Shown here piece by piece: positions 1 to 64,000 of a DNA stretch of 64,000 bases; position 1 is the stretch's first letter, and every line of letters begins with the position of its first letter. The notes under the pieces were generated by a model that was not told the DNA's origin, did not search any database, and was given only the letters and a program-made list of their open reading frames with translations. Origin of the DNA: Lepidodermella squamata (lineage: Eukaryota > Animalia > Gastrotricha); NCBI GenBank assembly GCA_047495785.1, contig JBLDXI010000024.1, positions 4,464,001 to 4,528,000 on the forward strand. The letters are read 5' to 3'. The translations under genes and the position numbers were made by a program.

Positions 1-734
1 GAAATAGCTCCGCCAGTTTTCGAACCTGTTGGAGAACGCAACCTTGCAAAACGTAAGCCCTCATCGAACTAATATAGCGCTTTTTATTCCATGTTACAAT
101 AGTCGAACTTTCAATCCACCGCTTTTCACGATTCATTGAGACGCAAATTGCGGACGAAACCTATGAAAGAGTAACGAAACGCGAGCGTTGTTTGATGCAC
201 TGGATGGACCTGAAGTTGCATGCTTCACGACTGCGGAGAGTGATGAACCCTCCTGCTCAGCGTCAGGTTCCTGCAACCATCGACAGCTCAACGAAGATCA
301 AAGACCCTAAGCTGTTCCTACATGGCGACAAAATTGTAACGCAACGAGGTCATTTCGTTAAGAACATCGAACCACTTCCCGAGCCGATTCTTCTAGACTG
401 GTCCCGCCAGATGCAAGTTAGCAATGCCAACCCACCAGTTTTGCCGAAGCAGATATTCATGCCTCAAATCGCCAAACCGGCTGTGCCTGACATCATGTTC
501 AAGGAAAAGTATGTCACGAAAGAAAGCCCAGTAGCAAAGCCACCAGCTCCGAATCTATCACAAAAAGGACCGCAAAAAGGACCGCATGTCAGTCCGGGTC
601 AGAAATCGCTGTGGGGTATGCTCTTCCCTAATAAGAAGCAGCCTGACAGTTTGCCAGTCGGGTCAGTTCGAGGAATGTACGACCCTAAGAAACAGGGTGG
701 TCGCAGTCAGTTAAATGCATATCCAACACATTGA
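1..734 (+). CDS. 3' end of PKD1-like paralog A: end of channel exon 1-52, 50-nt intron 53-102, last exon 103-734 encoding the Pro/Lys-rich cytoplasmic tail
   Basis: The tail ([12 protein letters not shown]...[35 protein letters not shown]...NAYPTH*) is clearly homologous to the last exons of copies B, C and D. The intron position matches (AAAC|gtaagc...aatag|TCGAA). Confidence 0.9.
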
Positions 735-812
735 ATGCAGAAACTGTAAAGCGATGACAACTTGGAAACATTTGTGAGTGATTTTTTGAACCAATCATTG
801 ACGGTGCAACTG

Positions 813-818
813 AATAAA
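813..818 (+). promoter_or_regulatory. Putative polyadenylation signal AATAAA of paralog A
   Basis: AATAAA ~80 nt after the stop codon. Similar signals follow copy C (44558-44563) and copy D (61172-61177). Confidence 0.5.
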
Positions 819-1246
819 AGACGTATCAATTTCTAATAACATTTCAAGTTTTTAAATCCGAATAAGCATTGCAGCAACAGACTGTATTAATGAATTCCAC
901 GCGTGAAAACAGGAAACAGGAAACTACAGTATTAGAAATGATTTGTACCAACAAATTGTCTGATTATCTTCTGTCCAACGTCCAACAAAATGAACCTTTG
1001 CTGGGCATGAGTAATGCAAGTATCTTGAACAAAAGGCCAATCCAAGGCGCACGCTGATTGGTCATTCGACTTCCGGATGAGACATTATGGTCGTGCGAAC
1101 AAAAAGGTTTTTTGCTGCAAGCAATTTACCACCATTAATAAGGAGTTTACGCTCGTGGCCAATGGAAACCGTGCAGAGGGTATGGCAAGGTTAAACTTAC
1201 CGCAGCGGTACCACAATGAAACACATAAACATTAAAAATGCGAATA

Positions 1247-2537
1247 GTGCGACCTTGAAGCAGGCTGCCTCTCCTGTGCACCTGTTCGTTAGATATGAAT
1301 ATATGAAATGTCAAATATAGAAGAGGTGTTTGATCCTTAAATCATTCATAGTTTCCTGCATATCACACAAATTTCGATTAGTAAATGACTATATAGACTG
1401 TGTTAGTTAGTTCTCCGCATGAAAAGAGGAAACAGGAAACCATATGATTAGCAGTGATTTTGTCTTTCGAAAAACAAGAATAATGCTTTTACTTCAGGGG
1501 TTTCAGAGAGGGGGCCTCCGGCTCTCCGGCCCTCCGGCTGGCTGAAGCATCAGTGGTCGATACTCATGGAACAGAGCGCCGATATCAAGCCCCAAGATCA
1601 TCCGTCGCCTTGGTTCGATCGAGTCAGGAAACGAAAAAATCTTTGCCTCGAAGAAGCCACTCAAAGCGGTCGCCTGCCAGCTGGGTTCGCACAGAAATCA
1701 ATGCATCAACATCGCGGCGTTTGGATTGACTGCCGCATACACGAATGTCTCGACTTCTCGAATCTAAGAAGGCTGGTTTTGACCAATTATTGCAAGTTTT
1801 AGCCGATAGCCCCCATCCATTTCGAAAAAACACTTGTTTTGAAAATCGATTATTGGAATCGATATTAGTTCTACAGGCTTAACCTCAATTCGTAAAGCCA
1901 AGTGAAATAATGCGAACTTTCATTCACTAAGTTTTTCAGCATAATAGCGCATTTCTCAAACTAGTAGCAATTTACAGCAGTTTACCCATTTTAGTAGCGC
2001 ATTTATTTTCACTCGCTATGAAGCCGCTACGCGCCACGGTGAACATTGAACAGTCGGAGAGAGCAGACGGCTATCATAGACGCGCACAAACGAACCAATC
2101 AGCGCGAGCGGCCCACTTAAGTTCGGATTTTGGCTATCCTTACCTCAGATTCCCAACCGCTTAATCTGGCTTGGCTGCGCACTCGTACCCTAATATCCAC
2201 TCAAAACATTTTGCTATGATTCATAACCAAAATCCATTGAGCGAGGCCTACCAACACAAAACACTTCATCGCTTTTCTTGCGAACGGCTTCATATCAAGC
2301 CGCTTTAATACTAAATTGAGAGCTTCCCTTCGCCGCTACCGGACAAAAGAAAAATGTCGCGATTCTGTTGAGCATAGTTGAATCGTCATTGAATCGCTGA
2401 ATCATTGATTAATATTCTGCGTGATTGAAGCTGGCTGTCCGAAAAGTGCGACGTGCGACCTTGGAGGCTGCCTCGATCTCCTGCGCACCTGGTCGTTATA
2501 TTATGAGCGTAGGACAAAGAAGAGGTTTTTGATCCTT
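1247..2537. repeat. Diverged ~90-bp direct repeat pair (1247-1338 and 2453-2537)
   Basis: Both copies read gtgcgaccttg..ggctgcctc..ctcctg.gcacctg.tcgtta.at....agaagaggt.tttgatcctt. Confidence 0.55.
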
Positions 2538-4005
2538 CGAACCGACACTTCTGGCGATTTTAACATTCATTGTTTCTTTTATATCAAAATTTCTTTCATA
2601 TCGATCAGCATATAAAATGGAAGGATCTATTATGCATTAAGCTATTAAAAATTCACAATAACGCGCGAAGTGGGGCAAAAAGATTACGTACTGTCACATA
2701 CAAAACTGAACTAGTTTACAATGCCTTTCAAAACACATTTCTGCATTTCAATGAACGGAGATGAATATATAGTTATATAGTTAGATGAACAAAAGATGCT
2801 CCATGCTTAATTTGGCCTATTTCAGTTGTTTGGCATGAGTAAAAAATGGCATAATATTGGGTTGCTCGATTAAAAAGTATGAATTCAGCACATTGAATAT
2901 ATATTCTGTGGTAATCCACGCACGATAAAATCTATTTTATGAAGGAATTGAAGATCGTGAACGGTGAAAATCCTGAAGCTCAAGTTATATTTTCTAATGC
3001 GAACTTATCCCGGTAAAAAATAATATGGACTATGCCTGGCCTGACCACGTAGGAGGGGGGGGGGGGTAATATAGATATCCACGGAGAAACCGACAACGCC
3101 ATCGTGATCACCGTGGTCACTTTCATTTTCTTTCTTAGCTTTCTTTTTCGGCATGAGGCGTGCCTTGCCTTCTTCTAAGAAACCTTCCAATAGCGTTTCG
3201 AAATAATTTTGCCCAGTGCGATCTATGAACGCATGAACCTCGTGCAAGCTAGTGTCGGCGAAGCGATAACCGCTAAACGCAATTAAGGTTTACCAGCTGA
3301 AAATAACGCGGAAAACTTTTTTCATCCGACAAACAAAAATGAGACTAAAATCTGCCCACTTGCTTTCTCATATTTTATAAGAAAACTTCACGCCCATTTG
3401 TGTTCGAGTAGCCAGTCACGCACACACACTGTGTTCGAATAGCCATTGCGTGACACAAATTTGTGTCAGAATAGCCACATCCATAAGATAAAGTGACTAC
3501 TCGGATCGCGATTAATCTTTCCCCATGAAACTCTACCGGTTCAGGGGCCAAAATAGGGTGCATCCAAGTGATATGCCGCTATGGAAAAATCGAACTTGGG
3601 AAAATTGAGAAAATCGATATTTTCATTTCGGATGATTTTGGTCACATGTCGATGATTTTGCGCTATAAGGAGCCAACGAAAAAAATTCCTATCCAGAGTA
3701 CTACGCACTATAAATAGTACTACGTACACATATAGTAAGATATAGCCCATTGTATTCTGTGTGAAAAAATATATGTACTGGACAAATAATGACCGACAAA
3801 TATCTTTGATATTGCGGTCATTCTGAGGTATCTGCGCTGGGAATTCCGAGATAATCATGGCGGAAACGTTTCAGAAACTCATGGACTGAATCGTTCTTAG
3901 ACAGCTCGAGTAAAACACAGTTTAAACTCTCAACAATAAGCTTGTTTTAATCATTCTGAAACGCTTTCAATTAGTCATATCCTTTCAAGTTTCGAGGGCC
4001 TAATG

Positions 4006-5880
4006 TCACGGCGGAGGGTTAGCGTCATCAATGCTGCAGGCAGTAGGTTTGTCTGCGTCTTCTTCGTAAGCCATTATGACTGAGCGATAAGCTTCTGGAA
4101 TGGTGCCTTTGTTGACCATTTCGATGAGATCCTTCTTAAGACTGGATTCGATCGGCAATCGCTGTTCGTATTTTTGAACAAGTCGGAAAGGAAACAAAAT
4201 GACGTCTTTGTTGTAGCGCTTGGCGACGAAAGTATGAAAAGCCAAGTCAAAAGTTTTCTTGGTTCGGAGATAATTAGGGTAGTCTTTCTCGTATCTGAAC
4301 CAACATGGCTCCGACCATTTAACATCATTTTTCTGTTCGTCTTGCAAATACTGAGCGAACTTTGGTGACTTGTCAAAGCTGAAGAAGCTTGAAAATTGCA
4401 TTTCAGTTATGCTGTATGGTTTCACTTTCAAGCGGTTTGGTGTTTCCTCGCCGTACACTTCAAGTCTCAGATCAGCATCAATCGGAGCCTTCCGCGACGC
4501 GGCCACGATTTCTCTCCATTCCTTTGAATAGCTGATGTTGACTCGTTTCTTAGCTTCCCTTTCAATAGTGGTATGCACGGAATCACATTCCATTTGCGAG
4601 TGGCCCGGCTCGAAAAACTTCGTGACTTTGAGATTACCTTTGCAATTGGACAAGGCTGCGAATAAAGCGTTGACAATGCGTACTGAGATTTGTTTTGGCT
4701 TCCAGTGCTGTCGCTCGATAGAATCAACTGCTCAACTTCGTCAGGAATCATTTCAGTGATGAATTTATAGAGACATGAACCAACTTCATCCGTCCCACGA
4801 CCCCCTTCTGTTTGATCCCACATAAAAAAGTGGGCATCTTTTGATGAAGTATCGTAGAAAGTCAAGTTTGAGGTGTGGAACTTTTTTTGTACATTATCGA
4901 GCAGCAAGGGCTTTCGAGGATTGACTGCATATCAAACTGGATGCACAAGATCAATCCTTTCGACTGTTTTGCTAGAATTTTGTCAGCATTCTTGGCATCT
5001 CTTGCAGCGTCTCTGTTGGATTCGTGGTTCCGTTTCTCCACGATCACTTCATGGGTGAACAGTTCATCCGGCAAAGTCGCAAATCGTGTGCATTTCTTGC
5101 AGGTGTCCTTCTTGGGATGACTGAAAGCGAGATTGGGAAAAGATCTCTTGAATATGGATCGGTAAGTAGCGTATTTGACGGGTTTCTCATCAGTACGCAG
5201 AGTCCAGTTTTGGTGTGCTATACAGTACATTCGATGCATTTCCCTCACATTGAGCGCGGACCCGAGATATTGCTTGCTAGTTTGACTTCTCGCATAATGA
5301 CTGTCTAATCGCTCGAAAGAAGTGATGTGCTGATAAACAAATTTGTAAGCATTATCGCTGGTGGTATTCGGCGGCTTATGGCGACCACGTTGATCTGGTA
5401 TGATGTAGAAGCCGTCTTCGACTTTTTTCTCAACAGTTGTGTTTATAAAAGCGCGAGTTTCATCGAGCGCCTTCAGAAAGAAAGACCTGCATACTTCGAG
5501 TCCCTAGATTGTGAAGGCGAAGGGGTTGCCAAGTAGTTGCCTGGTAAGTAATAATCAAATCTTCGAGGACCATTCTCTCGTTTCTGTTTATAACTGACGT
5601 AACGGTTGATGAATGCTCGTCTAGCGTCGATAGATGCTCGGGACCAGTAAGTGTTAAAGCATTGTTTGACTGAATTTTCATTGAATTTTAAGGAGCATTT
5701 ACGCCAGCAACCACACTTGAAGTAAACAGGCTTACGACCGGAATTAAACTTAGGGCTAACCCCTTTATCTGACTGACGGTAGGGTTTCCCAGAGTTGCGC
5801 TTGAGTTTTTTTTCCATCGCTTGTTTGGATGGGCGGTGTCTAGAATCCACTATCCTCTCGGAGGAAACTGTTTCAGCCAA
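4006..5880 (-). pseudogene. Frameshifted Sola-type (DDD) transposase
   Basis: Successive minus-strand ORFs in different frames (5473-5880, 4862-5248, 4467-4907, 4006-4653) give CGCWRKC, HPKKDTCKKC, CIQFDMQ (D1), MWDQTEGGRGTDEVGSCL, LILSSDSTGSQNK (D2) and FFEPGHSQMECDSVH (D3). This motif order is typical of Sola-like transposases. Confidence 0.75.
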
Positions 5881-6302
5881 TTGTCGTTATCAGTCATCAG
5901 CTCAAATCGTTGTTAAAAATGAAACGTTGAATGCTTTAGTCCTAAATGTGATGACAAGCGTTATAAGTTAAAATTTCAAGGATAGAAAACAGGGGAGTTG
6001 TCGAAAGCCGAATTGCCAATCTGAGAAGTTCTGTTCTTGATCTAAGGCTGTATTACCTCAGATTTACAGCTACCGATGAAGGATTGCCCAACTAAGTAAA
6101 GATGGAAGTTAAAGTGGCCAGTAATCGGGAGTTTTAAACGATAGGTTAAAGCGATAGGTTCACTTTTTATATTGCTGTGAAAGGTATTTATCAGCCAAAA
6201 CATAAACCATGAATTCCAATAAATCACGTTAGTTTTAACTGCAGAGTTGAAACTTGGAATGGGGTTATCCCAGTCGTATAAAAGCTGACCCTAGCACGTG
6301 AG

Positions 6303-6550
6303 TAGCATGTGATCGAGCGGCCTAGGCATCTCAAAAGCACCGGGTTCAATCCCAATAACCGCAACATCAATCGCCTATGCATTGAATGCGGCGTTTATCA
6401 AGCTGACAGGAAGGTTTGACAGGAAGGGTAACACCGCCAAGTAAATCCTCCCTTGGCCGCCATTCACCGGTAATATATGGTAAAGATGTGGCTACTCAGC
6501 GGCCAATGCAATCATGGGAATAGTCGGCTCCTAAGCACTGTGACGATGAC
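6303..6550 (+). mobile_element. Possible tRNA-derived SINE remnant nested in the transposon
   Basis: A-box-like TGATCGAGCGG (6310-6320) and B-box GGTTCAATCCC (6343-6353), no full cloverleaf. The 3' boundary is a guess. Confidence 0.3.
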
Positions 6551-8513
6551 ATGCGTCTGATACCAAATGCTAAATTTTAAAAGGCAATAAAGAGTACTTC
6601 TGGTTAGATCTAATTAAGAGACTGTTTGGATTGTTCGTAAGGCTTCGACCTTCGACCGTGAGTAGATTGTAGGATTCACGCACGATCGAGAAGTCCACAG
6701 TTTCCGTCTAACTAGCTGTCAAGTTCTAGCCGACGAACTTCCCAAACCGACGAACTTGGCTTTCTATCTTTGATCAGAAGTTGTGTTGTGTTTTGTAGGT
6801 GGTTGTTTGAGGAAAAGGGCGATAGTTTCAAATTATCCAGGGGCCCAAACCACATTATCAGCTTGATAAACACCACAACAACGAAATAATGGAATATTTT
6901 CCTAACAGAGTAGCCAGCAGCCACTTTCGGAATCTCAGCCAAAACAACCTTTCTACTCTATTTTTGCTGAAACCTCAAAACAAGAGTCTAACTTTGTGGT
7001 AAGCTCAGATTTCACTAAACTCCTAAAGAATCTGATAAGAAGCCTCTATCAATCTATCGGAGATTCTAATCATTCTAGAAGAATTTTGCTGCGATTTAGA
7101 ATGGAAAACTATGGAAAAAATTCCTACTCCGTTCCATGAACAGACCGGGTCAGAATTACTAAAATCGTGGGTAATTTAAAGCATATGCTTTCAATGTCCT
7201 ACTTTCAGCAAAAATGATGCGGGAGATCTAAGAAAGAATGATGATAAAAGTGAAAAAACAAGAGAACAAAATACGCAAATATACCAGCATGTTACTGCGG
7301 AAGAATCGATCGCTCTCGTCTGAGTGCATCCTCTTGTGCATGCACCAAAATGCTATTAGCCCTCTGTATAACCATATACTCGCATATACTCCGCACAGTT
7401 TTATGGGCGTATATCTCAATGCAGCCTATTGGCCTGTTTTAGCGCAAAACCATCGATGTTTGGTTGTCGGATGAAATAAGACATTTGTGGGATAAATAAA
7501 GACACTGGTCGGATGAAAAAAGTCACACCCAAAATAACAATATTGCATGCGTTCATATTTTCAGAGAATCATCGGCTGATTTTTATCAAGTGGTTTTTCT
7601 ATAAAACTGAATGAGCCGATGCATGTCGCACTACCTGTTAAGTTTCACAGCTGGTCTCTCGGCCGTTTGCATGTATTAGCTGCGAATCTATTCGTTAGAA
7701 AAACGTCAAATAAAGAAGTTTTATTTGAACTTCGATCAAAGGACATTAATCATGACGTAGATTGTTCATAATCATTAACATTTAGTGAGCAATAACAGAT
7801 CTATATGCATTAGGTTATCAAAAATGCACGCTTTCAGGCTCGCCCAAAATTTCTTCGAGTAAATAAATTCGATGAATAAATCAGATATTCAGCGTTTGCC
7901 TTAAAATATCAGTGTGCCGGAAATAGATGCAAATAGCGTGATACATTGAATGCGCCTAATAAACTGGTGCTCAGCTTTTTTCTATCGACCATGCCGTACG
8001 ATGATGTATAATAAGCGAAGCCCGGACAAAGTTGCATTGAGTAGATGCGTTATAATAAAATAAGTACTATGTGATTTAACGATTGATAATAAGTTAGCCT
8101 ATGCTGCATTCCACCAGAAGACCGCGTTGAAAAATGCAAGGAATTATTTCAAGGGTTTTGGTTATAACGGGACAATAGGCGTATCGGTGCGCGATTCAAG
8201 ACTTGCTTAGAAGCTCGCAATAAATGATGTATATATAAAAGATTACGAATCGCGACAATTCTACGGTGGATAATGTAAAGAAACTTTCAGCTGTTTAATA
8301 ATAAAAGGGGGCAAACAATAGCCTAGGTTAACAACTGCTGTTAAGATATGCAGTAATGTAACATTGATGACAAATCTAGGTCAGAAAATTGTAGCAATCC
8401 GAACGCATTGAACGACGAAACCTTGCTTGGCAACGCAGAGGGTTCACCTAACAATTGATTAGAAATTGAGAGGCGAATGAACTCATATTTTCTGGACTAA
8501 ATTTTGTTCAATC

Positions 8514-11500
8514 ATGAATTTCCATATCATCGCTATCATATTGCTCGTTGCTGGAATTCAAGGTTTTCAGTCAAAATGCTGAACTTGAATTCAATTACTT
8601 TTCGCATTTAACAGGAGTATCCGGAACAGTCAACTGTATCACTGCCGTTAATTGCAAATACGGAGGAACTTGTGTAGCTGGAATATGCTATTGCCCCTTG
8701 CCGTGGGGTGGACAAACGTGCAACAAAGCAAGTTCGTTATGCAGTTGTTTTATTGGCCAGATTTTGACTGATAACCATGACAGCTGGGGAATTTTGCAGC
8801 ACCAACGGTGTCAACTATCCCCTATGCCAAAACGGAGGAACGTGCCCGATTCTAAATAACGGCAGTTCCACCTATGTTAATCCGCAACGTGATTGCACTT
8901 GTGCTCCTGCTAATACCGGGCGCTGGTGCGAGTCATGTTAGTTGAGCACTTTCACCTACCCATTTGTTCTAATTATTATTCACAGTCGTTTGTCCAACGC
9001 CTTGTCAAAACAACGGCGTCTGCACTGCCCAGTTAACTTGTAACTGTACAGCAGGATGGACTGGATCAGCATGCACATCACGTAATTAAAAGCTAAACAA
9101 GAGCGTTTTTACTTCGATGGCAACACGATGAGTTATTAATACAGATAGGATTTTAAGATTTTAATATTCATCAACATCTATAAATCAATTCGTAGTCATA
9201 AGCTAAGAAGTACCAGGGCCATTAGTACCTTTCGAGGGCCATAGAGCACTTTTCTTACCGGGGTTATTTCCACCACGAGACAATACAAAACACAATTTAG
9301 TGTCAATTTACTACATTACATGTGAATATCCTTTCGTTTTTTCGAATATTCATACGACATTTGAGATCAAACATTTTATAACAATGATTTTGGTTTTATC
9401 GCTAAATTATCAACTGGGAAAGTTTAAAAATTGATTCAAATCAAAGGAAGCTTTTACGGTTTTAGCCTAAAAATGACAGCGATTTCATGGCATTGAAGCA
9501 GACTACTTTATTGCCCGATAAGTTTGTCACTCTCGTATGAAAGCGGCGGCCTCAATTCGAAATAATAAAGAACAGGCCTGAAATAAGGGGCGGTCTAAAA
9601 TATTTTGTTAGCGACGCGCCAAAACAACCACTTTGATGACTTTGATCGTACTTTAAGGAGCCCAACGTAATGAAGAAGTACGTTCGGCTTTATGAACTCT
9701 TATATCTGGACCTGGCCTGTCGCATCGCACGCACGATTTTGGTGGAATTTCGCGTGTGCGACACGACAGCTTAGATTCGTCCGACAGCAGGTAAAACAAC
9801 GTCCTAGTTCGGTCCACTTCAAGCGCGCAATCGAAGGGTAACAGTGGACTTGTGCGCGAAACTTGGAGGAATTGACAACGCACTATTACTCTAAGGCGCG
9901 AAACACCACATCCAAATTTTTAACAAAAGGGTGGCCGCGCGCACTAATGTCAAAAGGCTATTTCGAAAACAATGACGGCTTTTATACCAAATTAAAACTG
10001 AAACAATTCTCTATCAAATGACTACGAATTTCTTGCTTAATAAATTTAAATAAAAAATTTGTCAGCGCCCTTAATAATCCGCGAGGTGGTGCCGTGCTGA
10101 GTGAACATAATTAAATTATCAAATTTCGATGAAAATACGCGGAGATAGGGTAACTGATGTCGAAAATAATGATTTTTCTGGTTAAAAACTTGAAAGGAAA
10201 CCAAATTTGCAAAAAAACTTGACAAGTGTCGCGCGTGGCTAATTTTTATATGAAAGGAATATGAAAGGAATATTTCATATAAAAATTAGCCGCGCGCGAC
10301 ACTGCCTCAGCGCCCGCGCGTGTCATTGTTTTGTGCGCATACGACTGTGACTATCCCTGGCTGTCGTCCGCGGTTTTGATGCGACAGAGCTGCGACAGCC
10401 GCATGCGACGGTACGACACGTGTCGTACCTGTCGCACTTAGTGAATCCACCTTAACGTTGGGCTCTTAAAGTACAATCAAAGTGGATGTTTTGGCGCATG
10501 AAAATTCTCGACATGTGATGCAAGCATGCCATTTTAGCATTTTTGCATTTCATTACGTAATCCTGTACAACCTTGAGCAGTTACAAGTTTGAACATTTCA
10601 CGCAAATAACATTTCTTCGAAAACATGAGGATCTAGTCTTGGGAATTTTACTGAATATAGATATCGCTGTGATCTAACCCCAAGGTCTTTCATTAACCAT
10701 TTCACGGCGGGAAGGCCGACTTTGAACATTCGCAGAAATTTGAATTTGATGAATTCTTGATCGCCCTTTTGGGGAATATTGCTCTTCGATGTTGGCTACA
10801 AGGTTTTGAGAACAGGACACCTTTATCTTGCACGGTCACGACATACTAGCAATTTGAAAATAGTCAACCTTCGATTGAAATTTCGATTTTTTGAACTGAA
10901 AAGGTTTCTGTTTATTTTGTGATCCAACAAAAGATATCCCGTGTCCGCCATAGTCTCATTGACCTATATGTAAATTTTTTGAGTTGGAAATTAAAAATCC
11001 ACGCGCTATTGAAATTGAATCAAACCGGCAGAATTCGTCTTATCCGCCCTGACTTATACAGGCGGAGTGCGTGCATTTTGTGCTGCAAAAACTGTCACGA
11101 GGAAAAACTGGAAAATCTGAATTCAGATCTGAATGCTGAGCCTCTAAAACTTTTTTAACTGAATTTTGTTGGTGATATAAGTTAGGGAGTAATTTAGAAC
11201 ATAAAATTCCAAAACTGAACGCATTTGACACAGAAATTAGGTTGTTTGAAAAATCACCTGAAATCAGCTGGGCGGATGGGACGATAGATAGAGGAGATTT
11301 CAAGTAGTGACAAGGAGATTTCAAAATATCGTAATCAGGGCACTCGAAAACCCCTAACACTGCTGTCAAATATTTTATCCACCGCAGATAATTAATTCCC
11401 CTATGCGAAAAATTTGATTTGATTTGATTTAAACTGGCCTGATGATTCGATTTACAGTGAAAGTTGTCTCAACCGGACTCGGGTTGCGCCAGGCCGAAAG

Positions 11501-14486
11501 AAGTAGTCAAAAGGCAAAAAGCCACGCCCATCAATGGAGTGAATTTCGCGTGGCATGCGCTCAAAGTTGCAAGGGGTAGCCGGTACAATTTTGAGCACTA
11601 TAAATCTAAGACCTATGCAAAATGATTATAAAACAATGAACAAAGGCAACAAAAATCATTTTCTTTATTGTACCTTGTTGATCAGCCGTTTGTTCGAGTC
11701 CTTGCCTGAATGGCGGCAGCTGCACAGCACCAAACACTTGCATGTGTCCGGCTAATTTTACTGGCTCAACGTGTGCTGCAACAATCTGCTCGCCAGCGTG
11801 CTCCAACGGCGGAACATGTAACGCCCAGTTTACATGCAACTGCAATTCGTACTGGACTGGCTCTCGATGCACGACACGTGAGAAAATTCGAAAATGTGAA
11901 TAAAATTTGAGATGAATTGTTCTATCTTCAGCAACATGTTCGTCTCCTTGTCAAAATGGAGGCACATGCGTAGCTCCAAACAGTTGTTCTTGTCCTGTCG
12001 GTTGGACTGGTAAAACATGTGGCACATTCACGTGCCCAGGAGGCTGCGCCAATGGGGGAACGTGCGCTGGCCCTTCAACCTGTACTTGCACAGCGCAATG
12101 GCAGGGATCTAACTGCACTACTCGTAATCTCTCCTCAGCTATATTTGATAGCATGCCATTGATATCCTTGAAAATTAGCCGTTTGCCCAACACCGTGTCA
12201 AAATGGAGGCACTTGTTCTGCACCTGGCGTTTGTACATGTGCGCCAACGTGGATAGGAGCTAATTGTGAGACGCAAATTGCTAATAGTGAGCGTCCTAAG
12301 ACGTTGATAAACTGCAATCTGTCAAACCTTTCCTATTACAGTTTGTACACAAGATTCAGAGTGCGCGAACGGTGGAACGTGTACGAATGGATTATGCTAC
12401 TGTGTTGCTCCTTATACAGAACCAGATTGTTCATTAACAGGTAGGTTTCATTTCGAGATTGAATGGTTTAATGTGTAATTATTCGATCAACGCTAAGGAA
12501 CCAACGTCTGCTCTTCGAACGGCGTCGATTATCCGCGGTGTTCAAACGGCGGCACCTGCATCACTGTTAGCTCGGCGACACTATGCAGCTGCCCGGTTGG
12601 AGTTAGCGGTAGATATTGCGAAACAGGTATTTCAATTGCATTTCAGTAGCACGTTATGTTGATATGACCTTTTCCCAAATAGTTTTGCCTCGTAAGTGAT
12701 CTGATTTCCTAGTTCAAATCGGGCATAATCAACCTTCGACAGGATGCGAAAATATAGAACTAACAGCAATGCCATGGTGCGGTCTGATTGGCTCGACTGG
12801 GAATGGCTCTAACGCTATGACATCGCTCGGCTGGGCTCCGGTGAACCCCGACAGCAGGCTATTTTTGACTGTGAATTTACCTTACGAGTTCACAATATCA
12901 ACGGTCGAAGTCGGGAAAGGCACCCTTTCTGCTGGATATGTCACTTCTTACGCGATTTCCTTCTACGTGAAGCAGGCTCGGCTAGGGAATTTCTACTATC
13001 CCATCTTAACCGATCAGGACGACTCGTCGTCACCATGGAAGGTTTGCACGTGCGATTTCGGCTGATTAACGTGATTTCTATGTCCATTCAGTTATTTCCT
13101 GGCTACGACGGCGTTAGCCCTGCCACATCCAGGCTGTGTCCAAATATCCGTACTTCAGGACTGCGGCTTTGGCCGAAAAATTACACGAGTCCCAATTTTG
13201 CTATGACAGTTAAAATTTGGATTTGCTTACCCCATACTGGTTGCGTTACGTCAGGCACAGGGCTGTGTGCGTCGAACTGCGTCTGTCCTGTTGGCTACAA
13301 GAGCAGCTACAGTAAAAACTGTGGTAAGAATCAAATGCTTGGTTCTAAAATTTCAAATATGTTAGCATGTTATCAATTTCAGACATATGGAACATGCCAC
13401 CAGTGGATTGCGAGGATATCTTGATGCGAGACCGGACAGCAGCTGATGGCGTTTACACGATCTACCCGCCGGCAATGCCATCAATGCAAGTTTATTGCGA
13501 CATGACAAGTATAGGAGGCGGCTGGACAGTGTTCCAGAAGCGTATCGACGGCTCGGCGGACTTCTACCTGAACTGGGCTGACTACAAAGCTGGTTTCGGC
13601 TATTTAGCTGCTAATTTTTGGCTAGGAAACGACAACATTCGCCGGTTGACTGCGCAGAACTACAATAGCATTCTTGCGCTTTACATGGTTGCTCCTGATG
13701 ACAGCCGAGGCCTCGCTGTTTACAGGGACTTCTACTTAGAGGATGAATCTGACAATTACAGGTTCAGATCTAGCGGATTTTCGGGCGGAAATGCTGGTTT
13801 GTTAAAAGCCCTGACTTCTTCGACCTATTCGATTCTCTTTCAACAGGAGATTCGATGACGTACCACTTTGATACTGTATTCAGCACTAAAGATCGAGATG
13901 GTTCGAACTGGGGTAACTGTTCAGTTACGTTCAAAGGCGGCTGGTGGTAAGTCGTTACAATGCCCGGGCAACTTGGATTGCGCGGTTAAGTTATCTCACA
14001 AAGCATAGTTAGCGGAGTCAATTTTTTGCGGTCCGTTGTCGCAATTCATTCCAAACCTCAAACCCATCTTACTAAAGCTAGGTTCACGGACAATGCGACT
14101 GTCGCGGGTGTGTCGCACGAAAACAGCGACGCGACACACACAGATAGCCACGCATGAAATTTCTGTCGCGCGCGACAAACTGTTGTTGTGGCTCAACTTC
14201 GGGCTCCGTCCGACCCCCAAGCGTCGGTCGCGCAATTGCGGGTAAAAGCGGAATAAAATTATGAAAAATTACAAATAATTTTCTAAACATTTTTGGCCGC
14301 GCGTCAAAGGGCTAATTTACAGCTTCGCGGCGGTTTTCTTTCCGAAATGAAATATACACAATTCTCTATCGAATGAATATAGGGTTCTCGCGCAAATAAA
14401 TAAAATTAAAGCCCATACACGTAGTAACGAGTCTGAATAAACCTTTGTTTTTTGTGGTTTGCATTTGCTCTTGTGCGGGCGGGCGG

Positions 14487-14525
<39 letters not shown>

Positions 14526-17500
14526 GCCTACTTGCCTCCAACTTGTCGCGTTTTCGCGATGTCGCGCCCAAAACAGACGATTTTCCCCCTCGCGACAGGA
14601 CAAGCGACAAAATCCATTGTTCTTTCTGTCGCTCGCTGTTACGCAACGGCCGTCCAGCCCTATTGTTCGCGCGCCTGTCGCGTCGTTGAGTCTGTGAACA
14701 CCCTTGCGCGCAACACTGATGCGACACCCTTGACACGCGCGACACCACCGAGTCCGTGAACCGTGAACCCAGCTTAAGACAATCGTGCACTATGGGAACT
14801 TTCGATGTACGAATTGGACGACACTAATGTCCTGTAGACCTCAAATAACGAATTTCCAAAAAATAGATCCACTCAAAGAAGCAAAGCATCCAAGTTACCC
14901 AACGAAACATTGGAATATAATTTCTGGTGACAAACGTATTTGTAATTGCTGTCAGCGTACGCTCTCTTTTACATGCGTTTTTCTTTTACCTGATAAATTA
15001 TTCTGTCTTCATGTTTTAGGTAGAGTCTCGGAATTGAAGACATGATAGAAATCTTTGTAGAATCTTGGCTTTCTCATTAATTCTATGCTAAAATTAATTA
15101 ATTCATAAATCTGCGGCTTCAAGGCGACGTTATGTAACGCAGACCATCGATATAACGGTATCACTCTCTCTCGTCTTCTCAGCTCGTCTTCTCAGCCAAA
15201 AACAGGAGCCGAGACGAACACTTCTTAAAAATATTAACTAAAGCATGGTCAGGCCGAGCTAGGGGAGATAATAGCCTCCTTGAAAATCGGTTTCAATTGG
15301 TAGCTATCTATAAACTTACTTCATTTTTACAGGTACAACGCTTGCCACAGTGTCAACCTGAATGGGTAAATGAGGATTGAGATTCAAGGGTTCATGAAAA
15401 TTATATGGGTGTATCGAACAGGCTATATGGCGCCACAGCCTGGGCCCAAATGTTAATTTACAACAGCTTCAAGGGTGACTACGTTGGCATGACGGCGACG
15501 AGAATGATGCTTCGAAGGAACAAACCGCAGGATGTTATGCCGGGTTAGTATGTGAACTTCAACAAATTACTTAGTTTATGCAGTTCGGTTTGCAGCTAAC
15601 ATTTTCCCCAAACCCCTGGATTGCGCAGACATTCTTGCAAGCAATCCTCACGCGCGCAGTGGTGTCTACCAAATATATCCGATTGGATCCACTGGTCCGG
15701 TATCTATTTTCTGTGAAATGGTAGCTCATAGTGGTGGTTTTACGGTGATCCATCGTAACAAAAACGATGGTTTAGACTTCAATAAAACATGGGCAGACTA
15801 CGAAGCTGGGTTCGGGAACCTTAATGGCTCACATTACATCGGCAATTCGATCATCTATCAACTCACGAATGCGGCTGTAACTGGACTTAATTATATGCTA
15901 ATCATTGTTTTGGAAGACACCACTGGGAACCAGCGATCAGCTGTTTATACTGGATTTTCGCTGTTGGACACAACGGACTACACGCTGTCGATTTCTGCAA
16001 TGAATTTGGATGATCAGGGCGACTCCATGGCGAGTTCGAATAGCCAACCTTTCCAGACCTACGACCAACCAAAAGGCCGCTCCTGTGCCACGAAACGACC
16101 TGGGGCGTGGTGGTTCAAAGTGCCAACAAACGCAGACCCAGTCAACCCCGATTGTTCAGACGCTAACATGAATGGAATCGTCGGTATTAACTCGTGGGAG
16201 AGGGGCTTGTTTTGGAGCACTTGGACGGGCAGAAATACCTCTCTAGCCTCAAGCCTCATGATGATAAAATCAAGTAATACTTTATTTTGTGCAATTCAAT
16301 TTCTAATGACCGATGTGTTCAAGCGACCTCCAAACCTGCGGACTGCGTGGAAATATATTACGGCAGTTCTAACACCACCGATGTATTTTGGATTTTTCAT
16401 CCGTCAGTTGGGCCACTACAAGTTATCTGTGATCCGCTGAGCTATGCGACAGGACGCAGAGGATGGACCGTTAGTTTAACTTCGAAAGCTAATTTTCGGA
16501 TTCTCAATTTCAGATAAGAACAGCATATTATCATGTATTACATCGAAGAGCTACCAAAAATTGAAAATTTAGCCTAACACGCTGCCCTGGCGAGAATTGC
16601 ATTGCTACAGCGATGCATTAGGACTGTTTTCAAGGCTCATTATGGAATCCACATTTTTGCAAGCGGAGTCACCCATTCGATTTGAATTTTTGTTTCTTCG
16701 AGGTAAAACGATGGGTGGACGGTAAAAGGTACCCTTTTCCCGGACGGGCGACGGATCAAGCGATGATACCGTCATTTGGGGTAATCTGGGTCATTGGGGC
16801 TATTCGGACGAATGTTCATGAAAACGGGAGAATGAGCATAGCTTAAAAACTACCCGGCCGTTAGCAATGAAATTTTGCACGGAGTTAGGTAGAAAGACGA
16901 CCCACATGCCATAAAAATTTCATGACCTGGGAGTAAGTGGTTGTGAAGATATGGGCTTACCTTTCAGGTGTAAGTTTAACTCAGTTTAATCACTGTTCTG
17001 CGTTGAATTACCTGGACCCGAAGAGAATTTTGCTGGACCTGCGCCCAATTTTTCCTGAATCTACAGACGCTAGGGCACCCATGAAAATTAAAAACGCCCC
17101 GTTCCGACTCATACTTTTGCCTAATTAATTGCGTCCTTTTAGCCCCACGAAAAAATGATGTTGTGGGGCTATTCGGTGTATCATTTTGAATATGCTAATG
17201 AGCTGCATTGTTCAAAAGTTCCTCGCTGATTAAAGTGGTCTTTGAATTCATTAGCTTTTTAAACTTTTGAATAAACTGCTGGAAGGGCTGCAAAAGACTA
17301 ATTTTACGTGCAATACGACAAGTCCATTGATTAATTAATTAAATAATTCAACTAAAAATCAGTGTTTTAGTTTGCTCAAATTCTTGGGCATAAAAATAAT
17401 AATAATAAAAATTTTGCGGAAAAAAATTGCTCCGCGGCGTGGACTCGAACGCTCGTTTCGTACTTTGCTATGCTTTCTAGAAGCACATCCAAAGCCACTT

Positions 17501-20500
17501 GACCACTGAACACAGCATATTAGTAATATTTGAATTGAGTATTTATGTATCATTAATAGCCCCACACGTGTCCGAATAGCCCCATCTGTGGGGCTATTCG
17601 GAATCCTGGTTCCATTGGAATCAGGACCTTCTGAAACGTGTAAAAATGCAAAAAAATCAGGGGGTAATTTTTTTTCGCCGTCCGGATAGCCCCAACTGAC
17701 GGTATCATCATGTGTGCCGAATGCGGGACCCAACCACCAAACCAACCAACCCTTGTCTCCACCCGGCAACCGACCCTATCCCCGTTGGATCCCAACCCTT
17801 TCTTAACATATCTCCCAGCTTTCTCGTAGAAGGAAACTAGGATTTCCCTAGTAGAAATCCCAGTGACCACCCGACCGTCTTGATTTCCACGCGCTCAGGG
17901 TATTCCTCGAGGATGCAGTTTGCTAGCTACTTCAATTGAGGCAACGTAGTCATTTAGGTCTAACATAGCTTGCTTGCTACGATATCTCTCATTGTGTATG
18001 AAATTTCAGCATGATACTTTGGAATCAGTCAGCAATTAGACACTAATGTCTGGCTCATGACCGACTAAGCCTGATTTATTGCCACGGGAATTGGTGATCG
18101 ATACTACATCATATTGGGGAATATTGAAAGTAAACATTTAAAACGTTCAAAATCGGGTTACAGTTGACCTTCAGGGCTACAAGTTGAGCAATCCTTGATC
18201 CGCTATTTTGATTACGAAATTCACAGTCCAGACTGTAGCATAGCGAGGGTCTTGAGCGATTGACCCAATTTTTCTGTTTTCTGTAGCAAACGACGGAATT
18301 TATCTCGGGTATCGCACTAAGGATCGGAGCATGACAAATGCGAAATAAATTTGAATGATAATGTCAAACAGGTTATCCAGCAACAGACTTTCAATACGAC
18401 AGCATTCACCAGAACCTGGCAAGATTACAAAAGTGGTTTTACTGCTCCGCCGTTCGCATTGACAAAGGATTTTTGGATCGGTTAGTCTCTGTGTCCATTT
18501 TTGCCTTTTCAACATCGTGTTCAAACCTTTCAAAGGTAACGAGATTCTGTACAAACTGACTAAAGATAATGCCTATCAGCTGGTGATCATAATTATCTTG
18601 CAAAATACTACAGAACTTCGGGCATTTTACGACGATTTCCAAGTGGGAAGTGAGGAGGATGGTTATAGACTATTCATCAATAATTACCAAGGCACTGCTG
18701 GTGATATGCTGTCGGCCAAGCACAACTATCAGCAATTTTCGACATCTGATCGCGGCCCTGCATCCGGGTGTTTCAATTCGTATGGATTCACAGGAGGCTG
18801 GTGGTTCCCGAGTAATTGCGAATTTGATTCGAACTTGAATAACAAAATGTCATCGAGCGCTGTCAATGCGACTTTAAAATGGGGCATCTTAGCTGTTAAT
18901 TCCATCAGAATGATGATTCAACGCAAAGCCTGGCGTAAGAGCCTTGAGATTTCTCTTTAATCTACACTAGAACCCTCTACTATAGCTAATCTCAAGAATG
19001 TTGCTAATGCCACAACGATCAATTTAAATTCTGCCGACTATGGAGTGGCAAGGTACGAGTGCAACAGAAAGTATTACCGGGTTGTTGGTAGCGAAGAGAG
19101 AGTACAAATTGCTGGTCCGTGGGTATATTCTGGGAATCCACTCTCGTGTAATCGTAAGTTGATCTCACATTTTTAACTCTTTGGATTTTGTGTTTACCAT
19201 GCAGCTCGACCACTGCCATACGACTGCAGTTCTATCCAGGATTACAACTCAGCAATGGGTTTTACTAGTGAATCTGGCGTATTCACATTGAATGAGACAA
19301 CAGTCGGCAGCTTTGCAGCGTATTGCGATCAGGATACAATGGGCGGTGGCTGGACAGTGATCCAACGACGCGTCGATGGCAATCAGAGTTTTGCCCAAGA
19401 CTTGGCTACTTACGAAACAGGATTTGGCAATCCATCGGCTAATTATTGGCTTGGAAACGCTAAAATTAGAGCCATGACACAGGCTGGCGACTACGAACTG
19501 CTGGTTCAGGTCGGAATGGCCAACACATGGGGCTACGCACTGTATAGCAGCTTCTACCTCACGGGAGCTAATAGCAGACTGGGTATTGCAGGTTACAGCG
19601 CTGTTTCAAAAATAGGAGACTCACTCACGCCTCTGCGGGGTAATCCTTTTATATTGGACACCTGTGGGTTGGGTGGTTGGTGGATAACTTCGCCGTGCAA
19701 CCTAACTACTATTCAAAGCAATTTGAACAACCTGTATGGCATTCAGGCTCAAGGATACATGAATATCCTCTGGCAGACTTTCACCACACCAGCTACGACA
19801 TCATTAGCTCGTACGGAGATGAAGATACGGCGAATCGTGCCGAGTGGGAAATACATCAAAGCCCCGAACTACCAATGCAGTAGTGGCGGATCATCGACAA
19901 CTTTGACTAACATATCCAGTCCCGAGCTTTGCAAGACTAAATGCACGACCTACACTACATTCATTTGCGTTCTTTTCGTTTACAACAGCAATACTAAAGC
20001 TTGTAGTCTATCTGACTCTATCTGCTTGAATGGCGAAGGAGCTGTCAGCAGCACGGCAGATACTTACTATCGAAATGAGCTTCTTAGCCATGTCACGACT
20101 GACTGCGGTCCTCCTCCTGGGATGATGAACACGCTGATGGAGATTGTTGGAATGCCAACTGACATGTCTGTGAATTACACGTGTAAATATATTCCTTATT
20201 ACAAAAATACGCTGGCTGCCCAAGACTGGTCTGTACTAACTTGCAATCAGACCACAGGACGCTGGACAGGCAACGCCCTTGACTGCCGTGGGGTATGCGG
20301 CTTGCTGCCAGATACCACCGGGTCGAATTCACACATCGCCTCTGTTACAAACAATGCTGGCACTTTTACCATATTATACGAATGCGATGAAAACTTCGAG
20401 TTGGGTTCAGGAGATCTCACCAAACTCTGCGCTTCTCCATATAGCTCCTTGACTGGTGCCAAGCACAGTTGCATCTCGAGTCGCTGCGCAGATCCTCCTG

Positions 20501-23500
20501 TTTTCCCTAACACAACTAATAACTTCACTGTTCCAACAACAGTGGCACCAGAGCTGCGAAACACACAAGGCAGTGTATGGGAATATCGATGTGACACGCC
20601 AGGCTACGTTTTCCATGATACCGGTCTAGCATCCGCAACTTTGACCTGCGATGTGTCCAAGCAGTGGGAAGGAAATGTCGGGATTTGCATACGTATGTTT
20701 TTCACAGCTGACTAGGACCAGGATTTATATGTAGGCACATATTCTAAAAAAGCCATCGTTGACCCAGTTATCAGTTATGACGATTACCGATTGCCGTGCT
20801 CTGGCTCACGCGCGCGCGCACAAGCCAGAGCCCGGCTGCGTTTGATTTCAACTTTTTGCCACTCATTCTTTTTTTATTTAAGTGGAAGCGAATCTTTGCC
20901 AAGTACTTTGCCAAGTAACGCCGCTTATATGTAACTAATTTTAAATGGCTGTGGCATATTGCTATAGAAAAAGGTGTATTTAAATAAATATGTAAGATAT
21001 GTAAATAAATATTAAAATATGTATTTTCCCGGTCAATCCGGGTCATGCAACTGATAAACATAGTATTCGCATTGAAGATTAGGGCAACGCGAATATGCGG
21101 TTTTTATCTGATTGTCTGTTAAACTTAATCATTTTTATTATTTTCGCGCCCAGCCGATTGCTCTCCTATCGGTGGTTGTCAAAACGATGGAAATTGCTAC
21201 TCACCGAACCTATGCGAATGTTTCGATGGTTGGTTAGGTGCCAATTGCTCTATAGGTAAGTTTTCAGCAACTCAAATATTGCCAATGCTAGCAATGCGTT
21301 TCATCAAGCTAATTGTTCATCACTTTCCAACTGCCACTCGCATGGATTTTGTGGACAACCTGGCATCTGTACGTGTGTTCCGGGCTGGTCAGGGCCTGAT
21401 TGCTCCAACCGTAAGTTCTGTGTATGTTTGCCGACAAATTAATTTGAAAGGGTATTTCTAGCGGAATGTTCTGCCATCGGTGGCTGCTTAAATGGCGGAA
21501 TTTGCAGTGCTCCCGGAAATTGTACATGTTTGAATGGATGGACAAACGACAATTGCACGACTCGTAAAAAAAGCACCAATTGAAAGAATGCCGTTGATTA
21601 ACATATAATTTGTACTGATTAGCGGACTGCTCTTCGATTGGTGGCTGTTTGAACAACGGCACTTGTTCAGCGCCTAATAACTGCTTATGCACAAGCGAAT
21701 GGCGTGGACAAAGATGCGAAATTCCATACGATGATTGCTCTAGCCTCGGATCATGCTACAATGGAGGCACATGCACTGGGATAGAACTATGTAGTTGCCC
21801 ATCAGGTTGGAATGGCACGAACTGCGTTTTTCGTAAGCTTGATTCTCATCCAAACATTACGCAGAAAGATAATAATTTCTGTGTAGCATCCTGTTCAAGC
21901 ATCGGGGAGTGCAAAAACGGAGGAATTTGTGCACAGCCCAATCTTTGCACCTGCACTGAACGTTGGACTAACAAAGACTGTTCCAAGAAGAATACCGAAA
22001 CCCACTCAGCTGTTTCCATCTCTTTCATAGGAGAAATGATACCACAGACTCTGATAGCAGCAGTGACTCCTTTCAGTGCGGTTGTCATTGAGGCTTCAAT
22101 GCGCATCAGCTCCTCAGAGAACACAACAGCTGTAACTGTGTCGTCAACTGCCTTCATTGCAGAATTGGCTCCTGTTATGACAAAATACGCTCAGCTCGCG
22201 AGTCAGATGGCCCCGGAAGTTGTAGCCAATATTACAGCGGCTTTCGCTATAGCGGCTAGTTCTGTCATGTACGCCTTATCTGAATCGGTAATTATCAGAG
22301 AGGAAACGACATCGAGCTTACTATCGCTGAATCCTAACGACATAAGGATATCATGCAATAACGATCCGACGACGTCAAGTCCTAAAACTGAGCTGTCAAC
22401 TGAAGACGTATATTTTGCTAGTATGAACAACAGGAATGAATTGCAAGTTGCATTTTACAGGCTTCAAAGATCTTCAGGAATTTCAACCAAATGATTGACG
22501 CCATGCTAAAGATGGTGGAGGCGAATCTTAAAACGGGCAAGAACTTCACATTCAATGGCAACTTTTTTTCAGTTATTCTAACTGTCATCGATGCAATGAA
22601 GCTGCCAAATTTGAAGTTAGAGACCGCCCACGCAACTGTGGTTTTTCCCAATACAGAGCCGGCTGAATTCATAGATTCTATAGCTTCGGGCACCTCCATA
22701 AAAGATTCAGATACTGTGACTGTTGCTATCACAGCCTACATCGTTAACGTCCTCGACCCAAAACAGCCATTCAACATGCCTACCATTTCTGTCAAGGTTC
22801 TCTATCAGAAGAAAGAGCTTATTCTCAGAAAAGGCTATCCGACGAAAATAACTGGCAACCCAAACGTCCCACGAGCAGCATTGCTAGCCTCGCAGAAATC
22901 CGAGTTTCAATGCGAAGTCAGCAAGATTAAATGCGACCTGACTACGAATGCGGATACACTTGGATCACTGGCCGTTTTTTCTGTTTCACCGGATTCTGGA
23001 GATTTTGTGCGGATATTCCCGGTCGTCAAATACAACTACACGGCCTATCTATCCCTGAATAGCGCTCCTACTGTTAGGAGCTATACCTGGTCTGTCAATG
23101 TTACCCAAACAAGTGTCTGCATGAGTGTTAATTCCAACCTCGGAGAGCTCAAGTCAAGCTACAATACAGATGTCGAGTTGAGAATATTGATCCCTCAATC
23201 AGCATTGCAGGATTTCGTTGAGATGCAAGGATTGTCAGCGAGTGAAAATGTATCATTCAAAATGCAAGTTTATACAAAGAAAGACTTCTCGAGCTTTTCG
23301 TCGTTGGACGACCTGCCAGCCGATGCATGCGAACTACAACGATGCTACGGTTATCATCTCAAAGTTGGATTCGCCAAGGCACGAAACACGAATTCAAGGA
23401 AAAGACGCGATGCATCACAGCAGAGCTCTGATGAGGATTTTGAACTTGATCCCAGTTCCACCGAATCAGCAGTTACATTCAGATCATCATATTTCGGCGA

Positions 23501-26500
23501 TTTTGGAGCAGATCTTCTGATCTCACCAAGCACTATTGAATTCTCGGACATCTTCGCCAATTTCGCTTTGCTTGTCTCGGACAACGCATTCGTTCTCGCG
23601 TTCCAAGTAGCCGCTGTAATGTTCTTTATAATTGGAGTTATTGTCGTATGGCGATTCGACAAACTGGACATTAAGGAGTGGGCCTTCATGCCTCTGAAGA
23701 GCAATAAGCCATACGAGACGCACAAATATCTCGTTTCCGTCGATCATTTCGGCGTTAAAAATCATCATCTGACGCCTGTGGTCCTACTTCGAGCTTACGG
23801 TGACATCAGCGATACTAACTGGCGGGTCCTCGAAGATTGCGAAAGGGAAACGAATTTCGACGGAAGAAGACCGGCCAATTTCATGATGACCACAACCTTA
23901 CCAATTGGCCACATCGAGGCAATTGAAATTCGACTGCACAGCCGATTCAGAGCGCCACATGGCAGCAAGCCGCTTCAGATGCAAATAGACAAAGTTGTCA
24001 TGGTCGACATTGAGAAGGAACAGAAGTTTGTTTTCTTGACCAAAGCTCTCATGAAAAGTGGAGAGATGAAGTTCAAAGAGCTCGCAACGGAAGATGAGAT
24101 CAAAGGCTTCAAGTACTTGGTCAGCGCTCATTCTCGAGTTGGCTTATTCAGCTCTCACCCGTGGCTATCGATCGGGAGACGCCCCCTCCCAAGTAACTGG
24201 ACCAGATGCGAACGGCTGGCTTGTGTTGTCAGTGCTCTATTCATGGCCATGCTGGTCAACGCAATGTTTTACGGGAAAGAGAGCAAATCACCCCGAGTCG
24301 GCGTCAATATCGGAGGATTCTTCCGCCTGTCCTGGTTTACAATCTACACGAGCTTCATCGGATGTGTCATCGTCATCCCTCCAACTGCCATAATGGCCTT
24401 CATTTTCAAGCGAATTCGACGTCGATCGGCTGAGAATAGCCAATACACTACAATTTTCAACGTGGCACTGGGATTGAAGCGACGAGATGCCGATAGCAAA
24501 GAAAAGAAGCCTTTTCAGCTTCCGTACTATTGTGCCATCATCGCATGGATTTGTAAGTTTCTCAGCATAGAATTTCATTGCTTGCATTTCGTTTACTCTT
24601 AGTGGTCGCTGGTTGTGTTGGAGCTTCGTCCTTCTTCATCGTCATGTACAGTTTGATGTGGGGCAAAGAGAAATCGTTGCAGTGGCTCAGTGGAATGGTC
24701 ATGAGTGTTGTTCAGGACATAGTTCTCATCCAAACAGTCAAAGTCGCATTGCTGTCTGTCTGCAGTTCAACTTTGCTGTCTCTGCCTGATGACGGCCTTG
24801 ACATTGGCAAGATGGCATTCTCTAAGAAAAGCTCTAACAAGAAGACGGAGCTCTTCAAGCGAATGCGGAACATCATCGGAGGGATTTTCCACCACATCAT
24901 TTACGTCGTCGCATTTGCTATCGTAATCTCAGCGACGCAGAACAGGCTAGCCTATCAACAAATCGGGGACTTGAAGCCATTAGTGGAGATGCCTACTGTA
25001 CCTCAGATGGGTGTGATAAATGACTACAGCCAGATTTATTCGTGGTTGAATTACAACCTTCTGCCGCAGTTTTTCACTGCAAACCAGCTGAGCAAAGGCT
25101 TGAAATTCAATTCGAAAAATATCTATCAAGTGTTAAACCATGATGTGGTAGTTATCGGTCCCGTTCGCTTGCGGCAACAACGAGTCCGATCTGGTAAGTA
25201 AGCCTTAATCAGTGTTTCCTTAACCAGCTTTACTTGAGCATTTTTGAATTTAAACACCAAAACGGCTTGCTGCGTGCCCTGAAATGCATCCCATACACAT
25301 ACAAATTGAAGATCCCAACTGCATTACGACCCTTACATAATTCTAGTTCATCATGGGGAACCTAAAACTGAAAAATATTCCTCCCTTTCTCGCCCTAATT
25401 ATTTGCTGTTTGATAAGATATTTAGAAAACTGATTCGCTAAATCAGTGGACTCTCTGAGAAACCGAATGTTCTGCACTAAAGAGATTACTCAAAAAGCAA
25501 ATGACACTAAAATAAATGGCACATTAACAGTACACCTTGAAACAATAACACCTTAATAGCTGTGCGGTCATCAACGAGCTTTACAACGAGTTAACATTTG
25601 ACCTTTTATATATAGCTATAGATGTAATATTGGCCTGGCCGAAGAAGCCCACCTTAGCATCTTCAATCTTCAATCCCCACTAATAATGTTGGAATAATAT
25701 AAATTGCTGATTTAAACACCACCAAATTTGATGTAAATGCCTCAATCAAGGTCTTGAGGATACTTGAGGACACTTAAACAAACTGAAAGCCAAATGATTC
25801 TCATTATTACCTTAATTTAGCTCCATGTTTCTTGGAGACTTCGGCGATTCCTCAGTATGTCAAGAAATTCACAGATCTTCTCGTGGTCAATTCAACAACG
25901 TGCCAGAATCAATACGTTGGCCAACTTGGAATTGGAGCGGACACCGAAACGAGGCAGTTTTCGAATTTCAATTGGACTTTTACCGCAGATGCAACTGCTT
26001 GGATGCCAGAGAATATAACGACTGAGCAGTCTCCATGGATTCACCGGGAAGACAGCGGAATTCCCTATTCAGGCTGGCAGGCGACCTACACCAGCGGTGG
26101 TTACTACGTCGACCTACCCGTGAATCTCGCGAAAGCTCAAGCATTCGTTGCTGGGCTTCAGTCCAGAAGATGGCTTGACAATGCAACTTCAGTCCTTTTC
26201 GTCGATTTGGTCTTGTTCAATGCTCAGGTCAATTTGTTCATCGCTGTCAAAGTGGTGTTCGAAGCCTTGAGTGCTGGTGGTATGACCTATCACGCAAGAA
26301 TGTATCCTCTTCAGCTCTATCAATACATCGGGGCTAGTTCGATATTTGTTTTCGCGATTCAAGGCATCTGGATCCTGCTCGTCATCTCGCATCTGGTCAA
26401 GATTTTCATCCAGATGAAGAAGCAGGGGTTCAAAAAATTCCGAAAAGATGGTTGGAACCTATTAGAGCTGTGCCAGATATTGATATCCCTGGCCATTGTA

Positions 26501-27837
26501 GGACTATTCATTGCCCGAATTCTCGTTGTGATGAAAGCCGTTACGAGACTTCAAACCGATCGAACTTCTTTTGTGAATTTCGATCTTCTGGTCAACTGGG
26601 AAGCTTTGATGGCTAACCTGTACGGCATCACTTTTTTCATGACGATGTTGCTCTTTTTCCGCCAACTCACCTTCAACAAGTACTGGTGCATGTTCTTAGG
26701 CACTCTTTCTAAGGGCAAGAATGACGTTCTCTCATTCCTTTTTGTTTTCACACTGATTACAATACTCTTCGCACAACTTGGCTATCTGAGCATGAACACC
26801 ACTCGCGAAGAGTTCCAGAGTTTCAGTGAGTCGATTCTGACCCTCATTCAGAATATTATTGGCGTGAGTGGCTCACTGATGTCACTCAGCTTCACATCGC
26901 GATTCATCATGTTGTTCTGCATGGCTTACTCAACAATCGTCATGTTTTTGGCTGTTCAGGTCTTCATGACAATTATATCGGTTACTTACGGCCAAGTTGC
27001 TGATAATGTTGAGGAAAACACCGACTGGGACCATGAGCTATCAAGCTACATGGCAGAGCAATTGTCATCAATTGTTACGAAAGCTCACGCGAAGCAAGAA
27101 AAAGCTTCGCCAAGTTTCAGACCTGTTGGAGAACGCAACTTTGCTAAACGTAAGCCCTTCTAGAAGTAAAATTGCCTTTTTAACTTCATTTTACAACAGT
27201 CGAACTTTCCATCCACCGCTTTTCTCGATTCATTGAGACGCGAATCGCAGACGAAACTTATGAAAGAGTGACGAAACGCGAACGTTGCCTAATGCATTGG
27301 ATGGACATGAAGTTGCGTGCTGTAAGGCTACAAAGATTGATGAAACACGAGCACCGTCAGGTACCCGCAGCCATCAACACCTCGATGAAAATCAATGACC
27401 CCAAGCTGTTCATGCATGTGGACAAAATTGTCACACAACAAGGTCATTTCTCCAAGAATGCCGAACCACCACGACGTCTTGAGCCGATTCTTCTAGATTG
27501 GTCCAATCAGATGAAGCCAGATAGCAATGCCAAGCCACCTATCTTGTCGAAGCAAATTGGCATGCCTCAGATCGCCAAACCGGCAATGCCCGACATCACC
27601 TTCAAAGACAAGCCTGCCAAAAAGGAAAGCCCATTCGAAAAACCACCAGCTCCAAATCTCTCACATAAAGGATTGCCTGTTAAACCGCAAGACATTCCAG
27701 GTCAGACATCGCTGTTTGGCATGCTCTACCCTAGTAAGAAGCAGCCGGGCAGTTTGCCAGTCGGGCCAGTTCGTGGAATGTACGACTCTAAGAAACAGGG
27801 CGGTAGCAGTCAATTGAATCCCTACCCCACGCATTAA
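8514..27837 (+). CDS. PKD1-like paralog B (multi-exon): SP, ~10 EGF, F5/8-like, 4 FReD, PAN, 3 sushi, ~6 EGF, GAIN-like with degenerate GPS, TM1, PLAT, TM2-5, TOP/channel, Pro-rich tail
   Basis: 49-nt signal-peptide exon ([16 protein letters not shown], 8514-8562) and CxNGGxC EGF exons. FReD motifs [21 protein letters not shown] and [12 protein letters not shown] follows TM1. PKD1-family motifs [20 protein letters not shown] and [23 protein letters not shown]. Exon organisation is collinear with copies C and D. Confidence 0.9.
9616..10497. mobile_element. Palindromic MITE-like element (arms 9616-9668 and 10455-10497) with a Harbinger-like insertion (9671-10452) at its centre, in an intron of B
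   Basis: gcgccaaaacaaccactttgat...gtactttaaggagcccaacgt is inverted relative to acgttgggctcttaaagtacaatcaaagtggatgttttggcgc. The insert is flanked by TAA on both sides, ends in gtgaatccacct, and shares internal motifs with the 14076-14774 element. Confidence 0.55.
10225..10303. repeat. Near-perfect hairpin with 31-bp arms
   Basis: agtgtcgcgcgtggctaatttttatatgaaa, a 17-nt loop, then tttcatataaaaattagccgcgcgcgacact; one G-T pair. Confidence 0.8.
12683..12691 (+). other. 9-nt microexon of paralog B (equivalents at 31509-31517 in C and 49675-49683 in D)
   Basis: aaatag|TTTTGCCTC|gtaagt in B, ttctag|TCACACCCC|gtaagt in C, tttcag|TGGTCAACC|gtaagt in D. It is frame-preserving between the last N-terminal EGF exon and the discoidin exon. 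Confidence 0.7.
12744..13324 (+). other. F5/8 type C (discoidin)-like domain exons of paralog B
   Basis: GWAP....[15 protein letters not shown].....[10 protein letters not shown]...LFPG......[13 protein letters not shown]....MTVKIWIC resembles the FA58C pattern. It is conserved in C (31575-32165) and D (49740-50330). Confidence 0.6.
14076..14774. mobile_element. PIF/Harbinger-like MITE in an intron of B
   Basis: TIRs agctaggttcacggac ... gtccgtgaac(cgtgaac)ccagct, with TAA target-site duplication at 14073-14075 and 14775-14777. Confidence 0.75.
14487..14525. repeat. (ATT)13 microsatellite
   Basis: Read directly from the sequence, inside the MITE. Confidence 0.95.
16769..17702. mobile_element. 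Non-autonomous TIR element with TA TSD (Tc1/mariner/pogo-like) in an intron of B
   Basis: ta|ccgtcatttggggtaatctgg ... ccggatagccccaactgacgg|ta. The subterminal motif ggggctattcgg recurs in both orientations. Confidence 0.7.
19860..20692 (+). other. PAN/apple-like domain followed by three sushi/CCP-like repeats (paralog B)
   Basis: C....[10 protein letters not shown].....CVLFVYN...KACSL fits the PAN pattern. Sushi-like units are CGPPP...NYTC...LTC...W...C, CGLLP...YEC...C and CADPP...YRC..GY...LTC...W...C. Confidence 0.7.
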
Positions 27838-28570
27838 ATGAAGTAACTTTGAATTCACGACAAATAATTGGAGCGGTTTATTAATGACATCCAGATTGAG
27901 TGATTTTTTGAACCTATCATCGACGATGCAACTGAACAATGACGTATTGAGCATTTAAACTATTTAAACTATTATAAACTATTTAAACTATTTCCAAATA
28001 AGCATGGTTGCAATAGAGTGTATCAGTGAATTCTACGCGTAAACAGAATAAACAGAAAACTTAATTTTTTTCATTGATGTTGCACCATTGACTTGCACAA
28101 TAACTTCAGTTCCTTTAATTTAAGTTTAATTATTTTGCCGCAAGTGGGTGATAACGCAGTGAGAGCTCTCAATGATATTCATCGAACACAAATTTCTTCA
28201 ATAATTATTAAAGCGGCGCCATACCATTCTTATTAATTTATTAACATCCGTTTTCCGCTGGAATCGATTGCAAAAAAGCCATTCCCTGAGAAATAAGACT
28301 GAGAAAATAATTATTCCAGACATAGAGAACAGTATCCAGAGAATCCTAATTGATAACACTTCTTTGCATTATCCTTTAATTTGTGAATCTGAACAGCTAC
28401 ATCTAAACAGCAGCCCAAGATACTGTAATTTCAACCTCTACGAAAAGATGGCTACAAATATTGATGGGCGATTTTGATATATGCCAATTCGCCTCCATTT
28501 CACTTTTCAGCAAATTTTGAGCTAATTGATTATATTACAAGTTAAAAATCTGTATTTAACAGCCGTGTTC

Positions 28571-28769
28571 CATTATGTTTCCGCTTTTCCGGGGCAAAGT
28601 CCATCGTCACCACTTGGTGACTTGGCCACTTGTTCGCTTCGACGCTTTCGTACTATGAATGACTATGAAACTTTTTATGGCCTTGCGACTCAGCCGACAG
28701 GCGACCAAGTGACCAAGTCGCCGAGTGCGGTGACGATGGACTTTTACCCGGATAAGCGGAAACATAATG
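28571..28769. mobile_element. ~200-bp foldback MITE-like hairpin between B and C
   Basis: cattatgtttccgcttttccggggcaaagtccatcgtcaccacttggtgacttggccacttg is inverted relative to caagtgaccaagtcgccgagtgcggtgacgatggacttttacccggataagcggaaacataatg. Confidence 0.7.
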
Positions 28770-29680
28770 TCAGGCGGAATTCGCTGCAAACGGTTTGCGT
28801 AGCCTGCTAAATCAGGTAAATACAGCAATTCGATAAGAGGCGGAACAATGGAACTATCCCGCGAACAAGAGAAAAGCGTTAAGCCAACCGAAAAACCCAA
28901 GCAAACCAGCTGCAAGTTTATCTTCACACAATTTTATTATATAACATTGCTCGTAATCGATACTACCTTCTACATGGTTACTTTCGCGAGGTTTCGTCAT
29001 TGTTCAGGAAAAATATGGGGCAAACTCGAAAATATCCACAAAAGACAAGCATAAAATGGTTATGAATATGGTAAGCTATGATGATGGCGTCATTCTAATC
29101 TATTGCTGCGATGCGGCAATGGAACCGTAACTAAGGTGGCTGGCTACATACCGTAACTTTCAAAGCCAAACATTTTGAAGGGAGCTGCGCAGTCCTTTTC
29201 TCTTTAATAATATATAGAACGGCGCAGCGCCCGTGGACTGTTTGCCTCCCGCGATAGCTTGCAGACAGCAGACAGACTTCGTTACAACTTCGACAAGCGA
29301 AAACTTTGTTACCAGTAATAATGCCTCTTTGTTTGTAAGCAGTTGAAACCAATTGTTCAATAAAACTGTTCGAATTAAACAATGTGAATGATAAATGATA
29401 AATTTTATCGTTTAAAACGAACAGGTGAAAAATTGATGAGCGGGAGAAAGAAAGTTCGAACAAAGAGATGCGCATATGGTCAATTAATTTCAAATTGTTA
29501 ACGGCTTACAGAGCCACGGGTATTAATGAATAAAAAATAAAGAGACCGCACCGTTGGCATCCAGTTATAATCAAGTTGTTCCCTTTCGTGACGTTTAAAA
29601 GCCGAAAAATCGTTGTCGTTTTCGGGAGCGATGTAAAACTGCCTTATGCTCGACTACATATTTTCCCTTAATTTTGTTAG

Positions 29681-32600
29681 ATGGATTCCTGGGTTTGCTT
29701 TGTGCTGATTTTGTCAATCGGCTTTAACAGTATGGCTCATTCAATTTCAAACGCCCTATAAATGTGTGTATGTTATTTTCAATAGCTGCTGAGGGCATGA
29801 CTTGCAGCAATGGCGGCACTGCAACGACCAAATATTGCTATTGCCCCTATCCGTGGGGTGGATCATCCTGTCAAACTTCTGGTAATTTGCAAAATCTTCA
29901 AAACTGATTAGCTTTGATGCAATACTTCATAGGAGGAACCTACTGCGCTACATCGAATTGGTTTGCAACCAATTACCCGATTTGTTACAACGGAGGAACC
30001 TGCAAAACTACCCTTAATTCAAACTGCACCTGCCCACCTGGCTACACTGGTCGTTTCTGTGAAACAGGTTATAAATACCACCTTGTTTCCTCAAATTTAT
30101 TTGACATTAAACCTATTAAAGCTTCCTGTAACCCGCCTTGTCAAAACAACGGAACGTGCAATGTAAGCCTGATGCTATGTAACTGCACAGCTGGCTGGAC
30201 TGGGTCAGCATGTACCTCTGGTTCAGTGACAGTTTCAGAGCCTGGATAAATATTTAAAATTTAATTTTCTATTAGCAATTTGCACAAATCCTTGCCTTAA
30301 TGGCGGTAACTGCACGGCGCCAAATGTTTGCAACTGCACGGCCAACTGGACCGGCGCAACGTGTCAAAGCCCTGTCTGCAGCCCGGCGTGCTCCAATGGC
30401 GGCACTTGCAACAACGCGTTAACATGCAACTGTACTGCTAGCTGGACAGGCCCACGATGCACGATTCGTATATTGCTTGCTAGTTACACGTTACGTTTTA
30501 CAATTTAAAACGCTTTCCAGCTGTCTGTGCATCGCCGTGTCAAAACGGAGGAAGTTGCATCGCCCCTAATACGTGTTCCTGTCCAGTTGGTTGGACCGGG
30601 CCTACGTGCGGGACCTTCACATGTCCAGCAGGGTGCGCAAATGGTGGGACGTGCATAGGCCCGTCAACGTGCACGTGCACCGGTCAGTGGACTGACTTTG
30701 ATTGCAAGACCCGTAAGCTCAGTTTGCTAATCGCTGCTCGGGTGTGAATGGCTTGACTTTGCAGCTATTTGCTCGACTCCTTGCGATAATGGCGGCTCCT
30801 GTGCCGCTCCTGATGTTTGCGCCTGTGCGCCAACTTGGATGGGTGCGACATGCAACACGCCCACGCCTACTGGTAAAATGTTTCATTTTAATCGGATATT
30901 CAGATCTACAGTAGCTTTTATGAAGTAGAAATATAGCAATATAGGAAGTAGGATCTGGGAGAGCTGGGGTAATATCGGTCTCGAGTTTATAAACCAAAGG
31001 ATTCTTCCGGGTTTTTTGGCTTGGCCTCTGGTAATATTCATAGATCTGATGACAGGACCTTTTAGCGCCTGAGGAAATATATAATAGTTTCCGGATTTTT
31101 CCATGCCGTTAAAGATTAATGATGATTGATGATCCTAGTCACAAATTCGTTTTGCTCATTCCTCCAGTTTGCACGGCTAATGGGCAATGTGCAAATGGTG
31201 GCACCTGTACCAATGGATTGTGTTACTGTGTTACCCCGTACACTGGACCAGCTTGCTCTCTTACAGGTTTATAATTTGTTCGAGGAAAGAACGAATAGTC
31301 AAAAGTACATTGCGCGGTGTAGGAACTAACATCTGTTCTCCTAACGGTCTCGATTACCCTTGGTGTTTCAACGGAGGCACCTGCGTCACTGTTGGCTCGG
31401 CCACGCAATGTAACTGTCCGTATGGAGCTACTGGTCGATATTGCGAAAATGGTGAGATCCCTCGCTATCAGAGTTATCTTTATTTACAATTTGCCTTCCT
31501 ATTTCTAGTCACACCCCGTAAGTGAACTTTCAGCCCGTGCAAATTATCATTGCAGTGGAAATTATGCGGGGTAGGATGTGACAGCGATGAAGTTACAGCC
31601 AAGTATAGTTTGTGGGGCGGAAGTCTTGTGAGCTCTACCGGTACGCCGGCAAATGCCCTGTCCACTGTAGGATGGGTACCAAGCATGGCGACGGACAAGC
31701 GATTCTTTTGGGGTTTATCGGTTTCATTTGAAGTCACAATATCTACTATCCAAGTCGGAAATGGCGCAAGTGTTTCGGGTTACGTGACAGGTTATGCCGT
31801 TTCTTTTTACGTGAAGCAAAAAACACTTGGGAGTTTTTACTACCCTGTACTGACAAACCAAGCCGACTCAACCTCCCCCGTCAAGGTGGGCTATTTCTAT
31901 ATTCATGTACAAGCGTAACATGTAATATTTCAGATATTTCCTGGCTATAACGGGGCTACCCCGGGGGTTTCGAAACTCTGCCCAAATATTAGGACATCGG
32001 GCTTGCGTATTTATCCGAAAACTTTCACAGCCACTCCCTATGCCATGACTGTTAAAATTTGGGGATGTTTACCCCACTCTGGGTGTGTTCCCTCCGGCAC
32101 CGGGATTTGCGCATCATCATGTACTTGCCCTGTTGGCTACCGAAGCAGCTATGGTTCCAACTGCGGTTAGTTTCAATCCACGACCAAAGAAAAACCTCGA
32201 ATCAGTGCATTTTCAGATATTTGGAATATGCCGCCGATGGATTGCGAGGACATCTACATGCGCGACCCAACCGCGCAAGATGGCGTATATACAATATACC
32301 CAGCCTCTTTCCCAGCACTGCAGGTGTATTGCGATATGAGCCACGCTGGAGGGGGTTGGACTGTTTTTCAACGCCGCATCGATGGAACAACCGATTTCTA
32401 CCAAACGTGGGCTGCCTATAAAACTGGTTTCGGCAATCTTGCAACCAATTACTGGCTTGGAAATGATAATATAAACCGGCTCACAAACGAGAATTACAAC
32501 GCGCTGTCTCTGCTAGGGCTGTACATAGTGTCTCCGGATGAAGACCGTGGATTGGCTATTCACAAGGATTTCTTTGTAGAGAAAGAAGCCAACAACTATA

Positions 32601-35600
32601 GGCTGAATGTAGGGGCTTTGGAGACCGGCGATGCTGGTACGCATTTATTTTCCTAAATCGAAGATATAAAGTTAATTTTGAAACAGGTGACTCGATGACT
32701 TTCCATAGCAACGTAGTCTTTAGTGCAAAAGACAGGGATCAATCGACTTATGGCAACTGTACGGGGCTGTACAAAGCAGGATGGTGGTACGTTTACACTG
32801 AACCTTTTTTGAACCAGGCAAAATCACTATTGATTTTCTATCAGGTACTACAACTGTTACGCTACTAATTTAAACGGGTAAGTCTACTAAGTATATGTGG
32901 CAACTTAACAATTTTTACATTGCAGGCTATATACCTCGGCGAATCCGATCAATACGATGATTTATTATTCATTTAAAGGCTATTATGTTGGAATGACGAC
33001 CGCCCAAATGATGGTTCGAAGAAACAAGCCACAGGACGTCTTGCGCCGTAATCAGTTCCTTAAGTCCGCTAAATCAAATATCCAGAGTTATTTTTTCTAG
33101 TCCCGCCTGCTCCTAAGCCAGTCGATTGCGATGACATATTGAACCGCAACCCGCACTCGCCGAGTGGCATCTACCAGATATATCCAATCGAGTTTACGAG
33201 CCCTGTTTCTGTGTATTGCGAAATGGTTGCACATGGCGGGGGTTTTGTAGTTATCCAGCGAAACAAGAATGATGGCCTTGATTTCAACAAAACATTCGCA
33301 GACTATGCGGCTGGTTTCGGCAACTTGAATGGCTCTTTCTACCTCGGCAATTCACTGATTTACCAACTCGTTAACGCAGGCACGGGCAATACATACAAGC
33401 TGGTCGTTGTTTTGGAAGATAGTTCTGGAATGAAACGTTCGGCAGTTTACACCTCATTCACGTTACTTGACAACGTGGATTATACTCTTTCATTCTCGGG
33501 CTATATCTCTTCGTCTACACTCAGTGAAAACCCCGGAGATTCTCTCGCAACATCAAACAACCAGCCGTTTCAAACCTATGACCGAGCGAAGGGTCGAGTT
33601 TGCGGGCCGAAAAGGCCGGGCGGTTGGTGGTTCAAAGTTCCATCGAACGGCGACCCGATCAACCCAGATTGTTCGGACGCTAATCTGAACGGAAACATCG
33701 GCGACAATACTTGGGAAATGGGTCTGTTCTGGAACACTTGGAAAGGCAAAAATACGTCGCTGGTCTCAAGCACTATGATGATAGCTCCAAGTAATTTGTT
33801 GAAACGCATTTTTAATCTAATGTTTGTTTTTTCTTGATATTATAGACGGCGCCAAGCCTATCGACTGCATGGATGTCTACGCCGGAAATTGGGGAGGTAT
33901 CCGTGACTACTGGATTTATCATCCCGTTGCTGGGCCACTGCAAGTTATTTGCGACTCTCTAAATTACGTCACTGGCACGCCAGGATGGACTGTAAGTTTA
34001 CGAAATTCAGCAAAGATGAATATGAATATGAATTTTCCATGAACAAGGTGATCCAACACCAAGTAAATAACGCCACTTCATTCACAAGAACTTGGGAGGA
34101 ATACAAGAATGGATTCAGAGTTGCTCCGTTCTCTGTGACGAAAGACTATTGGATAGGTAAATAAGCCGATAGAAAATTATATATATTCACTTACTTCCTG
34201 ATGCCAGGTAACGAGAATCTGTACAAGTTGACGAAAGATGGGGCTTACCAGCTGGTTGTGCGAGTTATACTTAAAAATGGGACTGAACTTCGAGCTTTCT
34301 ACGGCGATTTCCATGTCAGTGGTGAAGATGATGGCTACAGGCTCTTCGTCGCAAACTATCAAGGCACTGCGGGGGATATGCTATCATCTAAACACAACTT
34401 CAAGCAATTTTCAACCTCCGATCGAGGCACTGCTGCATACTGCTTTTCAACCTATTCGATCACCGGTGGGTGGTGGCTACCCGATGACTGTTCATTCGAC
34501 TCGCAGGCAAATAATAAGATGGTTACAACTGTCGCTAATGCTACGTTGAAATGGGGCACTTTAGCTGTTAAATCGTTTGTAATGGGGATTCAGCGGAAGA
34601 AGTTGCGTAAGTAAGGTAGAATTGGAAAGTGATTGAGTTTGATTTTCACGTAACGACAGCTGACGTCAAAAATGTTGCCAATGCAACAACGAATGTAGTT
34701 TCACCTACTTACGGCATTGTCCGGTACGAATGTAATCGAAAATTTGTCTCTGATGGATCCGGCACGGAAGAAAGAGTTCTTTCAACGGATTACGCTGTAT
34801 ACTCCGGCAGTAACTACGTCTGTAATCGTAAGTAACTAACACCAAGTTACAACGAAAGTCTCAAGGCATTTTTTCTAGCTCGGCCTGAACCTTATGACTG
34901 CAGTGCAATTCAGCGCGACAATGCAGCCATCGGTGTGGTTAGCGAGTCGGGAGTTTTCAATCTTCGAGAAGTAAACGTGGGAAACTTCAGTGCTTATTGC
35001 GACCAGGACACTATGGGTGGAGGCTGGACAGTCATTCAGAGGCGACTTGATGGGAATCAATCATTCTCTCAAGACCTAGCAACTTACGAGTCTGGTTTCG
35101 GCAATCCTCTGTCTAATTATTGGCTGGGAAATTCGAAAATCCGTTCAATGACTCAGGCCGCTGATTATGAGCTACTGATAGAAGTCGGCCTGGCAAAAAC
35201 CTGGGGTTATGCTTCTTACGGGAGTTTCTTCCTATCACATGCAACTAACGTGCTGAGTGTCTCCGGATACACCACAGACTCAACTGTGGGGGATTCTCTA
35301 ACTCCAGTTTCCTCGCTACCTTTCATAATCGATCCATGCGGAACAGGTGGTTGGTGGCTTGCTCAGCCCAGTTGCTCGCTGTCCAACATTCAGAGCAATT
35401 TGAACAATTTATACGGGACTCAAGCTCAAGGCTACATGAACACCTATTGGAAAACCTATGCATCACCAACAACAACTCCACTGGTTCATACTGAAATGAA
35501 AATTCGGCGCATCAAACCAACAAATAAATACATCATTGCCCCGAATTTTCAATGCAGTCCTGCTGGTATGTCGTCTACTCTGTCAAATATTTCCAGCCCG

Positions 35601-38600
35601 GAGATGTGCATGTCAAAATGCACAAATTTTAAAACGTGGAATTGTCAGCTTGCTGTTTACTACCGAAGCACAAAGGCTTGCAGTCTTAAGAGCGGTTATT
35701 GCAAAACTGGCGAGGGGGCTGTTAGCAGTGTTACTGATTCTTACTACCGTAACGAATTGCCGAGCCATGTCTCGACGAACTGTGGACCCCCGCCAGCCAT
35801 GAGAAGCACGACGCGCCAAATCATTGGCATGCCCACGGTACTTTCGGTGAATTACACGTGTCAGAACTACCCGTACTACCAAAACGCAATCACTAATCAG
35901 GATTGGTCAGTTTTAACGTGCAACACCACATCGAATCTGTGGACGGGTAATTTTATGGACTGCCGAGGCCTCTGCGGCTTGCTGCCAGATACAGCGGGCA
36001 CTTATTCTCACTTGGCATCTGTTGTGAACAACGGCAGCGCGTTTAACCTAATCTATGAATGTGAGGATGATTTCGAACTAGGCACGGGGTCTTTGACTAA
36101 AGTCTGCGCACCCCCTTACTCGGCCATTGTTGGAACCCCTCACACCTGCGTATCAACACGATGTGCCGATCCTCCAATGTACCCTAATACCACTAACAAT
36201 TTCACAGTTCCAGTCGACATTCCTCCAGAAATGAGGAACACCAGAGGAATTGTTTGGGAATATCAATGCGACACGCCTGGTTACGTATTTCATGATACCG
36301 GTCTGCCCACTGCGAGTATATATTGTGCCACAACGAAGCTATGGGCAGGAACTGTAGGTGTATGCATACGTACGTTCTATACTGTGTTAATTATTAAAAA
36401 TACTTATAAAAATTGATAACTAGCTGATTGCACTTCAATTGGGGGTTGTCAGAACGATGGAGCTTGCTACTTACCTAATACGTGCGAATGCTACGGCGGC
36501 TGGCTTGGCGCAAACTGTTCCATACGTAACGTTCTATTTATTAATTTATTAATCCTTCTAATCCGCTTATCTCGTCAGCTGATTGTTCAAGTTTAGCCAA
36601 TTGCAACGGCAAAGGGGCTTGCATCCAACCGAATAACTGCTCTTGCAATCCTAATTGGACTGGGCCTGATTGTTCAACGCGTAAGACTCTAAGACGTAAG
36701 ATTATTCTTCAGTGATGAGTGTGGACATTTGTAGCTTCATGCGATGGAATTGGTGGGTGCAAAAATGGAGGGACATGTAGCAAGCCCAACAATTGCACTT
36801 GCGCAGCGGGCTGGAGTGGCGCAGATTGCAGCACACGTGAGAATAATTCTACTGATTCGAAATGTATGCTTGACACCTCTTAAAACTGATTTCATAGCCA
36901 CCTGCGCTTCTGCTTGTTTGAACGGTGGAAATTGCACGGCGCCGAACACTTGCTCTTGTGCTCCAGGATGGATTGGAACGACTTGCGACACGGGTATTGC
37001 TGTTTCTTTCATGATTGAATTATTCTTATGCCATATTTAGCAACACCGTGTATTCCGGCATGCTTGAACGGTGGAACATGCACCGCTGCCAAGACGTGCA
37101 ACTGTGCGGCTTCTTGGACAGGCTCTGGCTGCACCACGCGTAATTTCTAACCTTTACCTTGAGAAACGTAGCCATTTCGATTTAACAGCCATTTGTTCGC
37201 CGCAATGTTTGAATGGTGGGAACTGCACGGCGCCGAATACTTGCACTTGCGCTACAGGATGGACTGGAGCCACTTGCAACACCCGTAAGCATTGGTTGTT
37301 TTTTCAAGCCTTTTGACTCGGAACCCGTGAAACTGCTCTCATAGAGAATAGAGTTACCAGAGATGAAACTCCTATTGGAAACTTGAAGTTTTAATTCTTT
37401 TGCCGATTTTCGTAACATTTCATTATGGCGGATCTTTTTGAAAAGCGCGCATGCATGTTTACATGTAAAAAGGGTGTTTTTCCTCGCGCTATACCCAATA
37501 GCCCTCATCATGGAATTTCGATTTTTTTTATTTTAATCGATGGGAATCGGTTTCAACTTCAACCAGTCCGAAGGAATCAGCTGGGAAATGAACGGTTTTG
37601 ACGCCATAGCGATTTTCCCGAAGGTCACTCTTTGTGGGTTCAAAAGTAGGTGTTTTCAGCTTGACCCCACGGCCACATCTTTGATCGGACTGTCGCTTTC
37701 TTAGTGGAAATGATAGAACTGAGTCCATATTATAACCATGTGAAATGATTTGTTTTCTAAAGCCATCGTTAAAAAATTATTCATGGGTTTTGGATTCTCT
37801 ATGACTGCTCTTTTACGTTTTAGCTATTAAGTTGGCTGTGCTTAAAAATATTTGATTATGAAGCGATGGAGTTATAGGTCGGCGATGGTCGGCTGATATT
37901 CGATGAAAAATTTAGGGAGATTTTTTTTTATGGTTGCTGGGCTGGACTATTCTTTTGAAATTCGGTCAGCTGAAGCTCGGTTGGGTTGCATCCCATCACG
38001 TTAATATTATCCTACACAGAAAACGATAACTATGAGTAGATTCAGTAGTCGTTCAGCCTGGTAAAAGTTTAAATTTCGGGATCGCAAAGGGACGAGTGTT
38101 GATATGCCCAGAGCTAAATTTTCATCTATAACATATCAAAGGAATATAGCTAAATAGTTGAATAATTTCCTGTTGACTTTGTTATAAGAATTGAATGATT
38201 CCACTCCATTTTGTAGCAACTTGTAACCCGGTATGCTCGAACGGAGGAACATGCATCGGCTCGAACACCTGCAACTGTGCAAGTGCTTGGACTGGATCTG
38301 GATGCAAAACACGTAATTTCGAACTCCTCAAGAACCGTTGCAAATATCGACAGTTAATTTAATAGCTATTTGCTCCCCTCAATGTTTGAATGGAGGAAAC
38401 TGCACGGCGCCAAATACTTGCACTTGCGCTACAGGATGGACTGGTCCCACTTGCAACATACGTATGGCTTTAAAATTTCATATCCATTTTTGAAATGCTT
38501 CTTGCAGCGACCTGCACGTCGGCATGTTCCAACGGCGGAAGCTGCAGTGCTCCAAATACATGCACTTGTAAAACAGGCTGGAAGGGCGCAACTTGCAATC

Positions 38601-41600
38601 AGCGTACGATTTGAATGATACTTGACCTTATTGAGATGACAGAAATTAACTTATTTTATAGCTGACTGTGTTTCCATTGGTGGGTGTTTAAATGGTGGCA
38701 CATGCGCTGCTCCTAATAACTGCACGTGCCCCAGCGGCTGGAAAGGCGCCAACTGCTCAACTGGTGAGTTTGCGGAATTATTCCTGTAAGTATTCTCATC
38801 ATTGTTCATAGCGGTTTGCTTATCAATCGGGGGCTGTCTCCATGGCGGGAACTGTACGGCACCTAATATCTGCACTTGCCCAAGCTTGTGGCGGGGCACG
38901 AGGTGCGAGATATCGAATGCCAACTGCTCAGCTATTGTATCGTGCTACAACGGGGGTACTTGTGTTGGAATCAATGTTTGCGATTGTTTGCCCGGATGGA
39001 ACGGGACAAACTGCGCTCTTCGTAAGTGTTCTATTCCTTGTAATGCTAATTGATGACATTAAACCTTCATTTTAGCATCTTGTTCTTTGATTGGGGAGTG
39101 TAAAAATGGCGGAATTTGTGCACAGCCAAATGTTTGCACCTGCGTTGGAAGCTGGACTGGCAAAGATTGTTCCGAGAAAAAGAACGAAACTGTTGAAGCA
39201 CCAGCTGTGTCGATTTCTTTTATAAGTAGCATGCCACCTCAGACTTTGATTGCAGCTGCTACCCCAATCAGCGCCGTTGCTGTTGAGGCCTCAATTCGCA
39301 TCAGCGCCACCGAGAATACAACTGCGCTAGCTATGTCATCAGCTGCTTTCATAGCAGACATGGGCCCTGTCATGGCTAGATATGCTGAACTGGCGAGTCA
39401 AATGGCCCCGGAGGTTGTAGCAAATATCACTGTTGCTTACGCTACGGCGGCTAGTTCAGTCATGTTTGCTGTATCTGAAGCAGCCGCTAGCAACGAGGAA
39501 ACGACGTCGAGCCCGCTATCTCTTAGTCTCAACGATAAAAGCATCAAATGTACCACAGATCCGACGACGACGACCCCAAGCCCTAAAGCTGCTCTGTCAA
39601 CTGAAGACGTGAGTTTTGTTAGAATTTGCTATCAAAATTGCTGAATTTTCATGATTTTCCAGTCATCAAAGTTGTATGGGAATTTCAATCAAATGATTGA
39701 CGTTATGCTGAAGATGGTTCAGGCGAATCTTAACACGGGCAAAAACTTCACATTCAATGGCAAATTTTTCTCTGTGGTCTTGAGTGTCATCGACGCTAAG
39801 AAGCTACCGAATTTGAGGCTAGAAACCATTCACGCGGCTGTGGTGTTTCCAAATACGACATCAGCAGCTGATTTCATTGATTCCAAGGCCTCAGGAGTAA
39901 CGATTAAAGAAACTGACACAATCACCGTTGTTCTAACCGCCTACATCGTTAACGTCCTCGACCCTAAACAGCCGTTCAACATGCCAACTATTTCTATCAA
40001 GGTTCTCTATCAGAAAAAAGAGTTAATTCTCAAGAAAGGCTATCCGACCAAAATTACTGGAAAGCCAGTTGTCTCTAGAGCTGCAATGCTAATATTGCAA
40101 AAGTCGGATGCCCAGTGCGATGTGAGCAAGATTACATGCGATGTCAGCACGAACGCGGATACTCTGGGATCATTGGCCCTATTCCCTGTTTCCTCGGATT
40201 CAGGCGACTTTGTGCTAATATTCCCGGTCATTAAATACAACTACACGGCTTATCTATCCTTGAATAGCACGCCAACTGTCAAGAGCTATACCTGGTTTGT
40301 TAATGTTACTCAAACCAGTGTGAACACGAGTGTTAATGCCAGCCTGGGGGAGCTCAAAGCGAGCTACAATAAAGATGTCGAATTAAGAATATTGATCCCT
40401 CAATCAGCATTGCAGGATTTCGTGGAAATGCGTGGATTGCCATCGAGTGAAAATGTCTCTTTCAAGATGCAAGTTTATACAAAGAAAGACTTCTCAAGCG
40501 TTTCGTCGATGGATGACTTGCCAGCCGATGCTTGCGACATGCAGAGATGCTACGGTTACCATCTCAAGGTAGGATTCGCCAAGGCAAGAAACACGAATTC
40601 GAGGAAAAAGCGCGATGCATCACAAACGAGCTCTGATGATGATTTCGAGCTTGATCCCAGTTCGACTGAATCCGCAGTTACTTTCAAATCGTCATATTTC
40701 GGCGATTTTGGAGCAGATCTCGTGATCTCACCCAACACCATCGAATTCTCGGACATCTTCGCCAATTTTGCCACCCTTGTATCAGACAACGCATTCGTAC
40801 TCGCGTTCCAAGTAGCCGCTGTAGTGTTCTTCATCGTCGGAGTGATTGTCGTTTGGCGATTTGACAAGCTGGACATCAAAGAGTGGGCATTCATGCCCTT
40901 GAAGAGCAACAAGCCGTACGAGGCACATAGATACCTCGTTTCCGTCGATCACTTCGGTGTTAAAAACTATCATCTGAAGCCTGTGGTCCTACTTCGAGCT
41001 TACGGTGATATCAGCGATACGAACTGGCGAGTCCTTGAAGATTGCGAGCGAGAATCAAATTTCAACGGAAGGAGACCAGCCAATTTCATGATGACTACCA
41101 CTTTGCCGATTGGCCATATTGAGGCAATTGAAATTCGACTTCACAGCCGATTCAGAGCGCCTCATGGCAGCAAGCCGCTGCAGATGCAGATAGACAAAGT
41201 TGTCATGGTCGATATCGAAAAGGGACAGAAATTTGTATTCTTGACCAAGGCTCTCATGAAAAGCGGAGAGATTAAGTTCAAAGAGCTTGCGACTGAGGAC
41301 GAGATCAAAGGCTTCAAATACTTGGTCAGCGCTCATTCTCGAGTTGGCTTGTTCAGCTCTCACCCATGGTTGTCCATCACGAGGCGTCCTCTTCCAAGTA
41401 ACTGGACCAGATGCGAACGGCTGGCTTGCGTTGTCAGTGCCCTCTTCATGGCCATGCTGGTGAACGCAATGTTCTACGGAAAAGAGAGTAAATCACCACG
41501 AGTTGGCGTCAATATCGGAGGATTCTTCCGCCTGTCCTGGTTCACGGTCTACACAAGTTTCATCGGATGTGTCATCGTCATCCCTCCAACTGCGATAATG

Positions 41601-44468
41601 GCCTTGATTTTCAAGCGTATTCGACGTCGATCAGCTGAGAATAGCCAATACACAACAATTTTCAACGTGGCCTTGGGATATCAGCGTCGAGAGGCTGACA
41701 GCAAAGAAAAGAAGCCATTCCAGCTTCCTTACTATTGTGCCATCATCGCATGGATTTGTAAGTCTATCACCATCTATCTCTCTGTTGTTGAATTTATTTA
41801 CTTCTAGTGGTCGCTGGTTGTGTTGGAGCTTCGTCCTTCTTTATCGTCATGTACAGTCTGATGTGGGGCAAAGAGAAATCGCTGCAGTGGCTCAGTGGAA
41901 TGGTCATGAGTGTCGTTCAAGATATAATCCTTATCCAAACCGTCAAGGTAGCATTGCTTTCCGTATGCAGTTCAACTTTGCTGTCTCTGCCGGATGATGG
42001 TCTTGATATTGGCAAGATGGCATTCTCTAAAAATAGCTCGAACAAGAAATCAGAGCTCTTCAAGCGAATGCGAAACATCATCGGCGGAATATTCCACCAC
42101 ATCATATACGTTGTTGCATTTGCTATTGTGATATCTGCAACACAGAACAGACTGGCTTATCAGCAAATTGGCGATTTGAAGCCATTAGTGGAGATGCCTA
42201 CTGTACCTCAGATGGGTGTGATCAATGACTACAGCCAAATTTATTCGTGGCTGAATAACAACCTTCTGCCGCAGTTTTTCACTGCCAACCAGTTGAGCAA
42301 GGGCTTGAAATTCAATTCGAAAAATATCTATCAAGTGTTAAACCATGATGTGGTAGTTCTCGGGCCTGTTCGCTTGAGACAACAACGCGTCCGATCAGGT
42401 GAGCTAGCTCCATTTGAAATGGACTAAATCAACATTACATTATTTTAGCCCCCTGTTTGTTGGAGACTTCCCCGATTCCTCAGTTTTTCAAGAGATTCAC
42501 AGATCAACTCGTGTTGAATACTACAAAATGTCAGAATCAATACGTCGGTCAGCTTGGAATTGGCGAGGATACCGAGACGAGACAGTTTTCGAATTTCAAT
42601 TGGACTTATCGCGCTAATGCAACCACCTGGGTGCCAGAGAACGTAACGACAGAGCAGGCTCCATGGATCCACAGAGAGGACAGTGGAATTCCTTACTCAG
42701 GCTGGCAAGCCACCTATACTAGCGGTGGATATTACGTAGATCTACCTGTAAATCTTGCGAAAGCTCAAGCTTTCGTTGCTGCGCTTCAGTCAAGGAGATG
42801 GCTTGACAACGCCACTACAGTCCTGTTTGTAGACATGGTCTTGTTCAATGCTCAGGTCAATTTGTTCATCGCTGTCAAAGTTGTGTTCGAAGCCTTGAGT
42901 GCTGGTGGTATGGCCTATCACGCAAGAATGTATCCTCTTCAGCTCTATCAATACATCGGGGCTAGTTCGATATTTGTTTTCGCGATTCAAGGAATTTGGA
43001 TTTTGCTTGTTATCTCGCATCTGGTCAAGGTTTTCATCAAAATGAAGAAAGAAGGATTCACAAAGTTCCGAAAAGATGGGTGGAACTTGTTAGAGCTGTG
43101 TCAGATATTGATAGCATTGGCCATTGTTGGATTGTTTATTGCTCGAATTCTCGTTGTGATGAAAGCTGTTACTCGGCTTCAGACCGACAAGACTTCATTT
43201 GTAAATTTTGATCTTCTAGTCAACTGGGAAGCTCTGATGGCCAATCTTTACGGAATCACATTTTTCATGACGATGCTGCTGTTTTTCCGCCATCTCACCT
43301 TTAACAAGTACTGGTGTATCTTCTTGGGAACGCTTTCCAAGGGCAAGGGCGATCTTTCATCGTTTCTCTTTGCTTTCGTCTTGATCACTGTTCTTTTTGC
43401 TGAACTTGGTTATTTGAGCCTAAACACGACGTGTGACGAGTTTCAATCATTCACTGCTTCGATCATGACCCTGGTTCAGAATATCATCGGAGTAACTGGG
43501 TCACTGATGTCTTTGAGCTTCACCTCGCGTTACATCATGCTTTTCTGCATGGCCTACTCGACAATCGTCATGTTTTTGGCTGTTCAGGTCTTCATGACCA
43601 TTATATCAGTGACTTACAGCCAAGTTGCTGATAATGTTGAAGAAAACACCAACTGGGACCATGAACTGTCGGGTTACATGGCGGATGAGCTGACATTAAC
43701 TGTTTCTAAAGCTCTTGAGAAGAAGGAAAGTGCTGCTCCAGTTTTCAAACCTGTTGGAGATCGAAATCTAGCAAAATGTAAGCCCTTATTAAGTTTATTA
43801 ATCTATCACTTCTGTTTACTCTAGTGGAATTTTCAATTCATCGTTTCTCACGACTTATCGAGTCGCGAATTGAGGACGATGTTTACGAACGAGTTGCCAA
43901 GCGCGAGCGTTGCCTGATGCATTGGATGGACATGAAGTTGCATGCGTTACGGCTAAAAAGACAGATGAACCCTGTTCAAGTCCCCGCAACATCGAGCAGC
44001 ACAACGAAGGTCAAAGATCCGAAGCTGTTCCTACACGGGGACAAACTTATCTCGCAACGAGGTCATTTCGTTAAGAATGTCGAACAACCCCGACAACCTG
44101 CACCAGTAAATCTTTCGATTCCTCAGGATTGGCCCTGCCAAATTCAGCCTGGCTTCAATGCTAATGCACCAATGCTGCCAAAGCAGATAGTCTTGCCTCA
44201 ACTCGCCAAACCTGCAATGCCTGATATCATGTTTAAGGACAAGACTGCGAAGAAGGAAACTCCTGTCGAGAAACAACCAGCCCCCAATCCATTGCAAAAA
44301 GGACCGGTTGTAAAGCCTCACGTCAACCCGGGTCAGAAATCGCTGTGGGGTATGATTTTCCCGAATAAGAAGCAGCCAGGTAGCCTGCCAGTCGGGACCG
44401 TTCGTGGAATGTATGATTCGAAGAAATATGGCGGCAGCAGTCAGTTGAATCCCTATCCAACACACTGA
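29681..44468 (+). CDS. PKD1-like paralog C (multi-exon): same architecture as B, with ~13 membrane-proximal EGF repeats
   Basis: 49-nt signal-peptide exon [16 protein letters not shown] (29681-29729). ORFs 33139, 34935, 39651, 41807, 42457 and 43824 are collinear with those of B. Confidence 0.9.
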
Positions 44469-45564
44469 CTTGGTAAACATTGTTATAAACACTTTAAGCT
44501 ATTTTGAACGACAATGAATGAATGACGTGTAAATGTATGATGCTGACGATATTGATGAATAAAGGTGTGCTCGGTAGTTTTGTTTTGCCCGATCCTTGAA
44601 GAGATGCAAAGCTGATTCCTTATTGCTGGTGTCGGAAAAAACGTAGCTAGGCTATTTGAAAATGTCTTGACAATTCTGAAACGCAAAAAAACTTAAAGGC
44701 GACCAAAAGCTATAACGTTGAAGGAGACAACCCCAATTGAAGTATTCAATTCTTTCAATTTTTTCAGCAAGGTTCTTTCAATCTTCAGCAAGGTAACCAT
44801 AACAAATGGGAGAGGAATAATTCATTGCTTCCTGATATATACGGCTAGTAATGAAAAGCTAGAAGAAGAATAGCGAAAACACATGTGACTTAGATACGTA
44901 GGTCACATGCTCAAAGTGGCAAAGCGAATCGATTGTTTGAACAAACAAATTGATTATCACCCATGTACCAAAGAATTGCTTCAAGCAGTTACAACATATG
45001 TGCATGAAGTATAGCAGTTGTCTTCAAGATATGGGATGGAAACAATGATTGTGCTACTTCGAGATTCGAGATCAGCGGGCATGGAAGTCACGCCGAAATG
45101 AAAACAGCGTGCCAACAGAGGCTCCCGCCGTGCGGGATTTTTCAATCAAAATCGATCGAGCAAAGCGGATTACCTATTACCTTCTAACTTGTACATTATA
45201 TCAAAAACAGCTGCTTGACGTGATGATTCCTTGAGAAGCATTCTCACCTGAATTTCTTAAAAACCCGAAACCACATTTTGAAGGGGAAATGATACCCTTT
45301 GTTGTTATAATTTTGAAGCGTACAGTTTGATGTGTAACCCCAGCGATTATAATATTTTTGGGAAGAATTCAGGTCAATGCAGATGGATCGATATTGGGCT
45401 GCGCAGTTCGGAGGGCGTAATTGTCAACCCTAGACGCACTGTATGAGTGGCCCTGAAGCTTCATCTCATTAGGTTTGAATAGCACGTCGGGAAATAGCAA
45501 ATCGGGAAATAGCACGAGTGGTATGGGAATTCGCCCCCAGCGAAAAGGGAATTTCGTCCTGTCC

Positions 45565-45617
45565 GAACGTCACCTCCGACATGTTTCGGCTTTATTAGGC
45601 CATCTTCAGGGTCTAAC
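45565..45617 (-). ncRNA. Minimal type I hammerhead ribozyme (Penelope pLTR type), minus-strand copy
   Basis: Exact 53-nt reverse complement of 45724-45776. Confidence 0.7.
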
Positions 45618-45723
45618 AACAAATTTGTATTCTCAACATTCTGTTCCAATGCAAGCTTTAAGGCAAGTTTTACCTGCTTTCGTCACTAATCATGAACAAC
45701 AGGAGTAAAAAGTGCTATCAGTC

Positions 45724-45776
45724 GTTAGACCCTGAAGATGGCCTAATAAAGCCGAAACATGTCGGAGGTGACGTTC
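45724..45776 (+). ncRNA. Minimal type I hammerhead ribozyme (Penelope pLTR type), plus-strand copy
   Basis: Core CUGAAGA, U, stem II GGC(CUAAUAAA)GCC, GAAA, stem III containing palindromic ACAUGU, GUC cleavage triplet (45761-45763). Stem I is CC/GG plus CGUUA/UGACG with an internal loop. Confidence 0.75.
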
Positions 45777-46159
45777 TAGCGTATAAAAGAAGTTACAATC
45801 TAAATTTGTTGTTATAGTTATTTTTGTTTGAAAAAATCATTTTACATTCAACATTGCTAGAAATTCAATGCCATTCACTCACTATCTTTTGTAGATCAAG
45901 GTTTTGCTGATATCTAATATCCCAGAATAGCGATTACATCTTCCATCTACCCTTTAAGAAAAGAAAAGAATTGAAAAGAAAAGTAATTTTCTAATCCTAT
46001 ATCCTATCCTGAAAATATGCAAGTTTGATTGCATTTTTGTCTTCAAAATCTTCGTCGTGTTTGAATTTACTCCAGTTTTCAATTATATTTATTTTGCATT
46101 TTTATAAAGATCCATCTAAGATAAGAAGCCCATTCGCGTCAATAATTCGTGAACGGGCT

Positions 46160-47010
46160 TTTAAATCGGGCAAAAACTGTAGAGCGGCTTATGCTTGGAC
46201 AATTGTTGGATGAATGGACGAATTGTGGTTGCTAGGGAATAGACTTGGCTTTGTTTCCTATTTTACAAGAAAATTCCACCTCGACGCAAGTTTTCTTGCT
46301 TCGTGTCGAACACGTAGATGACATGAGGATTGATTGACGGCATCGCATATTCGATTCTAGGATCCAAACAATGAAAGCCAACAAAGCCAACGCTTCAATT
46401 TTTAACGCCGTTCACGACAACCCCGGGTCAAAACTGACGAGTTGAGCGATTACTGAATTATGCAAGAGATTATGTTCATACTCTCTAACAGAAACGGTAA
46501 GAACAGCCTTGGAGATGGCATTTTCCTGCAACTACATCTCTATAGGCGTTCATTGTTCCTGCTGTTAATAATGAATGGGGCACATAGGGCTTCTATTAAA
46601 AAATAAAAAATTCCATTATTATTTTCGTCTCTACGTCAACTTTAATAATGAATCGAAGGCATATTGCCGTTTTAAGTAAATAAAAAAGATGTATTCCTTT
46701 CATCCACCTAATCGATCACGGATCAGCGAATAGGTATACTTCAACAATAGTTGGTTGACTCGAGCCATCATACTATTTGATGGCTCGTTGAGACAAAGTG
46801 GAGCAAGTCGCTCCTTCGAGAGGTGGTATTCGTAAAAGTCGGCGGCTGAAGATCAGAAGCAAGAAACCCAAGCACTGCAGATAAGGCACTTATCAAAGCC
46901 GCCCGGCGGTGGCCTCTCGATCAGTGGAAAATCTATCGTCTGGACTGACAGGGTTATTTCAACCAACGGGAAGCTTCTTCTTAAGCACTGAGTATTCATA
47001 CAAAGTCCAT
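46160..47010 (-). repeat. Decayed coding-like sequence, homologous to 63110-63955
   Basis: Shared blocks include agaaaattcca..gacgcaagttt, gacgagttgagc..tgaattatgcaagagat, gttaataatgaatgggg, atcgatca..gatc.gcgaataggta and aagcttcttct. Confidence 0.65.
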
Positions 47011-47526
47011 TTCGGAGCTCTTCTAATCTATGGTAACCCGGCGTGGTGCATCTCGTCGCAGAAGCCTTAAATTCCAGAAGCACGAGAATCGACTAGGTCG
47101 AGTGTTATTGTTCGAATGCGGCATATGGCAGAGATTTCCAGCGCTTGCGCTTACGCCTTCCACTTGGCTTGAGCGTGCTATGGAAAACCTTGTAGATGAA
47201 GAGAAGCCTAGATTCTGTGTATATCTGCCAGGAAAACCATTGGTCGCTTTGAAGCGCCATACGGCGCTAAAACAAAATAACTATTTCCATTTTGTATTTC
47301 AGCCTGACTACCCTGGCACGCCAGCGCATGGTATGAAATAAGCAATGACTGCTAATTTGGACTCGTTCTAAGAAGATGGCTTCGCTGCAACAGGATTGTT
47401 TAATCACATCCAAGGAAATGCCTCGAGCTGGGATTTCAGTAACTTTTTCGGCCGAATGGTTCCCCTGTAGTTTTTCGGGGTTTCTAGCTTAAATGTTTAA
47501 AGCTGCCGTGAGAGCTGTGACTAGAG

Positions 47527-47573
47527 ATGGCCGTCGATGATATTGTTTTTGGCAATAACTTCCGACAGTATGG
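47527..47573 (+). other. Orphan duplicate of the paralog-D signal-peptide exon
   Basis: atggccgtcgatgatattgtttttggcaataacttccgaca|gtatg versus D exon 1 atggccttctgtgatattgcttttggcaataagctccgaca|gtatg. Confidence 0.7.
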
Positions 47574-48031
47574 CCCTATCTTAAGTCATTCTTAAGTCGC
47601 GATTAAGCGCCGTACGGCGCAGAAATTAAATAGCCATTTGCTTTTTGTATTTCAGCCTGACTGTCCAGGCTCGTTTTAAAATGCTCTACGCATGCGCAGC
47701 TGCTTATTTCATTATCCTCCTCATGGCAAGAAGTGAGCGAAACCTACTTATTTGGACTTGCCACTTACCCCAAGATGAAGGCTTTGCTCAAACAGGAATA
47801 TTATCTCAAATTCGGTGTGCCAAGTAGAATCCTCGAGCTAGGGGTTAAATTGGAACTATTTTGGCACCGAACTTTTAGTACAAAGGTCTTTCCCGGTTTT
47901 CCTGCCTGGACCTCCAGATGTGCCCCAAAACAGCCCGAAAACAACTGGGTGAAGTTGTATGTGCTGGCCATTGTCCCCTTCTTAGATACACCAATTTCAC
48001 CCCTTTGTTTACCCCACCGTTGTTTCCCTTA

Positions 48032-48252
48032 CAACTGAATGGCAGGGATCGATTAAATGGATCTAATATTTCTCATTGTAAGTCTGCTATCGAATGTGAT
48101 CAGTGTTTCAGTGTACGAAGCAGATTGAGGAAATGCTAATCCCTCTATACCATTCCCTCAATCCCCCTTGGGCTTCGTACACTGATCATTCGATAGCAGA
48201 TTTACAATGAGAATTATTAGATCCATTTAATCGATTCCTGCCATTCATAGTG
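48032..48252. mobile_element. ~220-bp MITE with ~85-bp TIRs and TA TSD, just upstream of paralog D
   Basis: ta|caactgaatggcagggatcgattaaatggatctaat...cagtgtacgaagc is inverted relative to gcttcgtacactg...attagatccatttaatcgattcctgccattcatagtg|ta. Confidence 0.75.
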
Positions 48253-48458
48253 TAACCATCAGATTGGGCTTCGCAACGCCCAACAGTTCAACACCTCTCT
48301 CTAAGCAGGAACAATAACTGGACGAGATAATCACCGTCCATCGTTCTAAGCTCGATCGGAGGACTACAAAAATTCAAGTTATGGCATCTGAACCATGACT
48401 AAATTGAACAGTTTCTTTCTGTTTCTTTCTAGTTTTTACTTTATGAATACGTCTCCGA

Positions 48459-51400
48459 ATGGATTTATGGCCTTCTGTGATATTGCTTTTGGCAATAAGC
48501 TCCGACAGTATGACGCAATCTTTTCTTATTCACCCTGAATAACAATTTTTCCTAACAGTTGTTGACTGTCAATGCGACAAAACATGCAGCAACGGGGGCT
48601 ATTGCAAAAACAACCAGTGTTATTGCCCTGCTCCGTGGGGTGGAGAAAAGTGTGACGATTCAGGTAAAATGCCTCGCAGGCAGTAAAGTAAAAGCTGACA
48701 TCAATCATTTTATAGGGATGGCCTACTGTTCATCTGCAGCTAGCGGGTCGCTTCCGCTATGCCAGAACGGAGGCACTTGTAATGGCAGTTGTATTTGCCC
48801 ACCAGGATACAGTGGGCGATTCTGTGAAATAGGTTTTAGTTTCAATTTCAATCTAAACTCGTCTTGCATTCCGTCATTTTACTAGTCCCATGCTCCCCAA
48901 CCTGTCAAGAAATTTGCACCTCGCCGTGTAAAAATGGAGGGAGTTGTGTGGCACAGGGTAAATGTTCCTGTCCCGCTGGCTGGACCGGGCCCACTTGCGA
49001 GACCTTCACATGCCCAGCAGGCTGTGCGAATGGAGGCACGTGCGTCGGACCTGAAACTTGCGCGTGCGTCGGACCCGAAACTTGCGCAGGATGCACTGCT
49101 GAATGGACAGGCACTGACTGTAGGACAGGTAAAATTGAAGTTCGAATTGCAATAAAAATGACCTTTGCTGAATGTTTCAGCACTCTGCACGGAAACGTGC
49201 ATGAACGGAGGAACATGTACCGCCCCGGATGTTTGCACTTGTGGTCCGAAATGGACGGGTTCAACTTGCAGCACGCCTACAACCGACAGTATGATTTCGA
49301 CTTTGTCCATTCGAGATAGGTAATACTGCCATTCTTTTTCAAGTTTGCACCGTTAGTAGCCAATGCGCTAATGGCGGCACGTGTACCAACGGTTTATGCT
49401 ACTGCGCCGCTCCTTATTCAGGATCAAATTGTACAACGACCGGTAACAAATTAGGCGCAGTAACAGTTCAGAATTACATTTTAATTTTCCTAAGGGACTA
49501 ATGTCTGCTCATCGAATGGCGTTGACTATCCTTGGTGTATGAATGGTGGAACATGTGCTGCTGTCGGCGGGGTCATGAAATGTAATTGCCCTCATGGTCT
49601 GGGTGGTCAATATTGTGAAATTGGTAGGAAAATTGCCCGTTTTTTTATCATGATGTAATTCAATAATCTTTCAGTGGTCAACCGTAAGTTTTGTTCAATG
49701 CTCCCAAGTAATTACTCAATGAAGGAATATGCGATGCAGAATGTGACAGCGATGACGTCACTCTCAAGTACAGCAGTTGGGGAGGTAGCATTTCGGCTTC
49801 CTCAGGCATCGCTGCCAATGCTCTAACGGCAGGCGGGTGGGTTCCAGCGACCACTGATCGAAGAGTTGTTTGGCTGCTAACCTTGCCGTTTGAATTCACG
49901 ATTTCGACCATCGAAGTCGGATCAGGCTCGAATGCTGCGGGCTACGTGACAGGCTATGCAATCTCCTTCGCCGTGAAACAAAAATATTTAGGGAGTTTTT
50001 ATTATCCTGTTCTGGTAAATCAATTGGCTTCGGATTCCGCCGTGAAGGTATGTCTGTTTGTAAGGAGGGGAATGAAGAACACGAGACCGTTCTAGGTTTT
50101 TCCTGGGTTCAATGGAACTGCTGCAGGAGTTTCGGAGCTCTGTCCTAATATAAGAACTTCCGGCTTGCGTCTTTGGCCTAAAACCTTCTCGGCATCGCCA
50201 TATGCAATGACAATAAAGATTTACGGCTGTCAGGCGCATTCCGGCTGTGTTCCTTCTGGGGCCGGTTCCTGCAAAACAACTTGCACTTGTCCCCTTGGCT
50301 ATGTGAACAGTTACACTGCAGGCTTCTGCGGTAAGGATATAGATATAGCTGATTTAAAGCGCCATACTCACGGCCCATTTCGATTTTTTCCGGTCCCGAT
50401 GCGCCAGTTGCGCAATTAGAGTTTTGTTTTTGCGCGAAACCGCATGTTACATTGAAAAAATCCGCGCTGCGTGCGTTGATGTCAAAGGTCTAACTTCTAA
50501 TATCGTGGTATCTTGAGTCTCAATTCCGAGACCAATTTGCAAGGCTCTATTTCTGATTATTATTTCATTTTTGGCTTACTCCAAATACAGAAACATTCGA
50601 GTTTGTGAACGTTTGAAAATGCAATAGTAATAAGAAATAAGGGGAAAAACGGCGTTAAGACGCTCTTTACAAAAAATTGTTACCCCTGTTTTTACGTGTT
50701 AGCTTAGATTTAAAAAAAGAAAAATGTTATAAATTAATTAATTTATTTATTTGAGAAGCCATATCACCCGGAAGAGGGCAGCTAAGCTTTCCCTTGATAG
50801 TTCTCAACACTTTTTAGCTTGAACCCTTGATTTTTCTGGCTGAGACAACGAACTCTGGATTCCAGATCGGGGAATATCGAATTTCTCCTTGACTAGCCAT
50901 AGAGTATTCCTATACATGCGCGTGGTAGAATTTAGCCATTGAAAGGAATACATACAATGTGATACTTCAGCAACCCCTTCCCCCTCCCGAGCTCAGCCGG
51001 GCCAGAGAACATGTAATGTAGAAAAAAGGGATACTAGCCATGGAGAAATGCGCGAAGTAGGATCCTCGAATTAAGGGGTATTTGTTTCATGCCCTAATTT
51101 TATGACCAAAGGGATTTTTGTAAAGTAGAATCCTTTAAAAAATCCTGCTGGGATTTTTCTACTTTGGCGTGTACAAAACCCCTCATTCCCCCGTACTTCG
51201 CGCCCTGATTCTCCCCGATCTGGAACCCTAAGTTAGTTTGGCTCAGCCAGCAGAATCAAGGGGTTCTGGGAAGAAAGCTTTAAGAGCTATCAAGAGGAAG
51301 CTAAACTGCCCTCTTCTTGGCGAAGAACGCCAGTCCATAGATCAGGTATTCGGTAAACTTCCTGAATTGTTCGATACAATGAGATTCGAGAGAGAAAGCT

Positions 51401-54400
51401 GGTGACGAAAATACTAATTTGTTAGGAAGGAATAACGATTTCCTCTATAAATACCTAAAGATCGGGATTAATGTGACTGATTGGGCTAGCTAATTGCCAA
51501 CCCAAATCATTGACGGGCAATCTAACTGAAAACACCCTTATGAAAGTGTAAAAAGCTGAAACCATATTATTCTCCGCTTCAGATAATTGGGCCATGCAAC
51601 CAATCGATTGCGAGGAAATTTTGATGCGCAGTACCTCGGTACTGCAGGACTCTTTGTACGTGATATACCCGCCGTCATTCCCTGCAATGAGCGTTTTCTG
51701 CGACATGACTCACGCCGGTGGAGGTTGGACAGTATTTCAACGCCGCTACACCGGCAGCCTTTCTTTCTACCAGACTTGGGCGAATTATAAGGCTGGGTTT
51801 GGCTCTACCTCAGTAGAACAATGGCTTGGAAACGATTATATCAACCATCTGACGTTTTATAACTACAATCCATTGCCCCTACTCGCTGTCTACATGATTG
51901 GTCCAGGTGATGAGCGCGGATTGGCTGTCCACAATGATTTCTATATCGATGACGAAGCTGGCAATTACACACTCCATATCGGGTCATTTGAAACGGGCAA
52001 TGCAGGTAAGTATTGATACTTGCCCTAATTATTCTGATTGATATTTTGGAACCAGGTGACTCGTTAATCTACCATAACAACCTTCCGTTCAGTACTTATG
52101 ACCGAGACAACTCGTTGTATTCAAACTGCACGAGCGCATACAGAGGCGGGTGGTGGTAAGCTTCACTGAAAAATAATTTTTGGAATATATTTTTTCCTTC
52201 GTCTGTCCTAGGTACGGAAACTGCCTCCATTCTAATCTGAACGGGTCAGGATTAAAAATTGGCCCATTGTAAGACATTATTTCGCTGTTTTCCAGAGTGT
52301 ATGGTTCAACAGTTTGGGGTCAAATGCCATGCCATAATTCGTTCAAAGGTTTCACAGTTGGGATGAAGACCACTCTGATGATGATAAGACGAAACAAACC
52401 TCACGAAGTATTTCCACGTAAGTATTTCTTAGCAGCTGGGGCTGTAAGTAACGCTCTGATTCAGTTCCATCTGCCTTGAAACCGGTTGACTGTGATGATA
52501 TTTCGAGAACCCGGCCCTTTTCAACGAGTGGCCAATATCTAATCTATCCCGGAGGGTCTACAAGTCAGGTCTCGGTGTTCTGCGAAATGGCAGCTCAGGG
52601 CGGTGGGTGGACCGTAATCCAGCGCAACATAAATAGTGATATCACCTTCAACACTACCTGGGCCGCCTATTCTGGGGGTTTTTACGGTGTCTCGTATTTG
52701 ACTAGCTCTTACTATAAAGGCAATGACATTATTTACCAAATCGTAAATGACGCCAGCACGGGAATTCAGTATCGACTGGTCGTTACTTTGACAGACAGCA
52801 CTGGCCGGAAACGATCTGCAGCTTACAACACCTTCCGTTTGCTGGATAACGTCAACTACACTCTATCAATTTCGGGCTATAATTCTGTTGTTAATGAGAA
52901 TGCCGGGGATTCGCTTACAACATCGAACAATCAGCCGTTTCAGACGTACGACAAAGCTCAAGGTCGAGTTTGCGGACCTAAGCGACCAGGTGGCTGGTGG
53001 TTCAAAGTTCCAACCAACGGTGACCAGGTCAATCCTGATTGTTCAGATGCGAATCTCAACGGACCTTACGTCAATGCATGGGAAATGGGGATATTCTGGA
53101 ACTCTTTGACAGGCAAAAATACGTCACTAACCTCGAGCGTCATGATGATTAAGCCTTGTAATTTCTGAAACATGAAATTCCACAGAGTATTGAGGTTTAC
53201 TTTTTTAGATACTGTCAAGCCCATGGATTGTATGGATGTGTATAAAACGAATTCGTTGGTCTCTGGGGTTTTCTGGATTTATCACCCGGTTGCTGGCCCA
53301 TTGCAAGTTGTCTGCGATCCCTCGGTCTACTTTACAGGGACGCCCGGCTGGACTGTGAGTCTAGCAGGTTATTCGAATATTTCCCCTAATTCATAGCCCT
53401 TAGGTCATTCAAATGCAAGTCTACAATTCCACAACTTTTGCGAGAACATTCGCGGAGTACAGAGCGGGATTTAGAGTTAGCCCGTTCTTGCAGACAACAG
53501 ACTATTGGATTGGTAAAACTTTTAAAATTTCTTCAGTATTTTTTCATTTCTGTATATAGGCAACGAGAACTTGTACATGATGACGAAAGATGCAGCCTAT
53601 CAGCTGGTGGTGAACGTAGGACTTACTAACGGCACGACTTTGAAGGCCCTCTATGATGACTTCCAAGTTGGAAGCGCATCTGAGGGCTACAAGCTTTTCG
53701 TGGGCAACTATCAAGGAGACGCTGGAGATATGCTGACCGCTAAGCACAATATCATGCAATTTTCAACGTACGATCAAGGCCCAGCTTATCTCTGCTTTTC
53801 AAGCTATAAAATCAGCGGCGGATGGTGGCTGCCTGCAGACTGCTCATTCGACTCGAATGCAAACAACAAAATGTCTTCAAGTGACGTTAACGCTACATTA
53901 AAATGGGGTTCGTTGTCTGTCAAAACGTTCAGGATGGCTATTCAGCGGAAACAATGGCGTAAGTTACGATTTCTGAACGCAATCCGACTTATGATTTCTA
54001 CAATTTGCAGCCTACCTGAGAAACGTGGCCAACGCGAAATCCCGGGTTATCTCTTCAAAATACGGCATTGTCACGCATGAATGTAATAAAGGCTTCACCG
54101 CAAGCGGCTCTAATGAGAGAGTTCTTTCTACGACTTACGACATTTATTCCGGCAGCACTTTTACGTGCACTCGTAAGTTTGCTGAACCCTGTATCGCAGT
54201 GAAAGTTAAAAATGTATGCATTATAGCTACGCCTGTGCCTAACGACTGTGGCAGTAATCCGACTTCCTCGGCAGCGTTCTCATTCAGCGACCCTCTCACA
54301 GGTTACTTCTCCATGTATTGTGACCAGGAAACGATGGGTGGAGGCTGGAATGTTATTCAGCGTCGGATTAATGGGGCGTATTCCTTTTCTCGTACGTTGA

Positions 54401-57400
54401 CTGTGTACGAAACCTTGTTTGGCTCTCTAATGGGCAGTTTTTGGCTGGGAAGTGCGAGAATTCGATCGATGACTCAAGCTGCTGATTATGAGCTGTTGAT
54501 TGAAGTCGTCCTGGACAACAGCTGGGGTTTTGCTTTGTATAGCAACTTCTACACCTCAATATCTGATAACGTCCTAAGCGTTTCGGGATACAGCAATGAC
54601 TCAACCGCCGGAGATTCATTGACGCCTCTGTCATCTCTACCTTTCATCATCGATCCTTGCGGAACAGGAGCATGGTGGTTGGCCCAACCTAGCTGCTCGC
54701 TAGCCAACATCACAAGCAACTTGAACAATTTGATGGGTAACCAAAGTCAAGGCTACATGAACACTTATTGGAAGACTTTCAGCTCGGACGCAACTGCGCC
54801 TTTAATGCGTACCGAGATGAAAATTAGGCGCATCAGGCCGACAAATCAATACATCAGAGCACCGAATTTTCAGTGCAGTCCTACTACTGGCTCTTCGTAC
54901 ACCTTTGAAAACCTTACTACAGCGGCGGCATGTATGGCTGGCTGCACCGCTTACAAAGCTTGGAACTGCCAGGTTGTAGTCTTCAATAAACTTAATTATT
55001 TATGCACTATGAAAAGCGACTATTGCGAGCCGGGCATAGGATCTGTTTTCACGGATGTTGATTCATACTATCGAAACGAGCTGCCTCGCCATGTCTCGAA
55101 AACTTGCGGATCTCCGCCAGCAATGAGAGGCACGACTCGCCTAATCGTGGGCATGCCAACCGTAATGTCGGTGAATTACACCTGTACAGTTAACAGCAAC
55201 TATAGCACTGTGCTAACATGCAACGCTACTACCAAATTCTGGAACGGAAATTTCCTCGATTGTCCTGATTGTTCGGGCATTGGGTCTTGTATGAATGGAG
55301 GCGTGTGCAACGGCACTAACACCTGCCGCTGCACTCCAGGTTGGACAGGTCCTTTATGCACTGTACAGATCATTGATTGTTCGGGCATTGGACCATGCCT
55401 CAATGGCGGTGCCTGTATTGGTGTTAATGTTTGCCAGTGTTCATCTGGCTGGAACGGAACCAACTGCACGATACGTAAGTTCCAACTCCATTACGAACAT
55501 CACCCTAAACATATTCGATGTAATTTCAGCATTATGTTCTGCGATTGGGGGATGCCAGAACGGAGGATCCTGTGTTGCCCCTAATACGTGCGCATGTGCA
55601 GCAGGCTGGGTCGGCCTCGATTGCTCTGTTAAAACGAATGTAACAGATGCGTGTTCTTCGATTGGCGGGTGCAAGAATGGAGGGTCCTGCGTTAGCCTCA
55701 ATAATTGTACATGTATTGGAAACTGGACCGGCACTGATTGCTCTGTTAAAATTAACATAACAGAACCGTGTTCCTCATTTGGCGGATGCAAGAACGGTGG
55801 GTTCTGCATAAAGGCTGATGCTTGCGCCTGTTTTGGAGGCTGGACCGGCAAGGATTGCTCGGCGAAAATGAACAAATCAGATTCTGCTGTTTCAATCGCC
55901 TCCTTAGCCGACCTGCCGCCTCAGGTCCTAATCGCTGCAGCTTCGTCAATCAGCTCTATGGCGATGGAAGCTTCTGAATCCATCACTTCTTCGGAGAACG
56001 CAACGGCTATGGCTGCGGCTTCTTCCGCTTTCATGGCTGGAATGGCCCCCGTTATGGGTAAATACGCTGAAGTAGCAGCTGATATGGCCCCGGCAGCTGT
56101 GACGAACGTCACGGTGGGCTTTGCGTCTGCAACAAGTTCTGTTATGTTTGCAGTGTCCGATACTGTCGATTCATCAAGCGGATCAACGACAACAACGCCA
56201 GCTCCGTCAGAAAAAACTAGTAAATGTAAATCGGTAGCAGTGGAATCTGATGACGATGAAGAGACAACAGCTCCAACTGCTGTCTTTTCAACTGATGACG
56301 TAAGTTTGAGCCGAAAATCACGCTTGAATGAATACATTTCGGTTGTTACAGACGTCTAAGCTGTATGGAAACTTCAATGAGATGATTGAGCAAATGCTGA
56401 AAATTGTCGAAATCAATGTGAAATCCGGCAAAAACTTCACGTTCAACGGCAAATTTTTCTCGATTGCACTCAGCGTCGTTGATATGAGAACGTTGGCAAG
56501 GCTGAAGCTCGAAACTATTCATGCCTCTGTAGAGTTCCCAAATACAACGTCGGCGGTTGAATTCATCGATTCCAAAGCTTCGCAGGTCAGCCTTAAAGAT
56601 TCTGACACTGTCACCGTTGCTCTTACGGCCTACATCGTCAATGTCCTCGATCCGGACCAACCATTCAACCTGCCGACGATTTCAGTCAAGGTTCTCTATC
56701 AGAAGAAAGAGCTGACTCTCAAGAAAGGCTACGCTACTAAGATAACAGGCAAACCTTCTGCAACCCGAACAGCAAAGCTGAGCGGCCAAAAATCGGAGTC
56801 TCAGTGCGTCGTAAGCGAGATGAAATGCGATGTCACTGCGAATGCTGATGCCATAGGATCGCTGGCGCTTTTCCCAGTCTCTACGGGTTCAGGCGATTTC
56901 ATTTTGACTTTTCCGACCATCAGATACAACTATACGGCTTATCTTTCCCTTAACAGTACCCCCACTGTCAGAAACTACACCTGGTCAATTTATGTAACTC
57001 AGAAAACTGTCAATTGCAGCGTTAATGCCACGCTTGGTGAACTCAAGTCAACCTACAATCCAGAAGTTGAATTGAGAGTGGTCATCCCTCAGACTGCTCT
57101 ATTCGATTTCGCTGAATTGCAAGGACTGTCTTCAAGCGAAAATGTCACTTTCAAGCTACATGTTTACACTAAAAAAGACTTTTCAAGTTTCTCGACTATG
57201 GACGACCTGCCAGCAGATGCTTGCGAACTACAGCGATGCTACGGTTACCACCTCAAGATAGGATTCGCTAGGGCAAAATCAACAAGTTCAAGGAGAAGAC
57301 GCGATGCATCGGGTTCAAGCTCTGATGACGATTTTGAGGTCGACCCCAGTTCGAATGAATCAGCCGTTGTCTTCAAATCTTCCTACTTTGGCGATTTTGG

Positions 57401-60400
57401 GGCCGACCTTGTGGTGTCACCAAATTCAATCGAATTTTCGGATATTTTCGCCAATTTCGCTACTCTCGTATCAGATAATGCTTACGTCCTCGCTTTTCAA
57501 GTTGCCGCTGTGGTCTTTTGCATCATTGGCATTATTGTTGTCAGCCAATTTGATAAGCTCGACATCAAGGAGTGGGCTTTCATGTCTCTGAAGAGCAACA
57601 AGCCGTACGAAGTGCATAAATATCTCGTTTCCGTCGATCATTTCGGCGTTAAAAGCTACCACCTGAAGCCTGTGGTCCTACTCCGAGCTTACGGTGATAT
57701 CAGCGACACGAACTGGCGCGTCCTTGAAGATTGCGAGCGAGATTCAAATTTCAACGGCAAGCGTCCAGCTAATTTCATGTTGACCACCACCATGCCGCTC
57801 GGCCACATCGAGGCAATCGAAATTAGACTACACAGCCGATACAGGGCAGCGCCAGGCAATAAGCCACTCGAGATGCAAATTGCCAAAGTGGTTATAGTGG
57901 ATGTTGCGAAAAGCCAAAAATTCGTGTTCTTAACCAAGTCGCCTATGAAAAGTGGTGACATGGTGTCTAAGCAGCTAGCATCTGAGGATGACATTAAAGG
58001 CTTCCGATATCTGGTCAGCGCTCATTCTCGAGTTGGCGTTTTCAGCTCTCACCCTTGGCTATCGATCGCGAGGCGTCCTCTTCCCAGCAACTGGACCCGA
58101 TGCGAACGGCTGGCTTGTGTAACCAGCGCTCTATTCATGGCAATGCTAGTCAATGCGATGTTCTACGGGAAGGAAAGTCAATCGCCCCGGGTTGGCATAA
58201 AAATCGGGGGATACTTCCGCCTGTCCTGGTTCACAGTCTACACAAGCTTCATCGGATGCGTCATTGTCATCCCTCCAACTGCAATTATGGCCTTCATTTT
58301 CAAACGAATCAGACGTCGATCAGCTGAGAATAGCCAGTACACCACGATATTCAATGTTGCCCTAGGATTCCGACAAAGAAATCCTGACGACAAAGAAAAG
58401 AAGCCCTTCCAGCTTCCTTATTATTTCGCAATTGTCGCATGGTTTTGTAAGTCAATAAGTTTAACATAAAACAGCACTCCATTTTCTTCTTTTAAGTGGT
58501 TGCTGGGTGCATCGGGGCATCATCTTTCTTCATCGTCATGTACAGTTTGATGTGGGGCAAGGAGAAGTCTCTGCAATGGCTTAGCGGGATGATCATGAGC
58601 GTTGTTCAAGACATAATCATAATCCAAACAGTCAAGGTCGCGCTGTTGTCTCTATGCAGTTCAACTTTACTATCCCTTCCGGATGATGGTCTGGATATTG
58701 GCAAGATGGCATTCTCCAAGAATAACTCTAGCAAGAAAACGGAGCTCTTCAAGCGCATGCGGAACATCATCGCAGGGATTTTCCACCACATCATTTACGT
58801 CGTGGCTTTTGCAATCGTAATCTCAGCAACGCAAAACACTCTAGCCTATCAGCAAGTTGGCGATTTGAAGCCACTCGTTGAGATGCCTACTGTACCTCAG
58901 ATGGGCGTGATTAATGACTACAGCCAGATTTATTCATGGTTGAACAACAATCTGTTGCCACAGTTTTTCACTGCGAACCAGCTGAAAAAGGGCCTGAACT
59001 TCAACCTGAAAAATATCTACCAAGTTCTAAATCACGACGTCGTGGTTCTTGGTCCAGTTCGCTTGCGACAGCAACGAGTTCAACCTTGTAAGCACGACCA
59101 TGAAGAATGTTGTTGAGAAATTTTCATTTTCTTGCAGATTATTGTCCCTTGGAGACGTCGCCAATACCACTGATCAATCAGAAATTCACCAAACTGCTCA
59201 TTTTGAACACGACGAAGTGCCAAAATCCATATGTTGACCAACTTGGTATCGGCGAAACCACTGAACGGCGGCAATTTTCGAATTTATATTGGACCTTCAA
59301 CGAAAGTATTACAGCTTGGTTGGCTGAGAACGTCACGACTGAGCAGGCTCCGTGGATTTATCGAGAAGACAGCGGCATTCCTTACTCGGGATTTCAAGCT
59401 AGTTACTCGAGCGGTGGCTATTACGTAGACCTCCCAGTCACACTTAAAAAAGCGAGGGCGTTCGTCACTCAGCTCCAGTCGAGAAGATGGCTGGATAACG
59501 CAACTTCAGTCTTGTTTGTTGACATGGTCCTGTTCAATGCTCAGGTCAATTTGTTCATCGCTGTCAAAGTGGTGTTCGAAGCCTTAAGTGCTGGAGGTAT
59601 GACCTATCACGCAAGAATGTACCCTCTGCAGCTCTATCAATACATCGGGGCTAGCTCGATCTTCGTTTTCGCGATTCAAGGCATCTGGATCTTGCTGGTC
59701 ATCTCGCATCTGATTAAGATTTTCATTCAGATGAAAAAGCAAGGAATCACAAAGTTCCGAAAAGATGGATGGAATTTGCTGGAGCTGTGCCAGATATTGA
59801 TATCCTTGGCCATCGTTGGATTGTTTATAGCTCGAATTCTGGTAGTGATGAAGGCTGTAACCCGGCTTCAGACCGACCGAACTTCATTCGTGAACTTCGA
59901 TCTTCTGGTCAACTGGGAAGCGTTGATGGCCAATCTTTACGGAATCACATTTTTCATGACGATGCTGCTGTTTTTCCGCCATCTCACCTTTAACAAGTAC
60001 TGGTGTATCTTTTTGGGAACGCTCTCCAAGGGCAAGGCGGATATATACTCATTCCTGTTCACTTTTGTTGTCATCACACTGTTATTCGCCACACTGGGTT
60101 ACTTGAGCTTGAACACAACATGCGCTGATTTTCAATCATTTACTGCTTCGATCATGACCCTGGTTCAAAATATCATCGGAGTAACTGGGTCCTTGATGTC
60201 ATTGAGTTTCACCTCGCGTTACATCATGCTTTTCTGCATGGCCTACTCGACAATCGTCATGTTTTTGGCTGTTCAGGTCTTCATGACCATCATTTCAGTC
60301 ACTTACAGCCAGGTAGCTGAGAACGCAGAAGAAAACACAAACTGGGACTATGAACTATCCGGGTACATGGCGGCAGAGATCTCGCGTGCTGTAGGCAATA

Positions 60401-61135
60401 AGGAAGAAAAGAAGAAGGTGAAAACAGCGTCGGTTTTCAGGCCAATCGGCGAAAGAAATCTGGCGAAATGTAAGTTGCTTTAATTCGCCATGTTTTTCTG
60501 ATTTTATTCGATATTTCTTTTCAGTGGAAATGACGATCCACCGTTTGTCACGTTATGTTGAGTCCCGCGTTGCAGATGATACTATCGAGCGAGTTGCGAA
60601 ACGCGATCGATGCCTCGTGCACTGGATGGACATGAAATTGCGTGGGTTGCGTCTTCGCAAATTTATGAACACGGTTATGCGTCAAAAGACAAAAGCCACC
60701 AACGCACCTGCGAAGATTGAAGATCCGAAGCTGTTCATACAGGGCGGCAACATTGTCAGCCAACGGGGTCATTTCATTGAAAAGGCCCATCCACCTCGAA
60801 TGCCTGAGCCCCTTCCCAATTCTCAAAATTGGGGTTATAACATGCAGCCTGGTTACGATGGCAGCGCGCAATTAATGCCCAACCGCATGGTCTTGCCTCA
60901 AATAGCAAAACCCGGCATGCCAAAAATGGAGAATAAAATCATTCCAGCGCCCGTCCCGCCGCCAAAAGGTCCGCCTGCTAAGCAATTCGTCAATCCTGGA
61001 GATAAGTCACTGTGGGGCATAATTCGCCCGAATAATAAGCAACCTGGTAGCTTGCCGGTTGGTTCTGTACGTGGAACGTATGATCCCAAGAAGCAAGGTG
61101 GCGGCAATCGACTGAACCCCCACCCCGCACACTAG
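48459..61135 (+). CDS. PKD1-like paralog D (multi-exon), shortened ectodomain: ~7 N-terminal EGF, 1 sushi, ~5 proximal EGF
   Basis: 49-nt signal-peptide exon [16 protein letters not shown] (48459-48507). ORFs 52476, 54025, 56328, 58496, 59107 and 60524 are collinear with B and C. Confidence 0.9.
50765..51322. mobile_element. MITE with ~110-bp diverged TIRs in an intron of D
   Basis: gaagagggcagctaagctttcccttgatagttctc...ttccagatcgggga is inverted relative to tccccgatctggaa...gagctatcaagaggaagctaaactgccctcttc. Confidence 0.65.
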
Positions 61136-62142
61136 ATGGACTGGCTTTGAGATAGCAAAATCAATACGATCAATAAACCATGTTGAGCATGTGCAAAATT
61201 TAACTAATGAGACATTCAAATGTCATTACGACTTCAACCCGTTATGTCTGTTCCGATATTTTCCCACTTGTGTGAATCATTAAGAAACCAACTACCATAT
61301 TAGGTGTCATGCCACTAAAAGGCGGAACTTCGAAAATGAATAATATTATTTCCATTTTGAATGTTATCGATCACTATTACTTCTTTTTGCACTGCGCATC
61401 TTAGCATCTTTGCACTGCGCATCGCACTATAAACGATCAATTGGGCATGACACTGAATGTGTGGAAGGGCGGTAAAGTACCATACCCTAATTTTATCATC
61501 ACATAACGACGCCATGAAAATTCCGTGTGAATTGCGATTTTTGTTAATAAAAGTGTGTATTGCATTTAATGCAAATGTATTTCGGGGTGTTCTTGCAGTC
61601 TTGAGAAACATACCCCTCCCTTTTCAAGGAGCGCGGAACCCAGTGTTTAAAAATTAACGCTTTGATGGGATCTTCGCGTCAGCTTGGAAGAGAGCTCATT
61701 TGAATTATGGATGAGACGGCGCCAACTGTCGCGCTTCGCAAATAAACCTACCTTTGTTACCATTCTGATCGATTTCGGATAACGGCAGGTGATTTCTGGA
61801 GTTCTTTATGCCCATAAATAACGAAGTCGACATTGGCGTTAGATACCACGCCGAGGAAATTTCGAGAAAAGAATGCGATAGGCATGAACCACGAGCCGCA
61901 CCGCGCAACAATAAGTTTATAGTTGCTTCAGTTGTATAATATTTGCGTGGCGAAATGCACTAGTTCAAATTGAACGTTCAAATATTATCCAACAAACTAT
62001 TCATGGAAATCGAATTTTATTAATTTCAAAAATTAAAAAAATAGAGATTGCGTTGCCGTTTTATCGAATCCATGATATTTTTCCGACGATAAGACATGAT
62101 AAGAGATATTAGAAGTAATTTGTGCTTGATTAAAAATGTAAC

Positions 62143-62215
62143 CGAGGCTGCCAGAAGTCGAACCTGGAATCTTCTGATCCGTAGTCAGACGCGTTATCCA
62201 TTGCGCCACAACCCC
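62143..62215 (-). tRNA. trnR-ACG: tRNA-Arg (anticodon ACG)
   Basis: GGGGTTGTGGCGCAATGGATAACGCGTCTGACTACGGATCAGAAGATTCCAGGTTCGACTTCTGGCAGCCTCG, 73 nt, folds as a cloverleaf. A TTTTT Pol III terminator follows (62132-62136). Confidence 0.93.
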
Positions 62216-63109
62216 TATGAGCGATAATACTTTGGGAAACATGTTTTCAAGGACTGCTACACTCTGTCTTCCGAACAAATTGCTTATGGATTATAAACTA
62301 CCGAATGGAATTTCTCGCACGAAAAGCGTAAAGCATAATAAATAATGAAGCATAATACATGTACATTTGAATATTGTCGTAATATTTTCATTTTACATTT
62401 TGTTGACCGAGAATACCATATTCAATCGCTTCTAAATGTATCGACTATCGACTTAAATTTCATTTGGATAAAAACCAATGCGTACTTCATGAACAATTGT
62501 GTTAATCCTCAAAACCTGTTCTGTAATTCCGAAGAGAACCAAATATGCCCTGTTCAAACCAATATAATGTGAGTGATTGGATTTAGGCAATTTTTTGAGG
62601 ATTTGATTTACTGATGATTTGATTTTTTTGATGTAGCCCCCTTGATTTGCTATCGATTCATAGTATTCAAAAATCTCGGAATTTCCCCTGTTACCCTCAT
62701 TTGCCTCGAAAACACCTGTTTTCCGAAGTCTGGAGCAACCACATTAACCTTAAAATGTGAAAGATTCCTTGAAAAATGAAAAATGTCCCTAATGCTGAAG
62801 TTTCTCTATGCAGAAGATTCGATTCGATTCGATTTAAATCAATCTGCCACGGATTATTGGGCGATTTGATTTGAACTGATCGATTTATAAATATCTGTGA
62901 TTTACTAAAGAAATCAAAAAGTCAAATCAACGTCACTGACCGGCACGAAGATTTGGGAACAAAGATGTACAATCTCGATGAGGCGAACAACTGGGTCAAA
63001 TCGATTCGTTCATCAAAATCACTTGAAAATGTGAAGAGAACAACGGCGGACAAATCGATTTCACGCCTTTGTTCGTCCCATCACGATTGTTCCTGGTTGC
63101 TCCCTAATT

Positions 63110-63955
63110 TTCCAGCTGGTTTGTGAAGCGGCTTGTACGCATTTAAAGGATAAAGGATAGATTACCTAACTAGCTAAGGAATAAGTTGGGCGTTTCCTTC
63201 ATATTCCACTAGAAAATTCCATCCTGACGCAAGTTTCTTTGTTCGATGTCCTCCATCTAGCTGGTGGTTTATTGATTCAACTGCGTTGTCTATTCGGTAT
63301 TCGGCTTTAGGCATTCAACATTCAAACTGCGAATGCATTTAGGAGCCAAAAATTTTATATAAAAAGTTGTCGTTACAAACCCAGGTCAAGATCGACGAGT
63401 TGAGCTGCTGATGAATTATGCAAGAGATGCGTTTCATGCTCCAACAGAAACGGTTTTACTTTGCTGCAACTTGGTCTCCATGCCCGCCCATTGCTCAGGT
63501 GTTAATAATGAATGGGGCTCACATGGCTTTCAGTTAACTATTAAAAATTCTATTTTTATCTGCACATCTACACTTCGATGGCAGGTGGCCGTGTTAAGTC
63601 AACAAAAATGTACTTTTTTTAACCATTTGATCGATCAAAGATCTGCGAATAGGTAGAAAGAAACGAAGCTGAATTGGCTGAATCGAGCCGCAGTACAACT
63701 TGTTGGCTTCGTCGGCACAAATTCGAGTAAATCGCTCTATCAAGATCATCTGATAGTGGTATAACAATTGGCGACTGGCGACTGGCGACTGAAGATCAGA
63801 ATCCAGATATGTACCAAAGCGCCCTAAATAAGAAGGAAATCCAAGCAGCACTATCGGTGGAATATTTCCAGCCTGAACTGGCAACGCCATTTTTCTGACG
63901 AAAAGCTTCTTCTCAATCATCAAGTGTTGATACAAAACGTGGCTCAAAATCGAGG
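63110..63955 (-). repeat. Second copy of the decayed coding-like sequence (homologous to 46160-47010)
   Basis: Same shared blocks. Minus-strand remnants KPCEPHSLLTPEQW and KLASGWNFLV match KPYVPHSLLTA and KLASRWNFLV in the first copy. Confidence 0.65.
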
Positions 63956-64000
63956 CTCCGATATCCCTTGGGTGTAGGGCGGGCGGCTTGTAAAAACTTG

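What the first reader, a model, noticed from the sequence alone, without database searches (positions are those of the whole stretch)
1..61135. Tandem family of polycystin-1-like channel subunits with four fibrinogen-related lectin-type domains: candidate ligand- or glycan-gated receptor-channel repertoire
Seen: at least four head-to-tail paralogs. The three complete ones join EGF, discoidin-like, 4xFReD, PAN, sushi and EGF modules to a full 11-TM polycystin-1 core, and the ectodomains differ much more than the membrane core. Known: PKD1-family proteins usually carry LRR, C-lectin, PKD or REJ modules, and invertebrate FReDs (ficolins, tachylectins, FREPs) are often carbohydrate or pattern-recognition domains. 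I do not recognise a described FReD-polycystin fusion. Inference: an expanded family that couples immune, chemosensory or gamete recognition to a cation channel, presumably with a PKD2-type partner, which is not in this window.
Basis: partly seen in the sequence, partly recalled or inferred. Interest (0 to 1): 0.9.

Follow-up and report, generated by a model that had tools for sequence, protein, structure and literature searches.

The report
Fibrinogen-headed polycystin-1-like receptor gene array
Three intact neighbouring genes (plus the tail of a fourth) of a small-intron invertebrate each encode a giant polycystin-1-type membrane channel subunit whose outer part carries four lectin-like fibrinogen domains, a rare and undescribed but not unique variant of a receptor family already known for lectin-type heads; its function is untested.

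Summary
The window carries three complete head-to-tail genes: A 8514-27837, B 29681-44468 and C 47681-61135. It also holds the last 734 bases of a fourth. Each gene can be read without a stop through 24-36 GT-AG exons, mostly with ~50-nt introns.

The predicted order is: signal peptide, EGFs, four Fibrinogen_C domains, PAN, one to three sushi-like modules, an EGF stalk, then a polycystin-1 core. The core was checked by Pfam, hydropathy and a confident AlphaFold model. It has a GAIN fold, TM1, PLAT, TM2-5, a polycystin/TOP domain and a PKD channel.

- **Not confirmed:** the "discoidin-like" module.
- **No transcript evidence:** the only public run holding this DNA is genomic.
- **Divergence:** heads are 47-66% identical in protein, cores 85-93%. 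All parts have dN/dS around 0.05-0.2.
- **Step in synonymous divergence:** between A and B it halves at the stalk/GAIN boundary. This suggests gene conversion or mosaic ancestry.
- **Precedent:** outside this genome I found the FReD-plus-polycystin combination only in two amphioxus gene predictions, and in no paper.

The function as a ligand-binding subunit of a TRPP channel is inferred by analogy. This scan has already reported the same family at several other places in this genome.

The parts
1..734 (+). 3' end of an upstream fourth paralog: end of channel exon (1-51), intron (52-101), cytoplasmic-tail exon with stop (102-734)
   Evidence: BLASTN 1-925 vs 27098-28061, 76%. Translation and GT..AG intron read.
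8514..27837 (+). Gene A, about 28 exons, about 3667 aa; open from signal peptide to stop, all introns GT-AG
   Evidence: Gene models, curated. 5' exons found by tblastn with B and C N-termini.
8514..8562 (+). Gene A signal-peptide exon ([17 protein letters not shown])
   Evidence: Hydrophobic start followed by a donor site. Same 49-nt exon design as gene B.
8615..12626 (+). Gene A N-terminal EGF exons (about 7 EGFs), interrupted by a 2.6-kb intron (9082-11685)
   Evidence: EGF cysteine motifs. Homology to B and C.
12713..13323 (+).
   Evidence: Conserved in A, B and C. No Pfam, hhalign or HMM support for discoidin.
13383..19872 (+). Gene A four fibrinogen-related domains: FReD1 13383-15543, FReD2 15584-16273, FReD3 16324-18934, half-CCP exon 18986-19153, FReD4 from 19205
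   Evidence: Pfam Fibrinogen_C, E 2e-37, 7e-36 and 2e-28. Local HMM finds four full-length hits. FReD2 matches angiopoietin-like, MFAP4 and tachylectin-5A structures at E 1e-26 to 5e-28.
19861..20692 (+). Gene A PAN/apple module and three sushi(CCP)-like modules, in the same exon as FReD4
   Evidence: PAN_1 at 23 bits (cut-off 21.4). Sushi at 18.5 bits (below cut-off 20.7). Cysteine pattern. AlphaFold of this exon failed.
21154..22407 (+). Gene A EGF stalk (3-5 EGFs) and Ser/Thr-rich linker; ends at the donor of the 53-nt intron that joins head to core
   Evidence: Pfam EGF families. Intron sequence read.
22461..24552 (+). Gene A exon encoding GAIN-like domain (GPS motif lost; RKRR in a disordered loop), TM1, PLAT, TM2 to TM4
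   Evidence: AlphaFold pLDDT 84.9. GAIN Z 10-13.5, PLAT Z 14, polycystin-1 Z 6.8. Foldseek PLAT matches. Alignment. RKRR at residue 313 of the exon.
24603..27149 (+). Gene A exons for TM4/5, TM6, polycystin (TOP) domain and six-helix channel domain with pore helix
   Evidence: Pfam Polycystin_dom 8e-22 and PKD_channel 4e-25. PDB sequence matches: PKD2L1 8.5e-44, PKD2 1.5e-39, PKD1L3 7e-30, PC1 7e-13. Hydropathy.
27200..27837 (+). Gene A cytoplasmic tail exon and stop; AATAAA/ATTAAA motif at 28047
   Evidence: Homologous to the tails of B, C and the upstream copy.
29681..44468 (+). Gene B, about 36 exons, about 3979 aa. Signal peptide 29681-29729, FReD1-4 32217-35576, EGF stalk of about 13 EGFs 36424-39608, core exons 39663-41757, 41808-42398, 42449-43777, tail 43825-44468
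   Evidence: Pfam. Models.
47681..61135 (+). Gene C, about 24 exons, about 3441 aa. Signal peptide 47681-47732, FReD1-4 51583-54891, only one sushi-like module, EGF stalk 55105-56299, core exons 56352-58446, 58497-59087, 59138-60469, tail 60525-61135
   Evidence: Pfam. Missed FReD3 exon 53404-53512 recovered by eye. Models.

Best explanation
Each of the three complete genes most likely makes one type-I membrane protein of about 3,400-4,000 residues that belongs to the polycystin-1 (PKD1-like/REJ-like) family.

Shown from sequence and models:
- A signal peptide.
- A large extracellular arm: EGFs, an unassigned beta-rich module, four fibrinogen-related domains, PAN, sushi-like modules, an EGF stalk of variable length and a Ser/Thr-rich linker.
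- A GAIN-fold domain that has lost the HL/T self-cleavage motif.
- TM1, PLAT, TM2-5, a TOP/polycystin domain, a six-helix TRPP-type channel domain and a cytoplasmic tail.

Inferred by analogy with sea-urchin REJ/PKD2, PC-1/PC-2 and PKD1L3/PKD2L1:
- The protein is the ligand-binding subunit of a heteromeric cation channel formed with PKD2-type subunits encoded elsewhere. Its own filter has IGV where PKD2L1 has LGD, so it lacks the filter aspartate.
- Binding of a glycan or acetylated ligand, or of a partner's glycan, by the lectin-like head changes gating or PLAT/tail signalling.

The array keeps a nearly uniform core while the heads differ. Part of this uniformity comes from more recent shared ancestry or gene conversion of the 3' half.
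For: One gene, not two:
- In all three copies the last stalk exon is joined in frame to the GAIN exon by a GT..AG intron of 52-54 nt.
- The downstream part has no signal peptide of its own, although its first 375 residues form an extracellular GAIN fold.
- In a 39-42% identical relative on metagenome contig L001, a sushi exon is likewise spliced in frame onto the stalk/GAIN/channel reading frame.

Intact genes:
- No internal stops, all introns GT-AG.
- dN/dS is 0.05-0.2 in every part.

Domains:
- Pfam.
- Four FReDs per gene.
- GAIN, PLAT and polycystin-1 fold matches.
- 11 TM segments.
- The channel domain matches PKD2L1, PKD2, PKD1L3 and PC1.
- 1,023 polycystin-family relatives in the representative library.

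Analogy:
- Lectin modules in REJ/PKD1 proteins, and REJ3 with PKD2 in sperm (PMC1934368; PMC2120838).
- The PC-1 C-type lectin domain activates PC-1/PC-2 through TOP-domain glycans (PMC7728438).
Against: - No RNA evidence. The only public run holding this DNA is genomic and shows no splice joints.
- Exon borders in the EGF regions come from my own ab initio plus homology model and are approximate.
- Lectin activity is unproven. Only FReD1 keeps the DRD calcium-loop motif in the sequences shown; FReD2-4 have altered or shortened P-domain loops, read from the sequences and compared with motifs I recall.
- The channel domain is closer in sequence to PKD2/PKD2L1 than to PC1, so a homomeric channel or no channel activity cannot be excluded.
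- No PKD2-type gene was examined.
Confidence: 0.6

Rival explanations
1. The head and the core are two separate genes: a secreted FReD/EGF lectin, and a polycystin that starts near the GAIN exon. They merely lie end to end.
For: - The closest database relatives (P0001, P0003) are listed as 1,584-1,632-aa proteins that start just before the GAIN region.
- An ATG lies at 22491 in copy A.
- Another note of this scan reports a channel-less copy of the ectodomain nearby (s1-374168, not tested here).
- No RNA data.
Against: - Those database proteins come from prokaryote-style ORF calling on metagenome contigs. In L001 a canonical intron joins an upstream sushi exon in frame to that ORF.
- In all three window copies only 52-54 nt separate the parts. 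These are bounded by GT..AG and keep the frame.
- The putative downstream protein would lack a signal peptide for a 375-residue extracellular GAIN domain.
Confidence: 0.07
2. The proteins are single genes, but the FReDs are structural or protein-binding modules, as in tenascins and angiopoietins. The molecule would then work mainly as an adhesion or mechanosensory receptor signalling through PLAT and the tail, not as a glycan-gated channel.
For: - The best solved matches of FReD2 are angiopoietin-like proteins, MFAP4 and tenascins as well as tachylectin 5A and ficolins.
- The calcium-loop motif is altered in FReD2-4 (sequences).
- The heads evolve under purifying selection.
- A long EGF stalk and mucin-like linker are typical of adhesion molecules.
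Against: - PKD1-family heads with proven or likely sugar binding are common.
- The channel domain is well conserved, 85-93% identical between paralogs with dN/dS 0.06, and PKD2-like. This argues that ion conduction or pore assembly matters.
Confidence: 0.22
3. The lectin head acts in cis or in trans on glycans of the channel's own TOP domain, or on a PKD2 partner. It would be a built-in activator, as proposed for the C-type lectin domain of PC-1, rather than a sensor of outside ligands.
For: PMC7728438 shows CTL-dependent activation of PC-1/PC-2 that needs a TOP-domain glycan. The window proteins have a TOP domain (Polycystin_dom).
Against: - With the self-cleavage motif lost, release of the head would need another protease.
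- Heads that bind a conserved partner glycan would not be expected to differ by 35-50% between paralogs.
Confidence: 0.08
4. The copies are decaying or unexpressed duplicates without function.
For: No expression data. Copy A has four unusually long introns.
Against: About 3,400-4,000 codons each are open, with no frameshift and conserved splice sites. dN/dS is far below 1 in every segment.
Confidence: 0.03

Closest known systems
Sea-urchin receptor-for-egg-jelly proteins (suREJ1/3, SpREJ1-10), PKD1 family
   Same: - A multigene PKD1-family set with lectin-type modules and EGF in the ectodomain.
- GPS/GAIN region before TM1, then PLAT, with up to 11 TM.
- REJ3 pairs with PKD2.
- A sugar-polymer ligand triggers ion fluxes (PMC1934368, PMC2120838).
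   Different: - REJ proteins carry C-type or SUEL lectins, PKD repeats and the REJ module. Here there are four FReDs, PAN, sushi and EGF stalks, and no REJ or PKD-repeat hit.
- The GPS cleavage motif is lost here.
Vertebrate PKD1L2 / PKD1L3 (with PKD2L1)
   Same: - 11-TM PKD1-like subunits with lectin heads.
- PKD1L3 also lacks REJ and is filed in the family on 11 TM, GPS and PLAT.
- The channel domain matches PKD1L3 chain 7d7e_A at E 7e-30.
   Different: - Different head modules.
- The vertebrate proteins keep GPS (Pfam PF01825).
- They are single genes rather than a tandem array.
Branchiostoma lanceolatum predicted 'PKD1L3' proteins (CAH1271112.1 = P0075, and P0274)
   Same: The only other proteins I found that join Fibrinogen_C to PLAT, Polycystin_dom and PKD_channel.
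   Different: - One FReD, not four.
- It comes with F5/8C and a C-type lectin, and an intact GPS motif (HLT).
- The core is only a distant relative (rank 75, E 7e-25), so the fusion probably arose independently.
- These are automatic gene predictions and are not described in any paper I found.
Lingula anatina PKD1-like paralogs (XP_013384713/14, XP_013397161)
   Same: - The closest named relatives of the core (33% identity).
- They also have 'FFGSF' in place of the HLT cleavage motif.
   Different: Their heads are MAM, CUB, fn3 or death-domain modules. They have no FReD.
Ficolins, tachylectin 5A, FIBCD1, mollusc FREPs (FReD lectins)
   Same: Same domain fold. FReD2 matches tachylectin 5A at E 2e-26 and ficolins at about 1e-23.
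   Different: Those are secreted or single-pass lectins with one FReD. Here four FReDs in a row are tethered to a channel-type membrane core, and binding-site conservation is uneven.

Membership tests
Polycystin-1 (PKD1-like) family | Eleven transmembrane helices, the last six forming a TRP-like channel domain | tested here: met
   Hydropathy gives TM1, TM2-5 and TM6, then five more segments plus a pore helix, in all three genes. PKD_channel Pfam E 4e-25. The model matches polycystin-1 chain 8z6b_A over residues 358-697 (Z 6.8, 22% identity).
Polycystin-1 (PKD1-like) family | PLAT/LH2 domain in the first cytoplasmic loop, right after TM1 | tested here: met
   No Pfam hit. However, model residues 409-543 match lipase and lipoxygenase PLAT domains (Z 14, rmsd about 2 A) and align with the PLAT of P0075.
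Polycystin-1 (PKD1-like) family | GAIN domain with a GPS autoproteolysis motif (HL^T/S) before TM1 | tested here: not met
   The GAIN fold is present (Z 10-13.5 to CD97, CELSR1 and BAI3). The motif position reads SYFGDFG, without Cys, His or Thr. So the fold is met and the cleavage motif is not. The Lingula relatives P0006-8 also lack the HLT motif at this position.
Polycystin-1 (PKD1-like) family | Polycystin (TOP) domain between TM6 and TM7 | tested here: met
   Pfam Polycystin_dom E 8e-22, 2e-21 and 6e-22 in A, B and C.
Polycystin-1 (PKD1-like) family | REJ module and PKD repeats in the ectodomain (present in most members, absent in PKD1L3) | tested here: not met
   No REJ or PKD-repeat Pfam hit in any long exon. 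Short exons were not all scanned.
Polycystin-1 (PKD1-like) family | C-terminal coiled coil that binds PKD2 | not tested
   The tail exon is conserved at 52-66% between copies. No coiled-coil prediction was run.
Polycystin-2 (TRPP2-like) pore-forming subunits | Six-TM protein with the L-G-D selectivity filter | tested here: not met
   The protein has 11 TM and a giant head. In the alignment to PKD2L1, the LGD position reads IGV.
Fibrinogen-related domain (FReD) lectins | Fibrinogen_C fold | tested here: met
   Pfam E down to 1e-40. Four per gene by local HMM. PDB matches.
Fibrinogen-related domain (FReD) lectins | Intact calcium loop and acetyl/sugar-binding pocket in the P domain | tested here: inconclusive
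   FReD1 keeps a DRD loop and a C-H-S-x-N-L-N-G stretch in copy A. FReD2 reads DQP, FReD3 DRG, and FReD4 is shortened (sequences). Pocket residues were judged from motifs I recall, not from a structural alignment.

The most novel reading that the evidence does not exclude
The family is a receptor repertoire built on a 'variable head, constant core' plan. Many lectin-headed polycystin subunits would share one channel core that is kept uniform by gene conversion. Each would present a different FReD/EGF head, and together they would serve contact chemoreception, for example mate, prey or self/non-self recognition by ciliated sensory cells or sperm. This would be the first ion-channel family organised like an innate-immune or chemoreceptor repertoire.
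Probability: 0.2. Interest if true: 0.8.

Novelty: new variant of a known kind. Interest (0 to 1): 0.5.

Why it matters
What activates polycystin-1-type proteins remains largely unsettled. In this family a well-understood ligand-binding fold (FReD) is wired to a well-conserved TRPP core, and the family exists in many natural head variants. That would give a tractable system to test whether ligand binding by the ectodomain gates polycystin channels.

Two further features bear on open questions:
- The loss of the self-cleavage motif together with a conserved dibasic site bears on how GAIN-domain receptors are activated.
- The step in synonymous divergence at the head/core boundary offers a clean case of concerted evolution confined to one half of a gene.

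Tried and rejected
- **Transcript evidence.** The single public run that holds the stretch is genomic DNA. Its contigs cross the introns and show no joints.
- **'Discoidin-like' module.**
  - Pfam on both exons found nothing.
  - hhalign against the amphioxus F5/8C region gave probability 0.1.
  - A local HMM against 273 polycystin-family proteins gave nothing below E 0.5.
  - The domain is split by an intron that holds a stop, so it has no reference. I therefore did not send it to Pfam or AlphaFold as typed letters.
- **AlphaFold of the FReD4-PAN-sushi exon.** With a three-sequence alignment it failed (pLDDT 29). PAN and sushi therefore rest on Pfam and cysteine patterns.
- **JGI metagenome contigs.** Two scans for relatives found none.
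- **Search from the nearest relative P0001.** It found no annotated close relatives of 900-2,856 aa. Whether related species share the FReD head is therefore unknown.
- **Contig L003.** It shows no recognisable head modules in 2.3 kb upstream.
- **Positive selection.** It could not be tested properly. Synonymous sites in the heads are saturated and only three sequences are available.
- **Pseudogene reading.** Rejected.


Full report
**What is there**

The window is eukaryotic DNA (42-46% G+C) with very short introns. Long + strand reading frames recur three times. Pfam assigns them as follows:
- Fibrinogen_C, E down to 1e-40.
- PAN_1.
- Sushi, weak.
- Several EGF families.
- Polycystin_dom.
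- PKD_channel.

Self-BLAST shows three full units and the 3' end of a fourth at the window start. The membrane-core half is 74-82% identical in DNA and the head half 65-70%. The frame changes between long reading frames are canonical introns of about 50 nt, for example GTATAT...TTTTACAG at 22408-22460.

**Gene models**

No spliced aligner or RNA was available. I therefore wrote a dynamic-programming exon chainer using codon log-odds, splice-site weights and a bonus for tblastn similarity to the other copies. I curated its output by eye.

| Gene | Coordinates | Exons | Length |
|---|---|---|---|
| A | 8514-27837 | 28 | 3,667 aa |
| B | 29681-44468 | 36 | 3,979 aa |
| C | 47681-61135 | 24 | 3,441 aa |

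All introns are GT-AG, the median intron is 51-55 nt, and there are no internal stops. Each gene begins with a short signal-peptide exon. Borders in the EGF regions and around the unassigned module are approximate, and relaxed thresholds produced some read-through exons that I corrected. An AATAAA or ATTAAA motif follows each stop within 40-210 nt.

**Architecture**

From the N-terminus:
- Signal peptide.
- Six or seven EGFs.
- A conserved beta-rich module of about 180 residues.
- Four FReDs (local HMM: four full-length hits per gene).
- PAN.
- Three sushi-like modules in A and B, one in C.
- An EGF stalk of about 3-5 (A), 13 (B) or 5 (C) repeats.
- A Ser/Thr-rich linker.
- The core.

*The 2.09-kb exon.* Pfam leaves it blank. 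I aligned it with 65 relatives and folded it, giving pLDDT 84.9. The fold searches gave:
- Residues 1-355 match GAIN domains: CD97 Z 13.5, CELSR1 11.8, BAI3 10.8, latrophilin-3 10.3.
- Residues 409-543 match PLAT domains of lipases and lipoxygenases (Z 14, rmsd about 2 A; Foldseek probability 1.0).
- Residues 358-697 match polycystin-1 in the PC1/PC2 complex (8z6b_A, Z 6.8, 22% identity).

*Membrane topology.* Hydropathy gives TM1, TM2-5, TM6, and after the TOP domain five more segments plus a pore helix.

*Channel exon.* Its sequence matches are:

| Solved chain | E-value |
|---|---|
| PKD2L1 | 8.5e-44 |
| PKD2 | 1.5e-39 |
| PKD1L3 | 7e-30 |
| PC1 | 7e-13 |

In the alignment to PKD2L1 the filter LGD position reads IGV.

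*GPS position.* The HL/T motif is replaced by SYFGDFG, as it is (FFGSF) in the nearest named relatives from Lingula. An RKRR (A), RKKR (B) or RRRR (C) site lies 20 residues upstream, in the only disordered loop of the model. That point is the subject of separate notes of this scan. My data agree with them.

**One gene or two**

Evidence for one gene:
- The head-to-core intron is 53, 54 and 52 nt in A, B and C, and keeps the frame in each.
- The core has no signal peptide of its own, although it starts with a 375-residue extracellular domain.
- The closest relatives in the databases are metagenome ORFs of 1,584-1,632 aa, 35-46% identical. They only look head-less. On contig L001 a sushi exon and a Thr/Ser-rich stretch lie directly upstream and join the ORF in frame through a GTAAGT...TATAG intron.

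Against this stands only the lack of RNA. The single public run with this DNA is genomic. Its summed contig depth rises about ten-fold over 23925-24900. That fits many near-identical copies of this core segment in the genome, but depth summed over contigs is a poor measure.

**Evolution of the copies**

Protein identity between copies:

| Region | Identity |
|---|---|
| Ectodomain parts | 47-66% |
| GAIN | 72-82% |
| TM1 to S6 | 85-93% |
| Tail | 52-66% |

dN/dS is 0.05-0.07 in the core and about 0.1-0.2 elsewhere, so every part is under purifying selection.

The proportion of synonymous differences between A and B is 0.69-0.85 (saturated) up to the stalk. From the window that starts in the stalk (residue 1994 of A, before the GAIN exon at 2120) it drops to 0.36-0.66 for the rest of the gene. 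The short introns of the core are slightly more alike than shuffled controls (0.65-0.72 against 0.55), whereas most head introns are not clearly so.

The uniform core is therefore partly due to younger shared ancestry of the 3' half, through gene conversion or exchange of head cassettes. Selection on synonymous sites is an alternative that I cannot exclude.

**How unusual is the fusion**

- Of the 150 best representatives of 1,023 polycystin-family hits, only one carries a FReD.
- Of 120 long PKD1-like proteins found from a Lingula core, none does. Their heads carry MAM, CUB, fn3, C-lectin, SUEL lectin, F5/8C, WSC, LRR, laminin G, VWA, REJ and PKD repeats.
- Of all 273 family members held locally, one carries a FReD.

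That one, with a 95% identical sister, is a Branchiostoma lanceolatum prediction named PKD1L3. It has F5/8C, one FReD, EGF, a C-lectin, GPS, PLAT and a channel. Its core is only distantly related to ours, so the fusions are probably independent.

Full-text searches found no paper pairing polycystin with fibrinogen-related domains. The PKD1 family is, however, known for lectin modules and for multigene sets (PMC1934368). The C-type lectin of PC-1 has been shown to activate PC-1/PC-2 (PMC7728438).

Other notes of this scan report the same family at several other places in this genome, one claiming at least 28 genes. I did not test that count.

**Likely mechanism**

*Shown:* an intact, selected, single-reading-frame FReD-headed polycystin-1-type protein with a PKD2-like channel domain that lacks the filter aspartate.

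*Inferred:*
- It is the receptor subunit of a heteromeric TRPP channel with PKD2-type partners.
- The head binds a glycan or acetylated ligand, or a partner's glycan.
- Because self-cleavage is lost, any release of the head would need another protease.

Rivals are an adhesion or mechanosensory role without lectin activity, a cis-activating head, separate genes, and dead copies. I rate them 0.22, 0.08, 0.07 and 0.03.

**Organism**

Not identified.
- The closest named cores are from the brachiopod Lingula.
- One of the nearest ESM Atlas clusters is mainly rotiferan.
- Other notes of this scan guess a rotifer.

I did not test this.

**Verdict**

This is a new variant of a known kind and not categorically new.

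Noticed in passing
window 23397-23530 (gene A), and equivalents in B and C: The GPS self-cleavage motif is replaced by SYFGDFG. A dibasic RKRR, RKKR or RRRR site sits about 20 residues upstream, in the only disordered loop (residues 306-322) of an otherwise confident GAIN model. The Lingula relatives P0006-8 also lack the HLT motif.
   Followed up: partly
window, genes A vs B, boundary near 22000-22500 / 39200-39700: Synonymous differences between A and B fall from saturation (0.69-0.85) to 0.36-0.66 at the stalk/GAIN border and stay low to the stop. This suggests gene conversion or mosaic ancestry of the 3' half.
   Followed up: partly
window 28571-28769, 45565-45776, 48036-48247: Three imperfect palindromes of about 200 nt, with outer arms of 41-61 nt that are 93-98% complementary and a predicted folding energy of about -130 kcal/mol. 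Two lie upstream of genes B and C and one in the first intron of C. The arms of the first two share an ATGTTTC[CG]GCTTT stretch. They could be a MITE-like element or a hairpin RNA locus.
   Followed up: partly
window 62143-62215 (-): A tRNA-Arg (anticodon ACG) gene lies about 1 kb downstream of gene C (Rfam 53.5 bits; ARAGORN).
   Followed up: yes
window 3544-5886 (-): A run of overlapping minus-strand reading frames in different frames, between the upstream copy and gene A. They have no significant Pfam hit. One resembles uncharacterised arthropod and mollusc protein clusters, with a DUF7869 cluster among the weaker neighbours, so this is probably a decayed mobile element.
   Followed up: partly
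window 9082-11685, 13947-15332, 16470-18371, 25194-25820 (gene A): Gene A has four introns of 0.6-2.6 kb where B and C have about 50 nt. These are probably insertions. One holds a 138-codon minus-strand reading frame (17362-17775) with no Pfam hit.
   Followed up: no
window 36424-39608 (gene B): The EGF stalk of B has about 13 single-EGF exons of 96-102 nt, against 3-5 in A and C. It includes a recent internal duplication (37014-37287 vs 38190-38464, 77%). Stalk length therefore varies by exon duplication.
   Followed up: partly
window 23925-24900: In the one genomic run that holds this DNA, summed contig depth is about ten times that of the flanks. This is consistent with many near-identical copies of this TM2-TM5 segment elsewhere in the genome.
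   Followed up: no
L001 1-1500 (ENA metagenome contig): The nearest relative of the core (39-42% identity) has an upstream Thr/Ser-rich stretch and a sushi exon, spliced in frame onto the ORF that the database lists as a stand-alone protein. The contig ends before any further head modules. Genes for ankyrin-repeat, PAN and ABI/SH3 proteins follow downstream.
   Followed up: partly
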